Source: Sphingomonadales bacterium (GTDB taxonomy: Bacteria > Pseudomonadota > Alphaproteobacteria > Sphingomonadales > Sphingomonadaceae). Taken from it: a DNA stretch of 64,000 bases. A program made the position numbers and the translations under genes. Below, in pieces: positions 1 through 64,000 of the stretch. Numbering within the stretch: the first letter of the stretch is position 1; each line of letters starts with the position of its first letter. The stretch lies in NCBI GenBank assembly GCA_040004295.1, contig JBDUBD010000001.1:128-64127 (forward strand). The letters are read 5' to 3'. The notes below the pieces were generated by a model. The model was given only the letters and a program-made list of their open reading frames with translations. It had not been told where the DNA came from and ran no database searches.

Positions 1-261
1 CGCGACGACCGGCAAGCCGGCGACGGCGCACATTTCCTCGAGCTTTGCGCGCAGGCTGGTATTGGCCAATGTAAACAGTACCAGCCCCGGATTCTTGCAG
101 ATATCCGTCATGATCCGCGAGAGATGGCCTTCGCTCCGCACCATCGGCCAGAAGTGTTTGACCGGCTCGACATCGTCGAACAGAGCCATTGCGGCCTTGG
201 CCACGGCTTCCAGCGTTTCGCCGGTCGAGTCAGACAGCAGGTGGAGGTGGAGCCGGTTCAC
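1..261 (-). CDS. Pyruvate,water/phosphate dikinase regulatory protein (PDRP, DUF299 kinase/pyrophosphorylase), 5' part; continues off the left edge
   Basis: Hand translation from GTG at 261: MNRLHLHLLSDSTGETLEAVAKAAMALFDDVEPVKHFWPMVRS...PGLVLFTL, the typical DUF299 N-terminus. Absent from the ORF track. Confidence 0.9.
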   Translation of the reverse strand, partial: MNRLHLHLLSDSTGETLEAVAKAAMALFDDVEPVKHFWPMVRSEGHLSRIMTDICKNPGLVLFTLANTSLRAKLEEMCAVAGLPVVA

Positions 262-572
262 CGACGTTCCTCTGCACAATATGCAGCCTGTGCACAAATT
301 GCGGGAAAACTGCCCGGTCAAACCTCTGCGCAAACTGGTCGGCCGAAACGTTCGACAGATCCATCGTTTCCGCTCCCACATCTATCCACAAGGAGGCGAT
401 TCCAAGCCGACCCTGTGGATAACGGGAATGCATGAGTCCGACTCCGCCGATTTCCGCCAGACCGTCGAAGTCAAACTGTTGGCAGAACCAAGCCTAGCGC
501 ATAAGCCCCGCGAAACGCCCTACCAACATCCTCCATCAACCTTTTATTAACTTAATAGTATAGGAAGAGCGC
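262..572. other. oriC: Predicted chromosomal replication origin (oriC)
   Basis: Intergenic region between PDRP and hemE, the Caulobacter Cori position. Perfect DnaA box TGTGGATAA at 414-422, 1-mismatch CTATCCACA at 382-390, 2-mismatch TGTGCACAA at 289-297, AT-rich tract at 541-562. Upstream of the rho-mnmE-mnmG-rsmG-parAB cluster. Confidence 0.8.
414..422 (-). promoter_or_regulatory. DnaA box (perfect TTATCCACA on the minus strand)
   Basis: TGTGGATAA is exactly the reverse complement of the consensus TTATCCACA. Confidence 0.85.
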
Positions 573-1607
573 TTGACCGGACCGAACGCCCTGTCGCCCA
601 TCATGCGGGTCCTTTCGGGCGAGCGGCTGGACCGCCCGCCGGTGTGGTTCATGCGCCAGGCCGGACGTTATCTTCCTGAGTACCGGGCCTTGCGTGCCGA
701 AAAAGGCGGGTTTCTGGCACTGGTCTATGACCCTGAAACCGCGGTGGAAATTACGCTCCAGCCGTTGCGCCGCTTCGGCTTCGACGCGGCAATCCTGTTT
801 TCCGACATCCTCGTCGTGCCCCACGCTATGGGACAGAGGCTGTGGTTCGAGGAGGGGGAAGGACCGCGCCTCGCGCCGATCCTGCTTGAGGCCAATCTTG
901 CTGATTTCGAACCCGATCTCAACAAGCTTGAACCGATCTACAGAACGGTTGCGGGCGTAAAGGCGGCCCTGGCGCCCGATCAGGCATTGCTGGGCTTTGC
1001 GGGAAGCCCCTGGACGATTGCGACGTACATGATCGCGGGGCAGGGAAGCCGTGACCAGAACGATGCGCGCCGGCTGGCCTATCGCGATCCGGTCAAGGTC
1101 GGTGAGCTGATCGCCGCGATCACCGCCACGACAATTGCCTATCTGCGGGCACAGATCGATGCGGGCGCCGATGCCATCCAGTTGTTCGACAGCTGGTCTG
1201 GATCGCTATCACCCGCGCAATTCGAACGCTGGGTCATCGCGCCCAATGCCGCAATCGTTTCCGCGCTGCGTGAATCGCATCCGGGCACACCCGTCATCGG
1301 ATTTCCGAAAGGTGCGGGCGGAAAGCTGCCCGCCTATGCCCGCGAAACCGGCGTTTCGGCGGTCGGTATCGATGAAACGGTGTCGCCGGAGTGGGCGGAT
1401 TCGACCCTTCCGGCCGATCTTCCGGTGCAGGGCAATCTCGACCCCCTGGCGCTCGTTACCGGCGGCGCGCAGCTCACCGAGGCCGTCGATCGCATTCTGA
1501 AGGCGTTCGGCAACCGCCCGCATATCTTCAATCTTGGTCACGGCATTGTCCCCGACACGCCGATCGCCCATGTTGAGGCCGTGCTTGCGCAGGTTCGGGG
1601 TCGCTGA
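573..1607 (+). CDS. hemE: Uroporphyrinogen decarboxylase
   Basis: PPVWFMRQAGRYLPEYR, FSDIL and FNLGHG motifs. TTG start after AGGAAG; alternative ATG at 603. Confidence 0.97.
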   Translation: MTGPNALSPIMRVLSGERLDRPPVWFMRQAGRYLPEYRALRAEKGGFLALVYDPETAVEITLQPLRRFGFDAAILFSDILVVPHAMGQRLWFEEGEGPRLAPILLEANLADFEPDLNKLEPIYRTVAGVKAALAPDQALLGFAGSPWTIATYMIAGQGSRDQNDARRLAYRDPVKVGELIAAITATTIAYLRAQIDAGADAIQLFDSWSGSLSPAQFERWVIAPNAAIVSALRESHPGTPVIGFPKGAGGKLPAYARETGVSAVGIDETVSPEWADSTLPADLPVQGNLDPLALVTGGAQLTEAVDRILKAFGNRPHIFNLGHGIVPDTPIAHVEAVLAQVRGR

Positions 1608-1609
1608 CG

Positions 1610-2062
1610 ATGGATACGCTGGTGGGATGGCTGGGTGCCGCCTATCCTTGGGTTAAAGCCGCGCACCTGATTTTCGTCATCTTCTGGATGGCGGGTCTAT
1701 TCATGTTGCCGCGATTTTTGGTGTATCATCAGGAAACCATCCCGGGATCGCCGGAGGAGGGCCGCTGGGCGGTGCGAGAGGCCCGACTGGTGTCGATCAT
1801 CCTCAACCCCGCTCTGCTCGCTGTATGGGCCTTTGGCTTGATGCTGCTCGTCAACATCGGTGCCGCCACCGAGACATGGTTCCGGCTGAAGTTTCTCGTG
1901 GTTGTCGGACTTACCCTCTACCAGTTCTGGATGGTCAATTATGCGCGCAAGCTGTCAGCCGGGCAGCGGACCGCCTCTGGTCGAACGCTGCGGCTGCTCA
2001 ACGAAATTCCGTCGCTGGCTACGATCCTGATCGTCATCCTCGTCATTGTCCGGCCATTCTGA
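1610..2062 (+). CDS. hemJ: Protoporphyrinogen oxidase HemJ (CopD family)
   Basis: WVKAAHLIFVIFWMAGLFMLPR and C-terminal RLLNEIP motifs; directly follows hemE. Confidence 0.93.
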   Translation: MDTLVGWLGAAYPWVKAAHLIFVIFWMAGLFMLPRFLVYHQETIPGSPEEGRWAVREARLVSIILNPALLAVWAFGLMLLVNIGAATETWFRLKFLVVVGLTLYQFWMVNYARKLSAGQRTASGRTLRLLNEIPSLATILIVILVIVRPF

Positions 2063-2073
2063 AAGCTGTCATT

Positions 2074-2427
2074 ATGCCTCTTTTTACCGTGCTTGCTGCT
2101 GCGGCGGCCCAAGCAGCATCTCCCTCCGCGCAGGAACAGGATTTGCATTGCATCGCCGTGATTTCGGCGATTATTGGCAAGGCCGACGAGAACAAGCGTG
2201 CAGCGGTTACGCCATTGGTGATGTATTATGTCGGGCGGGTGGCCGGTCGCGATCCGACGCTGAAGCTCGAACCCGAGTTGCGCCGTGTCTATGCCAATCA
2301 AGCGGCCTTCCAGAAAACGTTTCCGGCCGAAGCAGCGCGTTGTGGCGCGGAAATGGATATCGTCGGCAAGGATTTGGTGCGGATGGGGGAAGCGTTGAAG
2401 CAAAGCGAGACAGGCGGTCCGAAATAG
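2074..2427 (+). CDS. Small hypothetical secreted protein (117 aa)
   Basis: MPLFTVLAAAAAQAA signal-like N-terminus and two Cys. Real start is probably ATG 2074 inside track ORF 1825..2427. Confidence 0.7.
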   Translation: MPLFTVLAAAAAQAASPSAQEQDLHCIAVISAIIGKADENKRAAVTPLVMYYVGRVAGRDPTLKLEPELRRVYANQAAFQKTFPAEAARCGAEMDIVGKDLVRMGEALKQSETGGPK

Positions 2428-2586
2428 CCGCCTTGAACGTTGACGACCATTCTGACGGCTTGACTTATCGGCCTCGCCCGACGACATAACGGCCTTGCGG
2501 ACCTGTCCGCAGATTTACGAGCATCGGTCCTCGATACGCTCGCGTGACGCAAATATGCTGTCCGACCAGATCCCGAAAGAATAAGA

Positions 2587-3843
<1,257 letters not shown>

Positions 3844-3877
3844 CGCATCCGATCTGCACGAAAGACGTTAGTACCAT

Positions 3878-4609
3878 ATGATCGAACTCTTCGCGACGGT
3901 CGCCGCGACCGCCACCGAACCGATGTCGCTGGCATGGCTGTGGAGCCACATCGTCTCCGACTTCCAGAACATCGGTACGCCGTCGGCGCTGACGGCGTTC
4001 GGAACGGTGGTATTGCTCGACATAGCGCTGGCGGGCGACAATGCGATCATCGTCGGTGCGCTGGCGGCGGGGCTTCCCCCCGAACAGCGCAAGAAGGTTA
4101 TTGCGATCGGCATCCTGGCGGCACTGCTGCTGCGGATCGTATTTGCCGTGGCGGTGCTTTACGGACTCGAGCGGTTCAAGGAATACGGCCTTGTCCTCGG
4201 TGGTGGCTTGCTGCTGCTGTGGGTTTCGTGGAAAATGTATCGTGAATTGCAGCCCAAGGGTGCAGCGGGCGGTTCGGCGGAAGTCGCTGGCGACGAACAC
4301 AGCGGCATAAGGCCCGCGAAATCGTTCGCGTCGGCGGCCTGGGCGGTCGCGGTTGCCGATGTGTCGATGAGCCTCGACAACGTGCTCGCCGTCGCGGGTG
4401 CCGCGCGCGAACACCCCGGGATCATGGTCATTGGCCTGATCCTGTCGGTCGCGATGATGGGTGTGGCGGCGAATGTGATAGCCAAATATATCGAACGCTA
4501 TCGCTGGATCGCGTGGGGCGGGCTGGTGATCATCATCTACGTCGCGGGCAAAATGATCTATGATGGCTGGCACGATTTCGCGCCGACCGCACAGGCGCTG
4601 ATCGGTTGA
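3878..4609 (+). CDS. TerC-family (YjbE-like) membrane protein
   Basis: LDIALAGDNAII and DVSMSLDNVLAVAG repeated acidic motifs; multiple TM helices. Confidence 0.88.
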   Translation: MIELFATVAATATEPMSLAWLWSHIVSDFQNIGTPSALTAFGTVVLLDIALAGDNAIIVGALAAGLPPEQRKKVIAIGILAALLLRIVFAVAVLYGLERFKEYGLVLGGGLLLLWVSWKMYRELQPKGAAGGSAEVAGDEHSGIRPAKSFASAAWAVAVADVSMSLDNVLAVAGAAREHPGIMVIGLILSVAMMGVAANVIAKYIERYRWIAWGGLVIIIYVAGKMIYDGWHDFAPTAQALIG

Positions 4610-4660
4610 CTTGCGGCTTGTCCCCGACGCCCGCATAACGCGGGCAAAGGGGACACGCAG

Positions 4661-4900
4661 ATGAAGATCACGGTCGATGTCGATTGCACACCCGAAGAGG
4701 CGCGGCGGTTCATGGGGCTGCCCGACCTGACGCCGATCCATGATGCCTATATCTCGCAGATGCTCGATGTGGTGAAGACCGGCGGCGTTTCGCGCGATAC
4801 GCTGGAGGGCATGATGAAAAACTGGATGCCGATGGGCGAAACGGGAATGAAGCTGTGGCAACAGTTGTTCGACAATGTGACGGGATCGACCAAGCGCTGA
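4661..4900 (+). CDS. DUF6489-like small protein
   Basis: MKITVDVDCTPEEARRFMGLPDL family-type N-terminus. Confidence 0.8.
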   Translation: MKITVDVDCTPEEARRFMGLPDLTPIHDAYISQMLDVVKTGGVSRDTLEGMMKNWMPMGETGMKLWQQLFDNVTGSTKR

Positions 4901-6183
4901 CGCCACAAGGGGAGGCAACGCCAACCATTTTCGCGCGTTCGACCGGGGCGCTTCCCTCCGCGATCGCAATTGTCCGCGTGAGCGGACCACAGAGCGCGGC
5001 AGCACTCGAGGCGATGACGCGTCGGGCACTTCCTTCGCCGAGAGCCGCAGTTATCCGCCGCCTTTATGATGCTCGCGAAGACTTGCTGGACTCGGCGATG
5101 GTCCTCTGGCTACCCGGTCCCGATACGGTGACGGGGGAAGACCTAGTAGAGTTTCACCTGCACGGCAGCCGCGCCGTGGTGGCGGGTGTCGAAACCGCGC
5201 TGTCTGCGCTGCCCGGGTTGCAGGCTGCTGAACCGGGTGAATTTACACGCCGCGCCTTTGAAAACGGACGTATGGACCTCAGCCAGGTCGAGGGGCTCGC
5301 CGATCTTCTGTCGGCAGAGACGGCACGGCAACGCACCGCCGCGCTGACGATGGCCGAGGGCGGCTTACGACGTGCGGTGGAGGATTGGCAGGTGCGGCTG
5401 CTCGATCTCGCAGCGCGCATCGAAGCGTCGATCGATCACGAGGACGAACCCGATGTCGTCGCTGGTCCACTTGATGCCGATACGCGGGCGCTAGTGGCGT
5501 CGCTCGATTCGGCCCTGGCGCATCCTCCGGCAGAGCGGCTGCGTGATGGTGTAAGGATCGGTATCGCCGGACCCCCGAATGCCGGAAAATCAACTCTTAT
5601 CAACGCTTTGGCTGGCCGTGAGGCGGCGATTGTCTCGCCGATCGCGGGGACGACGCGCGATCTGGTAGAGGTGTCACTCAATCTCGACGGCATTCCGGTC
5701 GTCCTGATCGATATGGCGGGTCTCAGGGCCGACAGCCTCGACCCGATCGAGCAGATCGGTATTGCCCGTGCCGAAGAGGCCATGACGCGCTGCGACCTGA
5801 TCCTCTGGCTAGGCGTTGGGGATGAGGTACCAGAGGGTCGGGTCATGACTGTTGCGACGAAGTCGGACATCGAAGCGGGTCGGCTGGCCGAGCAAGTCGT
5901 ATCCGCGATCACGGGTGACGGAATTGATGCCCTTCGCGCCGCAATCCGCACACGTGCGGAGGAGCTGCTGCCGTCGCTCGGCGAACTGACGCTGAGCACA
6001 GGTCAGCGCGGGCATCTCGCAATGGCGCGCGATGGGCTGATCAGAAGTGTAGGGGAGGTGGACGATGTCTTGCGCGCCGAGGCGGTTCTGCAGGCGATGG
6101 TGTCACTCGATCGAATCACAGGCCGTGCGGATACGGAGGCGATGCTCGACGCCCTGTTCGGACGCTTTTGCATCGGCAAGTGA
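4897..6183 (+). CDS. mnmE: tRNA modification GTPase MnmE (start uncertain: CTG 4897, GTG 4855 or ATT 4927)
   Basis: TIFARSTG, GEFTRRAFENG, GPPNAGKSTL, GTTRD and the C-terminal FCIGK. Confidence 0.95.
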   Translation: MTPQGEATPTIFARSTGALPSAIAIVRVSGPQSAAALEAMTRRALPSPRAAVIRRLYDAREDLLDSAMVLWLPGPDTVTGEDLVEFHLHGSRAVVAGVETALSALPGLQAAEPGEFTRRAFENGRMDLSQVEGLADLLSAETARQRTAALTMAEGGLRRAVEDWQVRLLDLAARIEASIDHEDEPDVVAGPLDADTRALVASLDSALAHPPAERLRDGVRIGIAGPPNAGKSTLINALAGREAAIVSPIAGTTRDLVEVSLNLDGIPVVLIDMAGLRADSLDPIEQIGIARAEEAMTRCDLILWLGVGDEVPEGRVMTVATKSDIEAGRLAEQVVSAITGDGIDALRAAIRTRAEELLPSLGELTLSTGQRGHLAMARDGLIRSVGEVDDVLRAEAVLQAMVSLDRITGRADTEAMLDALFGRFCIGK

Positions 6184-6186
6184 TGA

Positions 6187-6202
6187 TGTTCCACGTGAAA
6201 CG
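6187..6202. promoter_or_regulatory. parS: parS site (ParB binding)
   Basis: TGTTCCACGTGAAACG, a near-consensus parS, in the mnmE-mnmG spacer. Confidence 0.85.
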
Positions 6203-6217
6203 CGCTAAGGGCGCATA

Positions 6218-7921
6218 ATGGACTTCGATGTGATCGTTATCGGCGGCGGACATGCCGGCACCGAAGCGGCTGCGGCTGCGGCGCGGCGCGGCGCGCGGAC
6301 AGCGCTGATCTCCTTCGACCGGACGATGATTGGTGCAATGTCGTGCAACCCAGCGATCGGTGGTATCGGCAAGGGACATCTCGTTCGCGAGGTCGATGCA
6401 CTGGACGGCCTCATCGGTCGCGCCAGCGACGCGGCAGCAATTCACTATCGCCTACTCAACCGGTCAAAGGGACCGGCAGTGCAAGGGCCGCGCATTCAGG
6501 CTGACCGCAAGCGTTATGCTGCTGCTATCCAGTCGATGCTGGACGCCCAGCCAAACCTCACACTGATGGAGCATGGCGTCAGCGCGCTAAGACTTGATGG
6601 CGGAAGGGTGACCGGTATCGTTCTCGACGATGGTACGAACGTCGCCACTCGCGCGGTCGTTATCGCCACCGGCACATTTCTCAATGCGCGAATGTTCCGT
6701 GGGGCCGATACCGAAGTCGGTGGCCGGGTCGGCGAACGCTCGGCGATCACGCTCGGCGAACAACTGCGTTCGCTGTCGCTGCCGATGGGGCGGCTCAAGA
6801 CCGGCACGCCGCCGCGACTCGATGGTCGAACCATCGACTGGTCGCGCCTCGATGTACAAGCTAGCGATGACGACCACTGGACGATGTCGCCGCTGGGTCA
6901 GCGCGTCCTGCCACAGCTTTTCTGTGCGATTACGCGGACCAATAGTGCGACGCACGATGCCATCCGCGCGGGTTTGGTCGATTCGCCACTCACGACAGGA
7001 GCAATAGAGGGGCAGGGGCCGCGCTATTGTCCCTCGGTCGAAGACAAGGTGACGCGGTTCGGCGACCGTGATGGGCATCAGGTATTCCTCGAACCGGAAG
7101 GCCTTGATTCGCATCTTATCTATCCGAATGGACTTTCCACGTCATTGTCGGTCGCAACACAGCAGAAGATGTTGCGAACGATCGACGGACTGGAAACGGT
7201 CGATATCGTCGTGCCGGGCTACGCCGTCGAGTATGACTATCTCGATCCCCGCGCGCTCGATCATCGCCTCGCGCTCGACGCAATACCGGGTGTGTTCTGT
7301 GCCGGGCAGATCAACGGGACAACTGGTTATGAGGAAGCGGCAGCACAGGGCCTGATCGCTGGTGCCAACGCCACCGCTGCGGCACTGGATCTCCAGCCCG
7401 TCAGCGTCGAGCGCGATCAAGGTTACGTCGGGGTCATGATCGACGATCTCGTTCTGCAGGGAGCGAGTGAACCCTATCGGATGCTGACCGCACGTGCCGA
7501 GCATCGCCTTGCTCTACGCGCGGACAATGCTTCGACACGGCTGACGCCGGTTGGAATCGGATCCGGGATAGTGGGTCAAGAGCGGATAAAATGGTGGAAC
7601 AGTCGCGCTATCGAGCTCGAAAACGCGCGACTGGGCGCGACCGACGTCGATGCTGACGTGGCAACGGAGGTAGCGACTGACGCCCTGTACGCACCGTATC
7701 TTCAGCGTCAGGATTCCGAGCGTCGCAGCCTTGCGGCCAGTGATGCATTGTCGCTCCGCGACGATATGCGGTGGTCGGCAATTCCCGGTCTCTCCAACGA
7801 AATGATCGAGCGACTGGGACATGCACGTCCCAGAACGCTTGGCGAGGCTCGCCGAGTCCGTGGCGTTACGCCAGCCGCCTTGGCGGCAATCATGGTCACC
7901 GCAAGACGCGCACATGGATGA
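6218..7921 (+). CDS. mnmG: tRNA uridine 5-carboxymethylaminomethyl modification enzyme MnmG/GidA (short, 567 aa)
   Basis: GGGHAG FAD motif, [42 protein letters not shown]. Confidence 0.98.
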
Positions 7922-8546
7922 GATTGCGGCACGCGCCTGGCTAGACGCACTGCCGGATGTTTCACGTGAAACACATGAAAAGCTTGATCGACTGGTAGCA
8001 CTTCTGGCCGAAGAAAACGCGCATCAGAACCTGCTAAGCGCCTCGACAATTCCTCACATTCTGGCGCGACACATTGTCGATTCTGCCCAGCTCATACCCC
8101 TAGCCAACCGAAGTGATGGCAGGTGGCTCGACCTGGGGAGCGGGGCAGGGCTTCCAGGTCTCGTCATTGCCACGCTTGTCGAGGGGCTGGTTACCCTCGT
8201 CGAATCACGGCGTCTTCGGTGCGCCTGGCTATCGCGGGCTGTCGATCTTCTCGATCTAACGAACGTACGTGTAGAGCATAAACGACTCGAACTGCTTTCA
8301 GATGCCAGGTTCGATGTCATAACGGCCCGCGCATTTGCGCCGTTGCCGAAACTTTTCACCCTCGCGCACCGGTTTTGCACAGAAGAAACGCTGTGGATCC
8401 TGCCAAAAGGGCGTGGCGCAGCGGAAGAACTGGAATCGGTTGCCGACACGTGGCACGGTGTGTTTCACATGGAAACCAGCGTCACCGATCCCGACAGTGC
8501 GATCATCGTTGCGCGGAACGTCCGTCCGAAGGGTCGCCGGCGATGA
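7914..8546 (+). CDS. rsmG: 16S rRNA m7G527 methyltransferase
   Basis: DVSRET N-terminus, [25 protein letters not shown] at 7914 overlaps the end of mnmG. Confidence 0.95.
7958..7973. promoter_or_regulatory. parS: parS site (perfect palindrome) inside rsmG
   Basis: TGTTTCACGTGAAACA exact consensus; encodes DVSRET. Confidence 0.92.
8461..8476. promoter_or_regulatory. Degenerate parS-like site inside the rsmG 3' end
   Basis: TGTTTCACATGGAAAC: left half-site perfect, right half degenerate. Confidence 0.4.
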
Positions 8547-9331
8547 TCACGATCTGCGTCGCGAACCAGAAAGGCGGGGTCGGCAAGACGACCACGGCGA
8601 TAAATGTTGCGACCGCGCTCGCGGCAATGGGCTGGCGCACGCTGTTAATCGATCTTGATCCCCAGGGGAATGCATCGACCGGCCTTGGTGTCTATCACAG
8701 CGAACGCCTTCGTTCGAGTTACGAGTTGCTGACCGGCGATTGCACTATGGCTGAGGCGGTCATTGCGACGAAGGTTCCGCGCCTCGATCTGATCGCGGCA
8801 ACCGTCGATCTCTCCGGTGCGGAGATCGAGCTGGTCGATTTCGAGAACCGTACCGACCGCTTGCGGACGGCGCTCGGTGCGGCGGCCGATGCGCGCTGGG
8901 ACATCTGCCTGATCGACTGCCCGCCGTCGCTGGGGCTGCTAACGATCAACGCCATGGTCGCCGCACAGTCGCTGCTGGTGCCGCTGCAATGCGAGTTCTT
9001 CGCCCTCGAAGGGTTGTCGCAACTCCTTCAAACTATTGATAGAATTCGCGCGAAATTCAATCCCGGCCTCGCCATATTGGGCGTTGCCCTCACCATGTAC
9101 GATCGCCGCAACCGCTTGACCGAACAGGTCGCGCAGGACGTTCGCGCGGCGTTGGGCACCGCCGTTTTCGATACCGTAATTCCGCGAAACGTACGTCTGT
9201 CCGAAGCGCCGAGTCACGGACTGCCGGCGTTGATCTACGACATGCGGTGTGCGGGATCGGAGGCGTATATGAACCTGTCGCGCGAACTCATCGGGCGCCT
9301 GCCACCACTGGCCCAGGCGAAAGCGGCATGA
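8543..9331 (+). CDS. parA: Chromosome partitioning ATPase ParA
   Basis: ANQKGGVGKTTT deviant Walker A, IDLDPQGNAS, DCPPSLG, IPRNVRLSEAPS. Confidence 0.97.
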   Translation: MITICVANQKGGVGKTTTAINVATALAAMGWRTLLIDLDPQGNASTGLGVYHSERLRSSYELLTGDCTMAEAVIATKVPRLDLIAATVDLSGAEIELVDFENRTDRLRTALGAAADARWDICLIDCPPSLGLLTINAMVAAQSLLVPLQCEFFALEGLSQLLQTIDRIRAKFNPGLAILGVALTMYDRRNRLTEQVAQDVRAALGTAVFDTVIPRNVRLSEAPSHGLPALIYDMRCAGSEAYMNLSRELIGRLPPLAQAKAA

Positions 9332-10218
9332 GCGATAACGTCGAACCGATTTCCCCGAGGCGCCGCCCGCCGGGCCTTGGCCGCGGCCTTTCGGCATTGT
9401 TGGGCGACACCAGCCCGTCCGACATGTCTCGTTCGGACGGCATTCGCGAAATAGCGATCGCCGACATTACACCGCATCCCGGCCAGCCACGCCGTCACTT
9501 CGATGAAGGCGCTCTGATCGAACTCGCCGAATCGATTGCGTCGCGTGGTGTGCTTCAACCGATCGTCGTTCGTCCTGCCGGTGACCGCTATCAGATCGTT
9601 GCGGGCGAACGCCGCTGGCGTGCGGCGCAGCGGGCGCAACTCCACACGATTCCCGCAATCGTCCGGTCATTCGACGAGGCCGCAACGCTCGAAGTCGCGC
9701 TGATCGAGAATATCCAGCGCGAACAGCTCAATGCGGTTGAGGAGGGCGAGGCTTATCGCCGCCTGATCGACGAGCATGGGCATACTCAGGACGCGCTGGC
9801 GAAGTTGTTACACAAGTCGCGCAGTCACATCGCCAATCTGATGCGCCTGATGGACCTGCCGGAAAGTGTCCGGAGCATGGTCGCCGACGGTCGCTTGACC
9901 ATGGGGCACGCCCGCGCGCTGATCGGCGCAGCCGATGCGGAAGGTTTGGCCGCTCAGATTATCAAGGAAGACCTGTCGGTTCGCGCGGCAGAAGCACTTG
10001 TAAAGAAAACAAAAAAACCTGCTCCGATCGAATATAAGTCGATGCCTGAGCGTGGATCGAACGCCGATATCGAACTGCTCGAACGGCAACTCGGCGATCT
10101 GCTGGGCCTGAAAGTCGGGATCACGCACAAGGCCGGGGCAGGAAGCGTCAATGTGTCGTACGCGACGCTCGATCAACTCGACATGATCTGCCAACGCCTC
10201 AGCGGCGGGTCGGTTTAA
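9328..10218 (+). CDS. parB: Chromosome partitioning protein ParB
   Basis: GLGRGLSALL, QPRRHF, GVLQPIVVR, IVAGERRWRAA, ENIQR and the HTH region. Confidence 0.97.
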   Translation: MSDNVEPISPRRRPPGLGRGLSALLGDTSPSDMSRSDGIREIAIADITPHPGQPRRHFDEGALIELAESIASRGVLQPIVVRPAGDRYQIVAGERRWRAAQRAQLHTIPAIVRSFDEAATLEVALIENIQREQLNAVEEGEAYRRLIDEHGHTQDALAKLLHKSRSHIANLMRLMDLPESVRSMVADGRLTMGHARALIGAADAEGLAAQIIKEDLSVRAAEALVKKTKKPAPIEYKSMPERGSNADIELLERQLGDLLGLKVGITHKAGAGSVNVSYATLDQLDMICQRLSGGSV

Positions 10219-11204
10219 CGACGTCGCTCGGCCGCCCGGGCGAGCCCGACCATTGCCTGGCTTGAAAGCACATCGCCCGCGGTTCTAGGCTGCTTGATCG
10301 CCGCTTCGGCATCCATTGCCCGTGTGTGACCCGTCGCCAGCGCAGCCGGAGACCAGATTCGCGCCTGGCGTTCGATGGCATCGCGTTCGCGGGGATTACC
10401 GCCGCGTGGCACCGCGCCACCGCGTTTCGCCGAATGAACCCTTGCCACCGCGAGCGCACGGCGACCGACGGCCCGCAGCGTCGGAATCGGCTCTGCCGCA
10501 CCTTCACCGATCAATTCGGCGGCGAGATCGGCGGTGCGTCCATCGAACAGCGCATCGACCAGCGTCCAGGGCTCGCGCACGTCTATTGCGGCCCCGATCA
10601 GCTCGACATCGGCCTGTTCGATCGGGCGCGGACGGTCGGGCGCAGCGTCGGCATAAAGCGCAAGTTTCTCGAGTTCGCGTTGCATCAGGCCCCGGTCGCC
10701 GTTGGTCGCCTCTGCGACCATATGCGCGGCTTCGGACGACAGGCGCACACCCATCGCCTGGCCGATCTGCCGCGCGATGGCGTCGGCCTTTTGGCCCTCG
10801 GGCTTCCAGCTCGCGTAGGACAGGATGCGCGCGTCGGCGAGAGCGAGTTTGAGCAGCGCCGAGGTGGGGCGAAGCTGGCCCGCGATGACCACGACCGGGC
10901 ATCCTTCGGGCGCTTCGAGCAAGGCCTCGACCGCCTTCAATAATTCGTCGCCGCCGGTCACGCGAATCCAGCGAGGTCCGCCGAACATGGTGATCGCGGT
11001 CGCCTCATCGGGCAGGCGCGCGGGATCGTCTTTCAGAGTCGAGCCGTCGAGATCGACGCGCTCAGCATCGGCGCCCATGGCCGCACCAAGCCGGTCGGAC
11101 AGGGCGCGCGACCCGGCCTCGTCGGGGCCGTGGAGCAGCAGGAATTTGTAGGTGGCGCCGGGCGAATCGACCGCACGGCCGATCTGGACCTCGTTACCCT
11201 TCAC
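10215..11204 (-). CDS. holA: DNA polymerase III delta subunit
   Basis: FLLLHGPDE...ELEKLALY; position after leuS-lptE. GTG start at 11204 overlaps the lptE stop. Confidence 0.88.
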   Translation of the reverse strand: MKGNEVQIGRAVDSPGATYKFLLLHGPDEAGSRALSDRLGAAMGADAERVDLDGSTLKDDPARLPDEATAITMFGGPRWIRVTGGDELLKAVEALLEAPEGCPVVVIAGQLRPTSALLKLALADARILSYASWKPEGQKADAIARQIGQAMGVRLSSEAAHMVAEATNGDRGLMQRELEKLALYADAAPDRPRPIEQADVELIGAAIDVREPWTLVDALFDGRTADLAAELIGEGAAEPIPTLRAVGRRALAVARVHSAKRGGAVPRGGNPRERDAIERQARIWSPAALATGHTRAMDAEAAIKQPRTAGDVLSSQAMVGLARAAERRR

Positions 11205-11698
11205 TTCGTGGCCGGTTCCGCCGTGCGCCGGGCATAAAGGGCCACACGCGCGACGATCTGGTCGGCAACGACACCGGTCAGCCGTTCGAGCGCGGTGTTT
11301 TCGGCGGCGATCGTCGCATAGTCGGAACTGACGACGTCGATGCCCGCGTCCGACCCGGCCGTCGCGTCGAGCACGACCGTGCCGGGGCCGATTTCCACGA
11401 GGCGATAGCGTGCGCGCAGCGTCCGTCGCTCGCGCGTCACGGCATCGTCGCGGCGCACGCCGAAGCCGGTGATCTGGTCGTCGAGTTCGACATCGAGCCG
11501 GTAGCGAGGGCTGCCCGCGGCGGCGATGCGATCCTTGAGTGCGGAGGACATCAGCCAGCCGGCCTTGCCCTCGATCGGTGCGACATCGACGCCTGACAGG
11601 GTCGATGCGACGACGCCCGCGCTGCCGCCCTGATAGAGCGGGGTCAGGCCGCATCCCGCGAGCGAAGCGAACAGCGTGAGGGCGACGACGCGTTTCAT
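11201..11698 (-). CDS. lptE: LPS assembly lipoprotein LptE
   Basis: Lipobox [10 protein letters not shown], conserved leuS-lptE-holA order. Confidence 0.88.
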
Positions 11699-14193
11699 GC
11701 GACGAGATTGACCAAGCGGTCGGGCACGACAATCACTTTCTTCGGCTCCGCGCCATCGAGGATGCGGCGCACGTTCTCCGACGCGCGGGCGATCGCCTCA
11801 AGGTCTTCGCGCGCGGTGCCCTTTGCGACCGTCACCGTGTCGCGCAGCTTGCCGTTGACCTGGATCGCGACCGTCACCTGATCGTCGACCAGCAGCGCCG
11901 GGTCGGCGACCGGCCATTCCGCGTCGGCAACCAGGCCGGTATGGCCCATTGCCGCCCAGGCTTCCTCGGCAAGGTGTGGCAGCATCGGCGCGACAAGGCG
12001 GACGAGCGCGGTCACTGCGGCATCGCGCGACGCGGAGGGCTTCGCTTTCTCGATCGCGTTGGCGAGTTCGTGGACCTTCGCGACCGCCTTGTTGAACGCG
12101 AGCGCGTCGATCGACTCGGCAATACCGGCGATGGCGCGATGCAGGGCGCGGTCGAGTGCCGGGTCGCTGCCGGTGTTGTCGCGTTCGCTCTCGAACAGCC
12201 GCCACAGCCGCTGGACAAAACGCCACGTGCCCTCGATCCCACTTTCCGACCAGGGCAGGTCGCGTTCCGGCGGACTGTCGGACAGCATGAACCAGCGCAC
12301 GGCATCGGCACCATAGGTGTCGAACATCGGCTCGGGGTCGATGGTGTTCTTCTTCGACTTCGACATTTTTTCGACGCGACCGATTTCTGCGGGTTTGCCC
12401 GTCGCGACGATCACGCCATCGGTAACTTCATCAGGCGCCAGCCATTTGCCATCGGCGTCCTTGTACGTCTCGTGCGTCACCATCCCCTGTGTGAACAGCC
12501 CGGCGAACGGTTCGGTGATCCCAATCTTGCCGATGTGGTTCAGCGCGCGCGTCCAGAAGCGGGCGTAGAGCAGGTGAAGGATCGCATGTTCGACCCCGCC
12601 GATATACTGGCCGACCGGCAGCCAGCTTTCGGCCTCCGCCCGGTCGAACGGCGCGTTGTCGGGCTGGCTGGCGAAGCGAATGAAATACCACGACGAATCG
12701 ACGAAGGTGTCGAGTGTGTCGGTTTCGCGCCGCGCCGGTTCGTTGCAATTCGGACAGCTAACGTTCTTCCACGTCGGGTGCCGGTCGAGCGGGTTGCCTG
12801 GTACGTCGAAGCTGACGTCATCGGGCAGTATCACCGGCAGTTGTCCGCGCGGCACCGGCATCACGCCACAGAAATCGCAGTGGATGATCGGGATCGGCGT
12901 ACCCCAGTAACGCTGGCGCGACACGCCCCAGTCGCGCAGCCGGTATTGGGTCTGCCCCTGGCCCCACATCTCGCGCTCGGCACGCGCGATGATCGCGGCC
13001 TTGGCGTCATCGACCGACAGGCCGTCGAGGAAGTCCGAATTGACGAGCGTGCCCGCGCCGTTGAACGCCTCGTTCCCGCGGAAATAGGGATCGGTGATCT
13101 CGCCATCGGCAACAACGCGCCGCACCGGCAGCTCGTATTTCCGCGCGAAGTCGAGGTCGCGCTGGTCGTGCGCGGGCACGCCCATAACGGCGCCTGTGCC
13201 ATAGTCCATCAGCACGAAATTTGCGACGAACACGGGCAGCTTCGCACCCTCGATCAACGGATGCTCGACCGTCAGCCCAGTGTCGAAGCCCAGCTTTTCC
13301 GCGGTTTCGATCTCGGCCGCGGTCGTTCCGCCCCTGCGGCATTCCTCGATAAACTGTTCGAGCGCGTAGCGTTTCGCCGCCAGCTCCTGCGCCAGCGGAT
13401 GGTCGCAGGCGATGGCGAGGAAGCTCGCGCCGTAAATGGTGTCGGGCCGCGTCGTGTAGACGTCGATGATCTCGTCCGAACCGGTCACGGTGAAGCTCGC
13501 GCGCATGCCGCGTGACTTGCCGATCCAGTTCTCCTGCATCAGCCGGACCTTGTCGGGCCATTGGTCGAGCGTATCGAGCCCCGCGAGCAAATCCTCGGCA
13601 AAGTCGGTGATCTTGAGGAACCACTGGCTGAGCTTCTTCTTTTCGACCAGCGCGCCTGATCGCCAGCCGCGCCCGTCGATAACCTGTTCGTTGGCGAGCA
13701 CGGTCATATCGACCGGATCCCAGTTGACCGCCGATTCCTTGCGGTAGACCAGCCCCGCCTTGTACAGGTCGAGGAACAGAACCTGTTCGTGCCCGTAATA
13801 ATCGGGTTCGCAGGTTGCGAGTTCTCTGGACCAGTCGATCGCGAGGCCCAGCCGCTTCAGTTGCGCGCGCATCGCCGCGATGTTGGCGCGCGTCCATTCG
13901 CCCGGATGCACACCGCGTTCCATCGCCGCGTTTTCAGCGGGCATGCCGAAGGCATCCCATCCCATGGGGTGAAGCACCTCATGCCCGGTCATCCGCTTGT
14001 AGCGCGCAAGCACATCGCCCATCGCGTAATTGCGGACGTGACCCATGTGGATGCGCCCCGACGGATAGGGGAACATCTCCAAGACATAGGCGCGCGGTTT
14101 TGCGCTGGCGGAATCGGCAGCAAAGCTCTGCCGCTTGTCCCATTCGGCTTGCCAGCGCGCGTCCGCTTCGAGTGGGTTGAAGCGTGTCGCCAT
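11695..14193 (-). CDS. leuS: Leucine--tRNA ligase
   Basis: [13 protein letters not shown] (HIGH) and KMSKSKKN motifs; 832 aa. Confidence 0.99.
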
Positions 14194-14200
14194 GATCGGT

Positions 14201-14635
14201 TTATCCGGCGATGGCGTTCCGGCGCAGGTCGCGGGCCTTGGTCAGGATGATGTCTTCCAGCTTCTGGACGGTCGCGGCCTGAACCGGAACGTCGATCCAG
14301 GCTCCGCTCTGCTGAACCTGACGCGAGGCGGCGACGCGCAGTGCGTCGGCGCGCAGATCCTGGTCGAGGATGGTGATCGTCAACTTCATCCGTTCGGCGG
14401 GCGCGCTGGGGTTCGCGTACCAGTCGGTCACGATAACGCCGCCATTCGAATCGGTCTGCACCAGCGGCATGAAGCCCACGGTGTCGAGTGCGGCGCGCCA
14501 CAAATAGCTGTTGATGCCGATGGTCGTGGTGCGCGACGCGGCGAGATCGGCGGTCTTAGGCCGCTTGTTCTTCGAACCGCAGGCGGCAAGTGGGGCAATC
14601 AGGATCATCGCGGCAAGGACGATACGGCGTTTCAT
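14201..14635 (-). CDS. DUF3576 lipoprotein
   Basis: LAAC lipobox; [18 protein letters not shown]...[12 protein letters not shown] motif; usual position upstream of leuS. Confidence 0.85.
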
Positions 14636-14852
14636 GTAGGGCGATTCCTCAGGGGCGAAGTGATACTCGCGTGTGGCGCTATGCGTTAGGCGATGGCTGC
14701 ACCGCCCGCAAGCGCGACCGCCTCAACACGATAAACGACATTTTGTGTGTGAGTCCTGCAACACGCACGAAACAAAAGCACTGTAGGGGTTTTCGTGAGG
14801 GCGGAAATGCCTATGTGCTTCGGGTGGAAATAAAAGGGGTTTACGAGTCGCG

Positions 14853-15569
14853 ATGACGACGAGGCGGATTTTGGGCGGAATGGCGGCGGGCGCAATGCTC
14901 GTGTCGCTTGCCGCGCTGTCGCCCGCGATCGGTGCCTCTAAGTCCCCCGATGCGCTGGGGCCGCGTATCTCGCTCGGCTTCGGTGACGGTATCGGTTCGT
15001 TTACGCCCGCCGCGACCGACGCACGGCTTGCGGCATCGCTTTCTCGCTCCGGCCTGTCGAGCAGCGGCTTTCGCTTCACCCCGGCTTCATCGGTTCGACT
15101 CACTCGGTCGGTGACCGTAGCCGTTCGAGCGCGCTCGAACGCAGAAAGTGCCGCTAGCGGTCAAGCGGGACTGGTCGCATCGACCGCGCCGTCGATTGCA
15201 CCGATCGCGTATAACCTTGGCGTTGCTGTCGGCTGGAAGAAGTTTGCCGTCTCGGGCGACGTGCAGAAGATGGACATTGTCGGCATCGGCAAGCGCGAGT
15301 CGGCCGATATCGGTGTCAGCTACACCAACCGCCGCTTCAGCACGCGACTTCAGGTCGGTGCCGATCGTTCGACCGGTCCCGCGCTTCGCGCGCCGGGCAA
15401 TGGCGAGGGCTATTCGGTCGATCTGGGCAGTTCTTACTCGCTGACACGCGGTGTCGATGTGACTGCGGGTCTGCGCTACCGCGCCGAACGCGAAGAACGC
15501 CTGCTTCCGCAAAACGATACGCGTCGCGACAGCCAGGCTGTCTATGTCGGAACCGCGTTCCGCTTCTGA
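14853..15569 (+). CDS. Hypothetical outer-membrane beta-barrel/porin-like protein
   Basis: Signal peptide, alternating beta-strand pattern, C-terminal YVGTAFRF beta-signal. Confidence 0.7.
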   Translation: MTTRRILGGMAAGAMLVSLAALSPAIGASKSPDALGPRISLGFGDGIGSFTPAATDARLAASLSRSGLSSSGFRFTPASSVRLTRSVTVAVRARSNAESAASGQAGLVASTAPSIAPIAYNLGVAVGWKKFAVSGDVQKMDIVGIGKRESADIGVSYTNRRFSTRLQVGADRSTGPALRAPGNGEGYSVDLGSSYSLTRGVDVTAGLRYRAEREERLLPQNDTRRDSQAVYVGTAFRF

Positions 15570-16099
15570 CCGAGTGCGTCGATTGCAGCCCAGCCGTGAA
15601 TTTGCAGATTATTGAGCCGATTGAATTGTCGCGCGTTCATGCCGCCGAGCGCGACTACCTCTTTTCGCATCGTGCCGACCATCAGCCCCAGCCGAACCGG
15701 ACCTAGCGTTCGCGCGCCAACGTGAGAGCGCGTGGCGAATACGGGCGAGACGAATACCAGATCGGCCGTTGCGACCCGCGCGATCTGCAATTCGCGACCG
15801 TCGTGCACCGCAACCGTCCGCAATCCCCGACTGCGCAAGGTCGAACGATGGTGTGCTCCGTCTGCACCCCATGCTCTGGCGCGTGCAGGTGTATCGGCGA
15901 GCAGCAGCAGCAGGCGTCGTCGGCGCGCAATAATTTTTATCCGTTCGAACAGTGCGCGACGGGCCTGTGGAGCTGTCGCATGATGGCGAAAGACGATGCC
16001 TGCGCCCTTTGGCAGCCGCATCACTACCGCCGGCAGATCGTCGATGCGCTCGTCGGTCATCAGCCAGATACGTGGCAAAGGCGGGTGGCGGCGGTGCAT
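15542..16099 (-). CDS. Thiamine phosphate synthase-family (TenI-like) protein
   Basis: IWLMTDER, GADGAH, DLVFVSPVFATRSH, VALGGM; start ATG 16099. Confidence 0.8.
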   Translation of the reverse strand: MHRRHPPLPRIWLMTDERIDDLPAVVMRLPKGAGIVFRHHATAPQARRALFERIKIIARRRRLLLLLADTPARARAWGADGAHHRSTLRSRGLRTVAVHDGRELQIARVATADLVFVSPVFATRSHVGARTLGPVRLGLMVGTMRKEVVALGGMNARQFNRLNNLQIHGWAAIDALGQKRNAVPT

Positions 16100-16122
16100 T
16101 CTGCCCCCTATAGCCCCGCGCC

Positions 16123-16794
16123 GTGGACACACTGCAATCCCCCGAACAACGATTAGCCGCCGTGCGCGACTCGATCGCCGCAGCAGCGAAGCGCGCGAAC
16201 CGCAACCCGGCCGAAGTCACGCTGATCGCGATCAGCAAGACGCACGAAGCCGCCGCTATTCGTCCGTTGATCGCGGCCGGGCAGCGCGTGTTCGGCGAAA
16301 ACCGTGTGCAGGAAGCGGCGGAGAAATGGCCCGCGCTGCGTGACGAGGTGCAAGGTATCGTACTTCACCTTGTTGGCCAGCTCCAGTCGAACAAGGCACT
16401 CGATGCCGTCGCGATGTTCGACGCGATCCATTCGATCGACCGGTCATCGCTGGTGACGGCACTTGCGCGCGCGATGGATAAAACCGACCGTCGCCCGCAG
16501 TGCTTCGTTCAGGTCGATCTGGCAAACGAGCCGCAAAAGGGCGGCTGTGCGGTCGCCGATCTGTCTGCCCTGCTTGTCGAAGCACGGGCAGCGGATCTGA
16601 ACATCGCTGGCCTGATGGCGGTGCCGCCGCTCGACCTCGAACCCGCACCCTGGTTCGCCTTGCTCGGCAAGCTCGCCGACGACAACGGCCTGACGGGCCT
16701 AAGCATGGGCATGTCGGGCGATTTCCCGACCGCCGTCACCCTTGGCGCGACCCACGTCCGCGTTGGCACCGCATTGTTCGGGGGGCGTGCGTGA
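16123..16794 (+). CDS. yggS: PLP homeostasis protein YggS
   Basis: LIAISKT, FGENRVQE, HLVGQLQSNK, LSMGMSGDF, VRVGTALFG. Confidence 0.96.
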   Translation: MDTLQSPEQRLAAVRDSIAAAAKRANRNPAEVTLIAISKTHEAAAIRPLIAAGQRVFGENRVQEAAEKWPALRDEVQGIVLHLVGQLQSNKALDAVAMFDAIHSIDRSSLVTALARAMDKTDRRPQCFVQVDLANEPQKGGCAVADLSALLVEARAADLNIAGLMAVPPLDLEPAPWFALLGKLADDNGLTGLSMGMSGDFPTAVTLGATHVRVGTALFGGRA

Positions 16795-17453
16795 CGATCG
16801 ACGCCATAATTTTCGACTTCGACGGCGTGCTGATCGAAAGCGAATATGTCGGCAACGTCAACATCGCGAAGGTGCTGACGGATATTGGCTATCCGACGAC
16901 GGTCGAACAGTCGCTCGACAACTTTGTCGGGCTTGGCGGGCGCGACTTCATCGACGCGGTCGAACGGTATATCGGAGACGCGATTCCGGAGACGTTCTAC
17001 GCGGCGCGCAAGGTGGAGGATGCCCGCGTCCTCTCCGAAGGGCTGGATGCGGTCGCGGGGGCAGTCGATTTTGTGCGTTCGCTACCGGCTGACATGCCAC
17101 GCGCTATCGCTTCCTCCTCGACGACGCACTGGATTGCCACGCACCTCGACCATCTCGGTCTTCGCGATGCATTCGGCGACCACATCTATTCGGGTCGCGA
17201 GCATGTGACGCGCGGCAAGCCCGCGCCCGACATCTATCTGCACGCCGCGAATGCGATCGGTGCCGACATTACGCGCACGCTGATTATTGAGGATTCGCCC
17301 GTCGGCGTGACCGGTGCCGTCGCGTCCGGTGCGCAGGTCGTCGGCCTTGCGGTCGGGCGGCATTGCGGTGACGGTCACGACGTCAAATTGCGCGAGGCCG
17401 GCGCTCCGCGAGTCGTCCGCAGCTTCGACAAGATTGCGGCGCTGCTACGCTAG
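16791..17453 (+). CDS. HAD-family phosphatase
   Basis: FDFDGVL motif I, GKPAPDIY, IEDS; GTG start overlaps the yggS stop. Confidence 0.9.
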   Translation: MTIDAIIFDFDGVLIESEYVGNVNIAKVLTDIGYPTTVEQSLDNFVGLGGRDFIDAVERYIGDAIPETFYAARKVEDARVLSEGLDAVAGAVDFVRSLPADMPRAIASSSTTHWIATHLDHLGLRDAFGDHIYSGREHVTRGKPAPDIYLHAANAIGADITRTLIIEDSPVGVTGAVASGAQVVGLAVGRHCGDGHDVKLREAGAPRVVRSFDKIAALLR

Positions 17454-18499
17454 AGTTGATGCCCCGTCCGGTCGCGTTTGGTCGCCAGATAGCGTTCGTT
17501 GTGAGGGTTGTGCGCGACCTTGTGCGGTACGCGTTCGATCACTGAAACACCCGCTGCATTCAGCCCCGCAACCTTGGCGGGGTTGTTTGTGAGCAGGCGG
17601 ACGGTCGATTGCCCGAGGAGCGTCAGCATCCGCGCGGCGACACCGAAATCGCGCGCATCGACCGCAAAGCCGAGGCGCAGATTGGCGTCCACCGTATCGA
17701 ATCCCTGGTCCTGCAATTCATAGGCGCGCAGCTTGTTGATCAGGCCAATTCCACGCCCCTCCTGTCGCAGGTAGAGCAGGATGCCCCAACCGGCATTGGC
17801 GATTTCCGATAGCGCGGCATGGAGTTGCGGGCCGCAATCGCATTTCAGGCTGCCGAGCACATCGCCGGTCAGGCATTCGCTGTGCAGTCGCACCAGTGGC
17901 GGCGTTCCGTCCGGCGCGCCAATGATGAGTGCGACGTGTTCCGAAATGCTTTCCGGGCTACGAAACGCGACGATTTCTGCATTCTCCGCTGCATCGACGG
18001 GCAGGCGTGCCCGCGCGACGATGTCGAGCCGGTCGGCACTGTCATAGGCGGCGACATCGGCAGGCGTGACAATGACATCGACCGCCCCTTTGTGCGCGAC
18101 AAAAAACGCGGGAAGGATGCCGGTCAGGCGCGCCAGTTCGAGTGCGGCAATGGCGTCCTCAGGATCGGCGTTGTCTATGGCGCGAAACGGCCCCTGCAGC
18201 GGATGAGCGAGATCGGTCGCCGGATCGGCAAGCGCCAGCGCCGCCGCCAGATCGAGCCAGGGTGCCCGTGCAATCATTACCGGCGAGGCCCCATCGCCCG
18301 CTGCCCACTGATTGGTCAGCTTCAGCGTCGCGGCGCGCGAGCCCGCGATGAGGATGTCGGATTGCGCTTCGGGATCGAACGATTCGAGGCGGGGCGCGTC
18401 CGCCGTCTCAACCGGCAATACATGCAGCGCCCCAACTGCGACCGGCCAGCCACGACGCAGCGCGTCAATCGCGCGGGCGGCGGCACGAGGATCTGCCAT
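17450..18499 (-). CDS. ribA: GTP cyclohydrolase II with a degenerate N-terminal RibB-like domain
   Basis: VRLHSECLTGD, CDCG, QEGRGIGL, LLTNNP; start ATG 18499. Confidence 0.93.
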   Translation of the reverse strand: MADPRAAARAIDALRRGWPVAVGALHVLPVETADAPRLESFDPEAQSDILIAGSRAATLKLTNQWAAGDGASPVMIARAPWLDLAAALALADPATDLAHPLQGPFRAIDNADPEDAIAALELARLTGILPAFFVAHKGAVDVIVTPADVAAYDSADRLDIVARARLPVDAAENAEIVAFRSPESISEHVALIIGAPDGTPPLVRLHSECLTGDVLGSLKCDCGPQLHAALSEIANAGWGILLYLRQEGRGIGLINKLRAYELQDQGFDTVDANLRLGFAVDARDFGVAARMLTLLGQSTVRLLTNNPAKVAGLNAAGVSVIERVPHKVAHNPHNERYLATKRDRTGHQL

Positions 18500-18501
18500 G
18501 C

Positions 18502-19296
18502 TCAGAACACGAACTCGGTGACGAGCGGAACATGGTCCGAAGGCTTGATCCAGCTGCGGCAGGGTTCGTGGACGGTGTGCGTCACTGCCTGTGCCGCAAC
18601 ATCTTTCGTCGCCCACATATGGTCGAGCCGGCGGCCGCGATCAGACGCGGCCCAATCCTTGGCGCGATAGCTCCACCAGGTGTGCAGCCGCCCCGGCGCG
18701 GGATAGAAATGCCGTCCCAGGTCGACCCAGTCGCCCGCCGCCTGCAATTTCCCCAGCGTTTCGACTTCGATCGGCGTGTGGCTGACCACATCCAGTAGCG
18801 CTTTGTGACTCCACACGTCGCATTCGAGCGGTGCGACGTTGAAGTCGCCGACGATAAGTGTCGGCTCCTTCACGGTCTCCGACCACCGCGTCATGCGCCC
18901 GAGGAAGTCGAGCTTTTGCCCAAATTTGGGATTGAGGTTGCGGTCGGGAATATCTCCGCCCGCGGGGATATAAACATTCTCAAGGCGCAGGCCGTTCTGC
19001 AGCCGCACACCGATGTGCCGTGCCTCGCCATTGTCCTGCCAGTCGTTGCGCAGATCTTCAGTGAAGGGGATGCGAGACAGGATCGCCACGCCATGGTGCA
19101 TCGGCTGACCGTTGATCGCACGATGGACATAGCCCAGCGGGTCGAACAGATCATGGGGAAAATCGTCGTCGCGCGCCTTGGTCTCCTGGAGGCAAAGCAC
19201 GTCGGGGGATTGCTCGCGCAGGAACTGCTCGACGATGTCACGCCGGAAACGGACGGAATTGATATTCCAGCTGGCGATTTTCAGGCGTTCGGACAT
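18502..19296 (-). CDS. xth: Exodeoxyribonuclease III
   Basis: ASWNINS, LCLQETK, GDFNVAP, SDHVP. Confidence 0.93.
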   Translation of the reverse strand: MSERLKIASWNINSVRFRRDIVEQFLREQSPDVLCLQETKARDDDFPHDLFDPLGYVHRAINGQPMHHGVAILSRIPFTEDLRNDWQDNGEARHIGVRLQNGLRLENVYIPAGGDIPDRNLNPKFGQKLDFLGRMTRWSETVKEPTLIVGDFNVAPLECDVWSHKALLDVVSHTPIEVETLGKLQAAGDWVDLGRHFYPAPGRLHTWWSYRAKDWAASDRGRRLDHMWATKDVAAQAVTHTVHEPCRSWIKPSDHVPLVTEFVF

Positions 19297-19336
19297 GCGC
19301 GTCCGCACTTAGGGACGCGCATGCCGAATGCCTAGA

Positions 19337-20302
19337 TCAATAGGGCTGTTGCGAAGGTGCAAGCTTCGTGTTCAGCACCCAGCCGACGTTGTCGTTCTCG
19401 TCGGCGACCTGCCACCACAGTCCGTTCTGCGGTCCGGTCGGATAGACGACCGACCCCGGCGGCAGTGTACGGACAACCTTGCCATTTGCCGCTGCTATCG
19501 AGCGCATGATCACCGATCCCTGTGCCGTGAACGTCTTCTTGGGGGCAGCCTGTGCCGTACCTGCATCGCCCGGACGGACGAGACCGAGTTCGGTCACCAT
19601 CTTCGAATAGGCCTGGATGAATGCCATCGTCACGATGCGACCGACATCAGTGTTGTCGTAACCGCCGCCAACCGCGCCAACGCCGCCGCCGAAGAATCCG
19701 GTGCCACCGCCGACGCCGAACGAAATGCTGTTCTTCGCAGCATAGCCATCGACGGTCGAGATCGTCTCGGTCGTGCGGACGTTGGTCAGCGACAGGACGG
19801 TGTTCGCCTCCATCTTCTTGCTGCCGATGCCGCCGGCGAGCGCGCCGAAGCGTCCGCCGATCAGCCCACCGATGGCGCCGCCGACCGCGCTGCCACCCGA
19901 ATTGCTGTTCGCCGCCTGGACTTCAGCGACCAAGACATAGTCCGCAGCCTTGATCTGTCCCTGTCCGACGTTCGATCCGCGTTGCAGGCCCAGCCCGCCG
20001 CCGATGTCGCGTTCGCGCTGTGCGGCACTCAGACCCGATCCGCGATCGACCAGGTTGAAACAACCCGAACGCTGGACCAGCACCTTGATCAGCTTTTGCG
20101 GGCCGGTCAGCTGGAACTGGGTCCAGCCGCGCGGATCGTCCCCGTCCATGACCGAAACCGTGCCCAGCTTGCGTGTGCAGCGCGGCACGTCGTCCATCAG
20201 CTGTTGCTGGGTTTTCTGAGTTTTCGAAGGCTTCGCAAGCTGTGCGGTAGCCGGTGTTGCAACAAGCGCGGCAACGGCCGCGGCGGCGAAAATCTGACGC
20301 AT
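19337..20302 (-). CDS. CsgG/HfaB-family secreted protein with a C-terminal SH3b-like domain
   Basis: Signal peptide, [10 protein letters not shown] and Gly-rich IGGLIGG segment of CsgG-like folds; C-terminal ...GLWWQV...VGWV resembles SH3b. Confidence 0.7.
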
Positions 20303-20420
20303 TATAATCCCCTTACCCCACGGCGCCCCGAATGCGGGTGCGCGCGCGAAACGAATGTGCGATCCCGTTTCCGTTCAGCAGTCTAGCAGCGAGCCGTCGG
20401 CTCCGCTAGGCGCTTCGGAC

Positions 20421-22271
20421 ATGACCCCGCTCGACAAGATCCGCAACTTCTCAATCATAGCCCATATAGACCATGGCAAGTCGACGCTTGCCGACCGGCT
20501 GATCCAAACGACGGGCGGGCTGACCGCGCGTGAGATGTCGGCGCAAGTCCTTGATAACATGGACATAGAAAAGGAACGCGGCATCACCATCAAGGCGCAG
20601 ACTGTGCGCCTCGACTGGAAGGGTTACGAGCTCAACCTGATGGACACGCCCGGCCACGTCGATTTCGCGTACGAGGTCAGCCGCAGCTTGGCCGCCTGCG
20701 AAGGCGCGTTGCTGGTGGTCGATGCGGCGCAGGGGGTCGAGGCACAGACGCTGGCCAACGTGTACCAGTCGATTGAGCACGATCATGAAATCGTCCCTGT
20801 TATCAACAAGATAGATCTTCCGGCGGCCGAACCCGAAATGGTCCGCAAGGAAATTGAGGAGATCATCGGCCTCGACGCGTCGAACGCGGTCATGACCAGC
20901 GCGAAATCGGGCATCGGCATCGAGGAAGTCCTCGACGCCATCATCGAACGCATTCCCCCGCCGAAGGGAGACCGCGACGCGCCGCTGAAGGCCATGCTGG
21001 TCGATAGCTGGTACGACCCCTACCTCGGCGTCGTCATCCTCATCCGCGTCATCGACGGCGTGATCCGCAAGGGGCAGGAAATCGTCTTCATGGCGGCGGG
21101 GACGAAGCACCTCGTCGACCGTGTCGGCTGCATGCGCCCCAAAATGGAAATCCTCCCCGAAATCGCGGCGGGCGAAATCGGTTTCATCACCGCGCAGATC
21201 AAGGAAGTCGCGCAGACCCGCGTCGGCGACACGATTACCGATGCCAAGCGCCCCGCACTGGCGGCGCTGCCCGGGTTCAAGGAAGTCCAGCCGGTGGTGT
21301 TCTGCGGACTGTTCCCGGTCGATGCCGCGGACTTCGAGAAATTGCGCGAGAGCATCAGCAAATTGCGGCTCAACGACGCCAGCTTCAGCTTCGAGACCGA
21401 GAGCAGCGCCGCGCTCGGCTTCGGCTTCCGCTGCGGCTTCCTCGGCCTGCTCCACCTCGAGATCATCCAGGAGCGGCTGACCCGCGAATATGACCTCGAC
21501 CTGATCACCACCGCCCCATCCGTGGTCTATCGAATCCAGCTCGGCCGGGCCAAGCGCGGCGACCCGGGGGCGACATCGGGCCGGGTGGTGGTCGGCGAGG
21601 GCGATGACGGCGGCAGCACGATCGAGCTCCACAATCCGGCCGACATGCCCGACCCGAGCCGCATCGTCAGCATCGAGGAGCCGTGGATCGAGGCGGTGAT
21701 CTACGTCCCCGACGAATATCTCGGCCCGATCCTGAAATTGTGCCAGGACCGCCGCGGGATCCAGAAGAACCTCACCTATGTCGCGGGCCGCGCGCAGCTG
21801 ACCTACGAGCTGCCGCTCAACGAAGTGGTGTTCGATTTCTACGACCGGCTGAAGTCGATGTCGAAGGGCTATGCCAGCTTCGACTATCACCAGATCGGCC
21901 ACCGCGAGGGCGACCTCGTCAAGATGAGCATCCTGGTCAACGAGGAACCGGTCGACGCGCTCTCGATGATCGTCCACCGCGGCACCGCCGAGGCCCGCGG
22001 CCGCGGCATGTGCGAGCGGCTGAAGGAGCTGATCCCGCGCCATCTGTTCAAGATCCCGATCCAGGCGGCGATCGGCGGCAAGGTGATCGCGCGCGAAACG
22101 ATCAGCGCGATGCGCAAGGATGTGACGGCAAAATGCTATGGCGGCGATGCGAGCCGCAAGAAAAAGCTGCTGGAAAAGCAGAAAAAGGGCAAAGCGCGGA
22201 TGCGGGAATATGGCAATGTGAGCATCCCGCAGGAGGCGTTTATTGCGGCGCTGCGGATGGGCGAAGAATAA
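20421..22271 (+). CDS. lepA: Translation elongation factor 4 (LepA)
   Basis: [40 protein letters not shown]. Confidence 0.99.
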
Positions 22272-22274
22272 GCC

Positions 22275-23456
22275 TTAGCCGTCGATCTCCAGCACCCCGC
22301 CCGCCATCAGCCGCTCGACGAGGGCGACCGCGACCTCGGGAGAGAGGCCTGGCAGGTCGGAAACGCGGAAAGCGCTAGTGGTCGCGATATGCGCCAACGC
22401 GTCGTGCGCGGCGGCGTTCACGAAAAGATGCCCGCCGGGGAGCGCGACATCGATCACGCTCCCGCGCGGGAGCAGGTGGAGCAGCGCGAGTGGGGTGTGG
22501 CGAACGCGGTAGCCGGGCGTGATCGTGGCGGGGGCGACCTTTGGCAGCATGGGCAGGTCGCCGACGAAACGCGAGCGGCGCTTTTCCTCCGCATCGGGCA
22601 GGAAATGTGGTGTGCGCCATTGTTCGGCAAGGACCGCAAGCGCGCTACCGAGGGTGCCGTCGGCGATCTGTGGCGCAGTAGTGCGCAGGCGGCGATCGCG
22701 GTCCGACGCATGGTCGATCGCGGCGATCAGCGTGGACCGGAACGTCACCGGCGTGAACGTCATCGTCGCGTGCAGGCATGTGCCGCTCGATTCAACGCTG
22801 TGCGGTGTGCCTCGGGGGACGTAGAGCAAGTCGCCGGGTGACAGGTCGACGGTACGGTAATGGGGCAGCGTGGTGGGCGGCGCGGCTGCGTCCTTCCACA
22901 CATTGTTCAGGCCCGGCGGGTCGGTCGAGACGAACCAGCGCTTGGTTCCGGCGAGCTGAACAACGATGATGTCATTGTCGTCGTAATGGATCTTGGCGCG
23001 GGCGCGATCGACGCTCCAGAACAGCGATGCGTCGACGGGAACCATGAAGACCGATTCGAGCGCGCGGGCGATCCGTGCGAGCGGAGGCGACAGCGACGGG
23101 ATTTCGGGGACGCGCACGGTGTAGCCGTTCGCGTGATATGCGTCGATCAGCGCGGCGAATGTCTCGGGGCTATCAATGCCCACGGCAGGGGGCGGGGGGC
23201 CTAGCGGCGCGACGGCGTGGCTATCCAGTCGTCCGGCATGCGTCGCGAATCCCCTCAGCACCGTCGCGGCGGGATCCGGACCCATCAGTGCCGCGCGGGA
23301 ATGCATCGCGTCGCCCGCGACGTCGAAGCTTTGGCTCGCCTCGACCGACGTCCGGAGCCGGTCGAATGGCATTGGCGCGAGAAGTCCTGCGATCAGGGCC
23401 TGAGCTTCCGTGGGCGTCATGCGGCGCTTCTTATCATCGCCGACATGCTTTGCCAT
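22275..23456 (-). CDS. JmjC/Cupin_4 2OG-Fe(II) oxygenase, ribosomal-oxygenase-like (start 23471, 23456 or 23420)
   Basis: IHYDDNDIIVVQLAGTKRW (HxD plus Lys), PGDLLYVPRGTPH (distal His), winged-helix-like C-terminus. Confidence 0.82.
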   Translation of the reverse strand: MAKHVGDDKKRRMTPTEAQALIAGLLAPMPFDRLRTSVEASQSFDVAGDAMHSRAALMGPDPAATVLRGFATHAGRLDSHAVAPLGPPPPAVGIDSPETFAALIDAYHANGYTVRVPEIPSLSPPLARIARALESVFMVPVDASLFWSVDRARAKIHYDDNDIIVVQLAGTKRWFVSTDPPGLNNVWKDAAAPPTTLPHYRTVDLSPGDLLYVPRGTPHSVESSGTCLHATMTFTPVTFRSTLIAAIDHASDRDRRLRTTAPQIADGTLGSALAVLAEQWRTPHFLPDAEEKRRSRFVGDLPMLPKVAPATITPGYRVRHTPLALLHLLPRGSVIDVALPGGHLFVNAAAHDALAHIATTSAFRVSDLPGLSPEVAVALVERLMAGGVLEIDG

Positions 23457-23515
23457 GTGCTTGCGGTGCAATCTTTGGGTTACACTCGCGGCTTCGCGCG
23501 GTTACACCGCGCGAC

Positions 23516-26272
23516 GTGCCACACCTCTATCTCGTCGATGGCTCCGGCTATATCTTTCGCGCCTATCACCGGCTGCCGCCGCTCACCAACAAGCATGGCG
23601 AGCCAGTCGGGGCGGTCTATGGCTATACGACGATGCTGTGGAAGCTCGCGGCAGACCTGCACGCCGAGGACGGGCCGACGCACATGGCGGTCATCCTCGA
23701 TGCTTCGTCGAAGACGTTCCGCAACGACATGTACGACCAGTACAAGGCGCACCGCCCGCCGCCGCCGGAGGATCTGGTCCCGCAATTCCCGATGATCCGC
23801 CACGCGACGCGCGCGTTTTCTATTCCGTGCATCGAGACCGAGGGGCTGGAGGCCGACGACATCATCGCCTGCTACGCAAAGGCGGCGCTGGCGGAGGGTT
23901 GGAGCGTTACGATCGTTAGTTCCGACAAGGACTTGATGCAGCTGATCGAACCGGGACTGGATTTGCTCGACACGATGAACAACCGGCGGATCGGGCCGGA
24001 ATACGTGGTCGAGAAATTCGGCGTCGGGCCGGAACGGCTGGGCGACGTGCTCGCGCTGATGGGCGACAGTGTCGATAATGTGCCGGGCGTACCGGGCGTG
24101 GGGCCGAAGACGGCGTCGAAACTGATCGTGGAGCATGGCGACCTCGAATCTGTGCTGGCGGCGGCGCCCGCGATGAAGCCGGGCAAGCTACGCGATAATC
24201 TGATCGAACATGCCGACATGGCGCGGCTGTCGCGGGCGCTGGTGACGCTCGAATGCAACGCGCCGCTGCCCGAGCCGCTCGACGATCTGGTGCTGAAAGG
24301 TATTCCGGAGGAGCCGCTGCGCGCGTTCCTCGACCACCACGGGTTCAAGTCGCTGCTGGCAAAGGTCGGCGGGACGAGCGCAATCCCGGCAAAGGCGGCA
24401 ACCTCCGCGCCGGATGAACCGTTGCCGCCCGATGACACACCCTTCGATCTCGACGGATACGACTGCGTGACGACGCTGGACCGGCTCGACCAGTGGATCG
24501 AAACCGCGCGTGCCGCAGGGACGGTCGCGTTCGATACCGAGACCGACGGGCTGGATGCGACACGGGCGCGGCTGATCGGCTTTTCGCTTGCGGTGGCGCC
24601 TGGCCTCGCCTGTTATGTGCCGCTGGCGCACGGCGGGACCGACATGTTCGCGGAAAAGCCCGAGCAGGTGCCGCTGGATGATGCGCTGGCGCGGTTGAAG
24701 GTCTTGCTCGAGGATCCCTCGACGCTGAAGATCGCGCACAACGCCAAGTACGACATGACGGTGCTGGCGCGGCATGGCATCTCCGTTGCGCCCTATGACG
24801 ACACGCTGCTGATGAGTTTCGCGCTCGATGCGGGTAAGCAGTTCAACCACTCGATGGACGAGCTGTCGGTGCTGCATCTGGGACACACGCCCATCCCGTT
24901 CAGCGCGGTGTGCGGCAAGGGCAAGGGGCAGGTGTGCTTCGACCAGGTGCCGTTGCGCGACGCGACGCGTTACGCCGCCGAGGACGCTGACGTCACGTTG
25001 CGGCTGTGGCACCGGTTCAAACCACGCCTCTCGCGCGAGTCGGCGACGACGGTCTACGAACGGGTCGACCGGCCGTTGGTCGCCGTGATCAGCCGGATGG
25101 AACGCCACGGCATCAAGGTCGATCGTGCCGCGCTTGCCGGACTCAGCGGCGAATTCGCCGGGGACATGATCCGGCTGGAGGGCGAAATCCACGAGGCCGC
25201 GGGCGGGCCGTTCCAGGTCGGCAGCCCGGTGCAACTGGGTCAAGTGCTGTTCGAGCGCATGGGCCTGAAAGGTGGTCGCAAAGGCAAGACCGGCGCCTAT
25301 TCGACCGACGTCAACGAACTCGAACGGCTGGCGGGCGAAGGCGTGGAGGTCGCGCGCAAGGTGCTCGACTGGCGGCAGGTTTCGAAGCTGAAATCGACGT
25401 ATACCGACGCGCTGCAGGCACAGATCAATCCCGAGACGGGCCGCGTCCATACCAGTTACAGCCTGATCGGCGCGCAAACCGGGCGGTTGTCGTCGAACGA
25501 TCCCAATTTGCAGAACATCCCCGTCCGCACCGAAAGCGGCCGCCGCATTCGCGAGGCGTTCGTGGCGGATGAGGGCAATGTGCTGCTCAGCGCCGACTAT
25601 TCGCAAATCGAGCTGCGCCTTGCCGCGCACATGGCCGATGTGCCCGCGCTCAAGGCCGCGTTCGCGAACGGCGACGACATCCATTCGCTGACCGCGCAGG
25701 AGCTGTTCGGCGAGGTGAACCGCGACACGCGGGGCCGGGCGAAGACGATCAATTTCTCGATCCTCTACGGCATTTCGCGCTGGGGCCTGGCGGGGCGGAT
25801 GGGCACGACGCCCGACGAGGCGCAGGCGCTGATCGACCGCTATTTCGAGCGTTTCCCCGGCATCAACCGCTACATCGCCGAGACGCTCAGCCACGTGAAG
25901 GAAACCGGCTTCACGACGACTTTGTTCGGGCGGAAGGTGCATTTCACCAATATCAACTCGCGCGTCCAGCACGAGCGGCAGGGGGCGGAGCGCGCCGCGA
26001 TCAACGCGCCGATCCAGGGCACCAGCGCCGACATCATCAAGCGCGCGATGGTCCGCATGACGCCCGCACTCGTCGCTGCAGGGCTGCCGGAGGTGCGGAT
26101 GCTGCTGACCGTCCACGACGAACTGGTGTTCGAACTGCCCGAGACGCAGGTTGAGGCCGCAAGCGACGTCATCCGTCACGTCATGGCGACCGCCGCCGCC
26201 CCGCTCGTCGAACTCATGGTGCCGCTCGATGTCGAAATCGGCACCGGCAAGAACTGGGGCACCGCGCATTGA
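23516..26272 (+). CDS. polA: DNA polymerase I
   Basis: YLVDGSGYIFRAY 5' nuclease, AFDTET exonuclease, DYSQIELR, AKTINFSILYG, VHDELVFE; GTG start at 23516. Confidence 0.99.
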   Translation: MPHLYLVDGSGYIFRAYHRLPPLTNKHGEPVGAVYGYTTMLWKLAADLHAEDGPTHMAVILDASSKTFRNDMYDQYKAHRPPPPEDLVPQFPMIRHATRAFSIPCIETEGLEADDIIACYAKAALAEGWSVTIVSSDKDLMQLIEPGLDLLDTMNNRRIGPEYVVEKFGVGPERLGDVLALMGDSVDNVPGVPGVGPKTASKLIVEHGDLESVLAAAPAMKPGKLRDNLIEHADMARLSRALVTLECNAPLPEPLDDLVLKGIPEEPLRAFLDHHGFKSLLAKVGGTSAIPAKAATSAPDEPLPPDDTPFDLDGYDCVTTLDRLDQWIETARAAGTVAFDTETDGLDATRARLIGFSLAVAPGLACYVPLAHGGTDMFAEKPEQVPLDDALARLKVLLEDPSTLKIAHNAKYDMTVLARHGISVAPYDDTLLMSFALDAGKQFNHSMDELSVLHLGHTPIPFSAVCGKGKGQVCFDQVPLRDATRYAAEDADVTLRLWHRFKPRLSRESATTVYERVDRPLVAVISRMERHGIKVDRAALAGLSGEFAGDMIRLEGEIHEAAGGPFQVGSPVQLGQVLFERMGLKGGRKGKTGAYSTDVNELERLAGEGVEVARKVLDWRQVSKLKSTYTDALQAQINPETGRVHTSYSLIGAQTGRLSSNDPNLQNIPVRTESGRRIREAFVADEGNVLLSADYSQIELRLAAHMADVPALKAAFANGDDIHSLTAQELFGEVNRDTRGRAKTINFSILYGISRWGLAGRMGTTPDEAQALIDRYFERFPGINRYIAETLSHVKETGFTTTLFGRKVHFTNINSRVQHERQGAERAAINAPIQGTSADIIKRAMVRMTPALVAAGLPEVRMLLTVHDELVFELPETQVEAASDVIRHVMATAAAPLVELMVPLDVEIGTGKNWGTAH

Positions 26273-27798
26273 CGCAGCGCAATGCCGAGCTTGCGGCGCT
26301 GGCGGCGGGCGGGCGGACGAGCTTTTTCGGTTTCCTGCTGCGCCTTGCCGCGCGTTTCCCGTTTCTGTTCATCGCGGGGCGTATGTACGGCACCGAAGCG
26401 CTCGGGCGCTTCGCCTATGCCGTGCTTGTCGTCGAATTCGCAGCGCAGGTCGCGACCATGGGGTTGAAGCGCGGCCTTGCGCAGCAGCTTTCGACCAGCG
26501 AGCGCAATCACAGCTGCGACGTGTGGGACGCGATGATTGTGTGCGCGGTCGCATCGCTGATCGCGGCGGGCGTGCTCATCCTGCTGCCGCAGGCGATGTT
26601 CCCGAACAGCACGCTGAACGGCATGGACCGGCTGTTGCCGCTGATTATCCTGCCGCTGGCGGCATCCGACATCGCGTTGTCGGCGCTCGCCTATCGCCGT
26701 GATCTGGCCGCGACGGTGCGTGCGCGGTCGGTCGTGGAGCCCTGGGTGCTGGGGCTTACCGCGGGTGGACTCGCCTTCGTCACGACACGCGACGGATTGA
26801 TCATCGCCTATGTCGTGTCGATCATGGCGGCCTGTCTGGCGTCGATGATCCCGCTGGTGAAAAGCTTCGGCTTCCCGCCCTCGGACTGGAGTCCACGCCC
26901 CGGCCTCATCTGGGGCATGGCGCGGCGCAACACGCCGCTTGCCGCTGCCGATGCCATCGAATGGGCGTCGCGGCGCATCGACATCGCGATCCTCGGCCTG
27001 TTCCTGTCGCCGTCCGCTGTCGGGATATATTGGGGCGCACAGCAGGTCGCGTCCTTGCCGCAAAAGTTGAAAACGACCTTCGACCCCATCCTTGCGCCCG
27101 TCATTACCGAGTCGCTCGGCAAAGGCGATCGCAAGGCCGTGGCGCGACACATCCGCCAGGTCGCCTTCTGGATCACTGCCGCGCAACTGATGGGGTTGCT
27201 CATGTTCGGCATCCCTTCGGTGGGCGTGATGGGCATCATCGGCCCGGCCTTTGTGATGGGCGCGGGGGCGCTGGTCGTGCTGCTCTCCGCAGAAGTGTTC
27301 GCATCGACCGGTGCCGTTGCCGAATCGGCGCTGATCTATGTCGCGCGAAAGCGGAACATGATGATTTCGTTTGGGACGATCGTGTTGCAGGCCGTTCTCT
27401 GCGCCAGCCTGATCGCCCTAGCACAGGCCGAAGGTCTTTCGGTTTTCTGGCAGATGGCCGCTGCCGCGCTCGGTCTTTTGCTCGCGCTGTTCGCCGCTTC
27501 GCTTGCCAAGGCCTGGCTCGCCGAACGCCTGCTCGGCGGCCCCGTTGCCGGATGGCGCTGGACGCTCGTGCCGGCGGCGGGGCTGGCCGGTGCCGTCGGC
27601 TGGGCAGCGGTCCAGTACCTGCCGGAATGGGCGACGATGACGGTCGGCATGACGGCCATCGCAATAACCTACACCGCCGGGTTGTGGATATTTGCCTTCG
27701 GCCCCGAGGATCGCGAACTGTTCCGCCTGCGGCGCCCACCGTCGGAACCCGCCGGACCCGAACCCGTCCTCAGTGACGGAAGTGACGCATCCCATTAG
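26269..27798 (+). CDS. Oligosaccharide flippase / polysaccharide biosynthesis (MOP superfamily) protein
   Basis: About 13 hydrophobic helices; DIAILGLFLSPSAVGIY pattern of the Wzx-like family; overlaps the polA stop. Confidence 0.8.
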   Translation: MTQRNAELAALAAGGRTSFFGFLLRLAARFPFLFIAGRMYGTEALGRFAYAVLVVEFAAQVATMGLKRGLAQQLSTSERNHSCDVWDAMIVCAVASLIAAGVLILLPQAMFPNSTLNGMDRLLPLIILPLAASDIALSALAYRRDLAATVRARSVVEPWVLGLTAGGLAFVTTRDGLIIAYVVSIMAACLASMIPLVKSFGFPPSDWSPRPGLIWGMARRNTPLAAADAIEWASRRIDIAILGLFLSPSAVGIYWGAQQVASLPQKLKTTFDPILAPVITESLGKGDRKAVARHIRQVAFWITAAQLMGLLMFGIPSVGVMGIIGPAFVMGAGALVVLLSAEVFASTGAVAESALIYVARKRNMMISFGTIVLQAVLCASLIALAQAEGLSVFWQMAAAALGLLLALFAASLAKAWLAERLLGGPVAGWRWTLVPAAGLAGAVGWAAVQYLPEWATMTVGMTAIAITYTAGLWIFAFGPEDRELFRLRRPPSEPAGPEPVLSDGSDASH

Positions 27799-27812
27799 CC
27801 CAGATCCTGAGA

Positions 27813-28499
27813 CTAGCGCTTTGGCACCACTCTCAGCTCGTGATCGATGTAAAGTAGCACTTCTGTAGGTCCGGTCAGCGCCCAGCGTACCGGGCGTGCG
27901 AGACTGTCGGCCTCGACTGCATAGTCGGAACCGAACAGCTTCGCCGCAGTCGTTGCATCCGCAGCGATTGCAGCAAGTATCTGCGGGCGGTATTGGCTGG
28001 GATCGACGATCGACACGCCGGGATCCACGTCATTCTTGATTAGCGCGCGCCCGGCCAATGGCACCGCTTTGGCGAACGCAGCGAGGCGGTCGAATGCGGC
28101 GGGCGCATTCCCGTCGCTTAGCGGCGTCTTGATGATGAACGAAACCTGCTCGGCGTCATCGCGGTCCTCATCTTTTTCGAACTTCAGCTTGTCGGCATAG
28201 TTCGCAACGGTGAGCGGTTGGATGACAACTTCGCCATACGCCAGTTGAACTTGCCGTTTTGCACCGAGCTCGATGGCGTTTCGAACCGTCGTCAATATCT
28301 CGCGGCGACGCATGTCCTTTTCACGCGCGTCGCCATAGACGGTGATGACCTGCACTGCGAAATCGGCGCGGCGCTTGATGCCAATGCCCGTCGTATCCGC
28401 TGCCGTAGGCGACGTACGCCGTTGCGCAGTTACGACGATTTCCTGCGCCAGAACAGGCATCGATATTGCTAACATCGCAAGTGCTATCGCGAAACGCAT
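27813..28499 (-). CDS. Secreted hypothetical protein, SIMPL/DUF541-like, with a TonB-box-like N-terminus
   Basis: Signal peptide ending [13 protein letters not shown]; [10 protein letters not shown] and TAAKLFG pattern reminiscent of SIMPL. Confidence 0.55.
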
Positions 28500-28560
28500 C
28501 CGCTTCTCCCCTTTTGGTCGCAGGGAGTGTGTCGCGGTGCCGGTCGGCTGTCTACCGTCC

Positions 28561-30126
28561 TCAGTGCCGGAAGTGCCGCATCCCGGTAAAGACCATGGCC
28601 AGTCCGGCATCGTCGGCGGCCTTGATCACGTCTTCATCGCGAATCGATCCGCCGGGCTGGATGACACAGGTGGCCCCCGCGCCCGCCGCAGCAAGCAGAC
28701 CGTCGGCGAAGGGGAAGAACGCGTCGGATGCGACGGCCGAGCCGATGGTGCGTGGTTCCGTCCAGCCTGCCTTTTCGGCGGCGTCCTTGGCTTTCCATGC
28801 GGCGATGCGCGCGGATTCCAGCCGGTTCATCTGCCCCGCGCCGATCCCAGCTGTGCTGCCGCCTTTGGCATAGACGATCGCGTTCGACTTGACGTGCTTG
28901 GCGACCGTCCAGGCGAAGCGCGCATCTGCGAGTTCTTGCGGCGTCGGTTCGCGCTTGGTGACCGTCTTCAGTTCGCCCAGCTGGCCATTATCGCGTGACT
29001 GGAACAGCGCCCCGCCAGCGATCGTCTTCAACATCATGCCGCCGCGCGCCGGGTCGGGCAGCGGACCGGTCAGGATCAGGCGGAGGTTTTTTTTCTTTGC
29101 AAAGATGGCCAGCGCAGCTTCGTCGGCATCGGGCGCAGCGACGACTTCGGTGAAGATCTCGCTGATCGCCTCCGCCGTCGGCCCGTCGAGCGGACGGTTG
29201 AGCGCGACGATGCCGCCGAACGCCGAAACGCTGTCGCAATCGAACGCCGCGCGATACGCCTCGACCAGCGTCTCGCCGGTCGCGACACCACAGGGGTTGG
29301 CGTGCTTGACGATGACCACGGTCGGCGGCCCGTCGCGGAATTCGCTGACCAGTTCCAGCGCAGCGTCGGCATCGTTCAGGTTGTTGTAGCTCAGTTCCTT
29401 GCCCTGCACCTGCCGGTGATCGGCAAGCGAGCCAGAGGGCGCGAATGCGGGCAAATAGAGCGCCGCCGACTGATGCGGGTTCTCGCCATAGCGCAGCGAC
29501 TGGCCCAGCTTGAACGGCACCGACAACGACAGCGGGAACATCTGCCCCTGGTCCGCGAACGCGAACCACGATGCGATCATGGCATCATATTGGGCGGTCG
29601 CGGCATAGGCTTTTGCGGCGAAGGTGCGGCGCTGGTCCAGTGTGGTTTCGCCCATTGCCACGGCGGCATAATCGGCGGGATCGGTGACGATCGCGACGCT
29701 CGCGTGGTTCTTTGCCGCCGACCGCACCATCGACGGGCCGCCGATGTCGATGTTCTCGATGATCTCGTCACGGCTCGCCCCGCGCGCGACAGTGGCCGCG
29801 AAGGGGTAGAGATTGACGACGACGAGGTCGATCGCGCCGATGCCGTGTGCTTCCATCGCGGCAACATGTTCCGGATTGTCGCGTACCGCGAGCAACCCGC
29901 CGTGAACGGTCGGATGCAATGTCTTGACCCGCCCGTCCATCATCTCGGGAAAGCCGGTCAGGTCGGACACGTCACGCACCGTCAGCCCGGCATCGCGCAA
30001 CGCCTTCGCGGTGCCGCCGGTCGAAACGAGCTCGACGCCCTTGTCGGCAAGCGCCCGGCCAAGGTCGGCAAGGCCAGTCTTGTCGGAGACCGAAAGGAGC
30101 GCGCGTTTGATGGTGATGGCGGTCAA
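28561..30126 (-). CDS. purH: Bifunctional AICAR transformylase/IMP cyclohydrolase
   Basis: [44 protein letters not shown]. Confidence 0.99.
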
Positions 30127-30136
30127 TGTTCTTCCC

Positions 30137-30229
30137 CGTTACCCCGGCGAAGGCCGGGGCCTATGCGCCTCACGCTATGGAGGCTCCCTATTGAAATGCG
30201 TCTAGGCCCCGGCCTGCGCCGGGGTGACG
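30137..30229. repeat. REP doublet (CGTC-type REP dimer)
   Basis: CGTTACCCCGGCGAAGGCCGGGGCCTA at 30137-30163 and its inverted copy TAGGCCCCGGCCTGCGCCGGGGTGACG at 30203-30229. Confidence 0.85.
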
Positions 30230-30239
30230 CGGCTAAAAT

Positions 30240-31985
30240 CTACCCTGCCCGCTTCAGCAGCCACGCGACGCTGGTGCCCCCCGGCGGTGCTTCACCCTCG
30301 ACGACGAATTGCTGTGTGTTCTGCGGTTGTCCGTCGGCGTCGATCCACAGGCTGTCCTCGATCGACACCGAACCGCCACGACAGCGGAACTGCCACAGCG
30401 TACCGCTTTCCATGCGCAGCAGGGCGGCCTGTCCGTCGGCGGTGGGCGTGACCTCGACGCCGGGGGCGAGGTGGAAGCGGATGGCGAAGGGTGTTGCATT
30501 CACCTTGCGGCGCTTGGGCGCGGGCAGCAGTGCATCCTCTCCGCGCAACTCGCGACCGCTTGCCGACAGCGCCAGCGTGCGCTTGTGGATCAGGCCGAAG
30601 CGGCGGGTATAGCCGTCATGGCTGGCGTCGATGCGGCTGCCGCCCTCCAGCTCCTCGCGATCGACCTCGACCGAAACGACGCCTGCGCCCAGCGCGCCAT
30701 CGGCATGGATCGCGGTCGAATTGCTGTCGCCGAGTGTCAGCGTCGAATGCGCGGCGGTCGTGCGCAGCGCGCGGGCGAGTTCGGAGGGCAGTCCGCCCGC
30801 GCCGCCCATGCCGCCGCAATTGACGATCAGCCGCTGCTCGCCGTCCGAGAGCTCGAACGCCAGCGTCGAGGCACAGCCGCCCCTGGCGATGCGGCTTTGC
30901 GGGGGCGGCGCCATGTCGGTGACGACGACGGTCGCACCCCCCGCCATGCGCTGATAGCCCCAGTCGTGCGCCTGACGCAGCGGGCGGGTACGGACACCCG
31001 AGGCGGCGATGACGGAGTCGATGCGCGTCCGCGAGACCGGCCCGGCGCCCTGCCAGCTCGACAGTCCGCCATCGCCCATGACGATGCCGAGCAATGCCGC
31101 GACCGCCTTGTCGAGCGCCGACTGAACCCCGATGGGCCATTCCTGGCGGCGGCAGTCATATACAGATGCCAGCATCGACAGCAGCTCGATCACCTCGATC
31201 TGATCGACCGGCGCGCGGGTCACGACACCGCCATCGTCGCTCAGCCCGCTGATGAGCGCACGGACCAGCCCCGCCTCGCCGAACTGAAGGCGCACGTCGC
31301 CACCGGGGATCAGCAGCCCCGCCGCGACCACGCCCGCCCATGCCGCGATACGCTTTGGTCCCGCGGGCGCGCGATCGGCGTTGCGGTCGAGATGCCGTGC
31401 GCCGCGTGCCATCGCATTGAGCACGGCCGACCGGTAAACGATGTTCGATGATGACAGGATCAGCGGCGCATGCGCGGTCCACGCCAGCAGCCGCCAGCCG
31501 ATCCGGTCGGGCGCCCAGGCGGGATCGCTGACCTTGGCCCCGTGACGTTCGATCCAGCGCGTCATCAGCGCCTCTGCCACGGGCGCACCCTGCGTCCGGC
31601 TTGCCCCCGCCGCCAGGTCGCGCAGCCATGTAAAGCGCTCGATGTGCGCGCCGAGCGCAGGAGAGGCGCCGCCGTTCCCGGCAAAATCTATTGCGGCAAC
31701 CGGCACGCTTTCGCGTCCCAATATCATCACGCCCTGCACCAGCCGACGCCCCGCTGCCTCATCGCCCGCGAACGGATCGTTCGGCACGGCGAGCAGCTTC
31801 AGTGGGTAACGCCCGTTCAGGCGGAACCCGTGCAGCGGCGTCCGCCATGTCAGCCGATGGAAACCGTTGATCAAGCGTTCGCCGAGCGACACGCCCTTGT
31901 CGCCAGCGCGGACCAGTCGACGCCCCGCCGCAATCTCGCCGGGGTCATCGGCGGCGACGAAGGCATCGGGGTCGCGGTCGCTCAT
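30240..31985 (-). CDS. Heparinase II/III-family protein
   Basis: LAFELSDG...[15 protein letters not shown] and ASHDGY motifs; conserved rpe-heparinase-purH context. Confidence 0.85.
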
Positions 31986-32668
31986 CCCGCAGTCCCGGCT
32001 CCGCGCAGGGATTTTATGTTGGCGGCGTACTGGCCGGGTCCGCCCCGGAAGGTCGCTGTGCCCGCGACCAGCACGTCCGCTCCGGCGGCGATGACGCGCG
32101 GGGCCGTGATAGCATCGACACCGCCATCGACTTCCAGCCTTATGTCGCGGCCCGACTTGTCGATCATGCTGCGGATCGCCGAAATCTTTTTCAGCTGGTT
32201 CTCGATGAAACTCTGTCCGCCGAAACCGGGATTGACGCTCATCACCAGCACCAGGTCGATGTCGTCCATCAGATAATCGAGCATCTTGGCGGGCGTGCCG
32301 GGGTTGAGCGAAACGCCCGCAAGCTTGCCCAGCGATTTCACGTGCTGGATGCTGCGGTGGATGTGCGGCCCCGCCTCGGCATGGACGGTGATGATGTCGG
32401 CACCGGCGTCGGCAAAAGCATCGAGGAAATTATCGACCGGCGAAATCATCAGGTGCACGTCGAGCGGCAATGTCGTGTGCGGGCGGATCGCCTTCACGAC
32501 CATGGGGCCGATGGTGATGTTGGGGACGAAATGGCCGTCCATGACATCGACATGGACCCAGTCGGCGCCCGCTTCGTCGATCGCGCGCACTTCCTCACCC
32601 AGGCGCGCGAAGTCGGCGCTCAGGATCGACGGGGAAATGCGGATTTGACGGGAAAACTGATCGGGCAT
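31982..32668 (-). CDS. rpe: Ribulose-phosphate 3-epimerase
   Basis: [36 protein letters not shown]. Confidence 0.98.
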
Positions 32669-32702
32669 GGGCCGTAGGCCCTAACCGTACGTTGCCATGG
32701 CC

Positions 32703-33929
32703 TCAAGGTCGTTTCAGGCGTGCCATGAAAAAACCGTCGCGTCCGGGTGCGGGCAGGATGCGCACCCAACCTTCGGCTGCGGGTGCGATCCCTTCCGGCA
32801 ATTCGTCCGCCGCGACGGGATCGACGGTCAGGCCGCTCGCCGCCACGACCTGCTCGCCCTCCTCGGGTTCGACCGAACAGGTGGCGTAGATCAACCGTCC
32901 GTCGGGGGTGAGCCAGCCTGCGGCACGCGCGAGCATCCGTGCCTGAAGTCCGGCGAGCGCGGCAATGTCCTTCGGCCCGATGCGGTGCAGGACGTCGGGA
33001 TGGCGCGCGAAGATGCCGGTCGCGGTGCATGGCGCGTCGAGCATGATCGCGTCGAACGGCGCCGCCGGTTCCCAGGACATGACGTCAGCGATGACGATCT
33101 CTGCCGACAACTTCGTCCGCACGAGATTTTCGCTCAGCCGCTCGGCACGCTTGGCGTGCTGCTCGACCGCAGTCACCTTCCAGCCTGCAGCGGCGAGCTG
33201 CATCGTCTTGCCCCCGGGTGCGGCGCACAGGTCGAGCACCGCGCGCCCCTCGCCCGGTCCAAATAGCCGTGCAGGGATCGCCGCCGACAGATTCTGGACC
33301 CAGAACGTGCCCTCGGCATAGCCGGGCAATTCGGTAACCGGCGTTCCGCGCGGCAGGCGGCGTTGGCCGGGCCACAATTCCTCGCCGCCCAGTCCGCCAT
33401 CGTCGGCGGGATCGCGAAGCATCACATCGAGAGGCGGTGGCGTGGCGATCGCGCGGGCAGCGTCACCCAGCATCGCGTATCCCCATGCCGCGCCCCAGCG
33501 TCCCCGAACGGCTTCGGGCAGGGTCGGCGCTTCGGGCAATAGCGCGCCGCGCCGTATCAAAGTGCCGAACACGCCGTGGACCAGCCGCTTGGGTCCACCC
33601 ATGACCAGCGGCAGCACCGTCGTGATCGCGGCATGCGGCGGCGTACCGAGTACCAGCGCCTGGACCAGCGCGATGCGCAGCACGGCACGCGCCTTGGCAT
33701 CGCCGGGCAGCGGTTGCGCGGTCGCACTGTCGATCAGCGCGTCGAGATCGAACAAATGGCGGAACACCTCGCCCGCGATCGCCCGCGCCAGCCCTTCGTC
33801 GGCGTGGGACAGACCGTGGGCTGGCAGCACGTCGAACCTTTGTCCACGCCGCAACACGGCATCGACCATCGTCAGCGCGGCGCGCCGCGATTCCGCGCCG
33901 ACCGCGCTTCCCTGTCCCTCTTCGCTCAC
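32703..33929 (-). CDS. RsmB/NOP-family RNA m5C methyltransferase
   Basis: VLDLCAAPGGKT, LDAPCTATG, YATCS catalytic Cys motifs. Confidence 0.92.
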   Translation of the reverse strand: MSEEGQGSAVGAESRRAALTMVDAVLRRGQRFDVLPAHGLSHADEGLARAIAGEVFRHLFDLDALIDSATAQPLPGDAKARAVLRIALVQALVLGTPPHAAITTVLPLVMGGPKRLVHGVFGTLIRRGALLPEAPTLPEAVRGRWGAAWGYAMLGDAARAIATPPPLDVMLRDPADDGGLGGEELWPGQRRLPRGTPVTELPGYAEGTFWVQNLSAAIPARLFGPGEGRAVLDLCAAPGGKTMQLAAAGWKVTAVEQHAKRAERLSENLVRTKLSAEIVIADVMSWEPAAPFDAIMLDAPCTATGIFARHPDVLHRIGPKDIAALAGLQARMLARAAGWLTPDGRLIYATCSVEPEEGEQVVAASGLTVDPVAADELPEGIAPAAEGWVRILPAPGRDGFFMARLKRP

Positions 33930-33943
33930 CTATATGTTCCTTC

Positions 33944-34111
33944 ATGAGCAAGCGACCTGCGCACGTCAAAGCCCCTGCCTATCTGAGCAAGAGCCCGCCC
34001 GTGCCGAAGCCCGAACCGATCGAAATCAAGCCCGAACATGGCGGCCGCCCGGGGCTGGAGCCGACCCGTTATGGCGACTGGGAGCACAAGGGCATCGCCT
34101 GGGATTTTTGA
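33944..34111 (+). CDS. DUF1674 / SDH assembly factor 4-like small protein (55 aa)
   Basis: Hand translation ends GGRPGLEPTRYGDWEHKGIAWDF; shorter than any ORF in the track. Confidence 0.88.
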   Translation: MSKRPAHVKAPAYLSKSPPVPKPEPIEIKPEHGGRPGLEPTRYGDWEHKGIAWDF

Positions 34112-34135
34112 CGGCAAGAGAGAGGTTTTACTCTT

Positions 34136-34224
34136 CCGTTCGCCCTGAGCTTGTCGAAGGGTTGCCCTTCTTTCGGGCGCTGTAAAGGGAAAGGACAGGG
34201 CTTCGACAAGCTCAGCCTGAACGG
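34136..34224. repeat. REP-like inverted doublet, family 2, copy 1
   Basis: CCGTTCGCCCTGAGCTTGTCGAAGGG ... GGGCTTCGACAAGCTCAGCCTGAACGG between convergent DUF1674 and gpsA. Confidence 0.85.
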
Positions 34225-34249
34225 TAAGTGGTATGGCGGTGTTCCTCAA

Positions 34250-35230
34250 TTAGGCCACTTCGTCACGCAACGGGCGCGACAGCAGCGCTGCGACCACCGA
34301 CCGCGCATCGCGCCCCTCGTCGACCAGCGCATGCACCGCCTCTACCACCGGCATATCCACGCCCAGCCGCTTCGCCTCGCGGGCCAGTACGCCAGCGGTG
34401 AACGCGCCCTCGGCAACAGTATTGCCTGCGCCGAGCAGCGTTTCGGCCCGCTCTCCCTCGCCCAGCGCCTTGCCGAACGAGAAATTGCGCGACTGGGTTG
34501 AGGAACAGGTCAGCACCAGATCACCAAGACCCGACAGGCCGACCATCGTCTGGGCCTTGCCGCCGCGCGCAATGCCGAAACGGGTCATTTCGGCAAACCC
34601 GCGCGCGATCAGCGCCGCCCGTGCATTCTCCCCCAGATCGAGGCCCGACACGACGCCGCAGGCGATGGCGATCACGTTCTTCACCGCGCCGCCGATCTCC
34701 GCGCCGATCACGTCGTCGCTGGCATAGGGCCGGAATTCGGGCCGCGCGAGCCGCTGCGCCAGCGCGCGGCCGAGCGACGCGTCCTCCGCCGCCAGCGTCA
34801 CCGCCGCCGGACGACGTTCGGCAACCTCACGCGCGAAACAGGGGCCGGAAAGTACGGCGACCGGTGCGGTCGGGTGCGTTTCGGCGGCGACCTCCGACAT
34901 AAGCCGTCCAGTCGTGGCCTCGATCCCCTTGGCGCACATCACCAGCGGGCGTGTGCCGACGTTGGTTTCGGCGAGGACGCCCGCGACATATTGCGCAGGC
35001 ACGACGACCAGCAGAGCGTCGCAGGCATCGAGTGTCGACAGGTCCGACGTCGCGGTGATCGACGGGGACAGCGCGACGCCGGACAGAAAGCTGCGGTTTT
35101 CATGCTCGCCGTTGATGCAGCGCACGACATCGCTTTCGCGCGCCCAGAGCATCACCGGGTTGCCGTCTGCCGCAGCCAGTTGCGCGAGAGCGGTTCCCCA
35201 TGCGCCGCCACCGAGAACGCCTATTCTCAT
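34250..35230 (-). CDS. gpsA: NAD(P)H-dependent glycerol-3-phosphate dehydrogenase
   Basis: [42 protein letters not shown]. Confidence 0.96.
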
Positions 35231-36273
35231 GCCTTCACGCCTGCGCCGCGCACGGTTTCTGCATCCGGATCGAGCGGCCAGCGCGGGCGCGCGGGGAAAT
35301 CGAGTTCGTCGGTCATCCCCGCCATATAGCGCTCGGCGCCCGCCCAGGCGATCATCGCGGCGTTGTCGGTGCACAGCCACAACGGCGGCGCAACGAAACG
35401 CAGGCCATTGTCCATGGCCAGTGCGGCGAGCGCGGTGCGGATCGCCGTGTTCGCAGCAACGCCGCCCGCCACGACCAACGCGTCGACATCGGGCGAGCGT
35501 TCGATCGTGCGGCGCGTTCGGTCGATCACACAATCGACGACGGCCGCCTGGAACGACGCGGCAATGTCTTCGGGTCGATGAATGCCTGCATCGCGGGCGC
35601 GGAGAACGGCACTTTTCAGCCCGGCAAACGAGAAATGCGGTTCGGGCGAATTGTACAGCGGCCGGGGCAGCGGAACGGCTTTGGCATTGCCGTTTGCTGC
35701 GGCCCTCTCGACGGCGGGACCGCCGGGAAAGCCCAGACCGAGCAGCTTCGCCGTCTTGTCGAACGCCTCGCCCGCCGCGTCGTCGATCGTCGTCGCCAAC
35801 CGCCGGTAACGATCGACGCCCTCAACGCGCAGCAACTGGCAGTGGCCGCCCGACACCAGCAGCAACAGATAGGGAAAGTCGAGGTCGGGATCGGTCAGGC
35901 GCGGCGACAGCGCGTGCCCCTCCAGATGGTTCACCGCGACCAGCGGCTTGCCCGCAGCATGCGCCAGCGCCTTGGCCGTGACCAGCCCGACCATGACGCC
36001 GCCGATCAGCCCCGGCCCTGCCGTCGCGGCGATGGCATCGACATCGGACAGCGCGATACCGGCCTCCGCCAGAGCCGCCTCGACCAGCGGCATTACCGCT
36101 TCGACGTGCGCGCGCGCCGCGATTTCGGGCACGACCCCGCCATAGGGCGCATGCTCGCGCTCCTGCCCTGCCAGCCGGTGTGCCAATATCTGCCGGTCGC
36201 CCGTCACCAGCGCGGCGGCGGTCTCGTCACAGCTCGATTCGATGCCGAGGATAAGCGGAAAGTTGCGCGCCAC
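35227..36273 (-). CDS. tsaD: tRNA N6-adenosine threonylcarbamoyltransferase
   Basis: [47 protein letters not shown]. Confidence 0.98.
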
Positions 36274-36300
36274 GCCGATTGCGCTAGCACGCCGGATACC

Positions 36301-37215
36301 ATGGCTGCCAGTTCTCCGATCATCCGCCTCGGCACGCGCGGATCACCGCTCGCGCTGGTGCAGGCCAATCTTACAAAATCGGCGCTGCTCGCCGCGCACG
36401 GCTGGGCCGATGAAGCGGTCGAAATCGTGATGATCACGACGGACGGCGACCGCATCCAGGATCGCCCGCTTGCCGAAATCGGCGGTAAGGCCCTGTGGAC
36501 CAAGACACTCGACCGGGCGCTCATGGAAAATCGCACCGACGCCAGCGTTCATTCGATGAAGGATGTCGAGACGATCCGGCCCGGGGGGATTGCACTGGTC
36601 GCTATGCTCGAACGCGCCGATGTCCGCGACCGGCTGATCGGCGCGGACAGCATCGACCGGCTGCCGCAGGACGCGATTGTCGGAACCGCGAGTCCGCGTC
36701 GTGCAGCGCAACTGCTGCGGCTGCGACCCGACCTGAAGATCGTGTCGTTCCGTGGCAACGTCGCGACGCGACTCAAGCGCGTCGAAAATGGCGAGGCGGA
36801 TGCGACGCTGCTGGCGGCGGCGGGACTTGACCGACTCGGGCACCCAACACTCGGTGCCGCTATCCCGGTCGAAACGATGTTGCCCGCCGTGGCACAAGGC
36901 GCCGTCGGTATCGAATGCCGCGCCGAGGATACGAAAACGCGAGTATTGCTGGCGGCGATCGACCACGTCCCAACGCACAGGTGCGTCGGTGCCGAACGCG
37001 CGTTCCTCGCGGCGCTCGGCGGCAGTTGCCACTCGCCTGTCGGGGTGCTGGCGGAAATCGACGGCGACGCCGTTTACCTCCGCGCCGAAATCCTGACCGA
37101 GGACGGACGCTTGTACCGCGCCGACGAAACGCACGGGAGCCCGGATGCTCTCGCCCGCCAATTGCTTGCCGATGCGCCATCCGAACTGGCGTCCCTGTTT
37201 TCATGCGCGTCCTGA
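36301..37215 (+). CDS. hemC: Hydroxymethylbilane synthase
   Basis: [41 protein letters not shown]. Confidence 0.97.
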
Positions 37216-37868
37216 TCATCCGCCCAGAACCGGGCAACAGCGCGACGGCGGCAGCGGTGCGGGCGATGGGGCATGAGCCGGTATGCGTGCCGTTGTTCGA
37301 GGTCGTTCCGGTGGCTTGGGATGCGCCCGATCCCGCCAAATTCGACGCCATCGCGATGACGAGTGCCAATGCCGCGCGCCATGGCGGCGCTACGCTCGAC
37401 CAATACCGGCATTTGCCCGTCTTTGCGGTGGGTGAGGCCACGGCCGCAACCGCGCGGGATGCGGGTTTCGCGACGATATCTATGGCGACTGGCGATGCGG
37501 CGGCGCTGGGAAAGACTCTGTCGGGCCGTGTCCTGCATCTCGCCGGTACGGACTTCCGGCGGATATCGACCGACGCGTATGTGACCGTCCGCTCCGTCTA
37601 TGCGGCCACGCCGCTCGACCCCGTCCGACCGCTCGACGCCGACATCGCCCTGGTCCACTCCGCGCGCGCGGGGGAGCGGCTGGCCTTGCTGGCTCTAAAG
37701 CGCAAGTCATTGAAAATTATAGCAATCAGTGCAAGCGCTGCCCAGGCATGCGGCGATGGCTGGCGTCAACTTGATATACCCTTTGCCCCCCACCACGACG
37801 CAATGCTGGAATGTCTCGCCCGCCTGTGCGAAGCGGGCCGCCCGTCGCCCGCGAGTCCTGTCGTATGA
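37203..37868 (+). CDS. hemD: Uroporphyrinogen-III synthase
   Basis: [25 protein letters not shown]; follows hemC. Confidence 0.9.
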   Translation: MRVLIIRPEPGNSATAAAVRAMGHEPVCVPLFEVVPVAWDAPDPAKFDAIAMTSANAARHGGATLDQYRHLPVFAVGEATAATARDAGFATISMATGDAAALGKTLSGRVLHLAGTDFRRISTDAYVTVRSVYAATPLDPVRPLDADIALVHSARAGERLALLALKRKSLKIIAISASAAQACGDGWRQLDIPFAPHHDAMLECLARLCEAGRPSPASPVV

Positions 37869-38716
37869 CCACAGACCCCTATTCGATGATCGAAGAACGC
37901 CGCCCGCGCCCGTTGCGCAACGCGCTCGTGATCGCGCTTGTCGCCTTTGTGCTGGGCGTGGCGCTCGTCACCTGGGCGTTCACCCGCTGGGAACCCGCGC
38001 GCCGGATGATTCTGCCTGCTGCGACGACCCAGGCAACGACAGTGCAGGGTGTCGTTGCGCAGCCGATGACCACCACGCCATTGCCAATCGCCACGGCGGG
38101 TGACGTGTCGAGCGAAGTGGCGATCACGGAATCGCGCGTTGCGGGGCTGGAGGCGCGCCTTGCACAGATCGACACACGCGCCGATGCCGCATCGGCCAAT
38201 GCCGCGCGGGCAGAGGGATTGCTCATCGCCTTTGCTGCGCGCCGTGCGGTCGAGCGCGGAGGTTCGCTGGGCTATCTCGAAGTACAACTTCGCACACGTT
38301 TTGCCGATACCCAGCCACGCGCCGTTGCCGCGATTATCACTGCCACCCAGTCCCCCGTGACGCTCAATGGTTTGCGCCAGCAACTCGACCGCCTCGAGCC
38401 GCAGCTGGTCGGTGATCCCGCTGGCGAACGTTGGGACGCCGCAATTACCCGCGCGATCGGCAGCCTGTTCGTCGTCCGCAAGGCCGACGCACCATCGCCC
38501 GCCGCCGACCAGCGCTTCGAACGCGCGCGGGTCTCGCTCGACGGCGGACAGGTTGATGCGGCGCTGACCGAAGTCGCCCGTCTTCCCGGTCGTGCTGCCG
38601 CAACCGACTGGATGGCCGCCGCGCGCCGCTACATCGAGGCGCAGCGCGCGCTCGACATTCTCGAAGCCGCCGCACTGACGGCGGCCCCCTTAACGATAGC
38701 AGGACCAGTTCAATGA
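37865..38716 (+). CDS. Inner-membrane coiled-coil protein (HemX/mitofilin-like)
   Basis: Single N-terminal TM, helical Ala-rich body, AATDWMAAARRY C-terminal motif; after hemCD. Confidence 0.65.
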   Translation: MTTDPYSMIEERRPRPLRNALVIALVAFVLGVALVTWAFTRWEPARRMILPAATTQATTVQGVVAQPMTTTPLPIATAGDVSSEVAITESRVAGLEARLAQIDTRADAASANAARAEGLLIAFAARRAVERGGSLGYLEVQLRTRFADTQPRAVAAIITATQSPVTLNGLRQQLDRLEPQLVGDPAGERWDAAITRAIGSLFVVRKADAPSPAADQRFERARVSLDGGQVDAALTEVARLPGRAAATDWMAAARRYIEAQRALDILEAAALTAAPLTIAGPVQ

Positions 38717-39420
38717 CGATCGAAGCCGAATGGTGGGACTATGACGACGCCGACGAAATGGCAGAGGCCGTTGCGGGCGACGTCGGTTTCATCATCGATT
38801 CCGCGCTCGACGCGCGGGGCAGCGCGCTGGTCGCGCTGCCCGGGGGAAAGACGCCGCGGGCCGCGCTGGCATTGCTCGCCGCGCAGAAGCGCAAGTGGAA
38901 GGACGTTACGATCATTCCGACCGACGACCGCATCGTCGAGGTGACGAGCGACCTGTCGAACGTCGCGGTGCTAGCGAAACAGTTTCTGCCGCTCGGCGCG
39001 CGCGTGGTGCCGCTGACAGGCGCGACTGCCGCCGATTACAAGATGAGCGGCAAGGCCGCCGATGCGCGGTTGCAGGATCTGCCGTGGCCGCTCGATCTGG
39101 TGTGGCTGGGCATGGGTGCTGATGGCCATACCGCGTCGATCTTTGCCGGACCCGACCTCGACGAGGCGCTGAATGGCCCAAAGGAACGCCGTGCACTGGG
39201 CGTCATGCCCGACCCGCTGCCCGCCGACGCGCCGGTTGCACGCGTTACTTTGTCGAAGGCGGCGATCCTGTCGGCACGGTCGCTCACGATCGCGCTGACC
39301 GGACAGGACAAGCGCGATGTGCTCGAACGCGCGATCGAGGATGGTGCGCTGTCGTCGGTGCCGATCGGGCGGGTGCTTGCGGACAGCGACCTGGCCGTGG
39401 ATATTCACTGGGCGGCTTAG
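38713..39420 (+). CDS. pgl: 6-phosphogluconolactonase
   Basis: ALPGGKTP, PTDDRIV, LGMGADGHTASIF. Confidence 0.93.
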   Translation: MTIEAEWWDYDDADEMAEAVAGDVGFIIDSALDARGSALVALPGGKTPRAALALLAAQKRKWKDVTIIPTDDRIVEVTSDLSNVAVLAKQFLPLGARVVPLTGATAADYKMSGKAADARLQDLPWPLDLVWLGMGADGHTASIFAGPDLDEALNGPKERRALGVMPDPLPADAPVARVTLSKAAILSARSLTIALTGQDKRDVLERAIEDGALSSVPIGRVLADSDLAVDIHWAA

Positions 39421-39432
39421 CGCTTAAGAGAC

Positions 39433-39501
39433 CCGTTCGGGCTGAGCTTGTCGAAGCCCAGTCCACATTCGGACCGCCCTTCGACAGGCTCAGGGCTGCG
39501 G
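39433..39501. repeat. REP-like inverted doublet, family 2, copy 2
   Basis: CCGTTCGGGCTGAGCTTGTCGAAGCCC ... GCCCTTCGACAGGCTCAGGGCTGCGG between convergent pgl and VOC. Confidence 0.8.
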
Positions 39502-39505
39502 TTTT

Positions 39506-40048
39506 TCAGGCCGACTCTTTGTGCAGCCAGTCCGCGTGGTGCGGCGCCTTCTTCGTCGCGTTCCACTCGTCGAGCATCAGCGGCGCGACGCGCTCCAGTT
39601 CGGCGTACTGGTCCGCCGTGCCGATGTTGCACGCAAGCTCCAGCCGGTGGCCGTTTGGATCGAAGAAATAGATCGACCGGAAGATGCCGTGGTACGTCGG
39701 CCCCAGAACCTCGATGCCCTGTGCCTCGATATGCGCCTTGGCCGCTTTCAGCGTGTCGAAGTCGGGCACTTCGAACGCCAGATGCTGGACCCATTCCGGC
39801 GTCTTTTCGTCGCGGCCCATGTCGGGCTGGTTGGGCAATTCAAAGAACGCGACGACATTGTCGCCTCCGCAATCGAGGAAGACGTGCATGTACGGGTCAT
39901 AGGCGCCGGTTGAGGGCACATAGTCTTCCGCAAACGCGTTCGTGTAGCGAAAGCCCAGCACACGCTGATACCAGTCCACCGTCTCCTTCGCGTCGCGGCA
40001 GCGGTAGGCGACGTGATGGATACGTTGCGTGGTGAACGGAACGGTCAT
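39506..40048 (-). CDS. VOC-family protein linked to hppD
   Basis: IHHVAYRC, QHLAF, YFFDPNGHRLEL; overlaps the hppD stop. Confidence 0.88.
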   Translation of the reverse strand: MTVPFTTQRIHHVAYRCRDAKETVDWYQRVLGFRYTNAFAEDYVPSTGAYDPYMHVFLDCGGDNVVAFFELPNQPDMGRDEKTPEWVQHLAFEVPDFDTLKAAKAHIEAQGIEVLGPTYHGIFRSIYFFDPNGHRLELACNIGTADQYAELERVAPLMLDEWNATKKAPHHADWLHKESA

Positions 40049-41112
40049 GCTTCTGCCTTCGCTGGAATGACCCCGCGGCGCATCTGGTCGAGTTCAAGGC
40101 TTTCGAACAATGCCTTGAAATTGCCCTCTCCGAAGCCGTCGTTGCCCTTGCGCTGGATGATCTCGAAGAAGATCGGACCGACCATATTCTCGGTGAAGAT
40201 CTGCAGCAGCAGCCCGCCCCCGGTCTCGGGCGCGCCATCTATTAGGACGCGGCGCTTGCGCATCTCCTCGACGTCGTGGCCATGGCCCGGAAGCCGCTTG
40301 TCGATCAGGTCGAAATAGGAATCATTGGTGTCCTGGAACCGGATGCCGTTCGCCCGCAGCGCATCGACTGTCTTGAAGATGTTGTCGGTTGCCAGCGCGA
40401 TGTGCTGGATACCCTCGCCCTTATATTCGCGCAGGAATTCCTCGATCTGCGAATGCTCGTCCTGGCTTTCGTTCAGCGGGATGCGGATCTTGTCGTCGGG
40501 CGCGGTCATCGCCTTCGAAAACAGACCGGTCGATTGCCCCTCGATGTCGAAATAGCGGATCTCGCGGAAGTTGAAGACGCGCTCGTAGAATCCGGCCCAG
40601 TGCGCCATGCGCCCGCGGTTCACGTTGTGGGTCAAGTGATCGAGCGTGTGCAGTCCGACGCTCTTGTCGTCCGCGACCGCGCCATCGACGGGCTCGAAGT
40701 CGATGTCGTAGATCGTTGCGGCACCGCGGCGGTCGACGAGGTACAGGTTTGATCCGCCGATCCCTTCGATAGCAGGGATATTGAGTTCCGCCGGGCCGAC
40801 GCGGCCCTCGACCGGCGCCGCGCCGCGCTCGACCGCGAGGTTCAACGCCTTTGCGGCGTCGGCAACGCGGAAAGCCATCGCATTCGCTGACGGCCCATGC
40901 GCGTCGCGAAAATCGGATACCTGGCCGACCGGCTCCATGTTCAGAATGAAATTGATGTCGCCCTGCCGATAATGACGAACGTTCTTCGACCGGTGGTTGC
41001 CGAGATGGGTGAAGCCCATCGCGCGGAACAGGTTTGCCAGCGCCTCCGGATCGGGACCGGTAAATTCGACAAATTCGAAGCCGTCGAGACCGATGGGGTT
41101 TTCTAAGGGCAT
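40045..41112 (-). CDS. hppD: 4-hydroxyphenylpyruvate dioxygenase
   Basis: GFEFVEF, DHLTHNV, GIQHIAL, LLQIFT, FFEIIQRKG..GFGEGNF. Confidence 0.97.
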   Translation of the reverse strand: MPLENPIGLDGFEFVEFTGPDPEALANLFRAMGFTHLGNHRSKNVRHYRQGDINFILNMEPVGQVSDFRDAHGPSANAMAFRVADAAKALNLAVERGAAPVEGRVGPAELNIPAIEGIGGSNLYLVDRRGAATIYDIDFEPVDGAVADDKSVGLHTLDHLTHNVNRGRMAHWAGFYERVFNFREIRYFDIEGQSTGLFSKAMTAPDDKIRIPLNESQDEHSQIEEFLREYKGEGIQHIALATDNIFKTVDALRANGIRFQDTNDSYFDLIDKRLPGHGHDVEEMRKRRVLIDGAPETGGGLLLQIFTENMVGPIFFEIIQRKGNDGFGEGNFKALFESLELDQMRRGVIPAKAEA

Positions 41113-41170
41113 GCGTTTTCTCCAGCGGATGAGGCGATTCTCTTGCGGCTAAAATGCTCTCTTGTGGAAA

Positions 41171-41188
41171 TGGTGTCAAATGATACTA
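41171..41188. promoter_or_regulatory. Candidate MarR operator in the hppD/MarR divergent spacer
   Basis: Imperfect palindrome TGGTGTCAAATGATACTA (12 of 18 positions self-complementary). Confidence 0.45.
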
Positions 41189-41197
41189 AATCGTGCC

Positions 41198-41641
41198 ATG
41201 CTCAAGCTCGACGATTTCCTGCCCTATCGCCTGTCGGTTGCCAGCAACCGCGTGAGCGAGACGATCGCGCGCGCTTACCGGGAAGCGTTCGGCCTGAGTA
41301 TCGCGGAATGGCGAACGCTAGCGGTCGCCGCCGAAAACGGGGGGCTGACCCAGCAGGAAGTCGGTCAACGCACTTGCATGGACAAGGTGACCGTCAGTCG
41401 GGCTGCGATCGCACTGACGCGGCGTGGGCTGATCGCGCGGACGCACGGTCCAAGTGACAGGCGCGAACGCGTGCTGGAGCTAACGGCGCAGGGCCAGAAT
41501 CTTTATGCCAAAGTGGTTCCGCGCGCGCGCGCTTTGGAGAAGCAAATCTTTGGCGAATTCAGCCCGGAGGAGCTTGCCCGACTCTTAGAAACGCTTCTTC
41601 GGATTGAAAGAGCATCGATCGACACAGCATGGCCAGAATGA
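41198..41641 (+). CDS. MarR-family regulator (likely controls hppD)
   Basis: LDDFLPYRLS, LSIAEWRTL, MDKVTVSRA, DRR..LELT; divergent from hppD. Confidence 0.9.
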   Translation: MLKLDDFLPYRLSVASNRVSETIARAYREAFGLSIAEWRTLAVAAENGGLTQQEVGQRTCMDKVTVSRAAIALTRRGLIARTHGPSDRRERVLELTAQGQNLYAKVVPRARALEKQIFGEFSPEELARLLETLLRIERASIDTAWPE

Positions 41642-41767
41642 TCCATTTCGGCTATTTCGGCGACGCAAGATGGACTTTGGAAGAATGTACGATAATTGAC
41701 TGATATGGATCAAATTTTGATACATCAAGCAAAATAACCACAAGATTTGCCATTGGATCGCGGATAA

Positions 41768-43474
41768 ATGGCTCAAACAGGAGATCGAATTCTTGCTCGT
41801 TCCGGCGTGAGGGCTGAGAAGGATGACGCGACTTTCCGGGGTTCAACGCTCCTTGAGGAAAAAGTCGATAGCATTCTCGCCAGCCCCGCCTTTCTCCGCG
41901 CGCCCATCCTGTCGCGCTTGTTGCGCTATCTTCTCGACCAGACCCTTGCCGGAGAAGCCGACAGTCTGAAGGCCTACACGGTCGCCGTCGAAGGGCTGGA
42001 CCGCCCAGTCGATTTCGACGCGCAGTTCGACAGCTATCCACGGGTCCAGATGGTGCGCCTGCGCAAGGCGCTCGAAACCTATTATGCCGATGACCCGTCG
42101 CAGCCCGACCCCTGTGTCTATCTTTGTGTACGGTCGTACCGTCTTCAACTGGTCGCGCGCGAAACGGTATATTCCAATACGCCGCGCATATCCCGTGTCG
42201 ACTTTCCTGCGATCCAGAGCCTCGTGACGCCGCCCGGTGCCGTCGGTGGCCGCCTGAAGAGGCGACGCACGCTGATGGTCCTTGGCATCATGCTTGCCGG
42301 GTTGTTCAGCTTCATCGTGTTCCAGGTTTACAACGGGAAGGCAACGACGCGAAATACCGTTGGCATGCCGGTCGTCGAAATCGGCTTCCGGAACGCGGCG
42401 TCAGCCCAACACGGCGACGAAGTGACAGAAATTCTGTCCGGGGCATTGACCCGGTCATGGGTTGCTCAGGTGCGCGATCGATCCATTGGCACAAGTGCCA
42501 TGGCGCAACTCCCCACCTATCGCATCATGCTGAATGAAAGCGACCGAGGGGTGGACGCCCAGCTCGTCGACGCCCGTTCGGACATGATCATATGGACCGA
42601 CTCGGTGGCCATAGACCCCAATGGCGCCTTGCGCGAAGAGCTGGCACCGATGATTGCCGAACTCGTCGGTCCCTATGGTGTTATCGCCCGCACCGAGGCG
42701 AACCAGCTCAAACCCCAATCGACCGGAAGCTTCGCGTGTATTTTGCGCTATTTTGCATTTGTGAAATCACGCGACGCTGCTGAGCGGGCGCGTGTCGCGG
42801 CGTGTCTCGAACAGCCGGTGGACGAGCCACGGCTCACCGCAACGGTTGACGCGGTTCGCTCCTTTTTCGCTTTGGAAGCGACTGCCTTGCCCGACCGCGA
42901 GAGGCAGATGGCTGTCGCAGAACAGTTCGCAAGACTGGCAACCGTTGCCGATGCCAAAGATCCCTATACCTATTATGCGAATGCGCGCCTCGCCTATCTT
43001 CGCTCCAATTGCGCGGCGGGCCTGTTCAATGCGGATCGGGCGGTAGCGGCCAATCCCTATGATGCGATGATCGTTACGGTTCTGTCCGGTCTCACGACAC
43101 CATGCTCGCGTCCCAAGGCGGCGGCGATGCTCGATCAGGCTTACCGCATTCGTAACGACAACGACGTTGCGATGCGAAGTTCACTGATTTTCGCGACCAT
43201 TGCGCAGGGCCAGGAAAAGCGCCTGGCCGAGCTCGGTTTCCTGCTCCGGCCGCCCCCGGGGCCACTATTGCCCGGTTATCTTCTGGCCGAATCGCTGACT
43301 GCTGCGTCACAAGGACGCAGCGTCGAAGCTGCAGCACTTTGGAGGGAGCTCAGGTCGCTTCGTTCTTCTCCGGGCGCTTCTGATGACGATATGCTGAAAA
43401 GGATCATCCTTTCGGATGCACTGCGGCAACAGGTGCTGGATTTGCTTCGCACACGCGGGGCGATCACGTCATAG
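41768..43474 (+). CDS. Single-pass membrane protein with an N-terminal wHTH-like domain and a periplasmic TolB-like/TPR region
   Basis: ILASPAF..LSRLLRYL..LKAYTVAVE...RVQMVRLRKALETYY cytoplasmic domain, one TM (LMVLGIMLAGLFSFIVF), C-terminal TPR-like helices. Confidence 0.7.
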   Translation: MAQTGDRILARSGVRAEKDDATFRGSTLLEEKVDSILASPAFLRAPILSRLLRYLLDQTLAGEADSLKAYTVAVEGLDRPVDFDAQFDSYPRVQMVRLRKALETYYADDPSQPDPCVYLCVRSYRLQLVARETVYSNTPRISRVDFPAIQSLVTPPGAVGGRLKRRRTLMVLGIMLAGLFSFIVFQVYNGKATTRNTVGMPVVEIGFRNAASAQHGDEVTEILSGALTRSWVAQVRDRSIGTSAMAQLPTYRIMLNESDRGVDAQLVDARSDMIIWTDSVAIDPNGALREELAPMIAELVGPYGVIARTEANQLKPQSTGSFACILRYFAFVKSRDAAERARVAACLEQPVDEPRLTATVDAVRSFFALEATALPDRERQMAVAEQFARLATVADAKDPYTYYANARLAYLRSNCAAGLFNADRAVAANPYDAMIVTVLSGLTTPCSRPKAAAMLDQAYRIRNDNDVAMRSSLIFATIAQGQEKRLAELGFLLRPPPGPLLPGYLLAESLTAASQGRSVEAAALWRELRSLRSSPGASDDDMLKRIILSDALRQQVLDLLRTRGAITS

Positions 43475-43596
43475 ATTGCGGAGCACAGAGCGCACGATCT
43501 GTGAAGCGTCACAAACGATATCGAGGGAGTGCGTCGCGGCAAAGCCGCTCTGTCGATCTTTGCCCGTGGCAAGGTCGGTCGAGCGCGTCTGGTGTT

Positions 43597-43617
43597 CAAA
43601 ATAGCGCCGCTATTTTG
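43597..43617 (-). terminator. Intrinsic terminator-like hairpin downstream of the tRNA 3' fragment
   Basis: Perfect inverted repeat CAAAATAGCG-C-CGCTATTTTG, 13 nt past the CCA end on the minus strand. Confidence 0.65.
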
Positions 43618-43630
43618 CGCCCAAACGCAC

Positions 43631-43650
43631 TGGAGCGGGCGAAGGGAATC
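43631..43650 (-). repeat. att site: duplicated 3' end of tRNA-Gly (GATTCCCTTCGCCCGCTCCA)
   Basis: The reverse complement is half a T-arm, an acceptor strand pairing with 5' GCGGGCG, discriminator U and CCA. The match stops abruptly, so this is not a full tRNA. Confidence 0.8.
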
Positions 43651-43850
43651 ATTCGCTGCAGTCGTTTCTAAAAGTTCAGGTCTGACACATTCGCCGCCTC
43701 TGCGCGCGCGCGGCGATTGGTTGTGCAGCGACAATGGGTGATGTCTGGCCACCTCGACTGATAGGGGAGCACAGTGCACAAATCGCGGGTCGCTTCGAAG
43801 TCGGGTTGATGGTCTGATTCAGTCTCTGCGAGAAAGCAGAGGGTGAACCG

Positions 43851-43991
43851 ATGATGGGCGAGCGGACGGTGGCGCAGGAGGCGCTATTCTACAGCTTCAA
43901 ACTGGAGCGGCATGTGCCGAGCGATCCTCGGCTGCGCTCGATCGCTCGGTTTGTGGACCTGTCGGATATTCCCAAAAGGATGGTGTTTTAG
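43851..43991 (+). pseudogene. IS1182-family transposase 5' remnant
   Basis: MMGERTVAQEALFYSFKLERHVPSDPRLRSIARFVDLSDI, then unrelated sequence and a stop after 46 aa. Confidence 0.75.
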
Positions 43992-44033
43992 GACTCGTAC
44001 GGACGCAGCGATTCATCGCGGGCCTGCTGTAGA

Positions 44034-44495
44034 TCAGGCTAGACGTCTCTTGTGAGTTTTCTTTAGGCGCCGCTGCGCGTGGCATGCAGTCGGTGTCCGA
44101 CGGCGGCTGATTGGCGCCGCATCATCGTGCGCAAGGAGTGCCACTAGCCCGGCGTCGGTGGCCTGCACCCCGACCATCATCCTGGTGTTGACGGTATGCG
44201 ATCGGTGAGTTCGGATGAAATCCAATGGTAGGCGATCTTCGAGCGCCGCAAGCCCGGCATCGTGGAGCAGGCACCTGCCATCAGACATCACCAGTTCGGC
44301 ATAATCGTCCGCACCTTGGATGCGGACGATAGCCTCGCAGTCGACGATTTCGACGCGACCGCCGCTCTGCACGATCAACGTGGCGCGGCGGAAGCCGGTC
44401 GCTTGTGCGGCAAGCCGGTCGAGCGCCTTGGCCAGCCGTGCGGCCACCACTGGCTTGTGCACGAAGTCGAACACGGCATGGTCAAATGCCTCCAA
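44034..44495 (-). pseudogene. LytTR response regulator, N-terminally truncated
   Basis: EAFDHAVFDFVHKP is the end of a REC domain; FIRTHRSHTVN is a LytTR motif. The phospho-Asp region is missing and replaced by the IS3 end. Confidence 0.8.
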
Positions 44496-44498
44496 CGA

Positions 44499-45310
44499 TC
44501 GCTCTTCCCCCTGAAAAGTGGTCCATGTTGGAAGTGAGGGTTTCGGCTATTTTACGCTTTGGAAGGAGCGAGGAATGGCACGGAAGGTTTATACAGCGGA
44601 GCAGATCATCGGGATGTTGCGGGAGGCGGAGGTACGGCTGTCGCGGGTGAGAAGGTGGGTGCGATCTGCCGCGTGTTGAGTGTGTCTGAGCAGAGTTATT
44701 ACCGGTGGCGTCGTGAGTATGGCGGGTTGAAGGTGACGCAGGCGGCGCGATTGAAGACGCTGGAGAAGGAGAATGCGCGGCTCAGGAAGGCGGTATCGAA
44801 CCTGACGCTGGATGCTTTGATTCTGAAAGAGGTGATCGAGGGAAGGTTCTAAGCCCCTCGCGACGCCGTGCTGGGGTCGATCATGCGTGTGCGGCGCTCG
44901 GTGTGTCCGAGCGTCGTGCGTGCCGGGTTGTGGGCCAGCACCGTTCGACCCAGCGCAAGCCTTACCGGCCACGATCCGATGAGAAGCGCTTGACGGCGGA
45001 CATCATCCGGTTGGCGTCGGCCTATGGCCGGTATGGCTATCGCCGGGTGACCGCGCTGTTGCAGGGTGAGGGTTGGACGGTGAACGCCAAGCGGGTTGAG
45101 CGTATCTGGCGTCGCGAGGGGCTGAAGGTGCCGCAGAAGCAGCCCAAACGTGGCCGTCTCTGGCTGAATGATGGATCGTGCGTGCGGCTGCGGCCGCAGC
45201 ATCGCGGTCATGTCTGGAGCTACGACTTCGTCGCGGATCGCACGCATGACGGCAAGGCGTTCCGGATGTTGACGGTGATCGACGAGCATAGCCGGGAGTG
45301 CCTGGCGATC
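44499..45310 (+). mobile_element. Truncated IS3-family element (IS407-group-like)
   Basis: IRL-like CTCTTCCCCCTGAAAAGTGGTCCA. orfA from ATG 44575 has a 1-nt frameshift near 44643. orfB (RYGYRR, HVWSYDFV, LTVIDEHSRECLAI) is cut at about 45310; no IRR. Confidence 0.88.
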
Positions 45311-45413
45311 GCATCCGCAATTCCAAAACTTGCATAAAGCGACGTGCGTGGGACGGCCTCGGGGTCATGGATATAGCGCAGCCGGAACGCCAGATCGCGC
45401 GCAGGCGCCCGTA

Positions 45414-45666
45414 GAAAACAGCATTTGCCTGAACCGGAAATATCGCTTTCACCCCGGGAAGGTTAGCCACCTCGGTCGCTCGTTTCTTTGCGCAGGCATT
45501 GCTGTGCCGTGCATCGGCCAGCCACACTCCGCTCTATAGCAGTCCCACCCAAGAGGCAGAAAAAAAAGCGCATCTTCGATGCCAGCTGTCCGGCCTGCTT
45601 GCAGCGATACACAAAGTCCTCCGACAGCACCGTATCGAAGAATATTATCGCGTCGCCGACGAATTC
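45414..45666 (-). pseudogene. Low-specificity L-threonine aldolase (LtaE-like) internal remnant
   Basis: GDAIIFFD..EDFVYRCKQAGQLASKMRF, then +1 frameshift in a T8 run, SASWVGLL, stop, ..ARHSNACA..LPGVKAIFPVQANAVF. Confidence 0.8.
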
Positions 45667-45820
45667 CAACAGAGGCCGTGGCACCGAGCGGCGGTGGTTA
45701 CGTTGCCCGGCAACGGTTACGCAACCGCAATTGGCTTCGCAATCCGAATGGGCGCAGCCATTCTCGATCCCGCAAAGGTTCAACGACGTTGTTGCTCCGA
45801 AGTCAGTTAGGGAACCCGTC

Positions 45821-46423
45821 ATGGATCAGCTCAAGAAGTCTTCTTTGCGGAAGCTCGATCGACTATTTCCAGCTGCCACCCTGGCAGTTTTGGTTGTGGC
45901 GATGAGCGGATGTGGCCCCAAAAGCAGCTCGACGTCAGACGCGCGCGACACGGCGCAAACGCCTTACAAATCGGTTGCGAGCGTCAAGGAGCTTATGGAC
46001 TCGACGGTTGATCCAGCGGCGGACGGCGTTTGGGATGCAGTGGGCATTATCTCCAACGCCTCTGGGGTCACCAAACATGAGCCGCGCACCGACGAGGAGT
46101 GGCACGCGGTCCGCCGTCACGCGATGACCCTGATTGAATCGATGAATCTGGTGATGATGCCGGGCCGCCTTGCTGCACCACACGGAACGAAGGCCGGACT
46201 TGGCGAGCTTAGCCCGCAGCAGATTGACGCTGCGATCAAGGAAAACCGACCGGAATTCGATCAGTATGCCGGCGCGGTACGCGACTCAGCCGCCGAGGCG
46301 TTAAAAGCCATTGACCAAAAGGATACGGCTGCACTGACCCGGATCGGCGGCGACATCGATCAGCGCTGCGAAGCTTGCCACACCGTCTTTTGGTATCCGA
46401 ACTCCGCGAGTCCAGCCAAGTAG
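45821..46423 (+). CDS. Lipoprotein class II cytochrome c (c'/c556-like)
   Basis: Lipobox AMSGC, helical body, single C-terminal CEACH heme motif; start ATG 45821. Confidence 0.8.
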   Translation: MDQLKKSSLRKLDRLFPAATLAVLVVAMSGCGPKSSSTSDARDTAQTPYKSVASVKELMDSTVDPAADGVWDAVGIISNASGVTKHEPRTDEEWHAVRRHAMTLIESMNLVMMPGRLAAPHGTKAGLGELSPQQIDAAIKENRPEFDQYAGAVRDSAAEALKAIDQKDTAALTRIGGDIDQRCEACHTVFWYPNSASPAK

Positions 46424-46481
46424 TAGCCAGCCCGGCAGCGGATGTCTGGACCTGATCATCCCCAATGGTGCCGGGCTTGTC

Positions 46482-47051
46482 CTATTTGGATGCCGATCGC
46501 GACGCATCGTCGATGATGTAGCGCCAGCCACCGTCGGCCTGCTTGCGCATCACTTCGATACCACCGCCCGTCAGCTCCTGTTTGGCGCCTTCGGCACTGA
46601 CGAAATTCATCCGCCAGTGGTTGGTCGTTAACGCGACATCATTGTAAAGGACGTGCCGACGATTGCCGAGAACGATCTGTGGCTTGATGCTCAGCAACCC
46701 TTTGAGGTCTTCGTGGACCTTGGATTTGCCGATCAACGTGACTCCGTCGGGATTAACGTAGGTGACATCATCGACGTAGAGATCGACCAATCCCTCAAGG
46801 TCGCCGGTGTTGAAGCGTTCCTGCCAGGCGTCGTACAGCTTGTCGATGTCCGTTACGGGAGGGATGCGTCGCGCCGTCGCCGCGGTTGCTGCCCTTGGGG
46901 TGACGGCGATCCCGGCGGCAACGGCCCCGGCTGCCATGACTTTCAGAAAGCTCGCGCGTGTGATTTCCACCGTTGCTGAAGTGGATTGATCAAGCTGTGA
47001 CCGCTCACCTTGGTCAGCGTTTTCCCAGGCCTTGCGAATGGATTGGATCAC
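46482..47051 (-). CDS. SnoaL/DUF4440 (NTF2-fold) protein with a Tat-like leader
   Basis: WQERFNTGDLEGLVDLY and EVMRKQADGGWRYIID NTF2 pattern; leader TRASFLKVMAAGAVAAG. GTG start at 47051 follows GGAGG. Confidence 0.8.
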   Translation of the reverse strand: MIQSIRKAWENADQGERSQLDQSTSATVEITRASFLKVMAAGAVAAGIAVTPRAATAATARRIPPVTDIDKLYDAWQERFNTGDLEGLVDLYVDDVTYVNPDGVTLIGKSKVHEDLKGLLSIKPQIVLGNRRHVLYNDVALTTNHWRMNFVSAEGAKQELTGGGIEVMRKQADGGWRYIIDDASRSASK

Positions 47052-47214
47052 AGTTCGTACCTCCAACGATCATGTGCGACGGGCGAAGTCAGGGCTCGTC
47101 AGCCGTTAAATAGTCGCTAAGCTAGCAGGCTTGAACTGCATCCGCCGATCCCATCTTCGGCCGATTTTACGACCGTTTCGGCCTGCAGCGGGGCGCATGC
47201 CGTCGCATTTTTCA

Positions 47215-47248
47215 CGTCGCCCCTGAACCCGAGAGTGCAGGGGCGACG
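47215..47248. other. Strong hairpin directly after the TBDR gene (terminator or mRNA stabiliser)
   Basis: CGTCGCCCCTG-N12-CAGGGGCGACG perfect 11-bp stem. Confidence 0.55.
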
Positions 47249-47258
47249 AAAGGCATAT

Positions 47259-49679
47259 TTAGCGGGTGCCGAAGGGAACCCGCAGCGTCGCACCATAGGT
47301 CGTGGGCGGTGCATAGATCGAGGTCACACCGAGAATGCCAAGATTGAGGGCATAGGCACGGTACGCCTTGTCGAAAACATTGCGCCCCCACACGGTCAGC
47401 GAGATGCCCGATGGCGTGTCGCGATAGGTGAGCGACGCGTTGGTGACGTTATAGGCTTTTTGCAGCGACCCCAGGCCGTTGGTTACTTCCAGGAATTGAT
47501 CGTCGTACCAGACGCCATCCACCTGCGCGGCCACATTTCCGTGCCCAACGTCAACATTGTAGCGCAGCAGATAGTTGAAGCTGAAGCGCGGAGCATTGGG
47601 CAACTCGACGCCCGTGATCGTCTTTTGCGGGAAGTCGCAGCGGAACACACCGCCCAGATTGGTGCAATACTGGGTGTTGGCAGCGCCGGGGACCAATTCC
47701 GGGCCAAACTGGACGTCGGTTGCCGGAATGCTGTCGACCGACGAGGTTTGCCATGTTGCCCCGAACACCGCATCGAAGCGCCGTGATGGCGACCAGAACG
47801 CTTCCAGTTCGGCACCGGTCGAATGGGCGTTGCTGTTGAAGACGTGGGGTACGCCGCCAGCCAGCGAGAAGGCCTGATAATCTTCATACGCGTAATGGTA
47901 CACAGTGCCGTTGAGGCGCAGCGTGCGATCCAGCAATGTCGTCTTGAACCCGGCCTCGAAACTGTTCAGCGTTTCGGGACGATGCTGGAAGTCGGCGGCG
48001 GCAATGTTCGACGACAGCGACCAATTGCCACCCTTGATGCCGCGATTCCACGATGCGAAGAGCAATGTTTGCGCGCTCGCCTGGAAATTGAGAGACACGC
48101 GTGCCGCCCAGTCGCCATAGGATATCTGGTTCGACCCCGGCACCACTGCAGCCAGATCCTTGTCGGTGAAAAGGACCTTGGGATTGGGCTGCGGTGCATA
48201 AGTGGGGTCGCTCAGGACATTGACGTAGTCGATAGACTTGTTGTCCTTGGAATAGCGGGCTCCCAGCGTCAGCGACAGCCGGTCGGTCAGCTTGATGTCG
48301 CCTTGTGCAAAGACCGACCAGTTCTTGGACGGAATTTTGTAGAACTGGGAAACCTGCGGCACCGAAAAGCCGCCGTTACCGGAAAGGGCCAAGTCGTAAA
48401 TCGGCGCGCCGGTCACGGCATGATCGCCATCGTATTTCATATCGAGGTAATAGGCCCCGATTTGCCACTTCAGGCGACTGGTGTCGCCGGACAGGCGCAG
48501 CTCTTGAGAAAACTGGTGAAATTTGAGCGTCGTATCGACATTGACGATCAGAAATGGGATCGCGTCGCCGTCTTCGGCATAAACCTTGTCCAGTGTAAGA
48601 TAATTGGTGATCGCGGTCAGGTTCGCACCGCCAAGCTTCCAGTTCAGTTCGGCCTGGTAACTGTTCGCCACCCGGTTCAGAGAGCCCTTGCGCTCGCCGA
48701 AATGGACCCATGGGGATGCCGGAAGGCCGGTCACTCCGTTGATCACACCATTCTGGGCGTCGCTCAGCCCGGCGGCATTGGTGTCGCAATAGCCATTGGG
48801 CAGGAAATTGCAGTTCTCGAAAACATAGCCACCAGTGGCAAGGTCGTTGTCTTCGGAATGCTTGTACCACAGGCTCACGGTCGCATCGGGTGACAGGTCG
48901 ATCTGTAAATTGACGCGAGCGGCCCAGCCATTCTTGCCGCCGAGATCCTGACCACTGCCGGGCAGGACGCCAAGACCGAGCGCGGTGGCATCTGTATCGC
49001 GCGACTTAATATAACCGTCGGCTTTCTCGAAACGGGTGGCCGCGCGTATGCGGACGCCCGGTGCCAGTTGTCCACCGACTGCACCCTCCAACGACCAGTC
49101 ATTGAAGCGACCGTAGTCGCCCTGGACATAGCCATTGAATTCGACCTTGCTGGCGTCCTCGCTGAGGTAATGGATCAGACCGCCGGTGGCGTTACGACCG
49201 AATAGCGTACCTTGAGGGCCGCGCAGGACTTCGACGCGCTTGATGTCGAACAACTGGCCCGACACGGCATTCATCGAGGCGATATAAGCATTGTCCTGAT
49301 ATACCGCGACCGGCGCTTCGAGATTGTCGGTGAAGTTGTTCTGCGAAATGCCGCGCAGGCTGAAGATCGTCAGGTTCGGTGACCAGGCATTGACCCGCAA
49401 GGCAGGGATTTGCTGAGTAATCTGCGTGGTATCGGTGATGCCCAGCCGATCGATCTGCTCGCCGGAAAAAGCGCTCATCGAAATCGGAACCTTCTGCAGG
49501 CTCTCGCTGCGCTTGTTGGCAGTGACCACGATTTCAGTGACCATGTTGCCGTCCGCTGACCCGCTTGCACCCGCATCGGCAGATGTAGTGCCCTGCGCCA
49601 CTGCCAGTGTTGGGAACGCCAGATACGAGCAGGCAAGCATGAGCGAGAGGCGTGATGTGGCGCGGAAGGTAAGATGCAT
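47259..49679 (-). CDS. TonB-dependent receptor
   Basis: Signal peptide, TonB box EIVVTA, EVLRGPQGTLFGRNATGG plug, NVFDKAY near the C-terminus; start ATG 49679. Confidence 0.95.
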   Translation of the reverse strand: MHLTFRATSRLSLMLACSYLAFPTLAVAQGTTSADAGASGSADGNMVTEIVVTANKRSESLQKVPISMSAFSGEQIDRLGITDTTQITQQIPALRVNAWSPNLTIFSLRGISQNNFTDNLEAPVAVYQDNAYIASMNAVSGQLFDIKRVEVLRGPQGTLFGRNATGGLIHYLSEDASKVEFNGYVQGDYGRFNDWSLEGAVGGQLAPGVRIRAATRFEKADGYIKSRDTDATALGLGVLPGSGQDLGGKNGWAARVNLQIDLSPDATVSLWYKHSEDNDLATGGYVFENCNFLPNGYCDTNAAGLSDAQNGVINGVTGLPASPWVHFGERKGSLNRVANSYQAELNWKLGGANLTAITNYLTLDKVYAEDGDAIPFLIVNVDTTLKFHQFSQELRLSGDTSRLKWQIGAYYLDMKYDGDHAVTGAPIYDLALSGNGGFSVPQVSQFYKIPSKNWSVFAQGDIKLTDRLSLTLGARYSKDNKSIDYVNVLSDPTYAPQPNPKVLFTDKDLAAVVPGSNQISYGDWAARVSLNFQASAQTLLFASWNRGIKGGNWSLSSNIAAADFQHRPETLNSFEAGFKTTLLDRTLRLNGTVYHYAYEDYQAFSLAGGVPHVFNSNAHSTGAELEAFWSPSRRFDAVFGATWQTSSVDSIPATDVQFGPELVPGAANTQYCTNLGGVFRCDFPQKTITGVELPNAPRFSFNYLLRYNVDVGHGNVAAQVDGVWYDDQFLEVTNGLGSLQKAYNVTNASLTYRDTPSGISLTVWGRNVFDKAYRAYALNLGILGVTSIYAPPTTYGATLRVPFGTR

Positions 49680-50049
49680 GCGTTTAGACTCCCTGTAGCG
49701 GTTCGGTTCTTTCGCTCGCTCTGTGGACGGCCCAAGGCGAAGCGTTCGACGGAGGTATTTCACAATTGACAGTAATAGGCAATATCGCTTCATTGTTGCA
49801 TGAATGAAACAGTAAAAGAGCGGGGATAATGGTGCTCTTCTTTTCCATCGTGGGTTCAAAATATTTTATTAAATAATTGATTTTAAATCACAAAATATCA
49901 GTCTCAATTTTCTTTGAGGTTCCTTAATGGGAACAATCCGAACAAAATTGCCGACATTGTCAATAAAAATATGTCATGATAGAAGTTGCAAAATCACGTC
50001 GCCGCTCAATGGCGATTCGGCGACCAAAGGGCCAACGAGGAGAGCAAAC
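49680..50049. promoter_or_regulatory. AT-rich divergent promoter region (TBDR / monooxygenase)
   Basis: Very AT-rich 49850-49980; palindromes TTCAT-N6-ATGAA (49789-49804) and GTTCC-N6-GGAAC. Confidence 0.55.
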
Positions 50050-51276
50050 ATGTTGCATGTGGCTGTATCGAACGACGGGAACGATCGCGCGAGCCGTGAT
50101 GGTGCTCCACCTAACGTCGCCACATTGGTCGCCCGCGCACAAGCGATGATCCCTGTCCTGCGGGAGCGCGAAGACGGAGCGATCCGCAGCCGCCAGGTGC
50201 CGATCGAAACAATAGTCGATTTTCAGCAAGCAGGCTTTTTCAAGATCCTGCAGCCGCGGCGCTTCGGCGGCTACGAAATGTCTCCAGCGGTCTATTGTGA
50301 GGTGGCCAAGACGTTGGCCGAGGGCTGCATGGGCAGCGCCTGGGTCTATGGTGTCGTTGCCGTCCACAACTGGCAAATGGCCCTGTTCGATCCGCAAGCT
50401 GCCGAAGATGTTTGGGGCGATGATCCTTCGGTATTGATCAGTTCTTCCTACATGCCGACCGGCAAAGCAGTCAAAGTCGATGGCGGCTATCGTTTTAGCG
50501 GCCGATGGGCGTTTTCCAGCGGATCCGAACACTGCCAATGGGTGATCCTGGGTGCCAACATGATTGCCGACGACGGCGACGGGCAGCCAGAGCCTTACAA
50601 CTTCCTGGTGCCTCGCAGTGACTATGCGATCTTGGATACCTGGCACACCATGGGACTGTGCCCCACCGGCAGCAATGACATCGTGGTGGACGATGTTTTC
50701 GTGCCGTCGTATCGCGTGATACGCGAGCGTGACATGTTCAATCTGGCGTGCCCAGGTCATGCTCTGAACACCGGCGAACTCTATCGCATTCCTTTTGCGC
50801 AACTGTTCAACCGGACGGTTTCGACGACGTCACTGGGTTCGCTCCGTCGTGCACTGGACACGTTCGTGGAATCAACCCGGCAAAAGCGGGCCACCTACAC
50901 CGGACTGCGGCTTGCAGGGGACACGACGATCCAGGAAGCCGTCGCCGATGTCATGTTGACGCTGCACGACCTCGAACTGCGCTTCGCCGCCGACCTGGCC
51001 GAACTGGACAGCCGCGCGGCAAGCGGCGATTGGCCGATCGAACGGCGTGCTGTGCTCGGGTACCACACCACTGCCGTTGTCTCTCGTTGCGTCGAGGCGA
51101 TCGACAAGCTGATGCTGTTTTCCGGCGGCAAGGCCATTTACCTTGGCAACGTCGTTCAGCGAGCGTTCCTTGATATCCACTGCGCACGCGGACACGTTGC
51201 CAACAATCCTTATCCCTATGCGCGTAACGTGGGCGGACTGGCCTTCGGGTTCGAAAACAACTGCATGGATCTTTGA
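50050..51276 (+). CDS. Group D flavin-dependent monooxygenase, oxygenase component (ACAD fold, HsaA-like)
   Basis: FFKILQPRRFGG, VHNWQMALF, ISSSYMP, GRWAFSSG..HC, TGSND, RAFLDIH. Confidence 0.88.
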   Translation: MLHVAVSNDGNDRASRDGAPPNVATLVARAQAMIPVLREREDGAIRSRQVPIETIVDFQQAGFFKILQPRRFGGYEMSPAVYCEVAKTLAEGCMGSAWVYGVVAVHNWQMALFDPQAAEDVWGDDPSVLISSSYMPTGKAVKVDGGYRFSGRWAFSSGSEHCQWVILGANMIADDGDGQPEPYNFLVPRSDYAILDTWHTMGLCPTGSNDIVVDDVFVPSYRVIRERDMFNLACPGHALNTGELYRIPFAQLFNRTVSTTSLGSLRRALDTFVESTRQKRATYTGLRLAGDTTIQEAVADVMLTLHDLELRFAADLAELDSRAASGDWPIERRAVLGYHTTAVVSRCVEAIDKLMLFSGGKAIYLGNVVQRAFLDIHCARGHVANNPYPYARNVGGLAFGFENNCMDL

Positions 51277-51348
51277 TCGTCACGGCCGCTTGCGCCGTTG
51301 ACCGGCAAGGTCGTTGGACGGCCTTGAGGTGAATATCCGTAACGCGGG

Positions 51349-52293
51349 CTAGATGGCGGCTGCCAGCGCCTGTGATACGCCGTGCACAACTTCGGGCTTG
51401 GCGGCCATTTCGTTGCGAACGAAGTCCACGAAAGCCCGGACTTTCGACAAGGCAAAATTACCACGCGGGAAAATGATGTGCAGCGAAATACTTTCGCTGA
51501 CCACGTCATCAAGCAGGGATTCGAGCCGGTTGGCTGCAATATCTTCCTCGACCAGAAACCGGGGCAGGTAGCTGACCCCGAGCCCTTCGAGTGTGGCCTG
51601 CCGCGCCATCCGCACCGAGTTGCTGGTCAGCGGGCCTCGGTTCACCGCGACCGTGACATCGTCGGACAGGCGCCATTCGCCAACCTTCGACAGATGTGTT
51701 TCGACGATGCAGGTATGTTCTTTGAGGTCATTGGGTGTCGACGGCCAGCCAGCACGTCCGAGATAGTCCGGCGCGGCGACCAGCACCATGGGATAGGTAC
51801 GCAGTTGCACCGATTCCAGGCTGGCGTCGAACGGATCACCCATCCAGAAGGCCACGTCGAAGCGGCCCTTGAGCATGTCGACCTTGCTGTCCGAAAGATT
51901 AAGGAACATCCGTATATCGGGATAGGTCTTGAGGAACCGCGGAATGATCGCGGTAAGATCGAACAACGAAGACACGACGGGCGCATTCACCTTGAGTTCG
52001 CCGCGCGGTTTTGAAACCATCCCGGTGATAATCTGGTTTGCCTCGTTCACCTCATCGACGATGCGAGCGCAGCGTGCGTACATTTCGCGTCCGGCTGGCG
52101 TGAGCGAAACCGATCGCGTCGTCCGATCCAGCAGGCGCACCCCTATATTCTGTTCCAGCTTGGCGATCTGCCGGCTGACTGCAGCTTTTGAATAGCCGAG
52201 CACCTTGGCGGCATTCGAAAAGCCTCCGCTGCTGACGACGGCGGCGAATGACATCATCGCCATGACATTGCCCAAATCTGGTCGGTCTTCCAT
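51349..52293 (-). CDS. LysR-family regulator (CrgA/DmlR-like)
   Basis: FSNAAKVLGYSKAAVSRQIAKLE HTH, LLDRTTRSVSLT, KVRAFVDF. Confidence 0.93.
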   Translation of the reverse strand: MEDRPDLGNVMAMMSFAAVVSSGGFSNAAKVLGYSKAAVSRQIAKLEQNIGVRLLDRTTRSVSLTPAGREMYARCARIVDEVNEANQIITGMVSKPRGELKVNAPVVSSLFDLTAIIPRFLKTYPDIRMFLNLSDSKVDMLKGRFDVAFWMGDPFDASLESVQLRTYPMVLVAAPDYLGRAGWPSTPNDLKEHTCIVETHLSKVGEWRLSDDVTVAVNRGPLTSNSVRMARQATLEGLGVSYLPRFLVEEDIAANRLESLLDDVVSESISLHIIFPRGNFALSKVRAFVDFVRNEMAAKPEVVHGVSQALAAAI

Positions 52294-52422
52294 CCTCTGC
52301 TCTGTGTTTCAGGCGTTGGAGCGAGTCAATCCGGATGAGTTCTCTCACCCCCGTGAATGCCCCGTTTCAATGACGAATTATTGTTACGTCAATGCAAAAA
52401 TACGTAGATAATGATTTAGACT

Positions 52423-52439
52423 GTTGCGTTTGAGGTAAC
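52423..52439. promoter_or_regulatory. Candidate LysR box
   Basis: GTTGC-N7-GTAAC imperfect palindrome in the LysR/aminotransferase divergent spacer. Confidence 0.4.
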
Positions 52440-52505
52440 TTTGCGCAAGGACTTTGACGGTAATTTCAGGGCCGCTCTTCGAGCAGCGGCATGACCGGGA
52501 GAAAT

Positions 52506-53864
52506 ATGATGTCGAGCCAGCTTGCCCAGAAAGACGCGCGCAGCCAGTTCCACTCGTTCACGTCGCTCAACGACATGAAGGCGGACGGTCCCACTGTCAT
52601 GGCATCGGGGTCCGGGGTGCGTGTCCGCGATGTGAATGGCAAGGAATACATCGATGGGATGGCGGGCCTGTGGTGCGTCAACCTTGGTTATGGTCGTCAG
52701 GAAATTTCGGACGCGATCGCCCGGCAGAGCGAACGGCTGGCGTTCTTCCATACTTTCAACGGTATGAGCACCGATGTGGTGGCGGAATGCGCAGAAGCGT
52801 TGCTTGCCCGCGCACCCGTGCCGATGTCGCGGGTGTTTTTCGGCGTATCGGGAAGCGATGCCAATGAAACCCAGCTCAAGCTGATCTGGCTCTACAATAA
52901 CCTGCGCGGGATGCCGACCAAGAAGAAGGTGATCGCTCGCTGGAACGCCTACCATGGATCGGGCGTGGCCACGGCCAGCCTGACCGGATTGCCGGGCATG
53001 CATAACCTCTTCGACCTTCCCCAGGGTCCGATCCTGCATGTCAGCGCCCCGCACTATTATCGCAATGCGCCGGACGGCATGTCGGAGCGGGATTTCTCGC
53101 GCAAGCTTGCGAAGGAGCTGGAAGACCTGATCGAGCGCGAAGGCGGTGACACGATCGCTGCCTTTTTCGCCGAGGCTGTGATGGGGGCCGGTGGTCTGAT
53201 CCCGCCGCCAGAAGGCTATTTCGACGAGATCATGCCTATCCTCAAGAAGCACGACATTCTCCTCGTTGCAGACGAAGTCGTATCGGGGTTCGGTCGTCTC
53301 GGCACATATTGGGGATGCCAGAGCTATGGCTATCAGCCCGATCTCATCACGTCGGCCAAGGGCGTGACTTCGGGCTATTTCCCGATGTCGGCGGTTTTTA
53401 TTTCGCCCAAGGTTTGGGATGTGATCGAAAACGGTGCCGACAAGCTCGGCGTTTTTGGCCATGGTTACACCTATTCCGGCCATCCGGTCGGCGCGGCGGC
53501 TGCGCTTGTTGCGCTGAAGCTGATCGACGAGCTCAAGGTCGTCGAGAACGTTGCCGATGTGGGGCCGTACATGATGCAGGCACTGCGTGATCGGCTGGGA
53601 CAGCATCCGCATGTCGGCGACATCCGTGGCAAGGGCCTGATGCTGGGCATCGAGCTGATGAAGGATCGCGAGACCAAGGAGATTTTCCCGATGGCCAATC
53701 GCACCGGTCGCCAGGTGCTGAAGGCGGCGGCCGAACGGGGCCTGATCACGCGTGCGCTGGGCGATACGCTGGTCTTTGCGCCACCGCTTGTCATTACGCG
53801 TGCCGACGCAGACGAGATCGTGGACAAGTTTGCAGGGGCTGTGGACGACGTGTTCAAAGCCTGA
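52506..53864 (+). CDS. Class III PLP aminotransferase (omega-amine:pyruvate type)
   Basis: YIDGMAGLWCVNLGYG, SGSDANET, AYHG, ADEVVSGFGRLG, SAKG catalytic Lys; start ATG 52506 or 52491. Confidence 0.93.
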   Translation: MMSSQLAQKDARSQFHSFTSLNDMKADGPTVMASGSGVRVRDVNGKEYIDGMAGLWCVNLGYGRQEISDAIARQSERLAFFHTFNGMSTDVVAECAEALLARAPVPMSRVFFGVSGSDANETQLKLIWLYNNLRGMPTKKKVIARWNAYHGSGVATASLTGLPGMHNLFDLPQGPILHVSAPHYYRNAPDGMSERDFSRKLAKELEDLIEREGGDTIAAFFAEAVMGAGGLIPPPEGYFDEIMPILKKHDILLVADEVVSGFGRLGTYWGCQSYGYQPDLITSAKGVTSGYFPMSAVFISPKVWDVIENGADKLGVFGHGYTYSGHPVGAAAALVALKLIDELKVVENVADVGPYMMQALRDRLGQHPHVGDIRGKGLMLGIELMKDRETKEIFPMANRTGRQVLKAAAERGLITRALGDTLVFAPPLVITRADADEIVDKFAGAVDDVFKA

Positions 53865-53929
53865 ACCATATGTCAGCCCCTTCAGGATCAGCGTTGGTCC
53901 GATGTTACAACCCTTGGGAGGGGTGAACG

Positions 53930-55111
53930 ATGGAACTGAATACCGCCATTGCCGGATTAGCGGCTGCGGAAGCAGGGACCGAGCGGCTCACACGCGGGGG
54001 GCTGATCAGCGCAATTCTCGTCGGCCTGGTTGGCGCGATGGTGATCTTTATCACACCCGGCTTTCTGGCAGTCATTGCCCAGAAGACCGGGTTCGATAAC
54101 GACCAGCTCGGCTATCTGGCCGCGTGGGATATCAACGCGATGGGCGTGACGGTGGGTATCAGCACTTTCTTGCTTGCCCGCGTGCCCTGGCGACGGGCAG
54201 TAGGTCTGGGCCTGATATTGATTGTCATCGGCAATCTGCTGACGGCGGCGGTCGATAGCTTCGCTGCCATGTCTGCGGCGCGTGTGATCGCGGGGGCCGG
54301 TGAGGGCATATCGATCGGTTTCGCATTTGCGGCGCTGGGACGGGCACCCAGTCCCGATCGCGCCTTTTCGATCTATCTGGTCGTCGGCGCGCTTTTGAGT
54401 TCGGCCTTCCTCTATTCGCTACCTGCGATCCAGGCGAACTTTGCCCCATCAACGGTCTTCATTTGTTTCGCAGTTTTTGCCGTGCTGGTGATGACTTCGC
54501 TTCGTGCTTTTCCGGACGGTAGCAAGGACGAACCCGACATTTTCGCCTCGGGAGGCAGGCTCGATATGCGCTTTTCCTCCGGGGCATTGCTCGGCGTGTT
54601 CCTGTTGTTCTTTGCCATGGGCGCGATGTGGAGCTATTCCGAACGCATCGGGCTGGCCAGCGGGCTATCGACGGGGACGATTGCGACGGGGCTTTCGATC
54701 GGCACCATGGCCGGGGTCGTTGGTGCAGGACTGGCCGGAATACTGCCGCGCCGTTGGGGTCGGTCCTGGCCGCTGGTGATCAGCGGCATTTCAGGTGTTG
54801 CGAGCTTCCTGATGTTTCGAGGTCAGGTCGCGTCGAACTCCTTCATTATCGCGATCGTCCTGCTGATGTTCAGCTGGAACTTCGCCCAGCCGTTGCTCTC
54901 GGGGATTTGCGCGGAAGCGTGCAAGCGCGGTCGGATTGTTTGTGCGATGGGGTCGATTCAGACCTTTGGAACTGGCCTGGGACCGGCAGCAGCTGCGGCG
55001 ACGCTGGGTACTGGATCGTTTCTGGTCGCGATCTATGCCTCCAGCCTGATACTCGCCCTGAGCATCGCGGTAACAATCGCGACGATCACCCGCGGACAGC
55101 GTTTGGCTTGA
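53930..55111 (+). CDS. MFS transporter
   Basis: About 12 hydrophobic helices, ARVPWRR loop, ARVIAGAGEG. Confidence 0.85.
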   Translation: MELNTAIAGLAAAEAGTERLTRGGLISAILVGLVGAMVIFITPGFLAVIAQKTGFDNDQLGYLAAWDINAMGVTVGISTFLLARVPWRRAVGLGLILIVIGNLLTAAVDSFAAMSAARVIAGAGEGISIGFAFAALGRAPSPDRAFSIYLVVGALLSSAFLYSLPAIQANFAPSTVFICFAVFAVLVMTSLRAFPDGSKDEPDIFASGGRLDMRFSSGALLGVFLLFFAMGAMWSYSERIGLASGLSTGTIATGLSIGTMAGVVGAGLAGILPRRWGRSWPLVISGISGVASFLMFRGQVASNSFIIAIVLLMFSWNFAQPLLSGICAEACKRGRIVCAMGSIQTFGTGLGPAAAAATLGTGSFLVAIYASSLILALSIAVTIATITRGQRLA

Positions 55112-55172
55112 ACGCGTTACAGCAAGATTTGGCAGGGCCGGGCCGGGGGGCGCGGCTCATCTGCCAAAGGCT

Positions 55173-55628
55173 TTAAGTGAGGCGCTTGGAATAACCGTCG
55201 AGCGTGGTGTTTCGCGACCAACCGCGCGTTTCATAGAGTTGCTGTGCCCTGTGGTTGGTCCGAGCTGTCTGCAGATTGATCCGGACAGCACCCCTTTCAG
55301 CAGCAAATGCTTCGGCCCGGTTCAGCAATACGGCACCGATGCCGCTGCCACGAATGGCGGGGAGTACAAACAGATCGTTCAATATGCAGATCGATCCTGC
55401 GAACACCGAACAGAAGCTGAAATAGATCTGGCAGAAGCCGACGATTCCGCCATCGGCGTCTTCGGCTACGAAGATTGCGGACTGACCCTTTTCCATTCGC
55501 TCCTGGATGAAATGCAACGCCAGCGGTTCGTCGGGCGCCATGTCGTAGAATTGCCGGTACAGATCGAATAAGCTCGCCACGGCCGGCACATCGGCGAGAG
55601 TTGCCTGGCGGATTTTAAAGGCATTCAT
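55173..55628 (-). CDS. GNAT N-acetyltransferase (SSAT-like)
   Basis: IRQATLAD, ILNDLFV, RGSGIG acetyl-CoA motif; start ATG 55628. Confidence 0.88.
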   Translation of the reverse strand: MNAFKIRQATLADVPAVASLFDLYRQFYDMAPDEPLALHFIQERMEKGQSAIFVAEDADGGIVGFCQIYFSFCSVFAGSICILNDLFVLPAIRGSGIGAVLLNRAEAFAAERGAVRINLQTARTNHRAQQLYETRGWSRNTTLDGYSKRLT

Positions 55629-55679
55629 CAAAAATGTCTCCTGATCTGCGGCCCCGCCGCGAGGCGGCGGGCGCATCGA

Positions 55680-56483
55680 TCAAAGGAAGACCGCGCGGGA
55701 CAGGCCACCGTCGACGGCGATTGATTCCCCGGTGATTCCGCTGCCGAGTTGCGAGCACAGGAACACGATCGGGTCGGCCACTTCCTGGACCTCGAGCATA
55801 CGTTTCAGCGCGGCTGGATCACCGGCTTCACGGGCGACGATGGCGTCCACCGTGGTACCTTCTTCAGCGGCCATCTCGGCAAACCATTCCTCGATATGTT
55901 CCGTCCTGGTGACGCCGGGATGGATGATGTTGACGGTGATGCCGTCGCGGCCGACTTCGTCCGACAATGTCTTGGTGAAGTGAACCAATGCGGTATTGCG
56001 CATGCCCGAAAGCGCTTCGGTGCAGCGCGCTGTCAACCCGCCAACATTGACGATTCGACCCCAGCCGGCCTTGCGCATGTGCGGCACACACGCCTTGGCG
56101 GTACGAAAATAGCCGAACAGCTTGGTGTTGAGATCGAGCATCAGCGCATCTTCGTCGGCCTGTTCGATGGCGTTACGAACTAGCCCTCCGGGAGCGGCCG
56201 CACAATTGACCAGGATATGGATAGCTCCGAACCTGGCCACAGTCGCATCGATCAGCGCCTGGACCGACTCCTTGGAGGTCGTGTCGGTCGGCACGGCAAT
56301 GATGTCGCCACCCGTCTCTGTGCGCAGTTCCTCTGCGGCGGCTTCAAGCTTGCTGACCGTACGGGCAGCGATTGCCACTTTGGCACCAGCCATCAGCAGC
56401 TTGCGGGCGGTTTCCTTGCCGATCCCGACGCCGCCGCCGGTAATCACGGCGACCTTGCCCTCAAGTCCCAGTTCCAGATGCAT
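55680..56483 (-). CDS. Atypical SDR lacking the Ser/Tyr/Lys catalytic residues
   Basis: TGGGVGIG Rossmann motif, GITVNIIHPG, TGESIAVDGG; the YxxxK position reads SGMRN. Confidence 0.85.
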   Translation of the reverse strand: MHLELGLEGKVAVITGGGVGIGKETARKLLMAGAKVAIAARTVSKLEAAAEELRTETGGDIIAVPTDTTSKESVQALIDATVARFGAIHILVNCAAAPGGLVRNAIEQADEDALMLDLNTKLFGYFRTAKACVPHMRKAGWGRIVNVGGLTARCTEALSGMRNTALVHFTKTLSDEVGRDGITVNIIHPGVTRTEHIEEWFAEMAAEEGTTVDAIVAREAGDPAALKRMLEVQEVADPIVFLCSQLGSGITGESIAVDGGLSRAVFL

Positions 56484-56497
56484 TGTCTTTTCTCCTT

Positions 56498-57271
56498 CTA
56501 ATTTGATGAACGCAGCGAGACGCGCGCCGCTTCGGCACCGTCAAAATCCACCCGGATCACATCGCCCGAAAATATCTCGGTAGCCCCGGTGCAGGTTCCC
56601 GAAGCGATGAGTTGTTCGCGCTTGAGACTACCCTGTTCGTTATCGCGCAGCCAGTTTGCGAGCCAGACCAGGGCATCGAGCGGATCGTGCATGACGCGTT
56701 TTGTGGATCCTTCGACCGGAGCCTCCGCGTTGCGCGTGAGGGTGGCTGACATGGCGGCGAAACGCTCGTCCCATATGGACGCTAGTTTGCGACCGAGGAC
56801 CAGTCCGTGGCCCATCACATTGTCTGCGATCAGCAGTGGAAGGGGAAGGTCGCTTTCCACAAAGCGGCTACGGACGATCTCTATGCCGGCATAGACGCCC
56901 TTGATCGCGCCGCAGAGGTCTTCGCGGGTATATGGTTCTGGCTGTAACGGCAGATCCTGGCCCATTTCAAAGACGATTTCTGCTTCAGCGTACATTTCTG
57001 GTTGGCAGAAAGCGATTTCGCTGCGGTCGGCGTAGATCGCGCTTGCGGCTAGTCGGCCGACGACCGGCTCGCTTGCGCTGAATGCATCGCGTGCACTCTG
57101 GCTGGTGAGCCCCAGCTTCCACACCATAACCGGCAGCGCGCTGCGTGCCGCTATCCGGCGTTGAATTGCGTATGCCACGTCAATTGTCGGCTGCAGTTCC
57201 GGCAGCGGTATGCCGACGCCAGGTTCTGCCGCGAGCAACGCGTGTTGCAAGTCGCTATCGATGTTCCGCAC
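56498..57271 (-). CDS. 2-keto-4-pentenoate hydratase-like (FAH superfamily, MhpD-like)
   Basis: WKLGLTS, EAEIVF, GIEI, IADN, DPLDALVWLAN, IASGT; GTG start at 57271. Confidence 0.85.
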   Translation of the reverse strand: MRNIDSDLQHALLAAEPGVGIPLPELQPTIDVAYAIQRRIAARSALPVMVWKLGLTSQSARDAFSASEPVVGRLAASAIYADRSEIAFCQPEMYAEAEIVFEMGQDLPLQPEPYTREDLCGAIKGVYAGIEIVRSRFVESDLPLPLLIADNVMGHGLVLGRKLASIWDERFAAMSATLTRNAEAPVEGSTKRVMHDPLDALVWLANWLRDNEQGSLKREQLIASGTCTGATEIFSGDVIRVDFDGAEAARVSLRSSN

Positions 57272-57446
57272 CGGATCCTCCTGCGGCCACCAGCGACCGG
57301 TCAATTGTCCCGAATATGCAACAACGCAACTTTGAAATCTAGTATTGTTTACATTTAGTGATTGAGTTAGTTGTCGTCTGGATTCGCCGCAAGGGTCATC
57401 CGTGCCGTGTGGGCGAATTTGGATTCCGCAGGTTGAAAGTAGTGCC

Positions 57447-58955
57447 ATGACCGATAAGTCCGCAACATTTGCTCAGGCCGAAGCGCTGGGTGCCGCCATG
57501 GCGAAACGCCCTTTGGGGCTGATCATCGATGGCAAGTCGGTGCCGGCGCAGTCGGGTAAAACATTTGCCACGCTCAACCCGGCGACTGGCAAGGAAATCT
57601 GTCAGGTGGCGGAGGGCGGCGTTGCCGATGTCGATCTGGCGGTCAAGGCGGCCCGCAAGGCTTTGATCGATCCTTCCTGGCGCGACATGAGCGCGGTTGA
57701 TCGGTCGAAGCTACTCAACCGCCTGGCCGATCTCATCGAGCGGGATGCCGCAGAGTTGGCCGTGCTGGAATGCATGGACAACGGCAAGCCGGCGACGCTC
57801 ACAATGGGGGTCGAGATCGAAGGGTCGATCAAGACCTTTCGCTATTTTGCTGGCTGGCCGACCAAATTCGGTGGGGAAACACTGCCGGTTTCACCGCGCA
57901 GCGGGGCCAAGATTCTCAATTACACCGTGCGCGAGCCAGTCGGCGTTTGCGGGTTGATCGTGCCGTGGAACTACCCCATGTCGATGGCGGCGTGGAAGGT
58001 GGCTCCGGCGTTGGCCGCAGGCTGCACCGTTATCCTGAAACCCGCCGAGCAAACCCCGCTGACCGCGTTGCGTCTGGCCGAACTTGCGCTTGAAGCGGGC
58101 GTGCCGCCGGGCGTTTTCAACGTCATCACCGGTTTTGGCGAAGCGGGCGCGGCTCTGGTCGATCACCCCGGTGTCGACAAGGTCGCCTTCACTGGTTCGA
58201 CGGAAGTTGGCAAAGCGATTGTACGGGGTTCGACCGGGAACCTGAAAAAGGTGAGTCTGGAACTGGGTGGGAAGTCGCCGCAGATCGTTCTGCCGGATGC
58301 CGATCTCGATGCTGCCGCAGCTTCGATCGCTTCAGGCATTTTCTTCAATCAAGGACAGACATGCACCGCGGGCTCGCGATTGTATGCCCATGCTTCAATC
58401 CATGACGATCTGCTCAGTCGTATCGCCGATCATGCTGCACGCCTGACCATTGGCAACGGCCTCGACCCCACGGTCAATTTCGGTCCGCTGGTGTCACAGG
58501 AGCAATGGGACCGCGTAAATTCCTACGTCGAAATCGGCAAAGCCGAAGGTGCCGAGGTGATGATTGGTGGCAGCCGACCCAAGGGACTCGGGGAGGGCTT
58601 CTTTTTCGAGCCGACAATCATGGCCAACGCCGGACGTGACATGCGTATCGTGCGCGAAGAAATATTTGGTCCGGTGTTGAGTGCGCTTAGCTGGAGTGAT
58701 CCGGCCGATCTGGTCGCCCAGGCCAATGATTCCGATTTTGGCCTCTCGGCCGGAATCTGGACCAACGATCTGAGGCAGGCACACCGACTGGCCAGCGCGG
58801 TCAAGGCGGGCACGGTGTGGATCAACTGCTTTAACCTTGTCGACAATGCGACGCCGTTCGGCGGCTTCAAACAGTCGGGTTGGGGCCGCGAGCATGGTCG
58901 TCAGGCCATGGAACTCTACAGCGAAATCAAGAGTATATGGGTTAATTTGAGCTGA
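57447..58955 (+). CDS. NAD-dependent aldehyde dehydrogenase (arylacetaldehyde-DH-like)
   Basis: PWNYP, FTGSTEVG, LELGGKSP (Glu), FNQGQTCTAG (Cys), EEIFGPV, PFGGFKQSG. Confidence 0.96.
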   Translation: MTDKSATFAQAEALGAAMAKRPLGLIIDGKSVPAQSGKTFATLNPATGKEICQVAEGGVADVDLAVKAARKALIDPSWRDMSAVDRSKLLNRLADLIERDAAELAVLECMDNGKPATLTMGVEIEGSIKTFRYFAGWPTKFGGETLPVSPRSGAKILNYTVREPVGVCGLIVPWNYPMSMAAWKVAPALAAGCTVILKPAEQTPLTALRLAELALEAGVPPGVFNVITGFGEAGAALVDHPGVDKVAFTGSTEVGKAIVRGSTGNLKKVSLELGGKSPQIVLPDADLDAAAASIASGIFFNQGQTCTAGSRLYAHASIHDDLLSRIADHAARLTIGNGLDPTVNFGPLVSQEQWDRVNSYVEIGKAEGAEVMIGGSRPKGLGEGFFFEPTIMANAGRDMRIVREEIFGPVLSALSWSDPADLVAQANDSDFGLSAGIWTNDLRQAHRLASAVKAGTVWINCFNLVDNATPFGGFKQSGWGREHGRQAMELYSEIKSIWVNLS

Positions 58956-58993
58956 GGAACAGCCCGACACAAACCCTTCAAGCAGGAGCGAAC

Positions 58994-60028
58994 ATGAGCA
59001 AGACCTTGATAGTCGCGACCGATGGGCAAGCCGTGATGCGGACCCACGATGACGGCAAGAGCTGGTATCGGATCAATATTCAGCAGGATCTGGAATATGA
59101 CGATCGCGTCCGGTGTTTGCTCGTTGATCCTGCCAACCCCGAAGCGTTATTTGCCGGTGCAGAAAAGGGGCTGTTCTACAGTGCCGACCAAGGCGTGCAC
59201 TGGAGCCGGGTCGACTGCGCGCTGAACGGATTTGCGGTATGGAAGCTGGTGGCGAGCGAAAGCGATCCCAAGGTGCTTTATGCCGGGACAGGCGCTCCGT
59301 CGCTCTCGATCCTGTTCCGTTCGCGCGATGGTGGCAAGGTCTGGGAGCGGTCCACGCTCGAGATGCCTGAATTCTGCGCCGGGGTAAACCGCCCGCGGAT
59401 GCTGGCGCTGGCTGTCGATCCGGACGATGCGAACGACGTGTGGGCGGGGATCGAGGAAGGCGGCCTGCACCGCAGCCGCGACGGCGGCAATAACTGGGAA
59501 CGGATCGACACCACATGGTCCGAGTTCGGCGGAAATTCCGACCTGCACGACATCATGGTCCTCAAGCAGGATGATGGATCGAAGGTTCACCTCGCGCTGA
59601 CCGTCATCGCGCTTTATCGATCGACGGACGACGGCAAGACCTGGACGCGCTTGCCCGCCAAGGAAAGCTGGGGCTTGCGGTATTCGCGACTGCTCATGCG
59701 CAAGCCGGGCAGCGGTCGGGAGATTGCTGTCGGCATCGGTGACGGTACTCCCGGAACACAGGCTGCGATCCTGACCTCGTCCGATGCGGGTCTGACCTGG
59801 GCCAAGGCTGATCTCGATACCCCGTCGAACTCGTGCATGTGGGCTTTCGGTACGAACCCTGCCGATCCCGATTTCCAGCTTGCGGCCAGCAAATTCGGGT
59901 ATCTCTATCGCTCGACCAATGGCGGTAAGTCGTGGATCAAGGAATGGCGCGAGTTTAACGAGATCACCGATCTCGCCTGGGTGCCGGGTGTGCCGACCGA
60001 CTTGGGATTGCCGCATGTCACGAACTGA
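58994..60028 (+). CDS. Cytoplasmic Asp-box (BNR) beta-propeller protein, function unknown
   Basis: Seven SxDxGxxW repeats; no signal peptide. Confidence 0.8.
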   Translation: MSKTLIVATDGQAVMRTHDDGKSWYRINIQQDLEYDDRVRCLLVDPANPEALFAGAEKGLFYSADQGVHWSRVDCALNGFAVWKLVASESDPKVLYAGTGAPSLSILFRSRDGGKVWERSTLEMPEFCAGVNRPRMLALAVDPDDANDVWAGIEEGGLHRSRDGGNNWERIDTTWSEFGGNSDLHDIMVLKQDDGSKVHLALTVIALYRSTDDGKTWTRLPAKESWGLRYSRLLMRKPGSGREIAVGIGDGTPGTQAAILTSSDAGLTWAKADLDTPSNSCMWAFGTNPADPDFQLAASKFGYLYRSTNGGKSWIKEWREFNEITDLAWVPGVPTDLGLPHVTN

Positions 60029-60500
60029 GAAATCGCCGATCCACGTCAGCAAGATCGCCCATGTCGTTCTGTTCGTCAGGGATCCGGAGGCTTCGGCGAA
60101 GTGGTACGAGGACGTGCTCAATATGACGATTGTCACCCGTGCGGCCGATGGGCCGTACAAGGGGGGCGTCTTCCTGAGTTTCGGGGTCAGCGATCACGAC
60201 ATTGCCTTGTTTCCGGGCGATCCCGGCGCAAGCAGGGGCAAGGAGTTCGAGCACATCGGATTGATCATGGCTGGAACGAGCATGGACGATCTGCGCCGCA
60301 ATCACGCCTTTTTCACCGAGCGCGGTGTGGAGATTGCCGAGATCCTCAACCACGGGGTGTCTACCGGCATCTACTTCTACGATCCGGACGGTCATATGCT
60401 GGAGGTTTTCTGCCAGCACATTCCCCAGAACGGAGCCTCGCAAGTCGAATTGCGGCGCAACGAGGGGCAGGCCGACCCGGTCGACCCGATCTCGCTTTAA
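60015..60500 (+). CDS. Single-domain VOC protein, probable extradiol dioxygenase
   Basis: H16, H61, H80, H113, Y120, E130 follow the order and spacing of the type I extradiol catalytic domain. Confidence 0.75.
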   Translation: MSRTEKSPIHVSKIAHVVLFVRDPEASAKWYEDVLNMTIVTRAADGPYKGGVFLSFGVSDHDIALFPGDPGASRGKEFEHIGLIMAGTSMDDLRRNHAFFTERGVEIAEILNHGVSTGIYFYDPDGHMLEVFCQHIPQNGASQVELRRNEGQADPVDPISL

Positions 60501-60578
60501 ATTTCACGCAATGGCCGGGGCAGGGTGCCTGCGGCCAGCGCCCCAGGCGAAACGCCGAGGCCGATTAGGGAGAATAGC

Positions 60579-61184
60579 ATGACGACCTACGCACCGAACT
60601 TCGGTCCATTCCACATCCGCAAATGGTTCAGTCAGGTCGAGGAGATCTGGGCCGGCGAAACCGGTGTCGCCGCTGATGGTGCTCCGCTGATCAAGTATAT
60701 GATCGCGGCTTGCATCAAGAATCCCTATTCCGGCGAGTTCATCGAAGATCTGTCGGCTTGGATCGATGCTTCGCCCGCGCTGGGAACGGAAATCGGCCGA
60801 CGGCTCAACGCGCTTTCGGGCGGGGCCAGGATCGAAAGCTATGGCAAGGCCATCATGGTCGGGATCGATGGAGAATACGAACATGGCAATGCCCTGCTGA
60901 CCAATCCAGCCGCCAATCCCGTGCGTGACGCGATAGGCGGCGGTGCCTCTTGGGTTCCCTCAACCGGAAAGCGCGGCGTTCCCGGCACGATCCTCGACAT
61001 CCCTTTCGGTCACAAGGACGCGCTGTACGTTCGCTCGCACTACGACACGATGAGCGTCTCGTTCGGCGACGCGCCCAATCGTGACGAAGTGATCGTGTGC
61101 TGGGCCTTTGCCACGCGCGGTCGCCTCAATGCGCGCCTGGGCGGCCTGAAAGCCGAAGACGCCGTAGGCAATGGCCTGACCTGA
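60579..61184 (+). CDS. DUF1185 (PF06684 'amino acid synthesis' family) protein
   Basis: IKNPYSG, IESYGKAIMVGIDGEYEHG, IPFGHKDA..RSHYD, DAP..DE, GRLNARLGG. Confidence 0.85.
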   Translation: MTTYAPNFGPFHIRKWFSQVEEIWAGETGVAADGAPLIKYMIAACIKNPYSGEFIEDLSAWIDASPALGTEIGRRLNALSGGARIESYGKAIMVGIDGEYEHGNALLTNPAANPVRDAIGGGASWVPSTGKRGVPGTILDIPFGHKDALYVRSHYDTMSVSFGDAPNRDEVIVCWAFATRGRLNARLGGLKAEDAVGNGLT

Positions 61185-61187
61185 ACG

Positions 61188-62111
61188 ATGGCCGATCAAC
61201 GCCTCGCCCATTCGGACGCGCCGCCGCTTCCTGTCCGGCTTCTCGACGGGGAGCGGACACAGCGGATCGCTAACGGTAACCTGGGCATTCAGGTGCGCGA
61301 GTGGGGAAAACCTGACGCACCCGCCATGGTCCTGCTGCACGGTCTGCGCGGCTATTCCGGTACTTGGCGCAATTTTGCCGCTGCGTTTTCGGATCGGTGG
61401 CACATGATCGCGCTGGATGCGCGCGGGCGGGGTGACAGCGACTGGGACGTCGATCGCAACTATTACACCGATGCTTATCTGAGAGATCTGGAGGCGGTGG
61501 TCGATGGACTGGCCCTCGATCGCTTTGTGTTGGTCGGGCATTCGATGGGCGGAACGACATCCTATTGCTACGCCGCTAAGCACCCGCAGCGTCTGAATGC
61601 TCTGATTGTGGAAGACATCACGGCCGGATCTTCTGTTGCGGGTGCGGGTTTCGAGCGGATAGTGGCGGAAATGGCCGCACTGCCGACGCGCTTCGACAAC
61701 TGGGCCGGGGCGCGTGCCTATTGGCGCAAGCTGCGACCGGGCGTTTCCCATGCAGCAATCGAGGAACGCCTATTTGAATCGATGTGTGCTGGCGATGGCG
61801 ACACTGTGGTCTGGCGTTACGACGCTGAGGGGATCGCCGCGACCCGCATTGCACCGGATCCGTCTCGCCTGGTGGATCTGCACCCGGTCATTGGTGCGAT
61901 ACGCACGCCGACTCTGATCATCCGTGGCGGACGTTCCGACTTCTGCAACCTGACCAAGGTGGAGGAACTGGAAGCCGCCAATGCGATGCTGTCGCATGCC
62001 AGCGTGGCGGACGCTTCGCACTACGTCCACGATGACGCGCCGGAAAGTTACCTGCGTCTGGTGGAAGGCTTCCTGGCCGGACTCAAAGTCGGCCGGGTCG
62101 CGCCGAATTGA
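61188..62111 (+). CDS. Alpha/beta-fold hydrolase
   Basis: LLHG oxyanion segment, DARGRGDS, GHSMG nucleophile elbow, SHYVH catalytic His. Confidence 0.9.
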   Translation: MADQRLAHSDAPPLPVRLLDGERTQRIANGNLGIQVREWGKPDAPAMVLLHGLRGYSGTWRNFAAAFSDRWHMIALDARGRGDSDWDVDRNYYTDAYLRDLEAVVDGLALDRFVLVGHSMGGTTSYCYAAKHPQRLNALIVEDITAGSSVAGAGFERIVAEMAALPTRFDNWAGARAYWRKLRPGVSHAAIEERLFESMCAGDGDTVVWRYDAEGIAATRIAPDPSRLVDLHPVIGAIRTPTLIIRGGRSDFCNLTKVEELEAANAMLSHASVADASHYVHDDAPESYLRLVEGFLAGLKVGRVAPN

Positions 62112-62125
62112 CAGGATGACGATCA

Positions 62126-63727
62126 ATGACTGACCAGACCATCGTTCAGGGTGCCGTCACGACGCGGCTCGGCGCGGACCTGCTGCTCGACAGCCTGTAT
62201 CGTGGTGGCGCACGGATATGCTTTGCCAATCCGGGGACGACCGAGTTGGGGCTGGTGAGCGCGTTGGCGCGGGACGGGCGCATTCGCTGCGTCCTCAGCC
62301 TGTTTGAAGGTGTCTGCACCGGCGCAGCAGATGGATATGCGCGCGTTTCCGGTCATGTCCCGCTGACATTGCTGCATCTTGGTCCCGGCTTTGCCAACGG
62401 GATTGCCAACCTGCACAACGCCCGCCGTGCGGGGTCGCGGATCATCAACTTGATTGGCGACCATGCCACCTGGCATTTGCCTTACGATGCGCCGCTGACT
62501 TCTGACATCTATTCTTTGGCTAGTCCGGTTTCGCGTGATGTTATCTACCTCGAAAGCGTCGCCGCGATTTCCGGCGGCGTGCGGCGGGCGTTTGCCGCGA
62601 CCAACCTAGCCGAGGGTGGGGCGGCCACGATCATTTTTCCTACCGATGCGGTCGATGCGCCTACACCGATAGATACCGCGCCCATCGTCGAAGTGCCATA
62701 TTTGCCGACGCCCGTTGCCGAGGCGACGATCGAGGCCGCTGCTGCGACTTTGTCGGAAGGTGGCGATACGATTGTCCTGCTCGGCGGCAATGCCCTGACT
62801 GAAGGTGGTATTCGTGCCGGTGCCCAACTGGCGGAGAAACTTGGCGGGCGGCTGCTGATGGAGCCGTATCCTGCGATCGTGACGCTGGGCGGCGACCTGC
62901 CCGCAGTCGAACGACAAGCCTATTTTCCTGACGACGTGATCGCACAGATGGGTGAAGCGCGCGTGGTGTTGGCCGGCGCACGAATGCCGATCAGCTATTT
63001 CGGCTACGAGGGTTGGCCCAGCCAGCTCGTTCCCGACAGCCGTCTGGTGCGCCTCGCAGAACCGGGAGAGGACGCTGTGGGCGCACTCAAGGCGCTGCTG
63101 ACATGGATCGGCGCCGCCGCCGGCCAAACCGTTGTTGCTACCTCGGCCGCAGCGACACCGGCGTCTGCGGACGCCTCGCCGGTCGCTCTGTCGCCAGCAT
63201 CGGTTGTCGAAGAGCTTCTGGCGCAATTGCCGCAGGATTCGATCATCTCGCTCGAGGGCTCGACCCTTGGAGGGCCATGGCTCCGCAATGCCTATCGGGC
63301 ACGCCGCCACCGGGTCATGACCAACACGGGCGGCGCCATCGGGCAGGGGCTGCCTTGCGCGGTCGGCGCTGCCCTCGCCGAGCCGGGTGCGCAGGTGATT
63401 TCGTTACAGTCCGACGGCAGTGCCCAATACACGCTGCAATCGCTGTGGACCATGGCGCGCGAGAAGCTCAAGGTCACTGTGATCATAGCCGCCAACCATC
63501 GCTATGCCATCCTCCAGACAGAGCTGAACCGGGCTGCCGCTCCTCTTGAGGACAGCGTGATTGCCAGCCTGACCAAGCTCGACAAACCGCGGGTGGACTG
63601 GGTCGCGCTGGCCACCGGCTATGGCGTGGAAGCCGTGCGGGCGTCCACCAACGCCGAGCTGGCCGCAGCATTGCAACGGGGCCTGGCGCTCGAAGGCCCG
63701 TTGCTGATCCAGGCAGAGCTGCCGTGA
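62126..63727 (+). CDS. ThDP-dependent enzyme ('acetolactate synthase large subunit'-like decarboxylase/lyase family)
   Basis: CFANPGTTE, LFEGVCTGAADGYAR, LHLGPG, variant ThDP motif SDGS...NHRYAIL. Confidence 0.88.
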   Translation: MTDQTIVQGAVTTRLGADLLLDSLYRGGARICFANPGTTELGLVSALARDGRIRCVLSLFEGVCTGAADGYARVSGHVPLTLLHLGPGFANGIANLHNARRAGSRIINLIGDHATWHLPYDAPLTSDIYSLASPVSRDVIYLESVAAISGGVRRAFAATNLAEGGAATIIFPTDAVDAPTPIDTAPIVEVPYLPTPVAEATIEAAAATLSEGGDTIVLLGGNALTEGGIRAGAQLAEKLGGRLLMEPYPAIVTLGGDLPAVERQAYFPDDVIAQMGEARVVLAGARMPISYFGYEGWPSQLVPDSRLVRLAEPGEDAVGALKALLTWIGAAAGQTVVATSAAATPASADASPVALSPASVVEELLAQLPQDSIISLEGSTLGGPWLRNAYRARRHRVMTNTGGAIGQGLPCAVGAALAEPGAQVISLQSDGSAQYTLQSLWTMAREKLKVTVIIAANHRYAILQTELNRAAAPLEDSVIASLTKLDKPRVDWVALATGYGVEAVRASTNAELAAALQRGLALEGPLLIQAELP

Positions 63728-64000
63728 GTGAGGCATCGCGCGTTGCTATCCTGACCGGCGGCAGTGGCGGAATTGTTCCCGGCATTGCCGAAGAACTGGC
63801 TCGGGCGGGTTTCGCGATCGTGCTCACCGCGCGTGGCATCGATGCGCTTCGGGCCGCAGCCGACCGGATAGGCGCCAACACCGGCATCGCGATTGCTGCC
63901 TTTGCGTCCGATGCCCGCGACGTAGCTTCGTCGAAGGCGCTTGTCGCGCAGGTACTGGACAGGTTTGGTCGGGTCGACGTCCTTGTGAATGCCGCTGCAA
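63724..64000 (+). CDS. SDR-family oxidoreductase, 5' partial
   Basis: VAILTGGSGGIVPGIA, LDRFGRVDVLVNAA; GTG overlaps the ThDP-enzyme stop; runs off the window. Confidence 0.85.
   Translation, partial: MSEASRVAILTGGSGGIVPGIAEELARAGFAIVLTARGIDALRAAADRIGANTGIAIAAFASDARDVASSKALVAQVLDRFGRVDVLVNAAA

Follow-up and report, generated by a model that had tools for sequence, protein, structure and literature searches.

A probable integrative-element scar of the tRNA-Gly(GCC) 3' end at the edge of accessory DNA in a sphingomonad genome

In symbiosis islands of the ICEMlSym R7A type and in P4-like islands, as at the locus described here, a duplication of tRNA 3'-end sequence on the scale of 17 nt bounds a large accessory island. 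Unlike the present locus, these islands use another tRNA (Phe), keep their integrase beside the tRNA end and are mobile. IntB13, the integrase of ICEclc, is a long P4-type integrase. The ICEclc family targets the 3' end of tRNA-Gly, and its members can enter tRNA-Gly genes of either the CCC or the GCC anticodon (PMC9960961). ICEclc-type elements of Pseudomonas knackmussii B13 and its relatives share with the locus studied here the tRNA-Gly 3'-end target, the short direct repeat and a cargo of catabolic genes, which in that family act on aromatic compounds or amines. They differ from it in that the present host is an alphaproteobacterium and in the integrase: elements related to this locus encode an enzyme of 431-467 aa, and this genome encodes none.

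The DNA analysed here (the window) is a stretch of 64,000 nucleotides, positions 128-64127 of the 64,361-bp contig C82, of which only about 230 bp remain to the right of the window; that contig end falls inside an SDR-like gene. The contig belongs to a 2.65-Mb assembly (G000) of 153 contigs that is 97.4% complete, and database matches indicated Sphingomonadaceae. The window starts with hemE, hemJ, rho, terC, mnmE and parA at 0.5-10 kb, followed by a likely parB ORF. With this alphaproteobacterial gene set, the origin-proximal location proposed in a previous reading made from the letters of the window (hereafter the sequence-only reading), about 43 kb from oriC, is plausible. A single perfect DnaA box (TTATCCACA) at 414-422, upstream of hemE, fits a nearby origin.

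As set out below, positions 43631-43647 of the window are probably the leftover of an integrative element in the 3' end of tRNA-Gly(GCC), forming a decayed island junction that bounds accessory DNA.

The tRNA-like piece and its native flank

The following features define the junction and the DNA to its left.

38713..39420, plus strand: 6-phosphogluconolactonase gene (pgl; Pfam PF01182), a core gene that serves as synteny anchor on the native side
39506..41641, no strand assigned: block of glyoxalase, 4-hydroxyphenylpyruvate dioxygenase (HPPD) and MarR genes (Pfam), which separates pgl from the 568-aa gene in this genome only
41768..43474, plus strand: 568-aa gene without a Pfam family, native neighbour converging on the tRNA site (synteny of its homologue)
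43522..43630, minus strand: structured dispersed repeat of about 108 nt (REP-like), starting directly after the CCA, native flank (B') of the tRNA site
43597..43617, no strand assigned: perfect 9-bp hairpin with a 3-nt loop, C-AAAATAGC-GCC-GCTATTTT-G, inner stem of the repeat
43631..43647, minus strand: 17-nt core TCCCTTCGCCCGCTCCA, an attR-type scar and direct repeat of the tRNA-Gly(GCC) 3' end, identical to C50:1527-1543
43648..43650, minus strand: GAT, the remaining three bases of the 20-mer, matching the T-loop of Gly(CCC/UCC) but only 2/3 in Gly(GCC)

The 20-mer TGGAGCGGGCGAAGGGAATC at 43631-43650 (plus strand) is unique, both in the window and in the whole 2.65-Mb assembly; with up to three mismatches allowed, chance would give 0.03 matches. 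Its minus-strand reading, GATTCCCTTCGCCCGCTCCA, matched the 3' end of the tRNA-Gly(GCC) gene on contig C50 (c[1527-1601]) at 19 of 20 positions, the last 17 nt exactly. Matches to tRNA-Gly(CCC) on C31 and to tRNA-Gly(UCC), the 3' part of which lies at the very start of C115, were likewise 19/20, each with an internal G/A mismatch. Identical copies of the 17-nt core were present at C50:1527-1543 and in the window and nowhere else in the assembly. Since ARAGORN detected no tRNA in the window and Rfam no match in 43300-44000, the 20-mer is a fragment and not a gene. These results upheld the earlier recognition of a tRNA 3'-end piece with a perfect hairpin beyond its CCA.

Other matches of 12-14 nt to the tRNA end, on C123, C14 and C135, lay inside coding sequence and were rejected as chance. 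An imperfect 21-nt direct repeat (81% identity; 43474-43494 and 43760-43780) brackets flank, scar and arm and may be chance.

DNA of pgl was found at 69-79% identity in almost all congeners. In congeners, pgl and the single tRNA-Gly(GCC) gene are arranged tail-to-tail, with the intact tRNA 0.1-1.3 kb away. Distances between the two genes, derived from coordinates, were:

G001: 320 bp
G003: 1058 bp
G004: about 1.3 kb
G006: 92 bp
G009: 1108 bp
G012: 918 bp

The best comparator was G023, in which a single contig carries pgl, a 605-aa homologue of the 568-aa gene (47% identical), a structured flank, the intact tRNA-Gly(GCC) on the opposite strand and a divergent thioredoxin-TPR gene. A 183-aa remnant of the 568-aa gene occupies the same place in G012, and in G003 pgl, tRNA and thioredoxin gene all lie inside 1.3 kb. 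An empty site, at which pgl and/or the 568-aa homologue converge on an intact tRNA-Gly(GCC), was observed in at least seven congeners (G023, G003, G001, G009, G012, G004, and G006). Contiguity across the site in relatives without the right-hand DNA had been set beforehand as a test of the sequence-only reading, and these seven genomes showed it. In the genome studied here the gene order of G023 is split: its first half stops at the window scar, and its second half, consisting of the tRNA and the thioredoxin-TPR gene, is on C50.

The flank to the left of the scar aligned in register with the sequence that follows tRNA-Gly(GCC) in G003, G011, G009, G001, G004, G006, and G023. Because this flank is a dispersed repeat, the orthology of the site rests on gene synteny and not on flank similarity alone. 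The 17/17 identity and the in-register flank support the earlier proposal, in which an att-type duplication of a tRNA-Gly 3' end lies on the native downstream flank; the anticodon, previously given as probably CCC, is GCC by synteny.

The sequence that follows tRNA-Gly(GCC) in G008, G015, and G005 was neither the repeat flank nor the element arm described below (first ~275 nt only), and in G008 and G015 pgl lies on another contig. From these sequences, the tRNA-Gly(GCC) site may be an integration hot spot that apparently holds other inserts in these three genomes.

Within the native side, DNA of the glyoxalase and HPPD genes corresponded to unlinked loci in relatives, and GC content was 59.5% in 39.5-43.65 kb as compared to 64.3% upstream (1-39.5 kb) and 62.3% for the whole genome. 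The glyoxalase/HPPD/MarR block looks like a second, older rearrangement. A different short repeat (~30-70 nt), with dozens of matches at 84-100% identity in this and related genomes, is located between pgl and the glyoxalase gene (39433-39502).

A dispersed repeat beyond the CCA

The hairpin at 43597-43617, with nine perfect pairs, begins 13 nt past the CCA. Its previous interpretation as the original terminator of the tRNA had to be abandoned: no intrinsic-terminator pattern was called on the minus (tRNA) strand, the stem being A/T-rich with its T run inside the stem, and the hairpin is part of the dispersed structured repeat. This repeat folds into three stems, with compensatory changes at 17 of the 27 predicted pairs among 11 sequences; the window copy gave -50.2 kcal/mol (z = -3.15). 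In eight congeners, a covariance model (R1) built from 13 copies matched 11-48 copies per genome; it matched 13 in the genome studied here. Some copies form tandem or inverted pairs. Copies in G000 included C115:53-159, C86:19916-20018, and C67:10027-10131, with others on C56, C81, C96, C140, C72, and C104.

Four of the about 13 copies in this genome begin immediately past tRNA 3' ends (the scar, Gly-UCC, Asn, and Leu-GAG). The remaining copies come after stop codons or terminator-like hairpins and lack a tRNA-like sequence at the 5' edge. In G011, two copies are located in the Ile-Ala rRNA spacer. A scan of 43300-44000 returned no Rfam family for the repeat, and a link with RAYT (PF01797) genes was not found.

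Like REP and BIME sequences, the repeat is short, structured, multi-copy and intergenic, occurs just past gene ends and at times forms tandem or inverted pairs. Unlike them, it is longer (about 108 nt in three stems) and shows no link with RAYT genes, and four of about 13 copies abut tRNA 3' ends. We tentatively interpret the presumed terminator as a copy of an undescribed three-stem repeat family of the genus that lands after tRNA 3' ends (Gly-GCC, Gly-UCC, Asn, Leu, and Ile in the rRNA spacer), stop codons or terminators and has no RAYT partner. Such a family might consist of mobile miniature elements that favour gene ends, or might act as a common module in RNA 3' processing or termination; as the fixed B' flank it may add to the hot-spot context. 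Of all that was found here, only the repeat family is mildly new. A literature search yielded nothing specific on the dispersed repeat or on the sphingomonad tRNA-Gly element described below.

The intact tRNA, related elements and the right-hand DNA

The only tRNA-Gly(GCC) of the genome, of which every congener likewise has one, is found on C50, a separate contig of 9.7 kb. The sequence-only reading had placed the intact tRNA, and likely the integrase as well, beyond position 64000, where C82 continues for only those last ~230 bp; the tRNA on C50 and the absence of a matching integrase anywhere in the assembly contradict both expectations. In the related family, moreover, the integrase adjoins the scar and not the intact tRNA, and in this genome IS debris occupies that place.

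The thioredoxin-TPR gene at C50:3138-4049 is the orthologous neighbour of tRNA-Gly(GCC) (similarity of the upstream region was judged by eye). Where visible in congeners (G003, G015, G010, G009, and G008), this gene starts ~150-250 nt from the tRNA; on C50 a 484-aa membrane-protein ORF without a Pfam family (C50:1581-3035, minus strand) lies between the two.

On its other side, the tRNA on C50 is followed by an element-type arm: the ~95 nt after the CCA are A+T-rich and homologous to the post-tRNA arm in G010 and G013, with which they have TGTGTAGG-type repeats in common. After this arm come a DpnII endonuclease fragment and, at the contig end, an IS5-family copy (C50:129-1194). A scaffolding attempt found no contig-end overlaps joining C82 to C50 or C115. 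We infer that C50 and C82 flank one continuous insert.

G010 and G013 contain members of a sphingomonad element family at the same site. In both genomes pgl is followed by the flank, the 17-nt scar TCCCTTCACCCGCTCCA, an arm of ~130 nt with CTGTGCAGAA and CTGTGTAGG repeats, and a divergent gene whose product starts with MKFITDKEQ. In the family, this product is a PF00589 tyrosine recombinase of 431-467 aa. Its first 173 residues were found at 64-91% identity in 10 of 151 family genomes (9 of 112 genera), and five of these 10 loci, plus G010 and G013, showed a 17-nt Gly-type scar ~130 nt from the integrase start. The boundary between arm and tRNA identity falls on the same nucleotide in the window as in the integrase-side scars of G010, G013, G172, G167, G047, G090, and G157. 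Beside the tRNA end in G013 lies the C-terminus of a TraA-like relaxase, named from sequence motifs, which points to a conjugative or mobilisable element.

Contigs C83 and C299 of G010 break at this locus and overlap perfectly by 94 nt; by this join, the element remnant between scar and tRNA in G010 is probably only ~2.8 kb long. The joined remnant (C299:1-2738 and C83:1-211) contains a truncated integrase of 173 aa along with a ParB-like fragment and an ORF resembling outer-membrane efflux proteins.

The genome studied here shares with this family the target gene, the 17-nt boundary and, on C50, the conserved ~95-nt arm directly after the intact tRNA. It differs by lacking the integrase, the TraA-like relaxase and the arm on the integrase side, in which the CTGTGCAGAA and CTGTGTAGG repeats lie; in addition, its core has G instead of A at position 8 and is preceded by one extra T. 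Searches of this genome by tblastn with the integrase N-terminus, the TraA-like C-terminus, a 162-aa ORF and the ParB-like fragment returned nothing. Only two PF00589 genes were present in the assembly, encoding a 302-aa recombinase on C85 and a protein beside tRNA-Leu on C135. At an assembly completeness of 97.4%, absence of the integrase from the genome is likely, though not certain.

The C135 gene (C135:2021-2506, minus strand; 442-aa open frame) encodes the only non-Xer-like tyrosine recombinase of the assembly and is located ~0.8 kb from tRNA-Leu(CAG) (c[3290-3376]). The pair may represent a further integrated element.

To the right of the scar, the window contains the following features.

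43651..43790, no strand assigned: 140-nt arm on the element side, without recognisable relatives and giving only low-complexity matches in 151 family genomes
43791..43969, plus strand: 5' fragment of an IS4/IS5-family element, its frame decaying after about 45 codons
44034..44495, minus strand: protein of 153 aa with a LytTR DNA-binding domain (Pfam PF04397)
44559..45337, plus strand: IS3-family remnant with orfA and a truncated orfB (HTH_Tnp_1, HTH_21 and partial rve domains)
45488..64000, no strand assigned: accessory catabolic cluster (Pfam), which runs off the contig

Alignments showed no homology between the 140-nt arm and the conserved integrase-side arm of the element family. The adjacent IS fragment shared 84.6% identity with the beginning of an IS4-family transposase gene carried by plasmid pSWIT01 of Rhizorhabdus wittichii, in a match that extended from 58 nt before the ATG. 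It begins 140 nt from the scar, where a divergent integrase of the family would start (~130-150 nt), and tblastn detected no integrase remnant. An exact search for the junction in metagenome contigs gave no match. Because both inner edges are eroded and no integrase was found, the island presumably lacks its own means of excision.

The cluster consists of genes for catabolism or transport. Its Pfam assignments comprised a cytochrome c'-like protein, SnoaL, a TonB receptor, an ACAD-like oxygenase, LysR, an aminotransferase, MFS and GNAT proteins, as well as SDR, ALDH, a BNR propeller, a glyoxalase-fold dioxygenase, AA_synth, a hydrolase and a TPP enzyme. DNA matches of 44.1-64 kb in 15 congeners were limited to the IS3 remnant (G005, 72-73%) and weak matches to ALDH paralogues; by contrast, 37000-39420 was found in nearly all congeners. 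GC content of the right-hand DNA was 59.8%, as compared to 64.3% for 1-39.5 kb. Because it has no DNA counterpart in the 15 congeners and a lower GC content, the DNA to the right of the scar (at least 20 kb) is accessory.

Protein relatives of the ACAD-like gene product, 76-85% identical, were scattered over Sphingomonas, Sphingosinicella, Sphingorhabdus, Novosphingobium, Aurantiacibacter, and Sphingobium. At 16 other sphingomonad loci with the catabolic cluster, neither a tRNA nor a Gly scar was found within 10 kb (0/16), and comparison of the cargo with known plasmids gave short pieces of 75-80% identity and IS matches only. Of the earlier claim that everything from 43650 rightwards is cargo, the accessory nature of the DNA was thus confirmed by the congeners and GC content, while delivery of the catabolic cluster by a tRNA-targeting integrative element is inferred from its position only.

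Origin and meaning of the junction

In the explanation that we favour, an integrative element would have recombined with the 3' end of the single tRNA-Gly(GCC) by site-specific recombination of the tyrosine-integrase type. Integration would have split the site into the intact tRNA with an element arm (attL), now on C50, and the 17-nt duplicate on the native flank (attR) at window positions 43631-43647. The DNA between attL and attR would be accessory and would comprise at least 20.7 kb on C82, 1.5 kb on C50 and an unassembled gap. Integrase and transfer genes would have been lost later, IS elements would have eroded both inner edges, and the island would now be fixed.

Several observations count against this explanation. 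Scar and intact tRNA are on different contigs without an end overlap, so that orientation and continuity are unproven. The 140-nt arm is unlike that of the family, the scar has the G for A and the extra T, and the assembly contains no family integrase, relaxase or other element protein. Finally, the flank is a dispersed repeat, and the 16 other cluster loci have no tRNA or Gly scar.

Some of these observations would be accommodated by two successive integrations, which would refine rather than contradict the favoured explanation. An older, unrelated element would have left the scar and perhaps brought the catabolic cluster, and the sphingomonad element would later have entered the reconstituted tRNA and left the ~95-nt arm on C50. 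The arm at 43651-43790 is unrelated to the otherwise conserved family arm, yet the arm on C50 is of that family; the scar deviates from family scars at core position 8 and by its extra T; and in G008, G015, and G005 the site seemingly holds different DNA, as far as the first ~275 nt past the tRNA show. However, no second scar was found inside and no integrase in the assembly, and it would take a coincidence for two unrelated integrases to have the same 17-nt boundary. Identity blocks of about 17 nt at the 3' end are common for tRNA-targeting integrases. We regard two integrations as a serious possibility that falls somewhat short of being probable. As an alternative to such tandem accretion, it is possible that one element, rearranged, gave rise to the odd arm and scar.

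It is unlikely that the piece is a tRNA gene truncated by an IS-mediated deletion or rearrangement, with the tRNA on C50 as a separate or relocated copy. IS fragments only 140 nt from the piece, the missing integrase and an arm without relatives are compatible with such an event. However, the piece is cut at exactly the nucleotide that forms the att boundary next to integrases in seven other genomes. Moreover, each congener has one tRNA-Gly(GCC), and the copy on C50 keeps its thioredoxin-TPR neighbour and carries an element arm downstream.

A partial segmental copy of another tRNA-Gly locus was suggested by tRNA-Gly(UCC) on C115, where GATTCCCTTCACCCGCTCCA matches the 20-mer at 19/20 positions, including the GAT, and is followed by a 76% identical repeat copy with the same AAAATAGCGGCGCTATTTT hairpin. 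Against this origin of piece and flank, synteny of pgl and the 568-aa gene places the site at the tRNA-Gly(GCC) locus, the core has the G of the GCC type, and the 3' half of the repeat looks closest to the tRNA-Gly(GCC) flank of G003 (alignment judged by eye); we consider a segmental copy very improbable. A chance match, or a 20-mer that is simply part of the dispersed repeat, can be dismissed in spite of the flanking repeat with its 13 copies in this genome, since the chance expectation is 0.03 matches and the scar is not part of the repeat, given that copies away from tRNAs lack a tRNA-like sequence at the 5' edge.

Under the favoured explanation of integration into the tRNA-Gly(GCC) gene, the junction is an ordinary, decayed genomic-island boundary and nothing unexpected for a sphingomonad genome. 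For annotation, it probably links C82 and C50 of a fragmented assembly, and its att core and arms offer query sequences for related elements. With no integrase found, the island is presumably immobile now. The junction fixes the left boundary of a horizontally acquired catabolic cluster and places the island in an apparent tRNA-Gly(GCC) hot spot of the genus.

What the first reader, a model, noticed from the sequence alone, without database searches (positions are those of the whole stretch)
45821..64000. Unassigned ~18 kb catabolic system on an island, possibly degrading an aromatic or heterocyclic amine by ring cleavage
Seen: 17 apparently intact genes around three divergent promoter regions. 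They cover uptake (TBDR, MFS), amine handling (omega-transaminase, SSAT-like GNAT), aldehyde oxidation (ALDH), ring hydroxylation (HsaA-like FMO), ring cleavage (VOC with extradiol residues), hydrolysis (alpha/beta hydrolase), hydration (MhpD-like) and 2-oxo-acid cleavage (ThDP enzyme). Four further proteins have no assignable role: the propeller, DUF1185, the catalytically altered SDR and SnoaL. Established: each named family does such chemistry in meta-cleavage and biogenic-amine pathways. The set does not match hsa, hpa/hpc, mhp, iac, nic/pic or hin as I know them; there is no Rieske oxygenase and no MhpE/F aldolase pair. Inference: amine to aldehyde to acid, hydroxylation, extradiol cleavage, then a non-standard lower pathway.
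Basis: partly seen in the sequence, partly recalled or inferred. Interest (0 to 1): 0.85.

Follow-up and report, generated by a model that had tools for sequence, protein, structure and literature searches.

The report
Unassigned aromatic-amine breakdown gene island
This is a real, horizontally acquired gene cluster of about 20 kb, conserved in many soil and water bacteria, that most likely imports and breaks down a phenolic amine by ring cleavage using several enzymes nobody has characterised; its substrate is still unknown.

Summary
The genes co-occur far beyond chance. Of 34 related loci of at least 12 kb (Sphingomonadales, Azospirillaceae, Steroidobacteraceae, Phenylobacterium), 31 keep SDR–ALDH–propeller–VOC–DUF1185–hydrolase next to the ThDP enzyme. 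A reduced core recurs in Pseudomonas, Acinetobacter, Burkholderia and others.

The cluster is cut by the contig end. An identical public contig adds the rest of a second SDR, cytochrome b561, a succinate-semialdehyde dehydrogenase and a PcaC-like protein.

It lies on an island. None of 24 same-genus genomes has it, synteny breaks at about 39.4 kb, a truncated IS3 element lies 0.5 kb to its left, and GC drops.

The cytochrome c', SnoaL and GNAT genes are local additions, not conserved members.

No characterised pathway matches. My best reading (confidence 0.4) is a variant homoprotocatechuate-type route. An arylethylamine or arylpyruvate gives an arylacetaldehyde, then an arylacetate, then a catechol. 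Single-domain extradiol cleavage and a DUF1185–hydrolase step follow, ending at succinate semialdehyde and succinate.

A hydroxypyridine-type substrate remains a serious rival. Four conserved proteins (propeller, DUF1185, two triad-less SDRs) and the ThDP enzyme have no proven role.

The parts
44559..45337 (+). Truncated IS3-family element (OrfA plus an N-terminal fragment of OrfB). It marks the left border of the island.
   Evidence: Pfam HTH_Tnp_1, HTH_21 and the start of rve. The same stretch matches 8 copies in a same-genus genome.
45821..46423 (+). Cytochrome c'-like lipoprotein. Local addition, not conserved with the cluster.
   Evidence: PF01322, 28 bits; C-terminal CxxCH and a lipobox. 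No counterpart in 80 related loci.
46482..47066 (-). SnoaL/DUF4440 protein with a probable export signal. Local addition.
   Evidence: Pfam and TIGR02246. Found in only 1 of 34 related loci.
47259..49679 (-). TonB-dependent outer-membrane receptor, divergent from the monooxygenase gene.
   Evidence: Plug and barrel domains. No siderophore or haem equivalog reached. Orthologue at 74-83% identity in the same position in 10 of 10 sphingomonad genomes. Start and signal peptide read.
50050..51276 (+). Oxygenase component of a two-component, group-D (acyl-CoA-dehydrogenase fold) flavin monooxygenase. HsaA / C2-HpaH-like. No reductase gene in the cluster.
   Evidence: NF045629 HsaA 349.7 bits (cut-off 450); NF045920 p-hydroxyphenylacetate 3-hydroxylase 227.5 bits. 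Adjacent to the cluster in 13 of 20 genomes. Replaced by an MhpA-like FAD hydroxylase in beta- and gammaproteobacterial versions.
51349..52293 (-). LysR-type regulator, divergent from the aminotransferase gene.
   Evidence: HTH_1 and LysR_substrate. Conserved in 20 of 34 loci within the flanks. Conserved ATTGTT / CTGTTGC boxes lie in the intergenic region.
52491..53864 (+). Class III omega-amine/omega-amino-acid:pyruvate aminotransferase.
   Evidence: PF00202, 306 bits; NF004767, 583 bits, above its cut-off. Best PDB relatives are the 5kr6-type '4-aminobutyrate transaminase' entries, 3gju and 3fcr. 28 of 34 loci, median 83% identity.
53930..55111 (+). MFS inner-membrane transporter.
   Evidence: PF07690. 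24 of 34 loci.
55173..55676 (-). GNAT acetyltransferase. Variable accessory gene.
   Evidence: PF00583. Only 2 of 34 loci.
55680..56483 (-). SDR1: Rossmann-fold SDR without the Ser-Tyr-Lys triad (GG...SGMRN). The most conserved protein of the cluster.
   Evidence: Alignment. 34 of 34 loci, median 89% identity. The closest solved structure, 6jh7, shares the motif.
56498..57271 (-). MhpD/HpaH/DmpH-like FAH-family hydratase or decarboxylase (start approximate).
   Evidence: TIGR03220 80 bits, TIGR02312 68 bits. Keeps the ExE...E block and Lys of E. coli MhpD. 28% identical to MhpD.
57447..58955 (+). ALDH1: arylacetaldehyde-dehydrogenase-like aldehyde dehydrogenase. First gene of the long operon.
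   Evidence: NF045735 StyD 622 bits, HpaE 528 bits. 32 of 34 loci, median 87% identity.
58994..60028 (+). Cytoplasmic 7-bladed Asp-box (BNR) beta-propeller of unknown role. Overlaps the VOC gene by 14 bases.
   Evidence: Pfam. AlphaFold model pLDDT 92; best PDB match 3b7f (uncharacterised), then GH74 and Ycf48. Invariant C128, R135, E154-E155, R170, D172, D183, H185, Y230, R232, K300. A second propeller-VOC pair on a Novosphingobium plasmid.
60015..60500 (+). Single-domain VOC protein, predicted extradiol ring-cleavage dioxygenase.
   Evidence: PF00903. The C-terminal domain of catechol 2,3-dioxygenase matches at E 1e-13. An extradiol PROSITE-like signature is present in all 19 sequences compared, the window's plus 18 orthologues.
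60579..61184 (+). DUF1185 / PF06684 (Bacillus chorismate-mutase-like fold). Always directly upstream of the hydrolase.
   Evidence: PF06684, 208 bits. PDB 2qtp, 3byq. 35% identical to the DUF1185 of an Acinetobacter tgn-like cluster, which has the same DUF1185-then-hydrolase order.
61188..62111 (+). Alpha/beta-fold serine hydrolase, not a canonical MCP hydrolase.
   Evidence: Ser-Asp-His present, but GHSMGG instead of GNSMGG and Tyr in place of MhpC Trp264. Best PDB 3kxp, alpha-(N-acetylaminomethylene)succinate hydrolase, E 5e-20.
62126..63727 (+). ThDP-dependent enzyme of the benzoylformate-decarboxylase/acetolactate-synthase superfamily (PRK07586 family).
   Evidence: NF005760, 559 bits. Best PDB relatives are BFD. 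It keeps Glu47, His70 and GDG...N, but His281 is Phe and Ser26 is Thr.
63724..64000 (+). SDR2 (5' part): second triad-less SDR, 44% identical to SDR1. It continues past the window and contig end. It is followed on an identical contig by cytochrome b561, SSADH-like ALDH2 and a PcaC-like CMD protein.

Best explanation
The cluster is one LysR-controlled, horizontally mobile catabolic system for a phenolic or catecholic arylalkylamine of the tyramine, dopamine or octopamine kind, and for the matching 2-oxo acid or aryl acid. All steps below are inferred from families and gene context. None is shown by experiment.

1. The TonB-dependent receptor and the MFS carrier take the compound up.
2. The class III aminotransferase turns the primary amine into an arylacetaldehyde. 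The BFD-like ThDP enzyme makes the same kind of aldehyde by decarboxylating the corresponding arylpyruvate.
3. The StyD-like ALDH1 oxidises the aldehyde to the arylacetate.
4. The two-component flavin monooxygenase adds the second hydroxyl group to give a catechol. An MhpA-like FAD enzyme does this in beta- and gammaproteobacteria.
5. The single-domain VOC dioxygenase opens the ring by extradiol cleavage. It is translationally coupled to the BNR propeller and always paired with it.
6. The DUF1185-hydrolase pair, the MhpD/HpaH-like enzyme and the PcaC-like protein trim the ring-fission product.
7. The pathway ends at succinate semialdehyde, which the SSADH-like ALDH2 oxidises to succinate. This is the end point of the homoprotocatechuate pathway.
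8. Cytochrome b561 may protect against superoxide from autoxidising polyphenols.

The two triad-less SDRs and the propeller have no assignable step.
For: Conserved unit:
- 31 of 34 loci of at least 12 kb keep all six core neighbours of the ThDP gene. 12 more distant loci keep the core.
- Genes overlap or lie 3-38 bases apart from ALDH1 to CMD, apart from a 78-base gap before DUF1185.
- ATTGTT(G/A)C-type boxes recur in all three divergent promoter regions and in orthologous regions of other genera.

Amine to aldehyde to acid:
- A class III aminotransferase accompanies the core in every lineage examined except a reduced Bradyrhizobium variant, which has none in its flanks, although the subfamily differs. 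It is embedded and translationally coupled to ThDP in Azospirillum- and Steroidobacter-type loci.
- It forms an AT-ALDH-cytochrome b operon beside the core in Pseudomonas.
- One variant carries instead a kinase plus a class III AT-fold protein, which I read as a phospho-lyase pair able to give an aldehyde from an amino alcohol.
- The ALDH always scores best against phenylacetaldehyde dehydrogenase StyD (610-644 bits).

Phenol hydroxylation:
- Two unrelated flavoprotein hydroxylases occupy this role. One is HsaA/C2-HpaH-like; the other is MhpA-like (NF004831, 732 bits, above its cut-off).

Extradiol cleavage:
- The signature H...Y...E block is conserved in all VOC orthologues.

Lower pathway:
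- The MhpD metal and Lys residues are kept.
- An SSADH is conserved at the operon end in alpha-, beta- and gammaproteobacterial versions (625-735 bits to TIGR01780).

Other:
- TBDR and cytochrome b561 lie in the same operon as ThDP in some versions.
Against:
- No HpaI or MhpE aldolase is in the cluster, so how succinate semialdehyde would be released is unexplained.
- The hydrolase lacks MCP-hydrolase signature residues. Its nearest solved relative works on a pyridine-ring fission product.
- The DUF1185-hydrolase-SSADH combination is otherwise known from the trigonelline (N-heterocycle) pathway.
- The ThDP enzyme lacks His281 of BFD, and its substrate is unknown.
- The aminotransferase is closest to omega-amino-acid/GABA:pyruvate enzymes. 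Together with the SSADH it could simply be a GABA-type end module.
- Five conserved proteins remain without a role in this scheme.
- A TonB-dependent receptor is not obviously needed for a 140-Da amine.
Confidence: 0.4

Rival explanations
1. The substrate is an N-heterocycle: a hydroxypyridine-type compound carrying an aminomethyl or aminoethyl group, or a vitamin-B6 or trigonelline-like compound. The flavin monooxygenase and the VOC dioxygenase hydroxylate and open the pyridine ring. The hydrolase, with DUF1185, removes the N-acyl or formyl group from the resulting enamine. Succinate semialdehyde is released and oxidised, as in the trigonelline, pyridine and vitamin-B6 pathways.
For: - The best solved relative of the hydrolase is alpha-(N-acetylaminomethylene)succinate hydrolase of vitamin-B6 degradation.
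- The order DUF1185, hydrolase, with an SSADH and a CMD protein at the end, is also the layout of the tgn-like cluster found in 18 of 161 Acinetobacter species. DUF1185 is 35% identical between the two.
- The DUF1185 protein TgnF stimulates succinate-semialdehyde oxidation, according to PMC7913881.
- Earlier scan notes report DUF1185 travelling with ring-opening hydrolases, and one operon that also holds a ThDP enzyme.
Against: - The hydrolase matches the tgn-like hydrolase only in the generic N-terminal part (27% over 99 residues).
- There is no luciferase-like oxygenase and no flavin reductase.
- The hydroxylases that replace each other (HsaA-like, MhpA-like), the MhpD-like enzyme and the StyD-like ALDH are typical of carbocyclic phenol pathways.
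- The VOC has the catechol extradiol signature.
Confidence: 0.2
2. The true substrate is a larger conjugate in which a catecholic or phenolic acyl group is linked to a polyamine or amino acid. Examples are catechol-amide xenosiderophores and plant hydroxycinnamoyl- or benzoyl-amines. It is taken up through the TonB-dependent receptor. The amine part goes through aminotransferase, ALDH and SSADH (putrescine to GABA to succinate). The aromatic part goes through hydroxylase, VOC and hydrolase.
For: - A TBDR is associated with the core in Sphingomonadales, Azospirillum, Steroidobacter-type loci and Burkholderia.
- Cytochrome b561, PepSY_TM and further TBDRs lie downstream.
- Lineage-specific neighbours are polyamine-type enzymes. 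These are GNAT here; acetylpolyamine-amidohydrolase-like protein and amino-acid permease in Acinetobacter; amine ABC transporter, gamma-glutamyltransferase and agmatinase in Burkholderia; and glutamine-synthetase-like protein plus GATase next to a second propeller-VOC pair in Novosphingobium.
- PDB relatives of the aminotransferase include polyamine and putrescine:pyruvate enzymes.
Against: - No dedicated amidase is conserved.
- The accessory genes differ between lineages and may be unrelated neighbours.
- The TBDR matches no siderophore-receptor equivalog.
- This is entirely inferential.
Confidence: 0.12
3. The ThDP enzyme is an aroylformate (hydroxybenzoylformate) decarboxylase in a mandelate-type side-chain route. 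A beta-hydroxylated arylethylamine gives a hydroxymandelate, then an aroylformate, then an aryl aldehyde, then a hydroxybenzoate. The ring is hydroxylated and cleaved afterwards.
For: - The closest characterised relatives of the ThDP enzyme are benzoylformate decarboxylases, and Glu47 and His70 are kept.
- The gene order ThDP-ALDH-SDR opens the operon in Pseudomonas and Acinetobacter. This recalls decarboxylase, aldehyde dehydrogenase and 2-hydroxy-acid dehydrogenase.
- One variant has a kinase plus a class III AT-fold protein that I read as an amino-alcohol phospho-lyase pair.
Against: - BFD His281 and Ser26 are not conserved.
- The SDRs lack the catalytic Tyr and Lys needed for an ordinary dehydrogenase.
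- The ALDH resembles phenylacetaldehyde dehydrogenases more than the other ALDH classes scored.
- A hydroxybenzoate route does not lead to succinate semialdehyde.
Confidence: 0.1
4. There is no single substrate. The region is a mosaic of separately acting modules that travel together because they are useful in the same habitats. The modules would be an amine/GABA module (AT, ALDH, SSADH), an aromatic ring-cleavage module, and an iron-uptake module.
For: - In Pseudomonas and Acinetobacter the aminotransferase module has its own AraC regulator and the core its own IclR regulator.
- The aminotransferases of alpha and gamma versions are not orthologous (28-36% identity).
- One variant lacks DUF1185, hydrolase and ThDP, and another lacks VOC.
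- PepSY_TM and TBDR2 look like an ordinary iron-uptake pair.
Against: - In Azospirillum- and Steroidobacter-type loci the aminotransferase, ThDP, TBDR and cytochrome b genes lie in one tightly packed operon with DUF1185 and the hydrolase.
- The same association recurs in several orders despite rearrangement.
- Shared sequence boxes lie in the three promoter regions.
Confidence: 0.13

Closest known systems
Homoprotocatechuate (3,4-dihydroxyphenylacetate) meta-cleavage pathway with tyramine/dopamine feeder reactions (hpa/hpc genes of E. coli and Pseudomonas putida; recalled from the literature)
   Same: The logic is the same: amine to arylacetaldehyde, to arylacetate, to hydroxylation, to extradiol cleavage, to an MhpD/HpaH-type hydratase or decarboxylase, to succinate semialdehyde oxidised by an SSADH. 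ALDH1 scores 528 bits against HpaE and 622 against StyD. The FAH-family protein scores 68 bits against HpaH. The FMO scores 227 bits against the C2-type p-hydroxyphenylacetate hydroxylase.
   Different: No protein reaches an hpa equivalog cut-off. There is no HpaI aldolase, HpaF isomerase or two-domain/LigB-type HpaD. The system uses an aminotransferase, not an amine oxidase. It adds a ThDP enzyme, a DUF1185-hydrolase pair, a BNR propeller, two triad-less SDRs, cytochrome b561 and a TBDR.
mhp (3-hydroxyphenylpropionate) and hsa (steroid ring A/B) meta-cleavage modules
   Same: Both have a flavin hydroxylase (MhpA-like in beta/gamma versions, HsaA-like here), an extradiol dioxygenase, a serine hydrolase and an MhpD/HsaE-like hydratase.
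   Different: The VOC has a single domain. The hydrolase is 24% identical to MhpC and lacks Asn109 and Trp264. The FAH protein is 28% identical to MhpD. There is no MhpE/F or HsaF/G pair and no HsaB reductase in the cluster.
Trigonelline catabolic cluster (tgn) of Acinetobacter baylyi ADP1, seen here as a tgn-like cluster in 18 of 161 Acinetobacter species
   Same: The DUF1185 gene lies directly upstream of an alpha/beta hydrolase gene. An ALDH is present, with an SSADH followed by a CMD-family gene at the end. DUF1185 is 35% identical, SSADH 53% and CMD 63%.
   Different: tgn has a luciferase-like oxygenase with a flavin reductase, an NCS1 permease and a GntR regulator. It has no VOC, propeller, ThDP enzyme, SDR or aminotransferase. 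The two hydrolases are not orthologous.
hcd genes for 7-hydroxycoumarin / 3-(2,4-dihydroxyphenyl)propionate in Pseudomonas mandelii 7HK4 (PMC6222606, PMC7913881)
   Same: hcd has an FAD hydroxylase of about 62 kDa that the authors relate functionally to MhpA. It also has an extradiol dioxygenase, apparently the 20-kDa band on their gel; an atypical 31-kDa hydrolase with low similarity to known MCP hydrolases; and a co-induced DUF1185 gene (hcdD).
   Different: The sequences could not be compared. No homologue other than the 86-92% identical orthologues of the Pseudomonas VOC was found at E below 1e-15 in 301 Pseudomonas species. hcd has no ThDP enzyme, propeller, SDR, SSADH or aminotransferase.
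Mandelate pathway (benzoylformate decarboxylase plus benzaldehyde dehydrogenase)
   Same: A BFD-superfamily ThDP enzyme lies next to an aromatic-type ALDH. Glu47, His70 and the ThDP/Mg motif are kept.
   Different: Similarity is low: 125 bits against PDB BFD, and NF005485 scores 181 bits against a cut-off of 493. His281 is Phe and Ser26 is Thr. There is no mandelate racemase or FMN dehydrogenase.

Membership tests
Meta-cleavage pathway of the mhp/hsa type | Extradiol dioxygenase with the His/His/Glu iron site and the catalytic His/Tyr signature | tested here: met
   A PROSITE-like extradiol signature is present in the window VOC and in 18 orthologues. It is strict in the Pseudomonas, Acinetobacter, Parvibaculaceae (L042) and Rhodospirillales (L060) sequences. 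The first position is relaxed (Leu) in the other alphaproteobacterial and the Steroidobacteraceae sequences. Only the C-terminal-type domain is present (160 aa).
Meta-cleavage pathway of the mhp/hsa type | MCP C-C hydrolase: Ser-His-Asp triad plus GNSMGG Asn and the His-Trp pair that bind the dienoate | tested here: not met
   The triad is present, but the motif reads GHSMGG, MhpC Trp264 is Tyr and Cys261 is Ala or Ser. Identity to MhpC is 24%.
Meta-cleavage pathway of the mhp/hsa type | 2-hydroxypentadienoate hydratase (MhpD/HsaE) with its metal-binding Glu residues and Lys | tested here: met
   The ExE...E block and the Lys align with E. coli MhpD. However, the score is only 80 bits against TIGR03220, whose cut-off is 409.
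Meta-cleavage pathway of the mhp/hsa type | Aldolase / acylating acetaldehyde dehydrogenase pair (MhpE/F, HsaF/G) in the cluster | tested here: not met
   Absent from the window, from the extension L003 and from all related loci. Homologues exist only on a separate 3.2-kb contig of the MAG.
Homoprotocatechuate (hpa) pathway | HpaI-type aldolase releasing pyruvate and succinate semialdehyde | tested here: not met
   No PF03328 gene is in the cluster. Two PF03328 members lie elsewhere in the genome (C33, C63) without any link to it.
Homoprotocatechuate (hpa) pathway | Succinate-semialdehyde dehydrogenase as the terminal step | tested here: met
   ALDH2 on L003 scores 625 bits against TIGR01780 (cut-off 646). 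The Acinetobacter counterpart scores 736 bits, and the Burkholderia one is annotated as SSADH.
Trigonelline (tgn) cluster | DUF1185 gene directly upstream of the ring-fission-product hydrolase, with an SSADH | tested here: met
   The gene order is the same here and in the Acinetobacter tgn-like cluster. DUF1185 is 35% identical, E 6e-25.
Trigonelline (tgn) cluster | Two-component luciferase-like ring-opening oxygenase with flavin reductase; hydrolase orthologous to the tgn hydrolase | tested here: not met
   There is no LLM or Flavin_Reduct gene. The hydrolases share only 27% over 99 N-terminal residues.
Benzoylformate decarboxylase | Catalytic Ser26, His70, His281 together with Glu47 and the GDG-N ThDP/Mg motif | tested here: inconclusive
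   Glu47, His70 and GDG...N are kept. Ser26 is Thr and His281 is Phe. The residue roles are recalled from the BFD literature. NF005485 scores 181 bits against a cut-off of 493.
Classical SDR dehydrogenases | Ser-Tyr-Lys catalytic triad (YxxxK) | tested here: not met
   SDR1, SDR2 and all orthologues, including Pseudomonas, Acinetobacter and Burkholderia, read N(I/V)GGLT...SG(M/L)RN. The Rossmann motif is kept. PDB 6jh7 shares this.
Genomic island | Absent from close relatives, with a synteny break, a mobile-element remnant and deviating composition | tested here: met
   0 of 24 same-genus genomes have the ThDP orthologue. Synteny ends at about 39.4 kb, and the HPPD block lies elsewhere in relatives. 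A truncated IS3 element lies at 44.56-45.34 kb. GC drops from 0.66 to 0.59. Homologous clusters lie on megaplasmids or secondary replicons.
Genomic island | tRNA insertion site and integrase | tested here: not met
   There is no tRNA in the window, and no integrase was found between 38.7 and 47 kb. The right border is beyond the contig.

The most novel reading that the evidence does not exclude
The cluster encodes a TonB-dependent route for consuming iron-binding catechol amines or catechol-amide conjugates, such as catecholamines, xenosiderophore fragments or plant phenol-polyamine amides. It would be built on three undescribed enzyme solutions:
- a propeller plus single-domain VOC two-protein ring-cleavage dioxygenase;
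- a DUF1185-hydrolase pair that releases the succinate-semialdehyde precursor;
- a triad-less SDR and BFD-like ThDP lower pathway that replaces the usual aldolase.
Probability: 0.12. Interest if true: 0.85.

Novelty: new variant of a known kind. Interest (0 to 1): 0.62.

Why it matters
The cluster is widespread but patchy. It occurs in many Sphingomonadales, Azospirillum relatives and Steroidobacteraceae, in about 10% of sampled species of one Pseudomonas genus, in Burkholderia secondary replicons and in some Acinetobacter. It is highly conserved, with SDR1 at about 90% identity across genera. It is evidently exchanged horizontally, yet every database name for its proteins is generic or misleading.

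Identifying its substrate would do four things:
- assign functions to five protein families that currently have none: PF06684/DUF1185, a cytoplasmic Asp-box propeller, a triad-less SDR subfamily, the PRK07586 ThDP family, and a non-canonical hydrolase;
- correct the mass mis-annotation as 'acetolactate synthase' and 'glycosyl hydrolase';
- probably reveal how common rhizosphere and aquatic bacteria use a class of phenolic amines;
- test whether DUF1185 is a general partner of ring-fission-product hydrolases.

Tried and rejected
1. Names from large protein databases for the ThDP enzyme and the propeller gave only generic labels.
2. Literature searches found no description of this cluster. I searched DUF1185/PF06684, TgnF, PDB codes 6JH7/9U42/3B7F, octopamine/hydroxymandelate, and tyramine/dopamine with Sphingomonadaceae. 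The trigonelline paper itself (PMC5948990) is not held.
3. Structure prediction of the propeller gave a confident model (pLDDT 92). Its only fold relatives are an uncharacterised protein (3b7f), GH74 enzymes and Ycf48, so it gives no catalytic clue.
4. I tried to link the VOC to HcdB of Pseudomonas mandelii. A search of 301 species of that Pseudomonas genus found only the 86-92% identical orthologues of the Pseudomonas VOC used as query, and no distant homologue.
6. Naming the host genus from a window protein failed. The ORF chosen was an over-extended HemC and returned no organism names.
7. A plasmid hit (H1) carried no annotation.
8. Readings rejected:
   - A steroid hsa cluster. There is no HsaB, C, D, F or G equivalogs, and the FMO is below the HsaA cut-off.
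   - A siderophore or haem receptor role for the TBDR. All equivalogs are far below cut-off.
   - Biosynthetic acetolactate synthase for the ThDP enzyme. There is no small subunit, and TIGR00118 scores 133 bits against a cut-off of 538.
   - GNAT, SnoaL and cytochrome c' as pathway members. They are not conserved.

Full report
**What is in the window**

In order they are:
- a cytochrome c'-like lipoprotein
- a SnoaL/DUF4440 protein
- a TonB-dependent receptor (TBDR)
- an HsaA-like acyl-CoA-dehydrogenase-fold flavin monooxygenase (349.7 bits to NF045629, below its 450 cut-off; 227.5 bits to the C2-type p-hydroxyphenylacetate hydroxylase)
- a LysR regulator
- a class III aminotransferase
- an MFS carrier
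- a GNAT
- an SDR
- an MhpD/HpaH-like FAH-family protein
- an ALDH that scores best against phenylacetaldehyde dehydrogenase StyD (622 bits)
- a BNR propeller
- a single-domain VOC protein
- DUF1185 (PF06684)
- an alpha/beta hydrolase
- a ThDP enzyme of the benzoylformate-decarboxylase/acetolactate-synthase superfamily (NF005760, 559 bits)
- the start of a second SDR

Reading the intergenic DNA moved several starts. The TBDR starts at 49679 with a signal peptide, the FMO at 50050 behind a GAGGAG, and ALDH1 at 57447.

**The cluster is cut by the contig end**

The window is bases 128-64127 of a 64,361-base contig. The contig belongs to a 2.65-Mb, 153-contig MAG with 62% GC.

A Logan contig from run SRR26386576 is identical over the last 6,240 bases of the window and continues the operon. 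After the ThDP gene come SDR2 (261 aa), cytochrome b561 (190 aa) and ALDH2 (475 aa). ALDH2 scores 625 bits against SSADH subfamily TIGR01780. A PcaC-like CMD protein follows (141 bits to TIGR02425), then PepSY_TM and two TBDRs.

From ALDH1 to CMD the genes overlap or lie 3-38 bases apart, apart from a 78-base gap before DUF1185. This looks like one ten-gene operon. The MAG itself lacks this continuation.

**Co-occurrence**

A scan of one genome per prokaryotic species, using the ThDP protein as query, returned 80 loci. I mapped all window proteins onto them by tblastn.

| Group of loci (at least 12 kb) | Number | Neighbours kept |
|---|---|---|
| ThDP at least 55% identical (Sphingomonadales, Azospirillum/Nitrospirillum/Niveispirillum, Steroidobacteraceae, Phenylobacterium) | 34 | 31 hold all of SDR1, ALDH1, propeller, VOC, DUF1185 and hydrolase; the other three lack one or more of these, in some cases because the contig ends |
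| ThDP 43-54% identical (Pseudomonas, Acinetobacter, Parvibaculaceae, Propionivibrio, Rhodospirillales, Bradyrhizobium) | 12 | Most of the same neighbours, rearranged |
| Binataceae and others | 21 | Only a ThDP paralogue |

Median identities in the first group are unusually high: SDR1 89%, ALDH1 87%, aminotransferase 83%, DUF1185 82%.

The FMO fell outside the 10-kb flanks, so I searched 20 of those genomes directly. It is adjacent in 13, within about 30 kb in three, distant in one and absent in three. In ten of ten upstream regions fetched, the orthologous TBDR (74-83% identity) sits divergently beside it.

The cytochrome c', SnoaL and GNAT genes are found in 0, 1 and 2 of the 34 loci. They are not conserved parts.

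**Variants in other classes**

In Pseudomonas, Acinetobacter and Burkholderia the core is an IclR-controlled operon. Its order is ThDP, ALDH, SDR, propeller, VOC, DUF1185, hydrolase, then an MhpA-like FAD hydroxylase (NF004831, 732 bits, above its cut-off). An MhpD-like protein, an SSADH and CMD follow where present.
- Burkholderia has a divergent TBDR, and a cytochrome b gene with a class III aminotransferase nearby.
- Pseudomonas KNUC1026 has an AraC-controlled aminotransferase-ALDH-cytochrome b operon next to the core.
- In Azospirillum- and Steroidobacter-type loci one operon reads DUF1185, hydrolase, aminotransferase, ThDP, TBDR, cytochrome b. The aminotransferase and ThDP genes overlap.
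- One variant lacks DUF1185, hydrolase and ThDP. Behind ALDH-propeller-VOC it carries a kinase and a class III AT-fold protein. These match the two ends of the PRK06148/PRK06149 fusion proteins. From memory, I take these to be amino-alcohol kinase/ammonio-phospho-lyase pairs.
- A Novosphingobium megaplasmid has a second propeller-VOC pair beside an AraC regulator, a glutamine-synthetase-like protein and a class I amidotransferase.

Prevalence is patchy:
- 29 of 301 species of one Pseudomonas genus
- 2 of 161 Acinetobacter species
- in an even sample of 400 genomes of the class, only four besides the window's own genome have a propeller homologue at E up to 1e-50, and none exceeds 45% identity

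**The island claim**

None of 24 same-genus genomes has the ThDP orthologue. DNA comparison with 25 congeners shows conserved synteny only up to about window 39.4 kb. The VOC-HPPD-MarR block at 39.5-41.4 kb lies elsewhere in relatives. Nothing from 41.5 kb onward is shared except a 0.7-kb stretch that is present in eight copies in one relative.

That stretch is a truncated IS3-family element at 44559-45337. GC falls from about 0.66 to about 0.59 at 40 kb. No tRNA or integrase was found. Homologous clusters lie on Novosphingobium megaplasmids, on Sphingobium chromosome 2 and on a Burkholderia 880-kb replicon.

The island reading is well supported. The right border is unknown.

**Residue-level checks**

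- The VOC and 18 orthologues carry the extradiol ring-cleavage signature, H-x(5-7)-[LIVMF]-Y-x2-D-P-x-G-x(2,3)-E. The protein has a single domain of about 160 aa.
- The hydrolase has Ser-Asp-His but reads GHSMGG, not the GNSMGG of MCP hydrolases. It has Tyr where E. coli MhpC has Trp264. Its best solved relative is alpha-(N-acetylaminomethylene)succinate hydrolase of vitamin-B6 degradation (3kxp, E 5e-20).
- The FAH-family protein keeps the ExE...E block and Lys of MhpD.
- Both SDRs and all their orthologues lack the Ser-Tyr-Lys triad (GG...SG[ML]RN) but keep the nucleotide-binding motif. The nearest structure, 6jh7, has the same peculiarity and no published function that I could find.
- Against BFD, the ThDP enzyme keeps Glu47, His70 and the GDG...N motif. 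It has Thr for Ser26 and Phe for His281.
- The propeller models confidently as a 7-bladed Asp-box fold (pLDDT 92). It has invariant polar residues (C128, R135, E154-E155, R170, D172, D183, H185, Y230, R232, K300). It resembles only an uncharacterised Cupriavidus protein, GH74 enzymes and Ycf48.
- The aminotransferase is closest to omega-amino-acid/GABA:pyruvate and amine:pyruvate enzymes.

**Regulation**

Alignments of orthologous intergenic regions show conserved boxes.
- The LysR/aminotransferase region has ATTGTT(A/G)C and CTGTTGC.
- The FAH/ALDH1 region has GCATATGCAACAA and TATTGTTTACA.
- The TBDR/FMO region of the window has ATTGTTGCA, and 8 of 10 orthologous regions have ATTGTT or its complement; in seven of them it is the extended ATTGTT(G/A/T)(C/A) form.

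This fits one regulator acting on all three units. It is weak evidence, because AT-rich words are expected in intergenic DNA.

**How it most likely works**

Four arguments carry the model.
1. Two unrelated flavoprotein phenol hydroxylases replace each other in an otherwise orthologous core. This points to hydroxylation of a phenol as a fixed step.
2. A VOC with the extradiol signature is always present. It is always paired with the propeller.
3. The ALDH is always StyD-like. It is always accompanied by an enzyme that makes an aldehyde from an amine or an amino alcohol, while the ThDP enzyme could make the same aldehyde from a 2-oxo acid. In several lineages the aminotransferase and ThDP genes are translationally coupled, or ThDP directly precedes the ALDH.
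4. An SSADH closes the operon in three classes. Succinate semialdehyde is the hallmark product of the homoprotocatechuate pathway.

From these I propose the following route. An arylethylamine or arylpyruvate gives an arylacetaldehyde, then an arylacetate, then a catechol. Extradiol cleavage follows, then trimming by the DUF1185-hydrolase pair, the MhpD/HpaH-like enzyme and CMD, ending at succinate semialdehyde and succinate. Cytochrome b561 and the TBDR would fit an autoxidisable, iron-binding catechol. All steps are inference. I put 0.4 on this.

**Rivals**

The main rival, at 0.2, is a hydroxypyridine-type substrate. The order DUF1185, hydrolase, with SSADH and CMD at the end is exactly the layout of the tgn-like cluster I found in 18 Acinetobacter species. 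DUF1185 is 35% identical between the two. The hydrolase's nearest structure acts on a pyridine fission product. Earlier scan notes also describe DUF1185 as a companion of ring-opening hydrolases. Against it, the two hydrolases are not orthologous, and the hydroxylases, the hydratase and the ALDH are of carbocyclic-pathway types.

The other rivals are:
- a catechol- or phenol-polyamine conjugate taken up through the TBDR (0.12)
- a mandelate-type role for the ThDP enzyme (0.10)
- a mosaic of independent modules (0.13)

**Comparison with known systems**

No protein except generic subfamilies reaches an equivalog cut-off for hpa, mhp, hsa, xyl/dmp or mandelate enzymes. No aldolase, Rieske oxygenase or flavin reductase is in the cluster.

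The MAG does have MhpD/F/E homologues (51, 71 and 72% identical to E. coli) on a 3.2-kb contig, and an MhpC-like gene on another. A borrowed lower pathway therefore cannot be excluded.

The system works like a meta-cleavage pathway for a biogenic amine. It is not a member of any characterised one.

**Verdict**

- The island and co-occurrence claims are strongly supported.
- The substrate is open.

This is a new variant of a known kind of system. It contains five conserved proteins of unknown role, and it is widely enough distributed to be worth experimental work.

Noticed in passing
window 44559-45337: Truncated IS3-family insertion sequence (OrfA plus the first 144 residues of OrfB). A same-genus genome (G041) holds eight copies of the matching stretch.
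   Followed up: partly
window 34137-34225: A repeat of about 90 bp, 83-88% identical, is present in many copies across same-genus genomes and once more in this MAG (contig C81). It looks like a REP/MITE-like element.
   Followed up: no
window 39506-41641: A VOC protein, 4-hydroxyphenylpyruvate dioxygenase and a MarR regulator form a block. In congeners this block lies at a different chromosomal place, so the rearrangement or island edge may start at about 39.5 kb.
   Followed up: partly
window 41768-43474 and 44034-44495: A 568-aa ORF without any Pfam match, and a 153-aa protein consisting only of a LytTR DNA-binding domain. Both lie inside the non-syntenic stretch.
   Followed up: no
L101 (Novosphingobium sp. 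KACC 22771 plasmid) 22639-27365: A second propeller-VOC pair (58% and 42% identical to the window proteins) lies next to an AraC regulator, a glutamine-synthetase-like protein and a class I amidotransferase. These look like a PuuA/PuuD-like amine gamma-glutamylation pair. A TBDR and a 729-aa amidohydrolase lie upstream.
   Followed up: partly
L155 (unnamed Acinetobacter genome) 2-10529: A tgn-like cluster: GntR, then DUF1185, hydrolase, flavin reductase, luciferase-like monooxygenase, ALDH, NCS1 permease, a 404-aa protein with no Pfam match, SSADH and CMD. An SSADH-CMD pair also ends the Acinetobacter version of the core cluster (L097).
   Followed up: partly
G000 contigs C34 (3.2 kb) and C80 (7.3 kb): Canonical MhpD, MhpF and MhpE homologues (51, 71 and 72% identical to E. 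coli) and an MhpC-like gene lie on very short contigs of the MAG. They may be fragments of another catabolic island, or mis-binned.
   Followed up: no
L158 11615-13915: A separate kinase (APH fold) and a class III AT-fold protein match the N- and C-terminal parts of the roughly 1000-aa PRK06148/PRK06149 fusion proteins. They stand behind ALDH-propeller-VOC in place of the omega-transaminase.
   Followed up: partly
L028/L098 11852-14111: In Azospirillum sp. B4 the TBDR that follows the ThDP gene is split into two ORFs (482 and 288 aa). It is probably a pseudogene or a sequencing frameshift.
   Followed up: no

Follow-up and report, generated by a model that had tools for sequence, protein, structure and literature searches.

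A predicted cytoplasmic Asp-box propeller forms a conserved gene pair with a one-domain extradiol-type dioxygenase in a putative aromatic-degradation island

Why is a seven-bladed Asp-box beta-propeller encoded in the middle of a catabolic operon? The question is raised by a stretch of 64,000 nucleotides from a Sphingomonadales genome (the window), for which the original prediction had described a propeller with seven Asp-boxes, without a signal peptide and without the RIP motif of sialidases. All three features hold. The pattern [ST]x[DN]xGxx[WFY] is found at residues 17, 63, 110, 161, 210, 262 and 307, i.e., seven times compared with 0.05 expected and a maximum of two in 2000 shuffles, and the protein matches the Pfam families Sortilin-Vps10 (74 bits), PSII_BNR (54 bits) and BNR. 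A motif scan of the protein detected neither FRIP nor a RIP ahead of the first Asp-box; its sole R[ILV]P is an unconserved RLP at 219, right after Asp-box 5. No signal peptide was seen when the start codon and the hydrophobicity of the sequence were checked: position 58994 is the earliest start codon downstream of the preceding in-frame stop, and a hydrophobic stretch is absent, the top Kyte-Doolittle mean over a 19-residue span being 0.73. On the basis of its sequence, the propeller is thus predicted to be cytoplasmic. The family comprises 1402 homologues of about 344 aa and is highly conserved, with a mean column identity of 67-73%.

The claim that this propeller sits amid a cytoplasmic catabolic operon is supported by the neighbouring genes (Table 1), which were compared with a set of 64 loci from Sphingomonadales, Azospirillaceae, Phenylobacterium, Steroidobacteraceae and Burkholderiales. 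The putative flavin monooxygenase scores 350 bits with NF045629 (HsaA) and 228 bits with NF045920, both under cut-off, and matches 2rfq (269 bits) and 2jbr (185 bits) in the PDB; Burkholderiales, Acinetobacter and Pseudomonas possess an MhpA-like FAD hydroxylase in place of the HsaA-like one. The aminotransferase, with the pyruvate-dependent 4-aminobutyrate transaminase 5kr6 as its best PDB match (516 bits), is kept in the alpha- and gammaproteobacterial versions of the island. The aldehyde dehydrogenase, which adjoins the propeller in 55 of 63 loci, comes closest among the NCBIfam models to that of phenylacetaldehyde dehydrogenase StyD, at 622 bits versus a cut-off of 850. The FAH-fold protein reaches 80 bits with TIGR03220 and 68 bits with HpaH, both under cut-off; the true start of its gene is probably further downstream than the ORF start, and orthologous ORFs cluster in 55 loci. 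The closest solved relative of the ThDP enzyme is benzoylformate decarboxylase (about 124 bits over full length). In one related locus (L001), the operon goes on with genes for an SDR, a cytochrome b561 and an aldehyde dehydrogenase resembling succinic semialdehyde dehydrogenase (SSADH). No promoter- or terminator-like sites were found in the plus-strand intergenic gaps between 57447 and 63727.

Table 1 Features of the propeller island in the window.
Feature	Position	Strand	Remarks
Two-component flavin monooxygenase, oxygenase subunit (HsaA/C2-HpaH-like phenol ortho-hydroxylase)	49927..51276	+	
LysR regulator	51349..52293	-	divergent from aminotransferase gene
Class-III (omega) aminotransferase	52491..53864	+	
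MFS transporter	53930..55111	+	
SDR oxidoreductase	55680..56483	-	conserved with the island, present in 64 loci
FAH-fold hydratase/decarboxylase-like protein (MhpD/HpaH type)	56498..57448	-	
Aldehyde dehydrogenase	57447..58955	+	directly 5' of propeller gene; PF00171, 596 bits
Predicted cytoplasmic seven-bladed Asp-box beta-propeller	58994..60028	+	344 aa; ORF, Pfam matches, seven Asp-boxes
One-domain type-I extradiol-type dioxygenase (VOC)	60015..60500	+	161 aa; PF00903 (Glyoxalase), 79 bits
PF06684 (AA_synth/DUF1185) protein	60579..61184	+	201 aa; ATG at 60579
Alpha/beta-fold hydrolase	61188..62111	+	307 aa; Abhydrolase_1
ThDP enzyme, PRK07586 type	62126..63727	+	533 aa
Second SDR	63724..64000	+	cut by window end; contig stops 234 nt further

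Taken together, the genes of the island are those of a putative pathway in which a substituted phenol is degraded by meta-cleavage. The ring would be processed by the phenol ortho-hydroxylase, the one-domain extradiol dioxygenase, the alpha/beta-hydrolase and the MhpD/HpaH-like hydratase, and the side chain by the omega-transaminase, the SDR, the benzoylformate-decarboxylase-like ThDP enzyme and the aldehyde dehydrogenases; relatives add the SSADH-like enzyme to these parts. The ring parts are shared with the mhp, hsa and bph operons, whereas the island has neither an aldolase nor an acylating dehydrogenase and adds the ThDP enzyme, two SDRs, the omega-transaminase, the propeller and DUF1185; its hydrolase resembles alpha-(N-acetylaminomethylene)succinate (AAMS) hydrolase more closely than it does MhpC or HsaD. 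Four lines of pathway each fit part of the gene set: breakdown of an arylethylamine through arylacetate, leading to homoprotocatechuate or homogentisate, side-chain shortening of the hydroxymandelate type, a route resembling that for 3-hydroxyphenylpropionate, and one for an N-heterocycle similar to pyridoxine or trigonelline. In the literature, we found no published study of the propeller family or the island, only a paper on DUF1185 structures and remarks on HcdD and TgnF.

The most constant element of the island is the propeller together with the VOC gene. As originally described, the propeller stop codon (TGA, 60026-60028) overlaps the VOC start codon (ATG, 60015) by 14 nt according to the ORF coordinates. 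Co-occurrence of the two genes elsewhere, on which the original prediction depended, proved essentially absolute: in 64/64 related loci from three proteobacterial classes, the VOC gene immediately follows the propeller gene on the same strand. Stop and start overlap in 55 of the 64 loci, and for 43 of these the overlap is 14 nt long; in Burkholderiales, a gap of 3-14 nt separates the genes. Acinetobacter and Pseudomonas protegens, with propellers that are 45-48% identical, also have the propeller gene followed by the VOC gene, here in the shared order ThDP-ALDH-SDR-propeller-VOC-DUF1185-hydrolase-FAD hydroxylase-FAH. The propeller-VOC order is retained even where all other island genes are reshuffled, and in about 1.3 Mb covered by the 64 main-family loci there is no VOC-like ORF besides the adjacent one. 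We state with confidence that propeller and VOC belong together as an invariable module of two translationally coupled genes.

The second member of this pair had been predicted to be a mini extradiol dioxygenase, and its residues agree with this assignment. All of 30 orthologues carry H16, H61, H80, H113, Y120 and E130, which align with H153, H199, H214, H246, Y255 and E265 of XylE (1mpy). Accordingly, VOC shares with XylE the His-His-Glu iron triad (H16, H80 and E130, equivalent to H153, H214 and E265) as well as the His/His/Tyr second shell (H61, H113, Y120), which is also kept in the copies from Pseudomonas, Acinetobacter and Burkholderiales. Since all six catalytic residues of XylE are kept, VOC is predicted to be an extradiol dioxygenase of type I that consists of a single VOC domain, as do the class I.1 enzymes BphC2 and BphC3 of Rhodococcus globerulus. 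An AF2 model (pLDDT 86) retrieved mostly two-domain extradiol dioxygenases in Foldseek, matched over about 125-145 columns. A substrate cannot be transferred from any known family, because VOC scores far below all equivalog cut-offs (TIGR03211, 51 bits versus 320). Its best solved sequence relative is 9u42, titled VOC-type homogentisate 1,2-dioxygenase. The possibility that the VOC of the Acinetobacter island is the crystallised 9u42 protein itself was ruled out, as there was no match at an E value of 1e-5 or better. VOC might stand in for the canonical homogentisate dioxygenase: the source genome encodes HPPD (40045-41112), and HgmA_C was not found in it. VOC and HmgA are not cleanly complementary, because 22 of 40 island-bearing genomes have canonical HmgA. 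We know of no extradiol dioxygenase described with an adjacent propeller gene.

The gene for the DUF1185 protein indeed lies downstream of VOC, beginning 78 nt past its stop codon. The protein is highly conserved, covers profile positions 1-175 of 175 of PF06684 (208 bits, threshold 27) and belongs to the same family as its PDB relatives 2qtp (E=9e-38) and 3byq, i.e., the proteins SPO0826 and BB2672. The original prediction of a coupled trio cannot be upheld. DUF1185 adjoins the propeller-VOC pair in 45 of 62 loci, and in the other 17 it is split from the pair, residing up to 7.9 kb away or on the opposite strand. By contrast, it adjoins the gene for the alpha/beta-hydrolase in 60/60 loci. The supposed trio therefore consists of two modules, one of which is formed by DUF1185, as the first gene, and the hydrolase. 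The best solved relative of this hydrolase is AAMS hydrolase (3kxp, 75 bits), the product of which is succinic semialdehyde. MhpC, HsaD and BphD match over the N-terminal third only (44-48 bits in the PDB), and the protein stays under the equivalog cut-offs for C-C hydrolases (HsaD, 56 bits versus 400; BphD, 38 versus 462).

It had also been stated that DUF1185 lacks an established reaction. This is correct in that none is established for any member, but two of them, TgnF and HcdD, have been studied (PMC7913881). TgnF is reported to stimulate the oxidation of succinic semialdehyde by TgnE, and HcdD to be induced by 7-hydroxycoumarin but to have no stimulating effect in vitro (PMC7913881). Like HcdD, DUF1185 is found here beside a set of hydroxylase, extradiol dioxygenase and hydrolase and, as for TgnF, the operon contains an SSADH-like aldehyde dehydrogenase in relatives. 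The effect described for TgnF is stimulation of an aldehyde dehydrogenase, whereas the constant neighbour here is the alpha/beta-hydrolase. Since the hydrolase relative yields succinic semialdehyde and the SSADH-like enzyme closes the operon in relatives, DUF1185 would probably help to process an aldehyde released by the hydrolase, e.g., succinic semialdehyde, or to hand it over to the aldehyde dehydrogenase, in line with what has been described for TgnF. The negative outcome for HcdD in vitro counts against such a role.

A structural model was used to locate the conserved residues of the propeller. The AF2 model (pLDDT 93, pTM 0.92) contains about 28 strands, which we read as seven blades of four, with blades and faces assigned by strand order; the closing blade would combine the strand of residues 3-10 with the C-terminal strand 324-331. 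Asp-box consensus residues account for 15 of the 18 invariants in the loops of the bottom face. The polar invariants outside strands are Q12, E34, D36, C128, R133, R135, E154, E155, D172, D183, D250, T252, N279, S280, K300 and E323, which in the model sit in the D-to-A and B-to-C loops, and the inner strands begin with the invariant residues H185, Y230 and R232. The polar invariants outside the Asp-boxes would all be placed on the loops of a single face, where they form a charged and polar surface around the channel mouth of the kind more often seen at ligand sites.

Much of this surface recurs in a second clade of propellers that is only 39% identical, stems from soil metagenomes and includes one member named Methylomirabilota. 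Kept there is a core of Q12, D36, R135, E154, D183, H185, Y230, R232, D250, T252, N279, R319, E320 and E323. Members of this clade frequently have no VOC gene and are located immediately 5' of a gene that encodes either a binding protein of an ABC transporter or an Amidohydro_2 protein; a VOC gene is present within 2.5 kb in 11 of 27 fully flanked loci, and genes for small VOC and Amidohydro_2 proteins often adjoin. Because the pocket is kept in this clade, often without VOC, its role goes beyond that of a site at which the dioxygenase docks.

In principle, the propeller could simply be what database names suggest, a glycoside hydrolase of the sialidase or GH74 type that is unrelated to the surrounding catabolic genes. 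Names of homologues such as "glycosyl hydrolase" point in this direction, as do weak matches to GH74 domains and an acidic position (E57 here, D elsewhere in the family's clades), which in the alignment with OXG-RCBH falls in the TDIGG loop and pairs with the first catalytic-loop Asp; the GH74 profile match (93 bits) takes in this acidic B-C loop residue. GH74 enzymes are secreted proteins with two tandem propellers, each with a catalytic Asp and with the substrate cleft between them. A single GH74 domain of OXG-RCBH (1sqj, 2ebs) or Xgh74A (2cn3) superposes on the model (TM about 0.6), but the propeller consists of one domain of 344 aa compared with chains of about 700-790 residues in the match lists, has no second domain and no export signal and lies outside any carbohydrate context, carbohydrate genes being absent from all 64 islands. 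Membership in GH74 is rejected on these grounds. The same applies to GH33: Asp-boxes are present, but FRIP and the export signal typical of bacterial sialidases are lacking and BNR_2 reaches 25.8 bits versus a cut-off of 31.4. Asp-box repeats are common to many non-sialidases. The match to NF045728 (F510_1955 family glycosylhydrolase) comes to 101.7 bits versus 175 and is broken into four partial stretches. In agreement with the original prediction, there is no close characterised glycosidase homologue; identity to any glycosidase is 20% at most and is carried by the Asp-boxes. We consider a glycosidase highly improbable. The best Foldseek match, ahead of single GH74 domains, Ycf48 and DAIP, is the single-domain propeller Reut_B4987 (3b7f, TM 0.76/0.72, E=2e-18), a structural-genomics entry named "putative glycosyl hydrolase with BNR repeats"; it is only 20% identical and does not allow functional transfer. 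Ycf48/HCF136 (2xbg, 5oj3, 5ojp) likewise has one seven-bladed Asp-box propeller, with a length of about 330 aa. Its structures match the model at TM 0.5-0.6 and an identity of 14-19%, and of the Ycf48-related profiles only the general Pfam domain PSII_BNR passes its cut-off. In oxygenic phototrophs, Ycf48 is a lipoprotein of the lumen, where it binds D1 and serves as a photosystem II assembly factor, whereas the propeller is encoded within a catabolic operon, and its hosts are heterotrophic Proteobacteria. With 55 bits versus 326 for NF010237 and neither lipoprotein nor lumenal targeting, membership in the Ycf48/HCF136 family was also dismissed.

The propeller is thus probably a new enzyme or a partner protein of ring cleavage. 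Our tentative preference is for an enzyme that has a small molecule, the ring-fission product, as its substrate. Where the central channel opens on the side away from the Asp-boxes, invariant Arg, Asp, Glu, His and Tyr residues would form a pocket for the carboxylated ring-fission product freshly released by the dioxygenase, and the reaction may be an isomerisation, a cyclo-isomerisation, formation or opening of a lactone, or a hydration. In this way, the unstable intermediate would be channelled to the following enzymes. To our knowledge, no single-domain seven-bladed Asp-box propeller is known as an enzyme. The characterised proteins among the structural neighbours, Ycf48 and DAIP, are binding proteins, which counts against catalysis, and gene overlap together with strict adjacency would be just as expected of an obligate heteromer. 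Also to be held against the proposal are the fit of several pathway schemes to the gene content and the weak similarity of the hydrolase to characterised enzymes (75 bits or less). Equimolar synthesis, as favoured by the adjacency in 64/64 loci and the overlap in 55/64, would suit a non-catalytic propeller that forms a stoichiometric complex with the dioxygenase. It could be a scaffold in place of the missing N-terminal domain, as VOC lacks the second domain that the two-domain extradiol dioxygenases among its PDB matches possess, or else a Ycf48-like stabiliser or assembly factor, or a subunit for substrate delivery. With Ycf48 and DAIP, precedents among single-domain Asp-box propellers exist for such a binding function. 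We nevertheless regard it as somewhat unlikely, since the frequently VOC-less distant clade keeps the polar pocket near transporter or Amidohydro_2 genes and the conserved surface around the modelled channel mouth resembles a ligand site. No propeller-VOC fusion was seen when 1.8 billion representative proteins were searched with a profile, but giant multi-propeller Asp-box proteins swamped the matches, leaving only about six single-domain relatives among the best 150, and the search says little either way. Conservation of the pocket independently of VOC would also be compatible with an enzyme of the same pathway that acts on another compound, e.g., a lactonase, hydrolase or lyase for the growth substrate or a side-chain intermediate, with adjacency to VOC reflecting operon history only. 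Several island steps have no assigned enzyme, and lactonases and a muconate cycloisomerase occur among six- and seven-bladed propellers without Asp-boxes. Retention of the propeller-VOC order where the rest of the island is rearranged and the renewed enrichment of VOC beside the distant clade speak against this explanation, which appears quite improbable to us.

If the propeller does act on ring-fission products, it may found a new enzyme class, as the first catalytic single-domain cytoplasmic Asp-box propeller with a non-carbohydrate substrate: a (cyclo-)isomerase that was recruited repeatedly beside ring-processing enzymes of the VOC or Amidohydro_2 type, in an island representing an undescribed, widespread route for a phenolic amine or acid. 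This extended scenario is possible and at present doubtful. An unstable ring-fission product handled by the propeller would bring a new fold into the enzymology of meta-cleavage, while a propeller subunit would make this the first VOC-type extradiol dioxygenase known to us that is hetero-oligomeric. Annotation pipelines routinely label Asp-box propellers as glycosyl hydrolases, sialidases or photosystem assembly factors. For the family described here, with well over a thousand members predicted to be cytoplasmic, these labels would be incorrect, and its gene context ties it to aromatic ring cleavage. The island, conserved from sphingomonads to Pseudomonas and Acinetobacter and predicted to serve aromatic degradation, is present in the genetically tractable P. 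protegens and Acinetobacter, and the propeller, DUF1185 and the whole pathway are therefore directly testable.

From position 57447 to the end of the window, genes follow one another closely on the plus strand; among them, the original prediction had singled out a propeller, a small VOC dioxygenase and a DUF1185 protein as a coupled trio. ORF coordinates and Pfam assignments agree with the layout it described, i.e., the VOC gene starts 14 nt before the end of the propeller stop codon and the DUF1185 gene follows after a gap of 78 nt. Pfam detects Sortilin-Vps10, PSII_BNR and BNR on the propeller, Glyoxalase (PF00903) on the VOC protein and AA_synth (PF06684, 208 bits) on the third protein. Since the contig ends 234 nt beyond the window, the operon is cut off; the contig stops short of the cytochrome b561 and SSADH-like ALDH genes seen in relatives.

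Propeller and dioxygenase form a fixed, translationally coupled module. Scanning a single genome for each species gave 65 loci. The sequence reaches far enough in 64 of them, and in all 64 the VOC gene lies directly 3' of the propeller gene on the same strand. The stop codon of the first gene overlaps the start codon of the second in 55 cases (by 14 nt in 43), while a gap of 3-14 nt is present in Burkholderiales. The DUF1185 gene adjoins the alpha/beta-hydrolase gene in 60 of 60 loci but the VOC gene in only 45 of 62, so that the trio is really two modules, propeller-VOC and DUF1185-hydrolase, and the proposed three-gene coupling is not supported in that form. In Azospirillaceae, a block of ThDP enzyme, transaminase, hydrolase and DUF1185 genes resides upstream on the opposite strand, and in Steroidobacteraceae the VOC and DUF1185 genes are separated by an insert of 1.1-3.6 kb. 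One such insert (locus L043, 11544-13834) carries genes for an APH-family kinase, a second class-III aminotransferase-like protein and a LysR regulator. Pairs of APH-family kinases and class-III aminotransferases resemble amino-alcohol kinase/phospho-lyase pairs, and by analogy this one would hint at an amino-alcohol substrate.

The island is conserved as a whole among related loci and has meta-cleavage logic. Acinetobacter and Pseudomonas protegens share the same core gene order with all VOC catalytic residues kept. A GNAT acetyltransferase gene (55173-55676, minus strand) between the MFS transporter and SDR genes falls outside the conserved island, because it occurs in only two of the 65 loci (L015 and L032). 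A TonB-dependent receptor is encoded just upstream of the hydroxylase gene (47259-49859, minus strand); several sphingomonad loci have similar receptors near the island, with only 24-30% identity.

Genes of the propeller-VOC region and of the conserved island
Feature	Position	Strand	Remarks
Propeller gene	58994-60028	+	344 aa; TGA at 60026-60028
VOC gene	60015-60500	+	161 aa; ATG at 60015
PF06684 (DUF1185) gene	60579-61184	+	201 aa
Alpha/beta-hydrolase	61188-62111	+	best solved relative: succinic-semialdehyde-forming AAMS hydrolase 3kxp (vitamin-B6 pathway)
LysR or IclR regulator	island
Class-III omega-transaminase	island		best solved relative: pyruvate-dependent 4-aminobutyrate transaminase
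MFS or APC transporter	island
SDR and MhpD/HpaH-like FAH-fold protein	island
ALDH	island		nearest to phenylacetaldehyde dehydrogenase
ThDP enzyme	island		benzoylformate-decarboxylase-like
Second SDR	island
Phenol ortho-hydroxylase	island		HsaA/C2-HpaH-like in alpha and gamma versions; MhpA-like in Burkholderiales
Cytochrome b561-like membrane protein and SSADH-like ALDH	related locus L001, 15506-17521		operon end in relatives

The VOC protein is probably a one-domain type-I extradiol-type dioxygenase, as judged from XylE-type residues and structural matches, in line with its original description as a mini extradiol dioxygenase. A profile of 30 orthologues, in which H16, H61-D62, H80, H113, Y120 and E130 are invariant, aligns with catechol 2,3-dioxygenase XylE (1mpy) over the C-terminal domain of the latter. 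H16, H61, H80, H113, Y120 and E130 correspond to XylE H153, H199, H214, H246, Y255 and E265, which in XylE make up the iron triad and the second-shell catalytic residues. The structural model (pLDDT 86) resembles mostly two-domain extradiol dioxygenases, in alignments of about 125-145 columns; compared as a whole chain, it comes closest to 9u42, a VOC protein of 169 residues whose title reads homogentisate 1,2-dioxygenase. The protein scores far below the cut-offs of all substrate-specific NCBIfam models. The window also encodes a 4-hydroxyphenylpyruvate dioxygenase (40045-41112, minus strand), and the 97%-complete genome yielded no HgmA_C match, i.e., no canonical homogentisate 1,2-dioxygenase. 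Homogentisate would need another ring-cleaving enzyme or serve pigment formation. The VOC protein was considered as a candidate stand-in, an idea that no clean complementarity pattern supports.

The sequence features originally reported for the propeller were all confirmed. Seven Asp-boxes (residues 17, 63, 110, 161, 210, 262 and 307) compare with 0.05 expected from shuffles, and the protein contains neither a FRIP motif nor a hydrophobic N-terminal segment, 58994 being the earliest possible start codon. In the AlphaFold model (pLDDT 93, pTM 0.92) residues 3-10 form a strand that, like the C-terminal strand 324-331, was assigned to the last blade; the N-terminus thus contributes to the fold and cannot be a cleaved signal. 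The family is strongly conserved. When model strands were sorted into seven four-stranded blades and invariant residues grouped by position, those in the Asp-box-side loops proved almost all to be Asp-box consensus residues. In the D-to-A and B-to-C loops there are 32 invariant positions, including Q12, E34, D36, C128, R133, R135, E154, E155, D172, D183, D250, T252, N279, S280, K300 and E323; H185, Y230 and R232 are invariant at inner-strand starts. As the invariants were mapped by blade topology, that is, by strand order in the model, we infer a polar, charged patch around the channel mouth on the face opposite the Asp-boxes.

A distant clade of propellers, 39% identical to the window protein, stems from soil metagenomes (the source of one member labels it Methylomirabilota) and has retained a core set of pocket residues. 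Its 83 neighbourhoods show three recurring arrangements: the propeller gene immediately 5' of a gene for an ABC-transporter binding protein (about 20 loci), propeller-Amidohydro_2-VOC or propeller-VOC (about 20), and another fixed order with the VOC gene 1.2 kb downstream (8). Of the 27 loci whose flanks span 2.5 kb or more in both directions, 11 have a VOC gene within 2.5 kb. The association with VOC proteins, in which Gln here replaces the second metal His (L070, L119), therefore recurs outside the island; the lack of co-occurrence elsewhere that would have counted against the original prediction was thus not observed. One or two Amidohydro_2 genes follow the propeller gene at L069 (6001-9365) and L119 (4001-6696), where a small VOC gene is also found; the Amidohydro_2 family includes ring-product decarboxylases, hydratases and lactonases. 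The propeller does not depend on a VOC protein, which speaks for a small-molecule function of its own.

We tentatively favor, at somewhat below even chances, an enzyme that isomerizes, cyclizes or hydrates a carboxylated ring-fission product. The dioxygenase would release this product and the propeller would take it over, using acid-base or metal-assisted catalysis. The main competing explanation, a non-catalytic subunit or stabilizer of the one-domain dioxygenase, draws on the fact that characterized single-domain Asp-box propellers are binding proteins; we consider it unlikely, though still a serious contender. Less probable again is an enzymatic role at another step of the pathway.

That the propeller is a glycosidase is very improbable. 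Sequence searches returned 1402 homologues of equal length with uninformative names ("glycosyl hydrolase", "YCF48-related", "WD40/YVTN/BNR-like"). Among solved proteins, the closest by sequence are GH74 domains and sialidases, whose 34-43 bits derive from the Asp-boxes. By structure, 3b7f (TM 0.76, 20% identity), an uncharacterized structural-genomics protein, ranks first, followed by single GH74 domains, Ycf48, DAIP and sortilin. The propeller protein is a single domain, and GH74 chains have about double its length. Sialidase, GH74 and Ycf48 identities were rejected upon membership testing, with scores below the curated thresholds for BNR_2, for the F510_1955 glycosylhydrolase family and for Ycf48. 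Thus, neither sequence nor structure searches revealed a characterized homologue that is a glycosidase with its catalytic machinery, a finding that would have spoken against the original prediction.

The island hydrolase is closer to AAMS hydrolase (3kxp) than to meta-cleavage-product hydrolases, as judged from its closest solved relative. Together with DUF1185 and the SSADH-like ALDH it resembles the lower trigonelline pathway (TgnD/E/F), in which TgnD is presumably an alpha/beta-hydrolase related to AAMS hydrolase. The likeliest role of DUF1185 is alongside the hydrolase and an aldehyde dehydrogenase, because TgnF is reported to stimulate succinic-semialdehyde oxidation (PMC7913881). The components come from established superfamilies (Asp-box propeller, VOC extradiol dioxygenase, PF06684), and our literature search retrieved no paper on the propeller family or the island, which we regard as one of the meta-cleavage type with two conserved components that lack an explanation. 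The Asp-box fold of the propeller could even support a new class of enzyme, a prospect we regard as somewhat unlikely.
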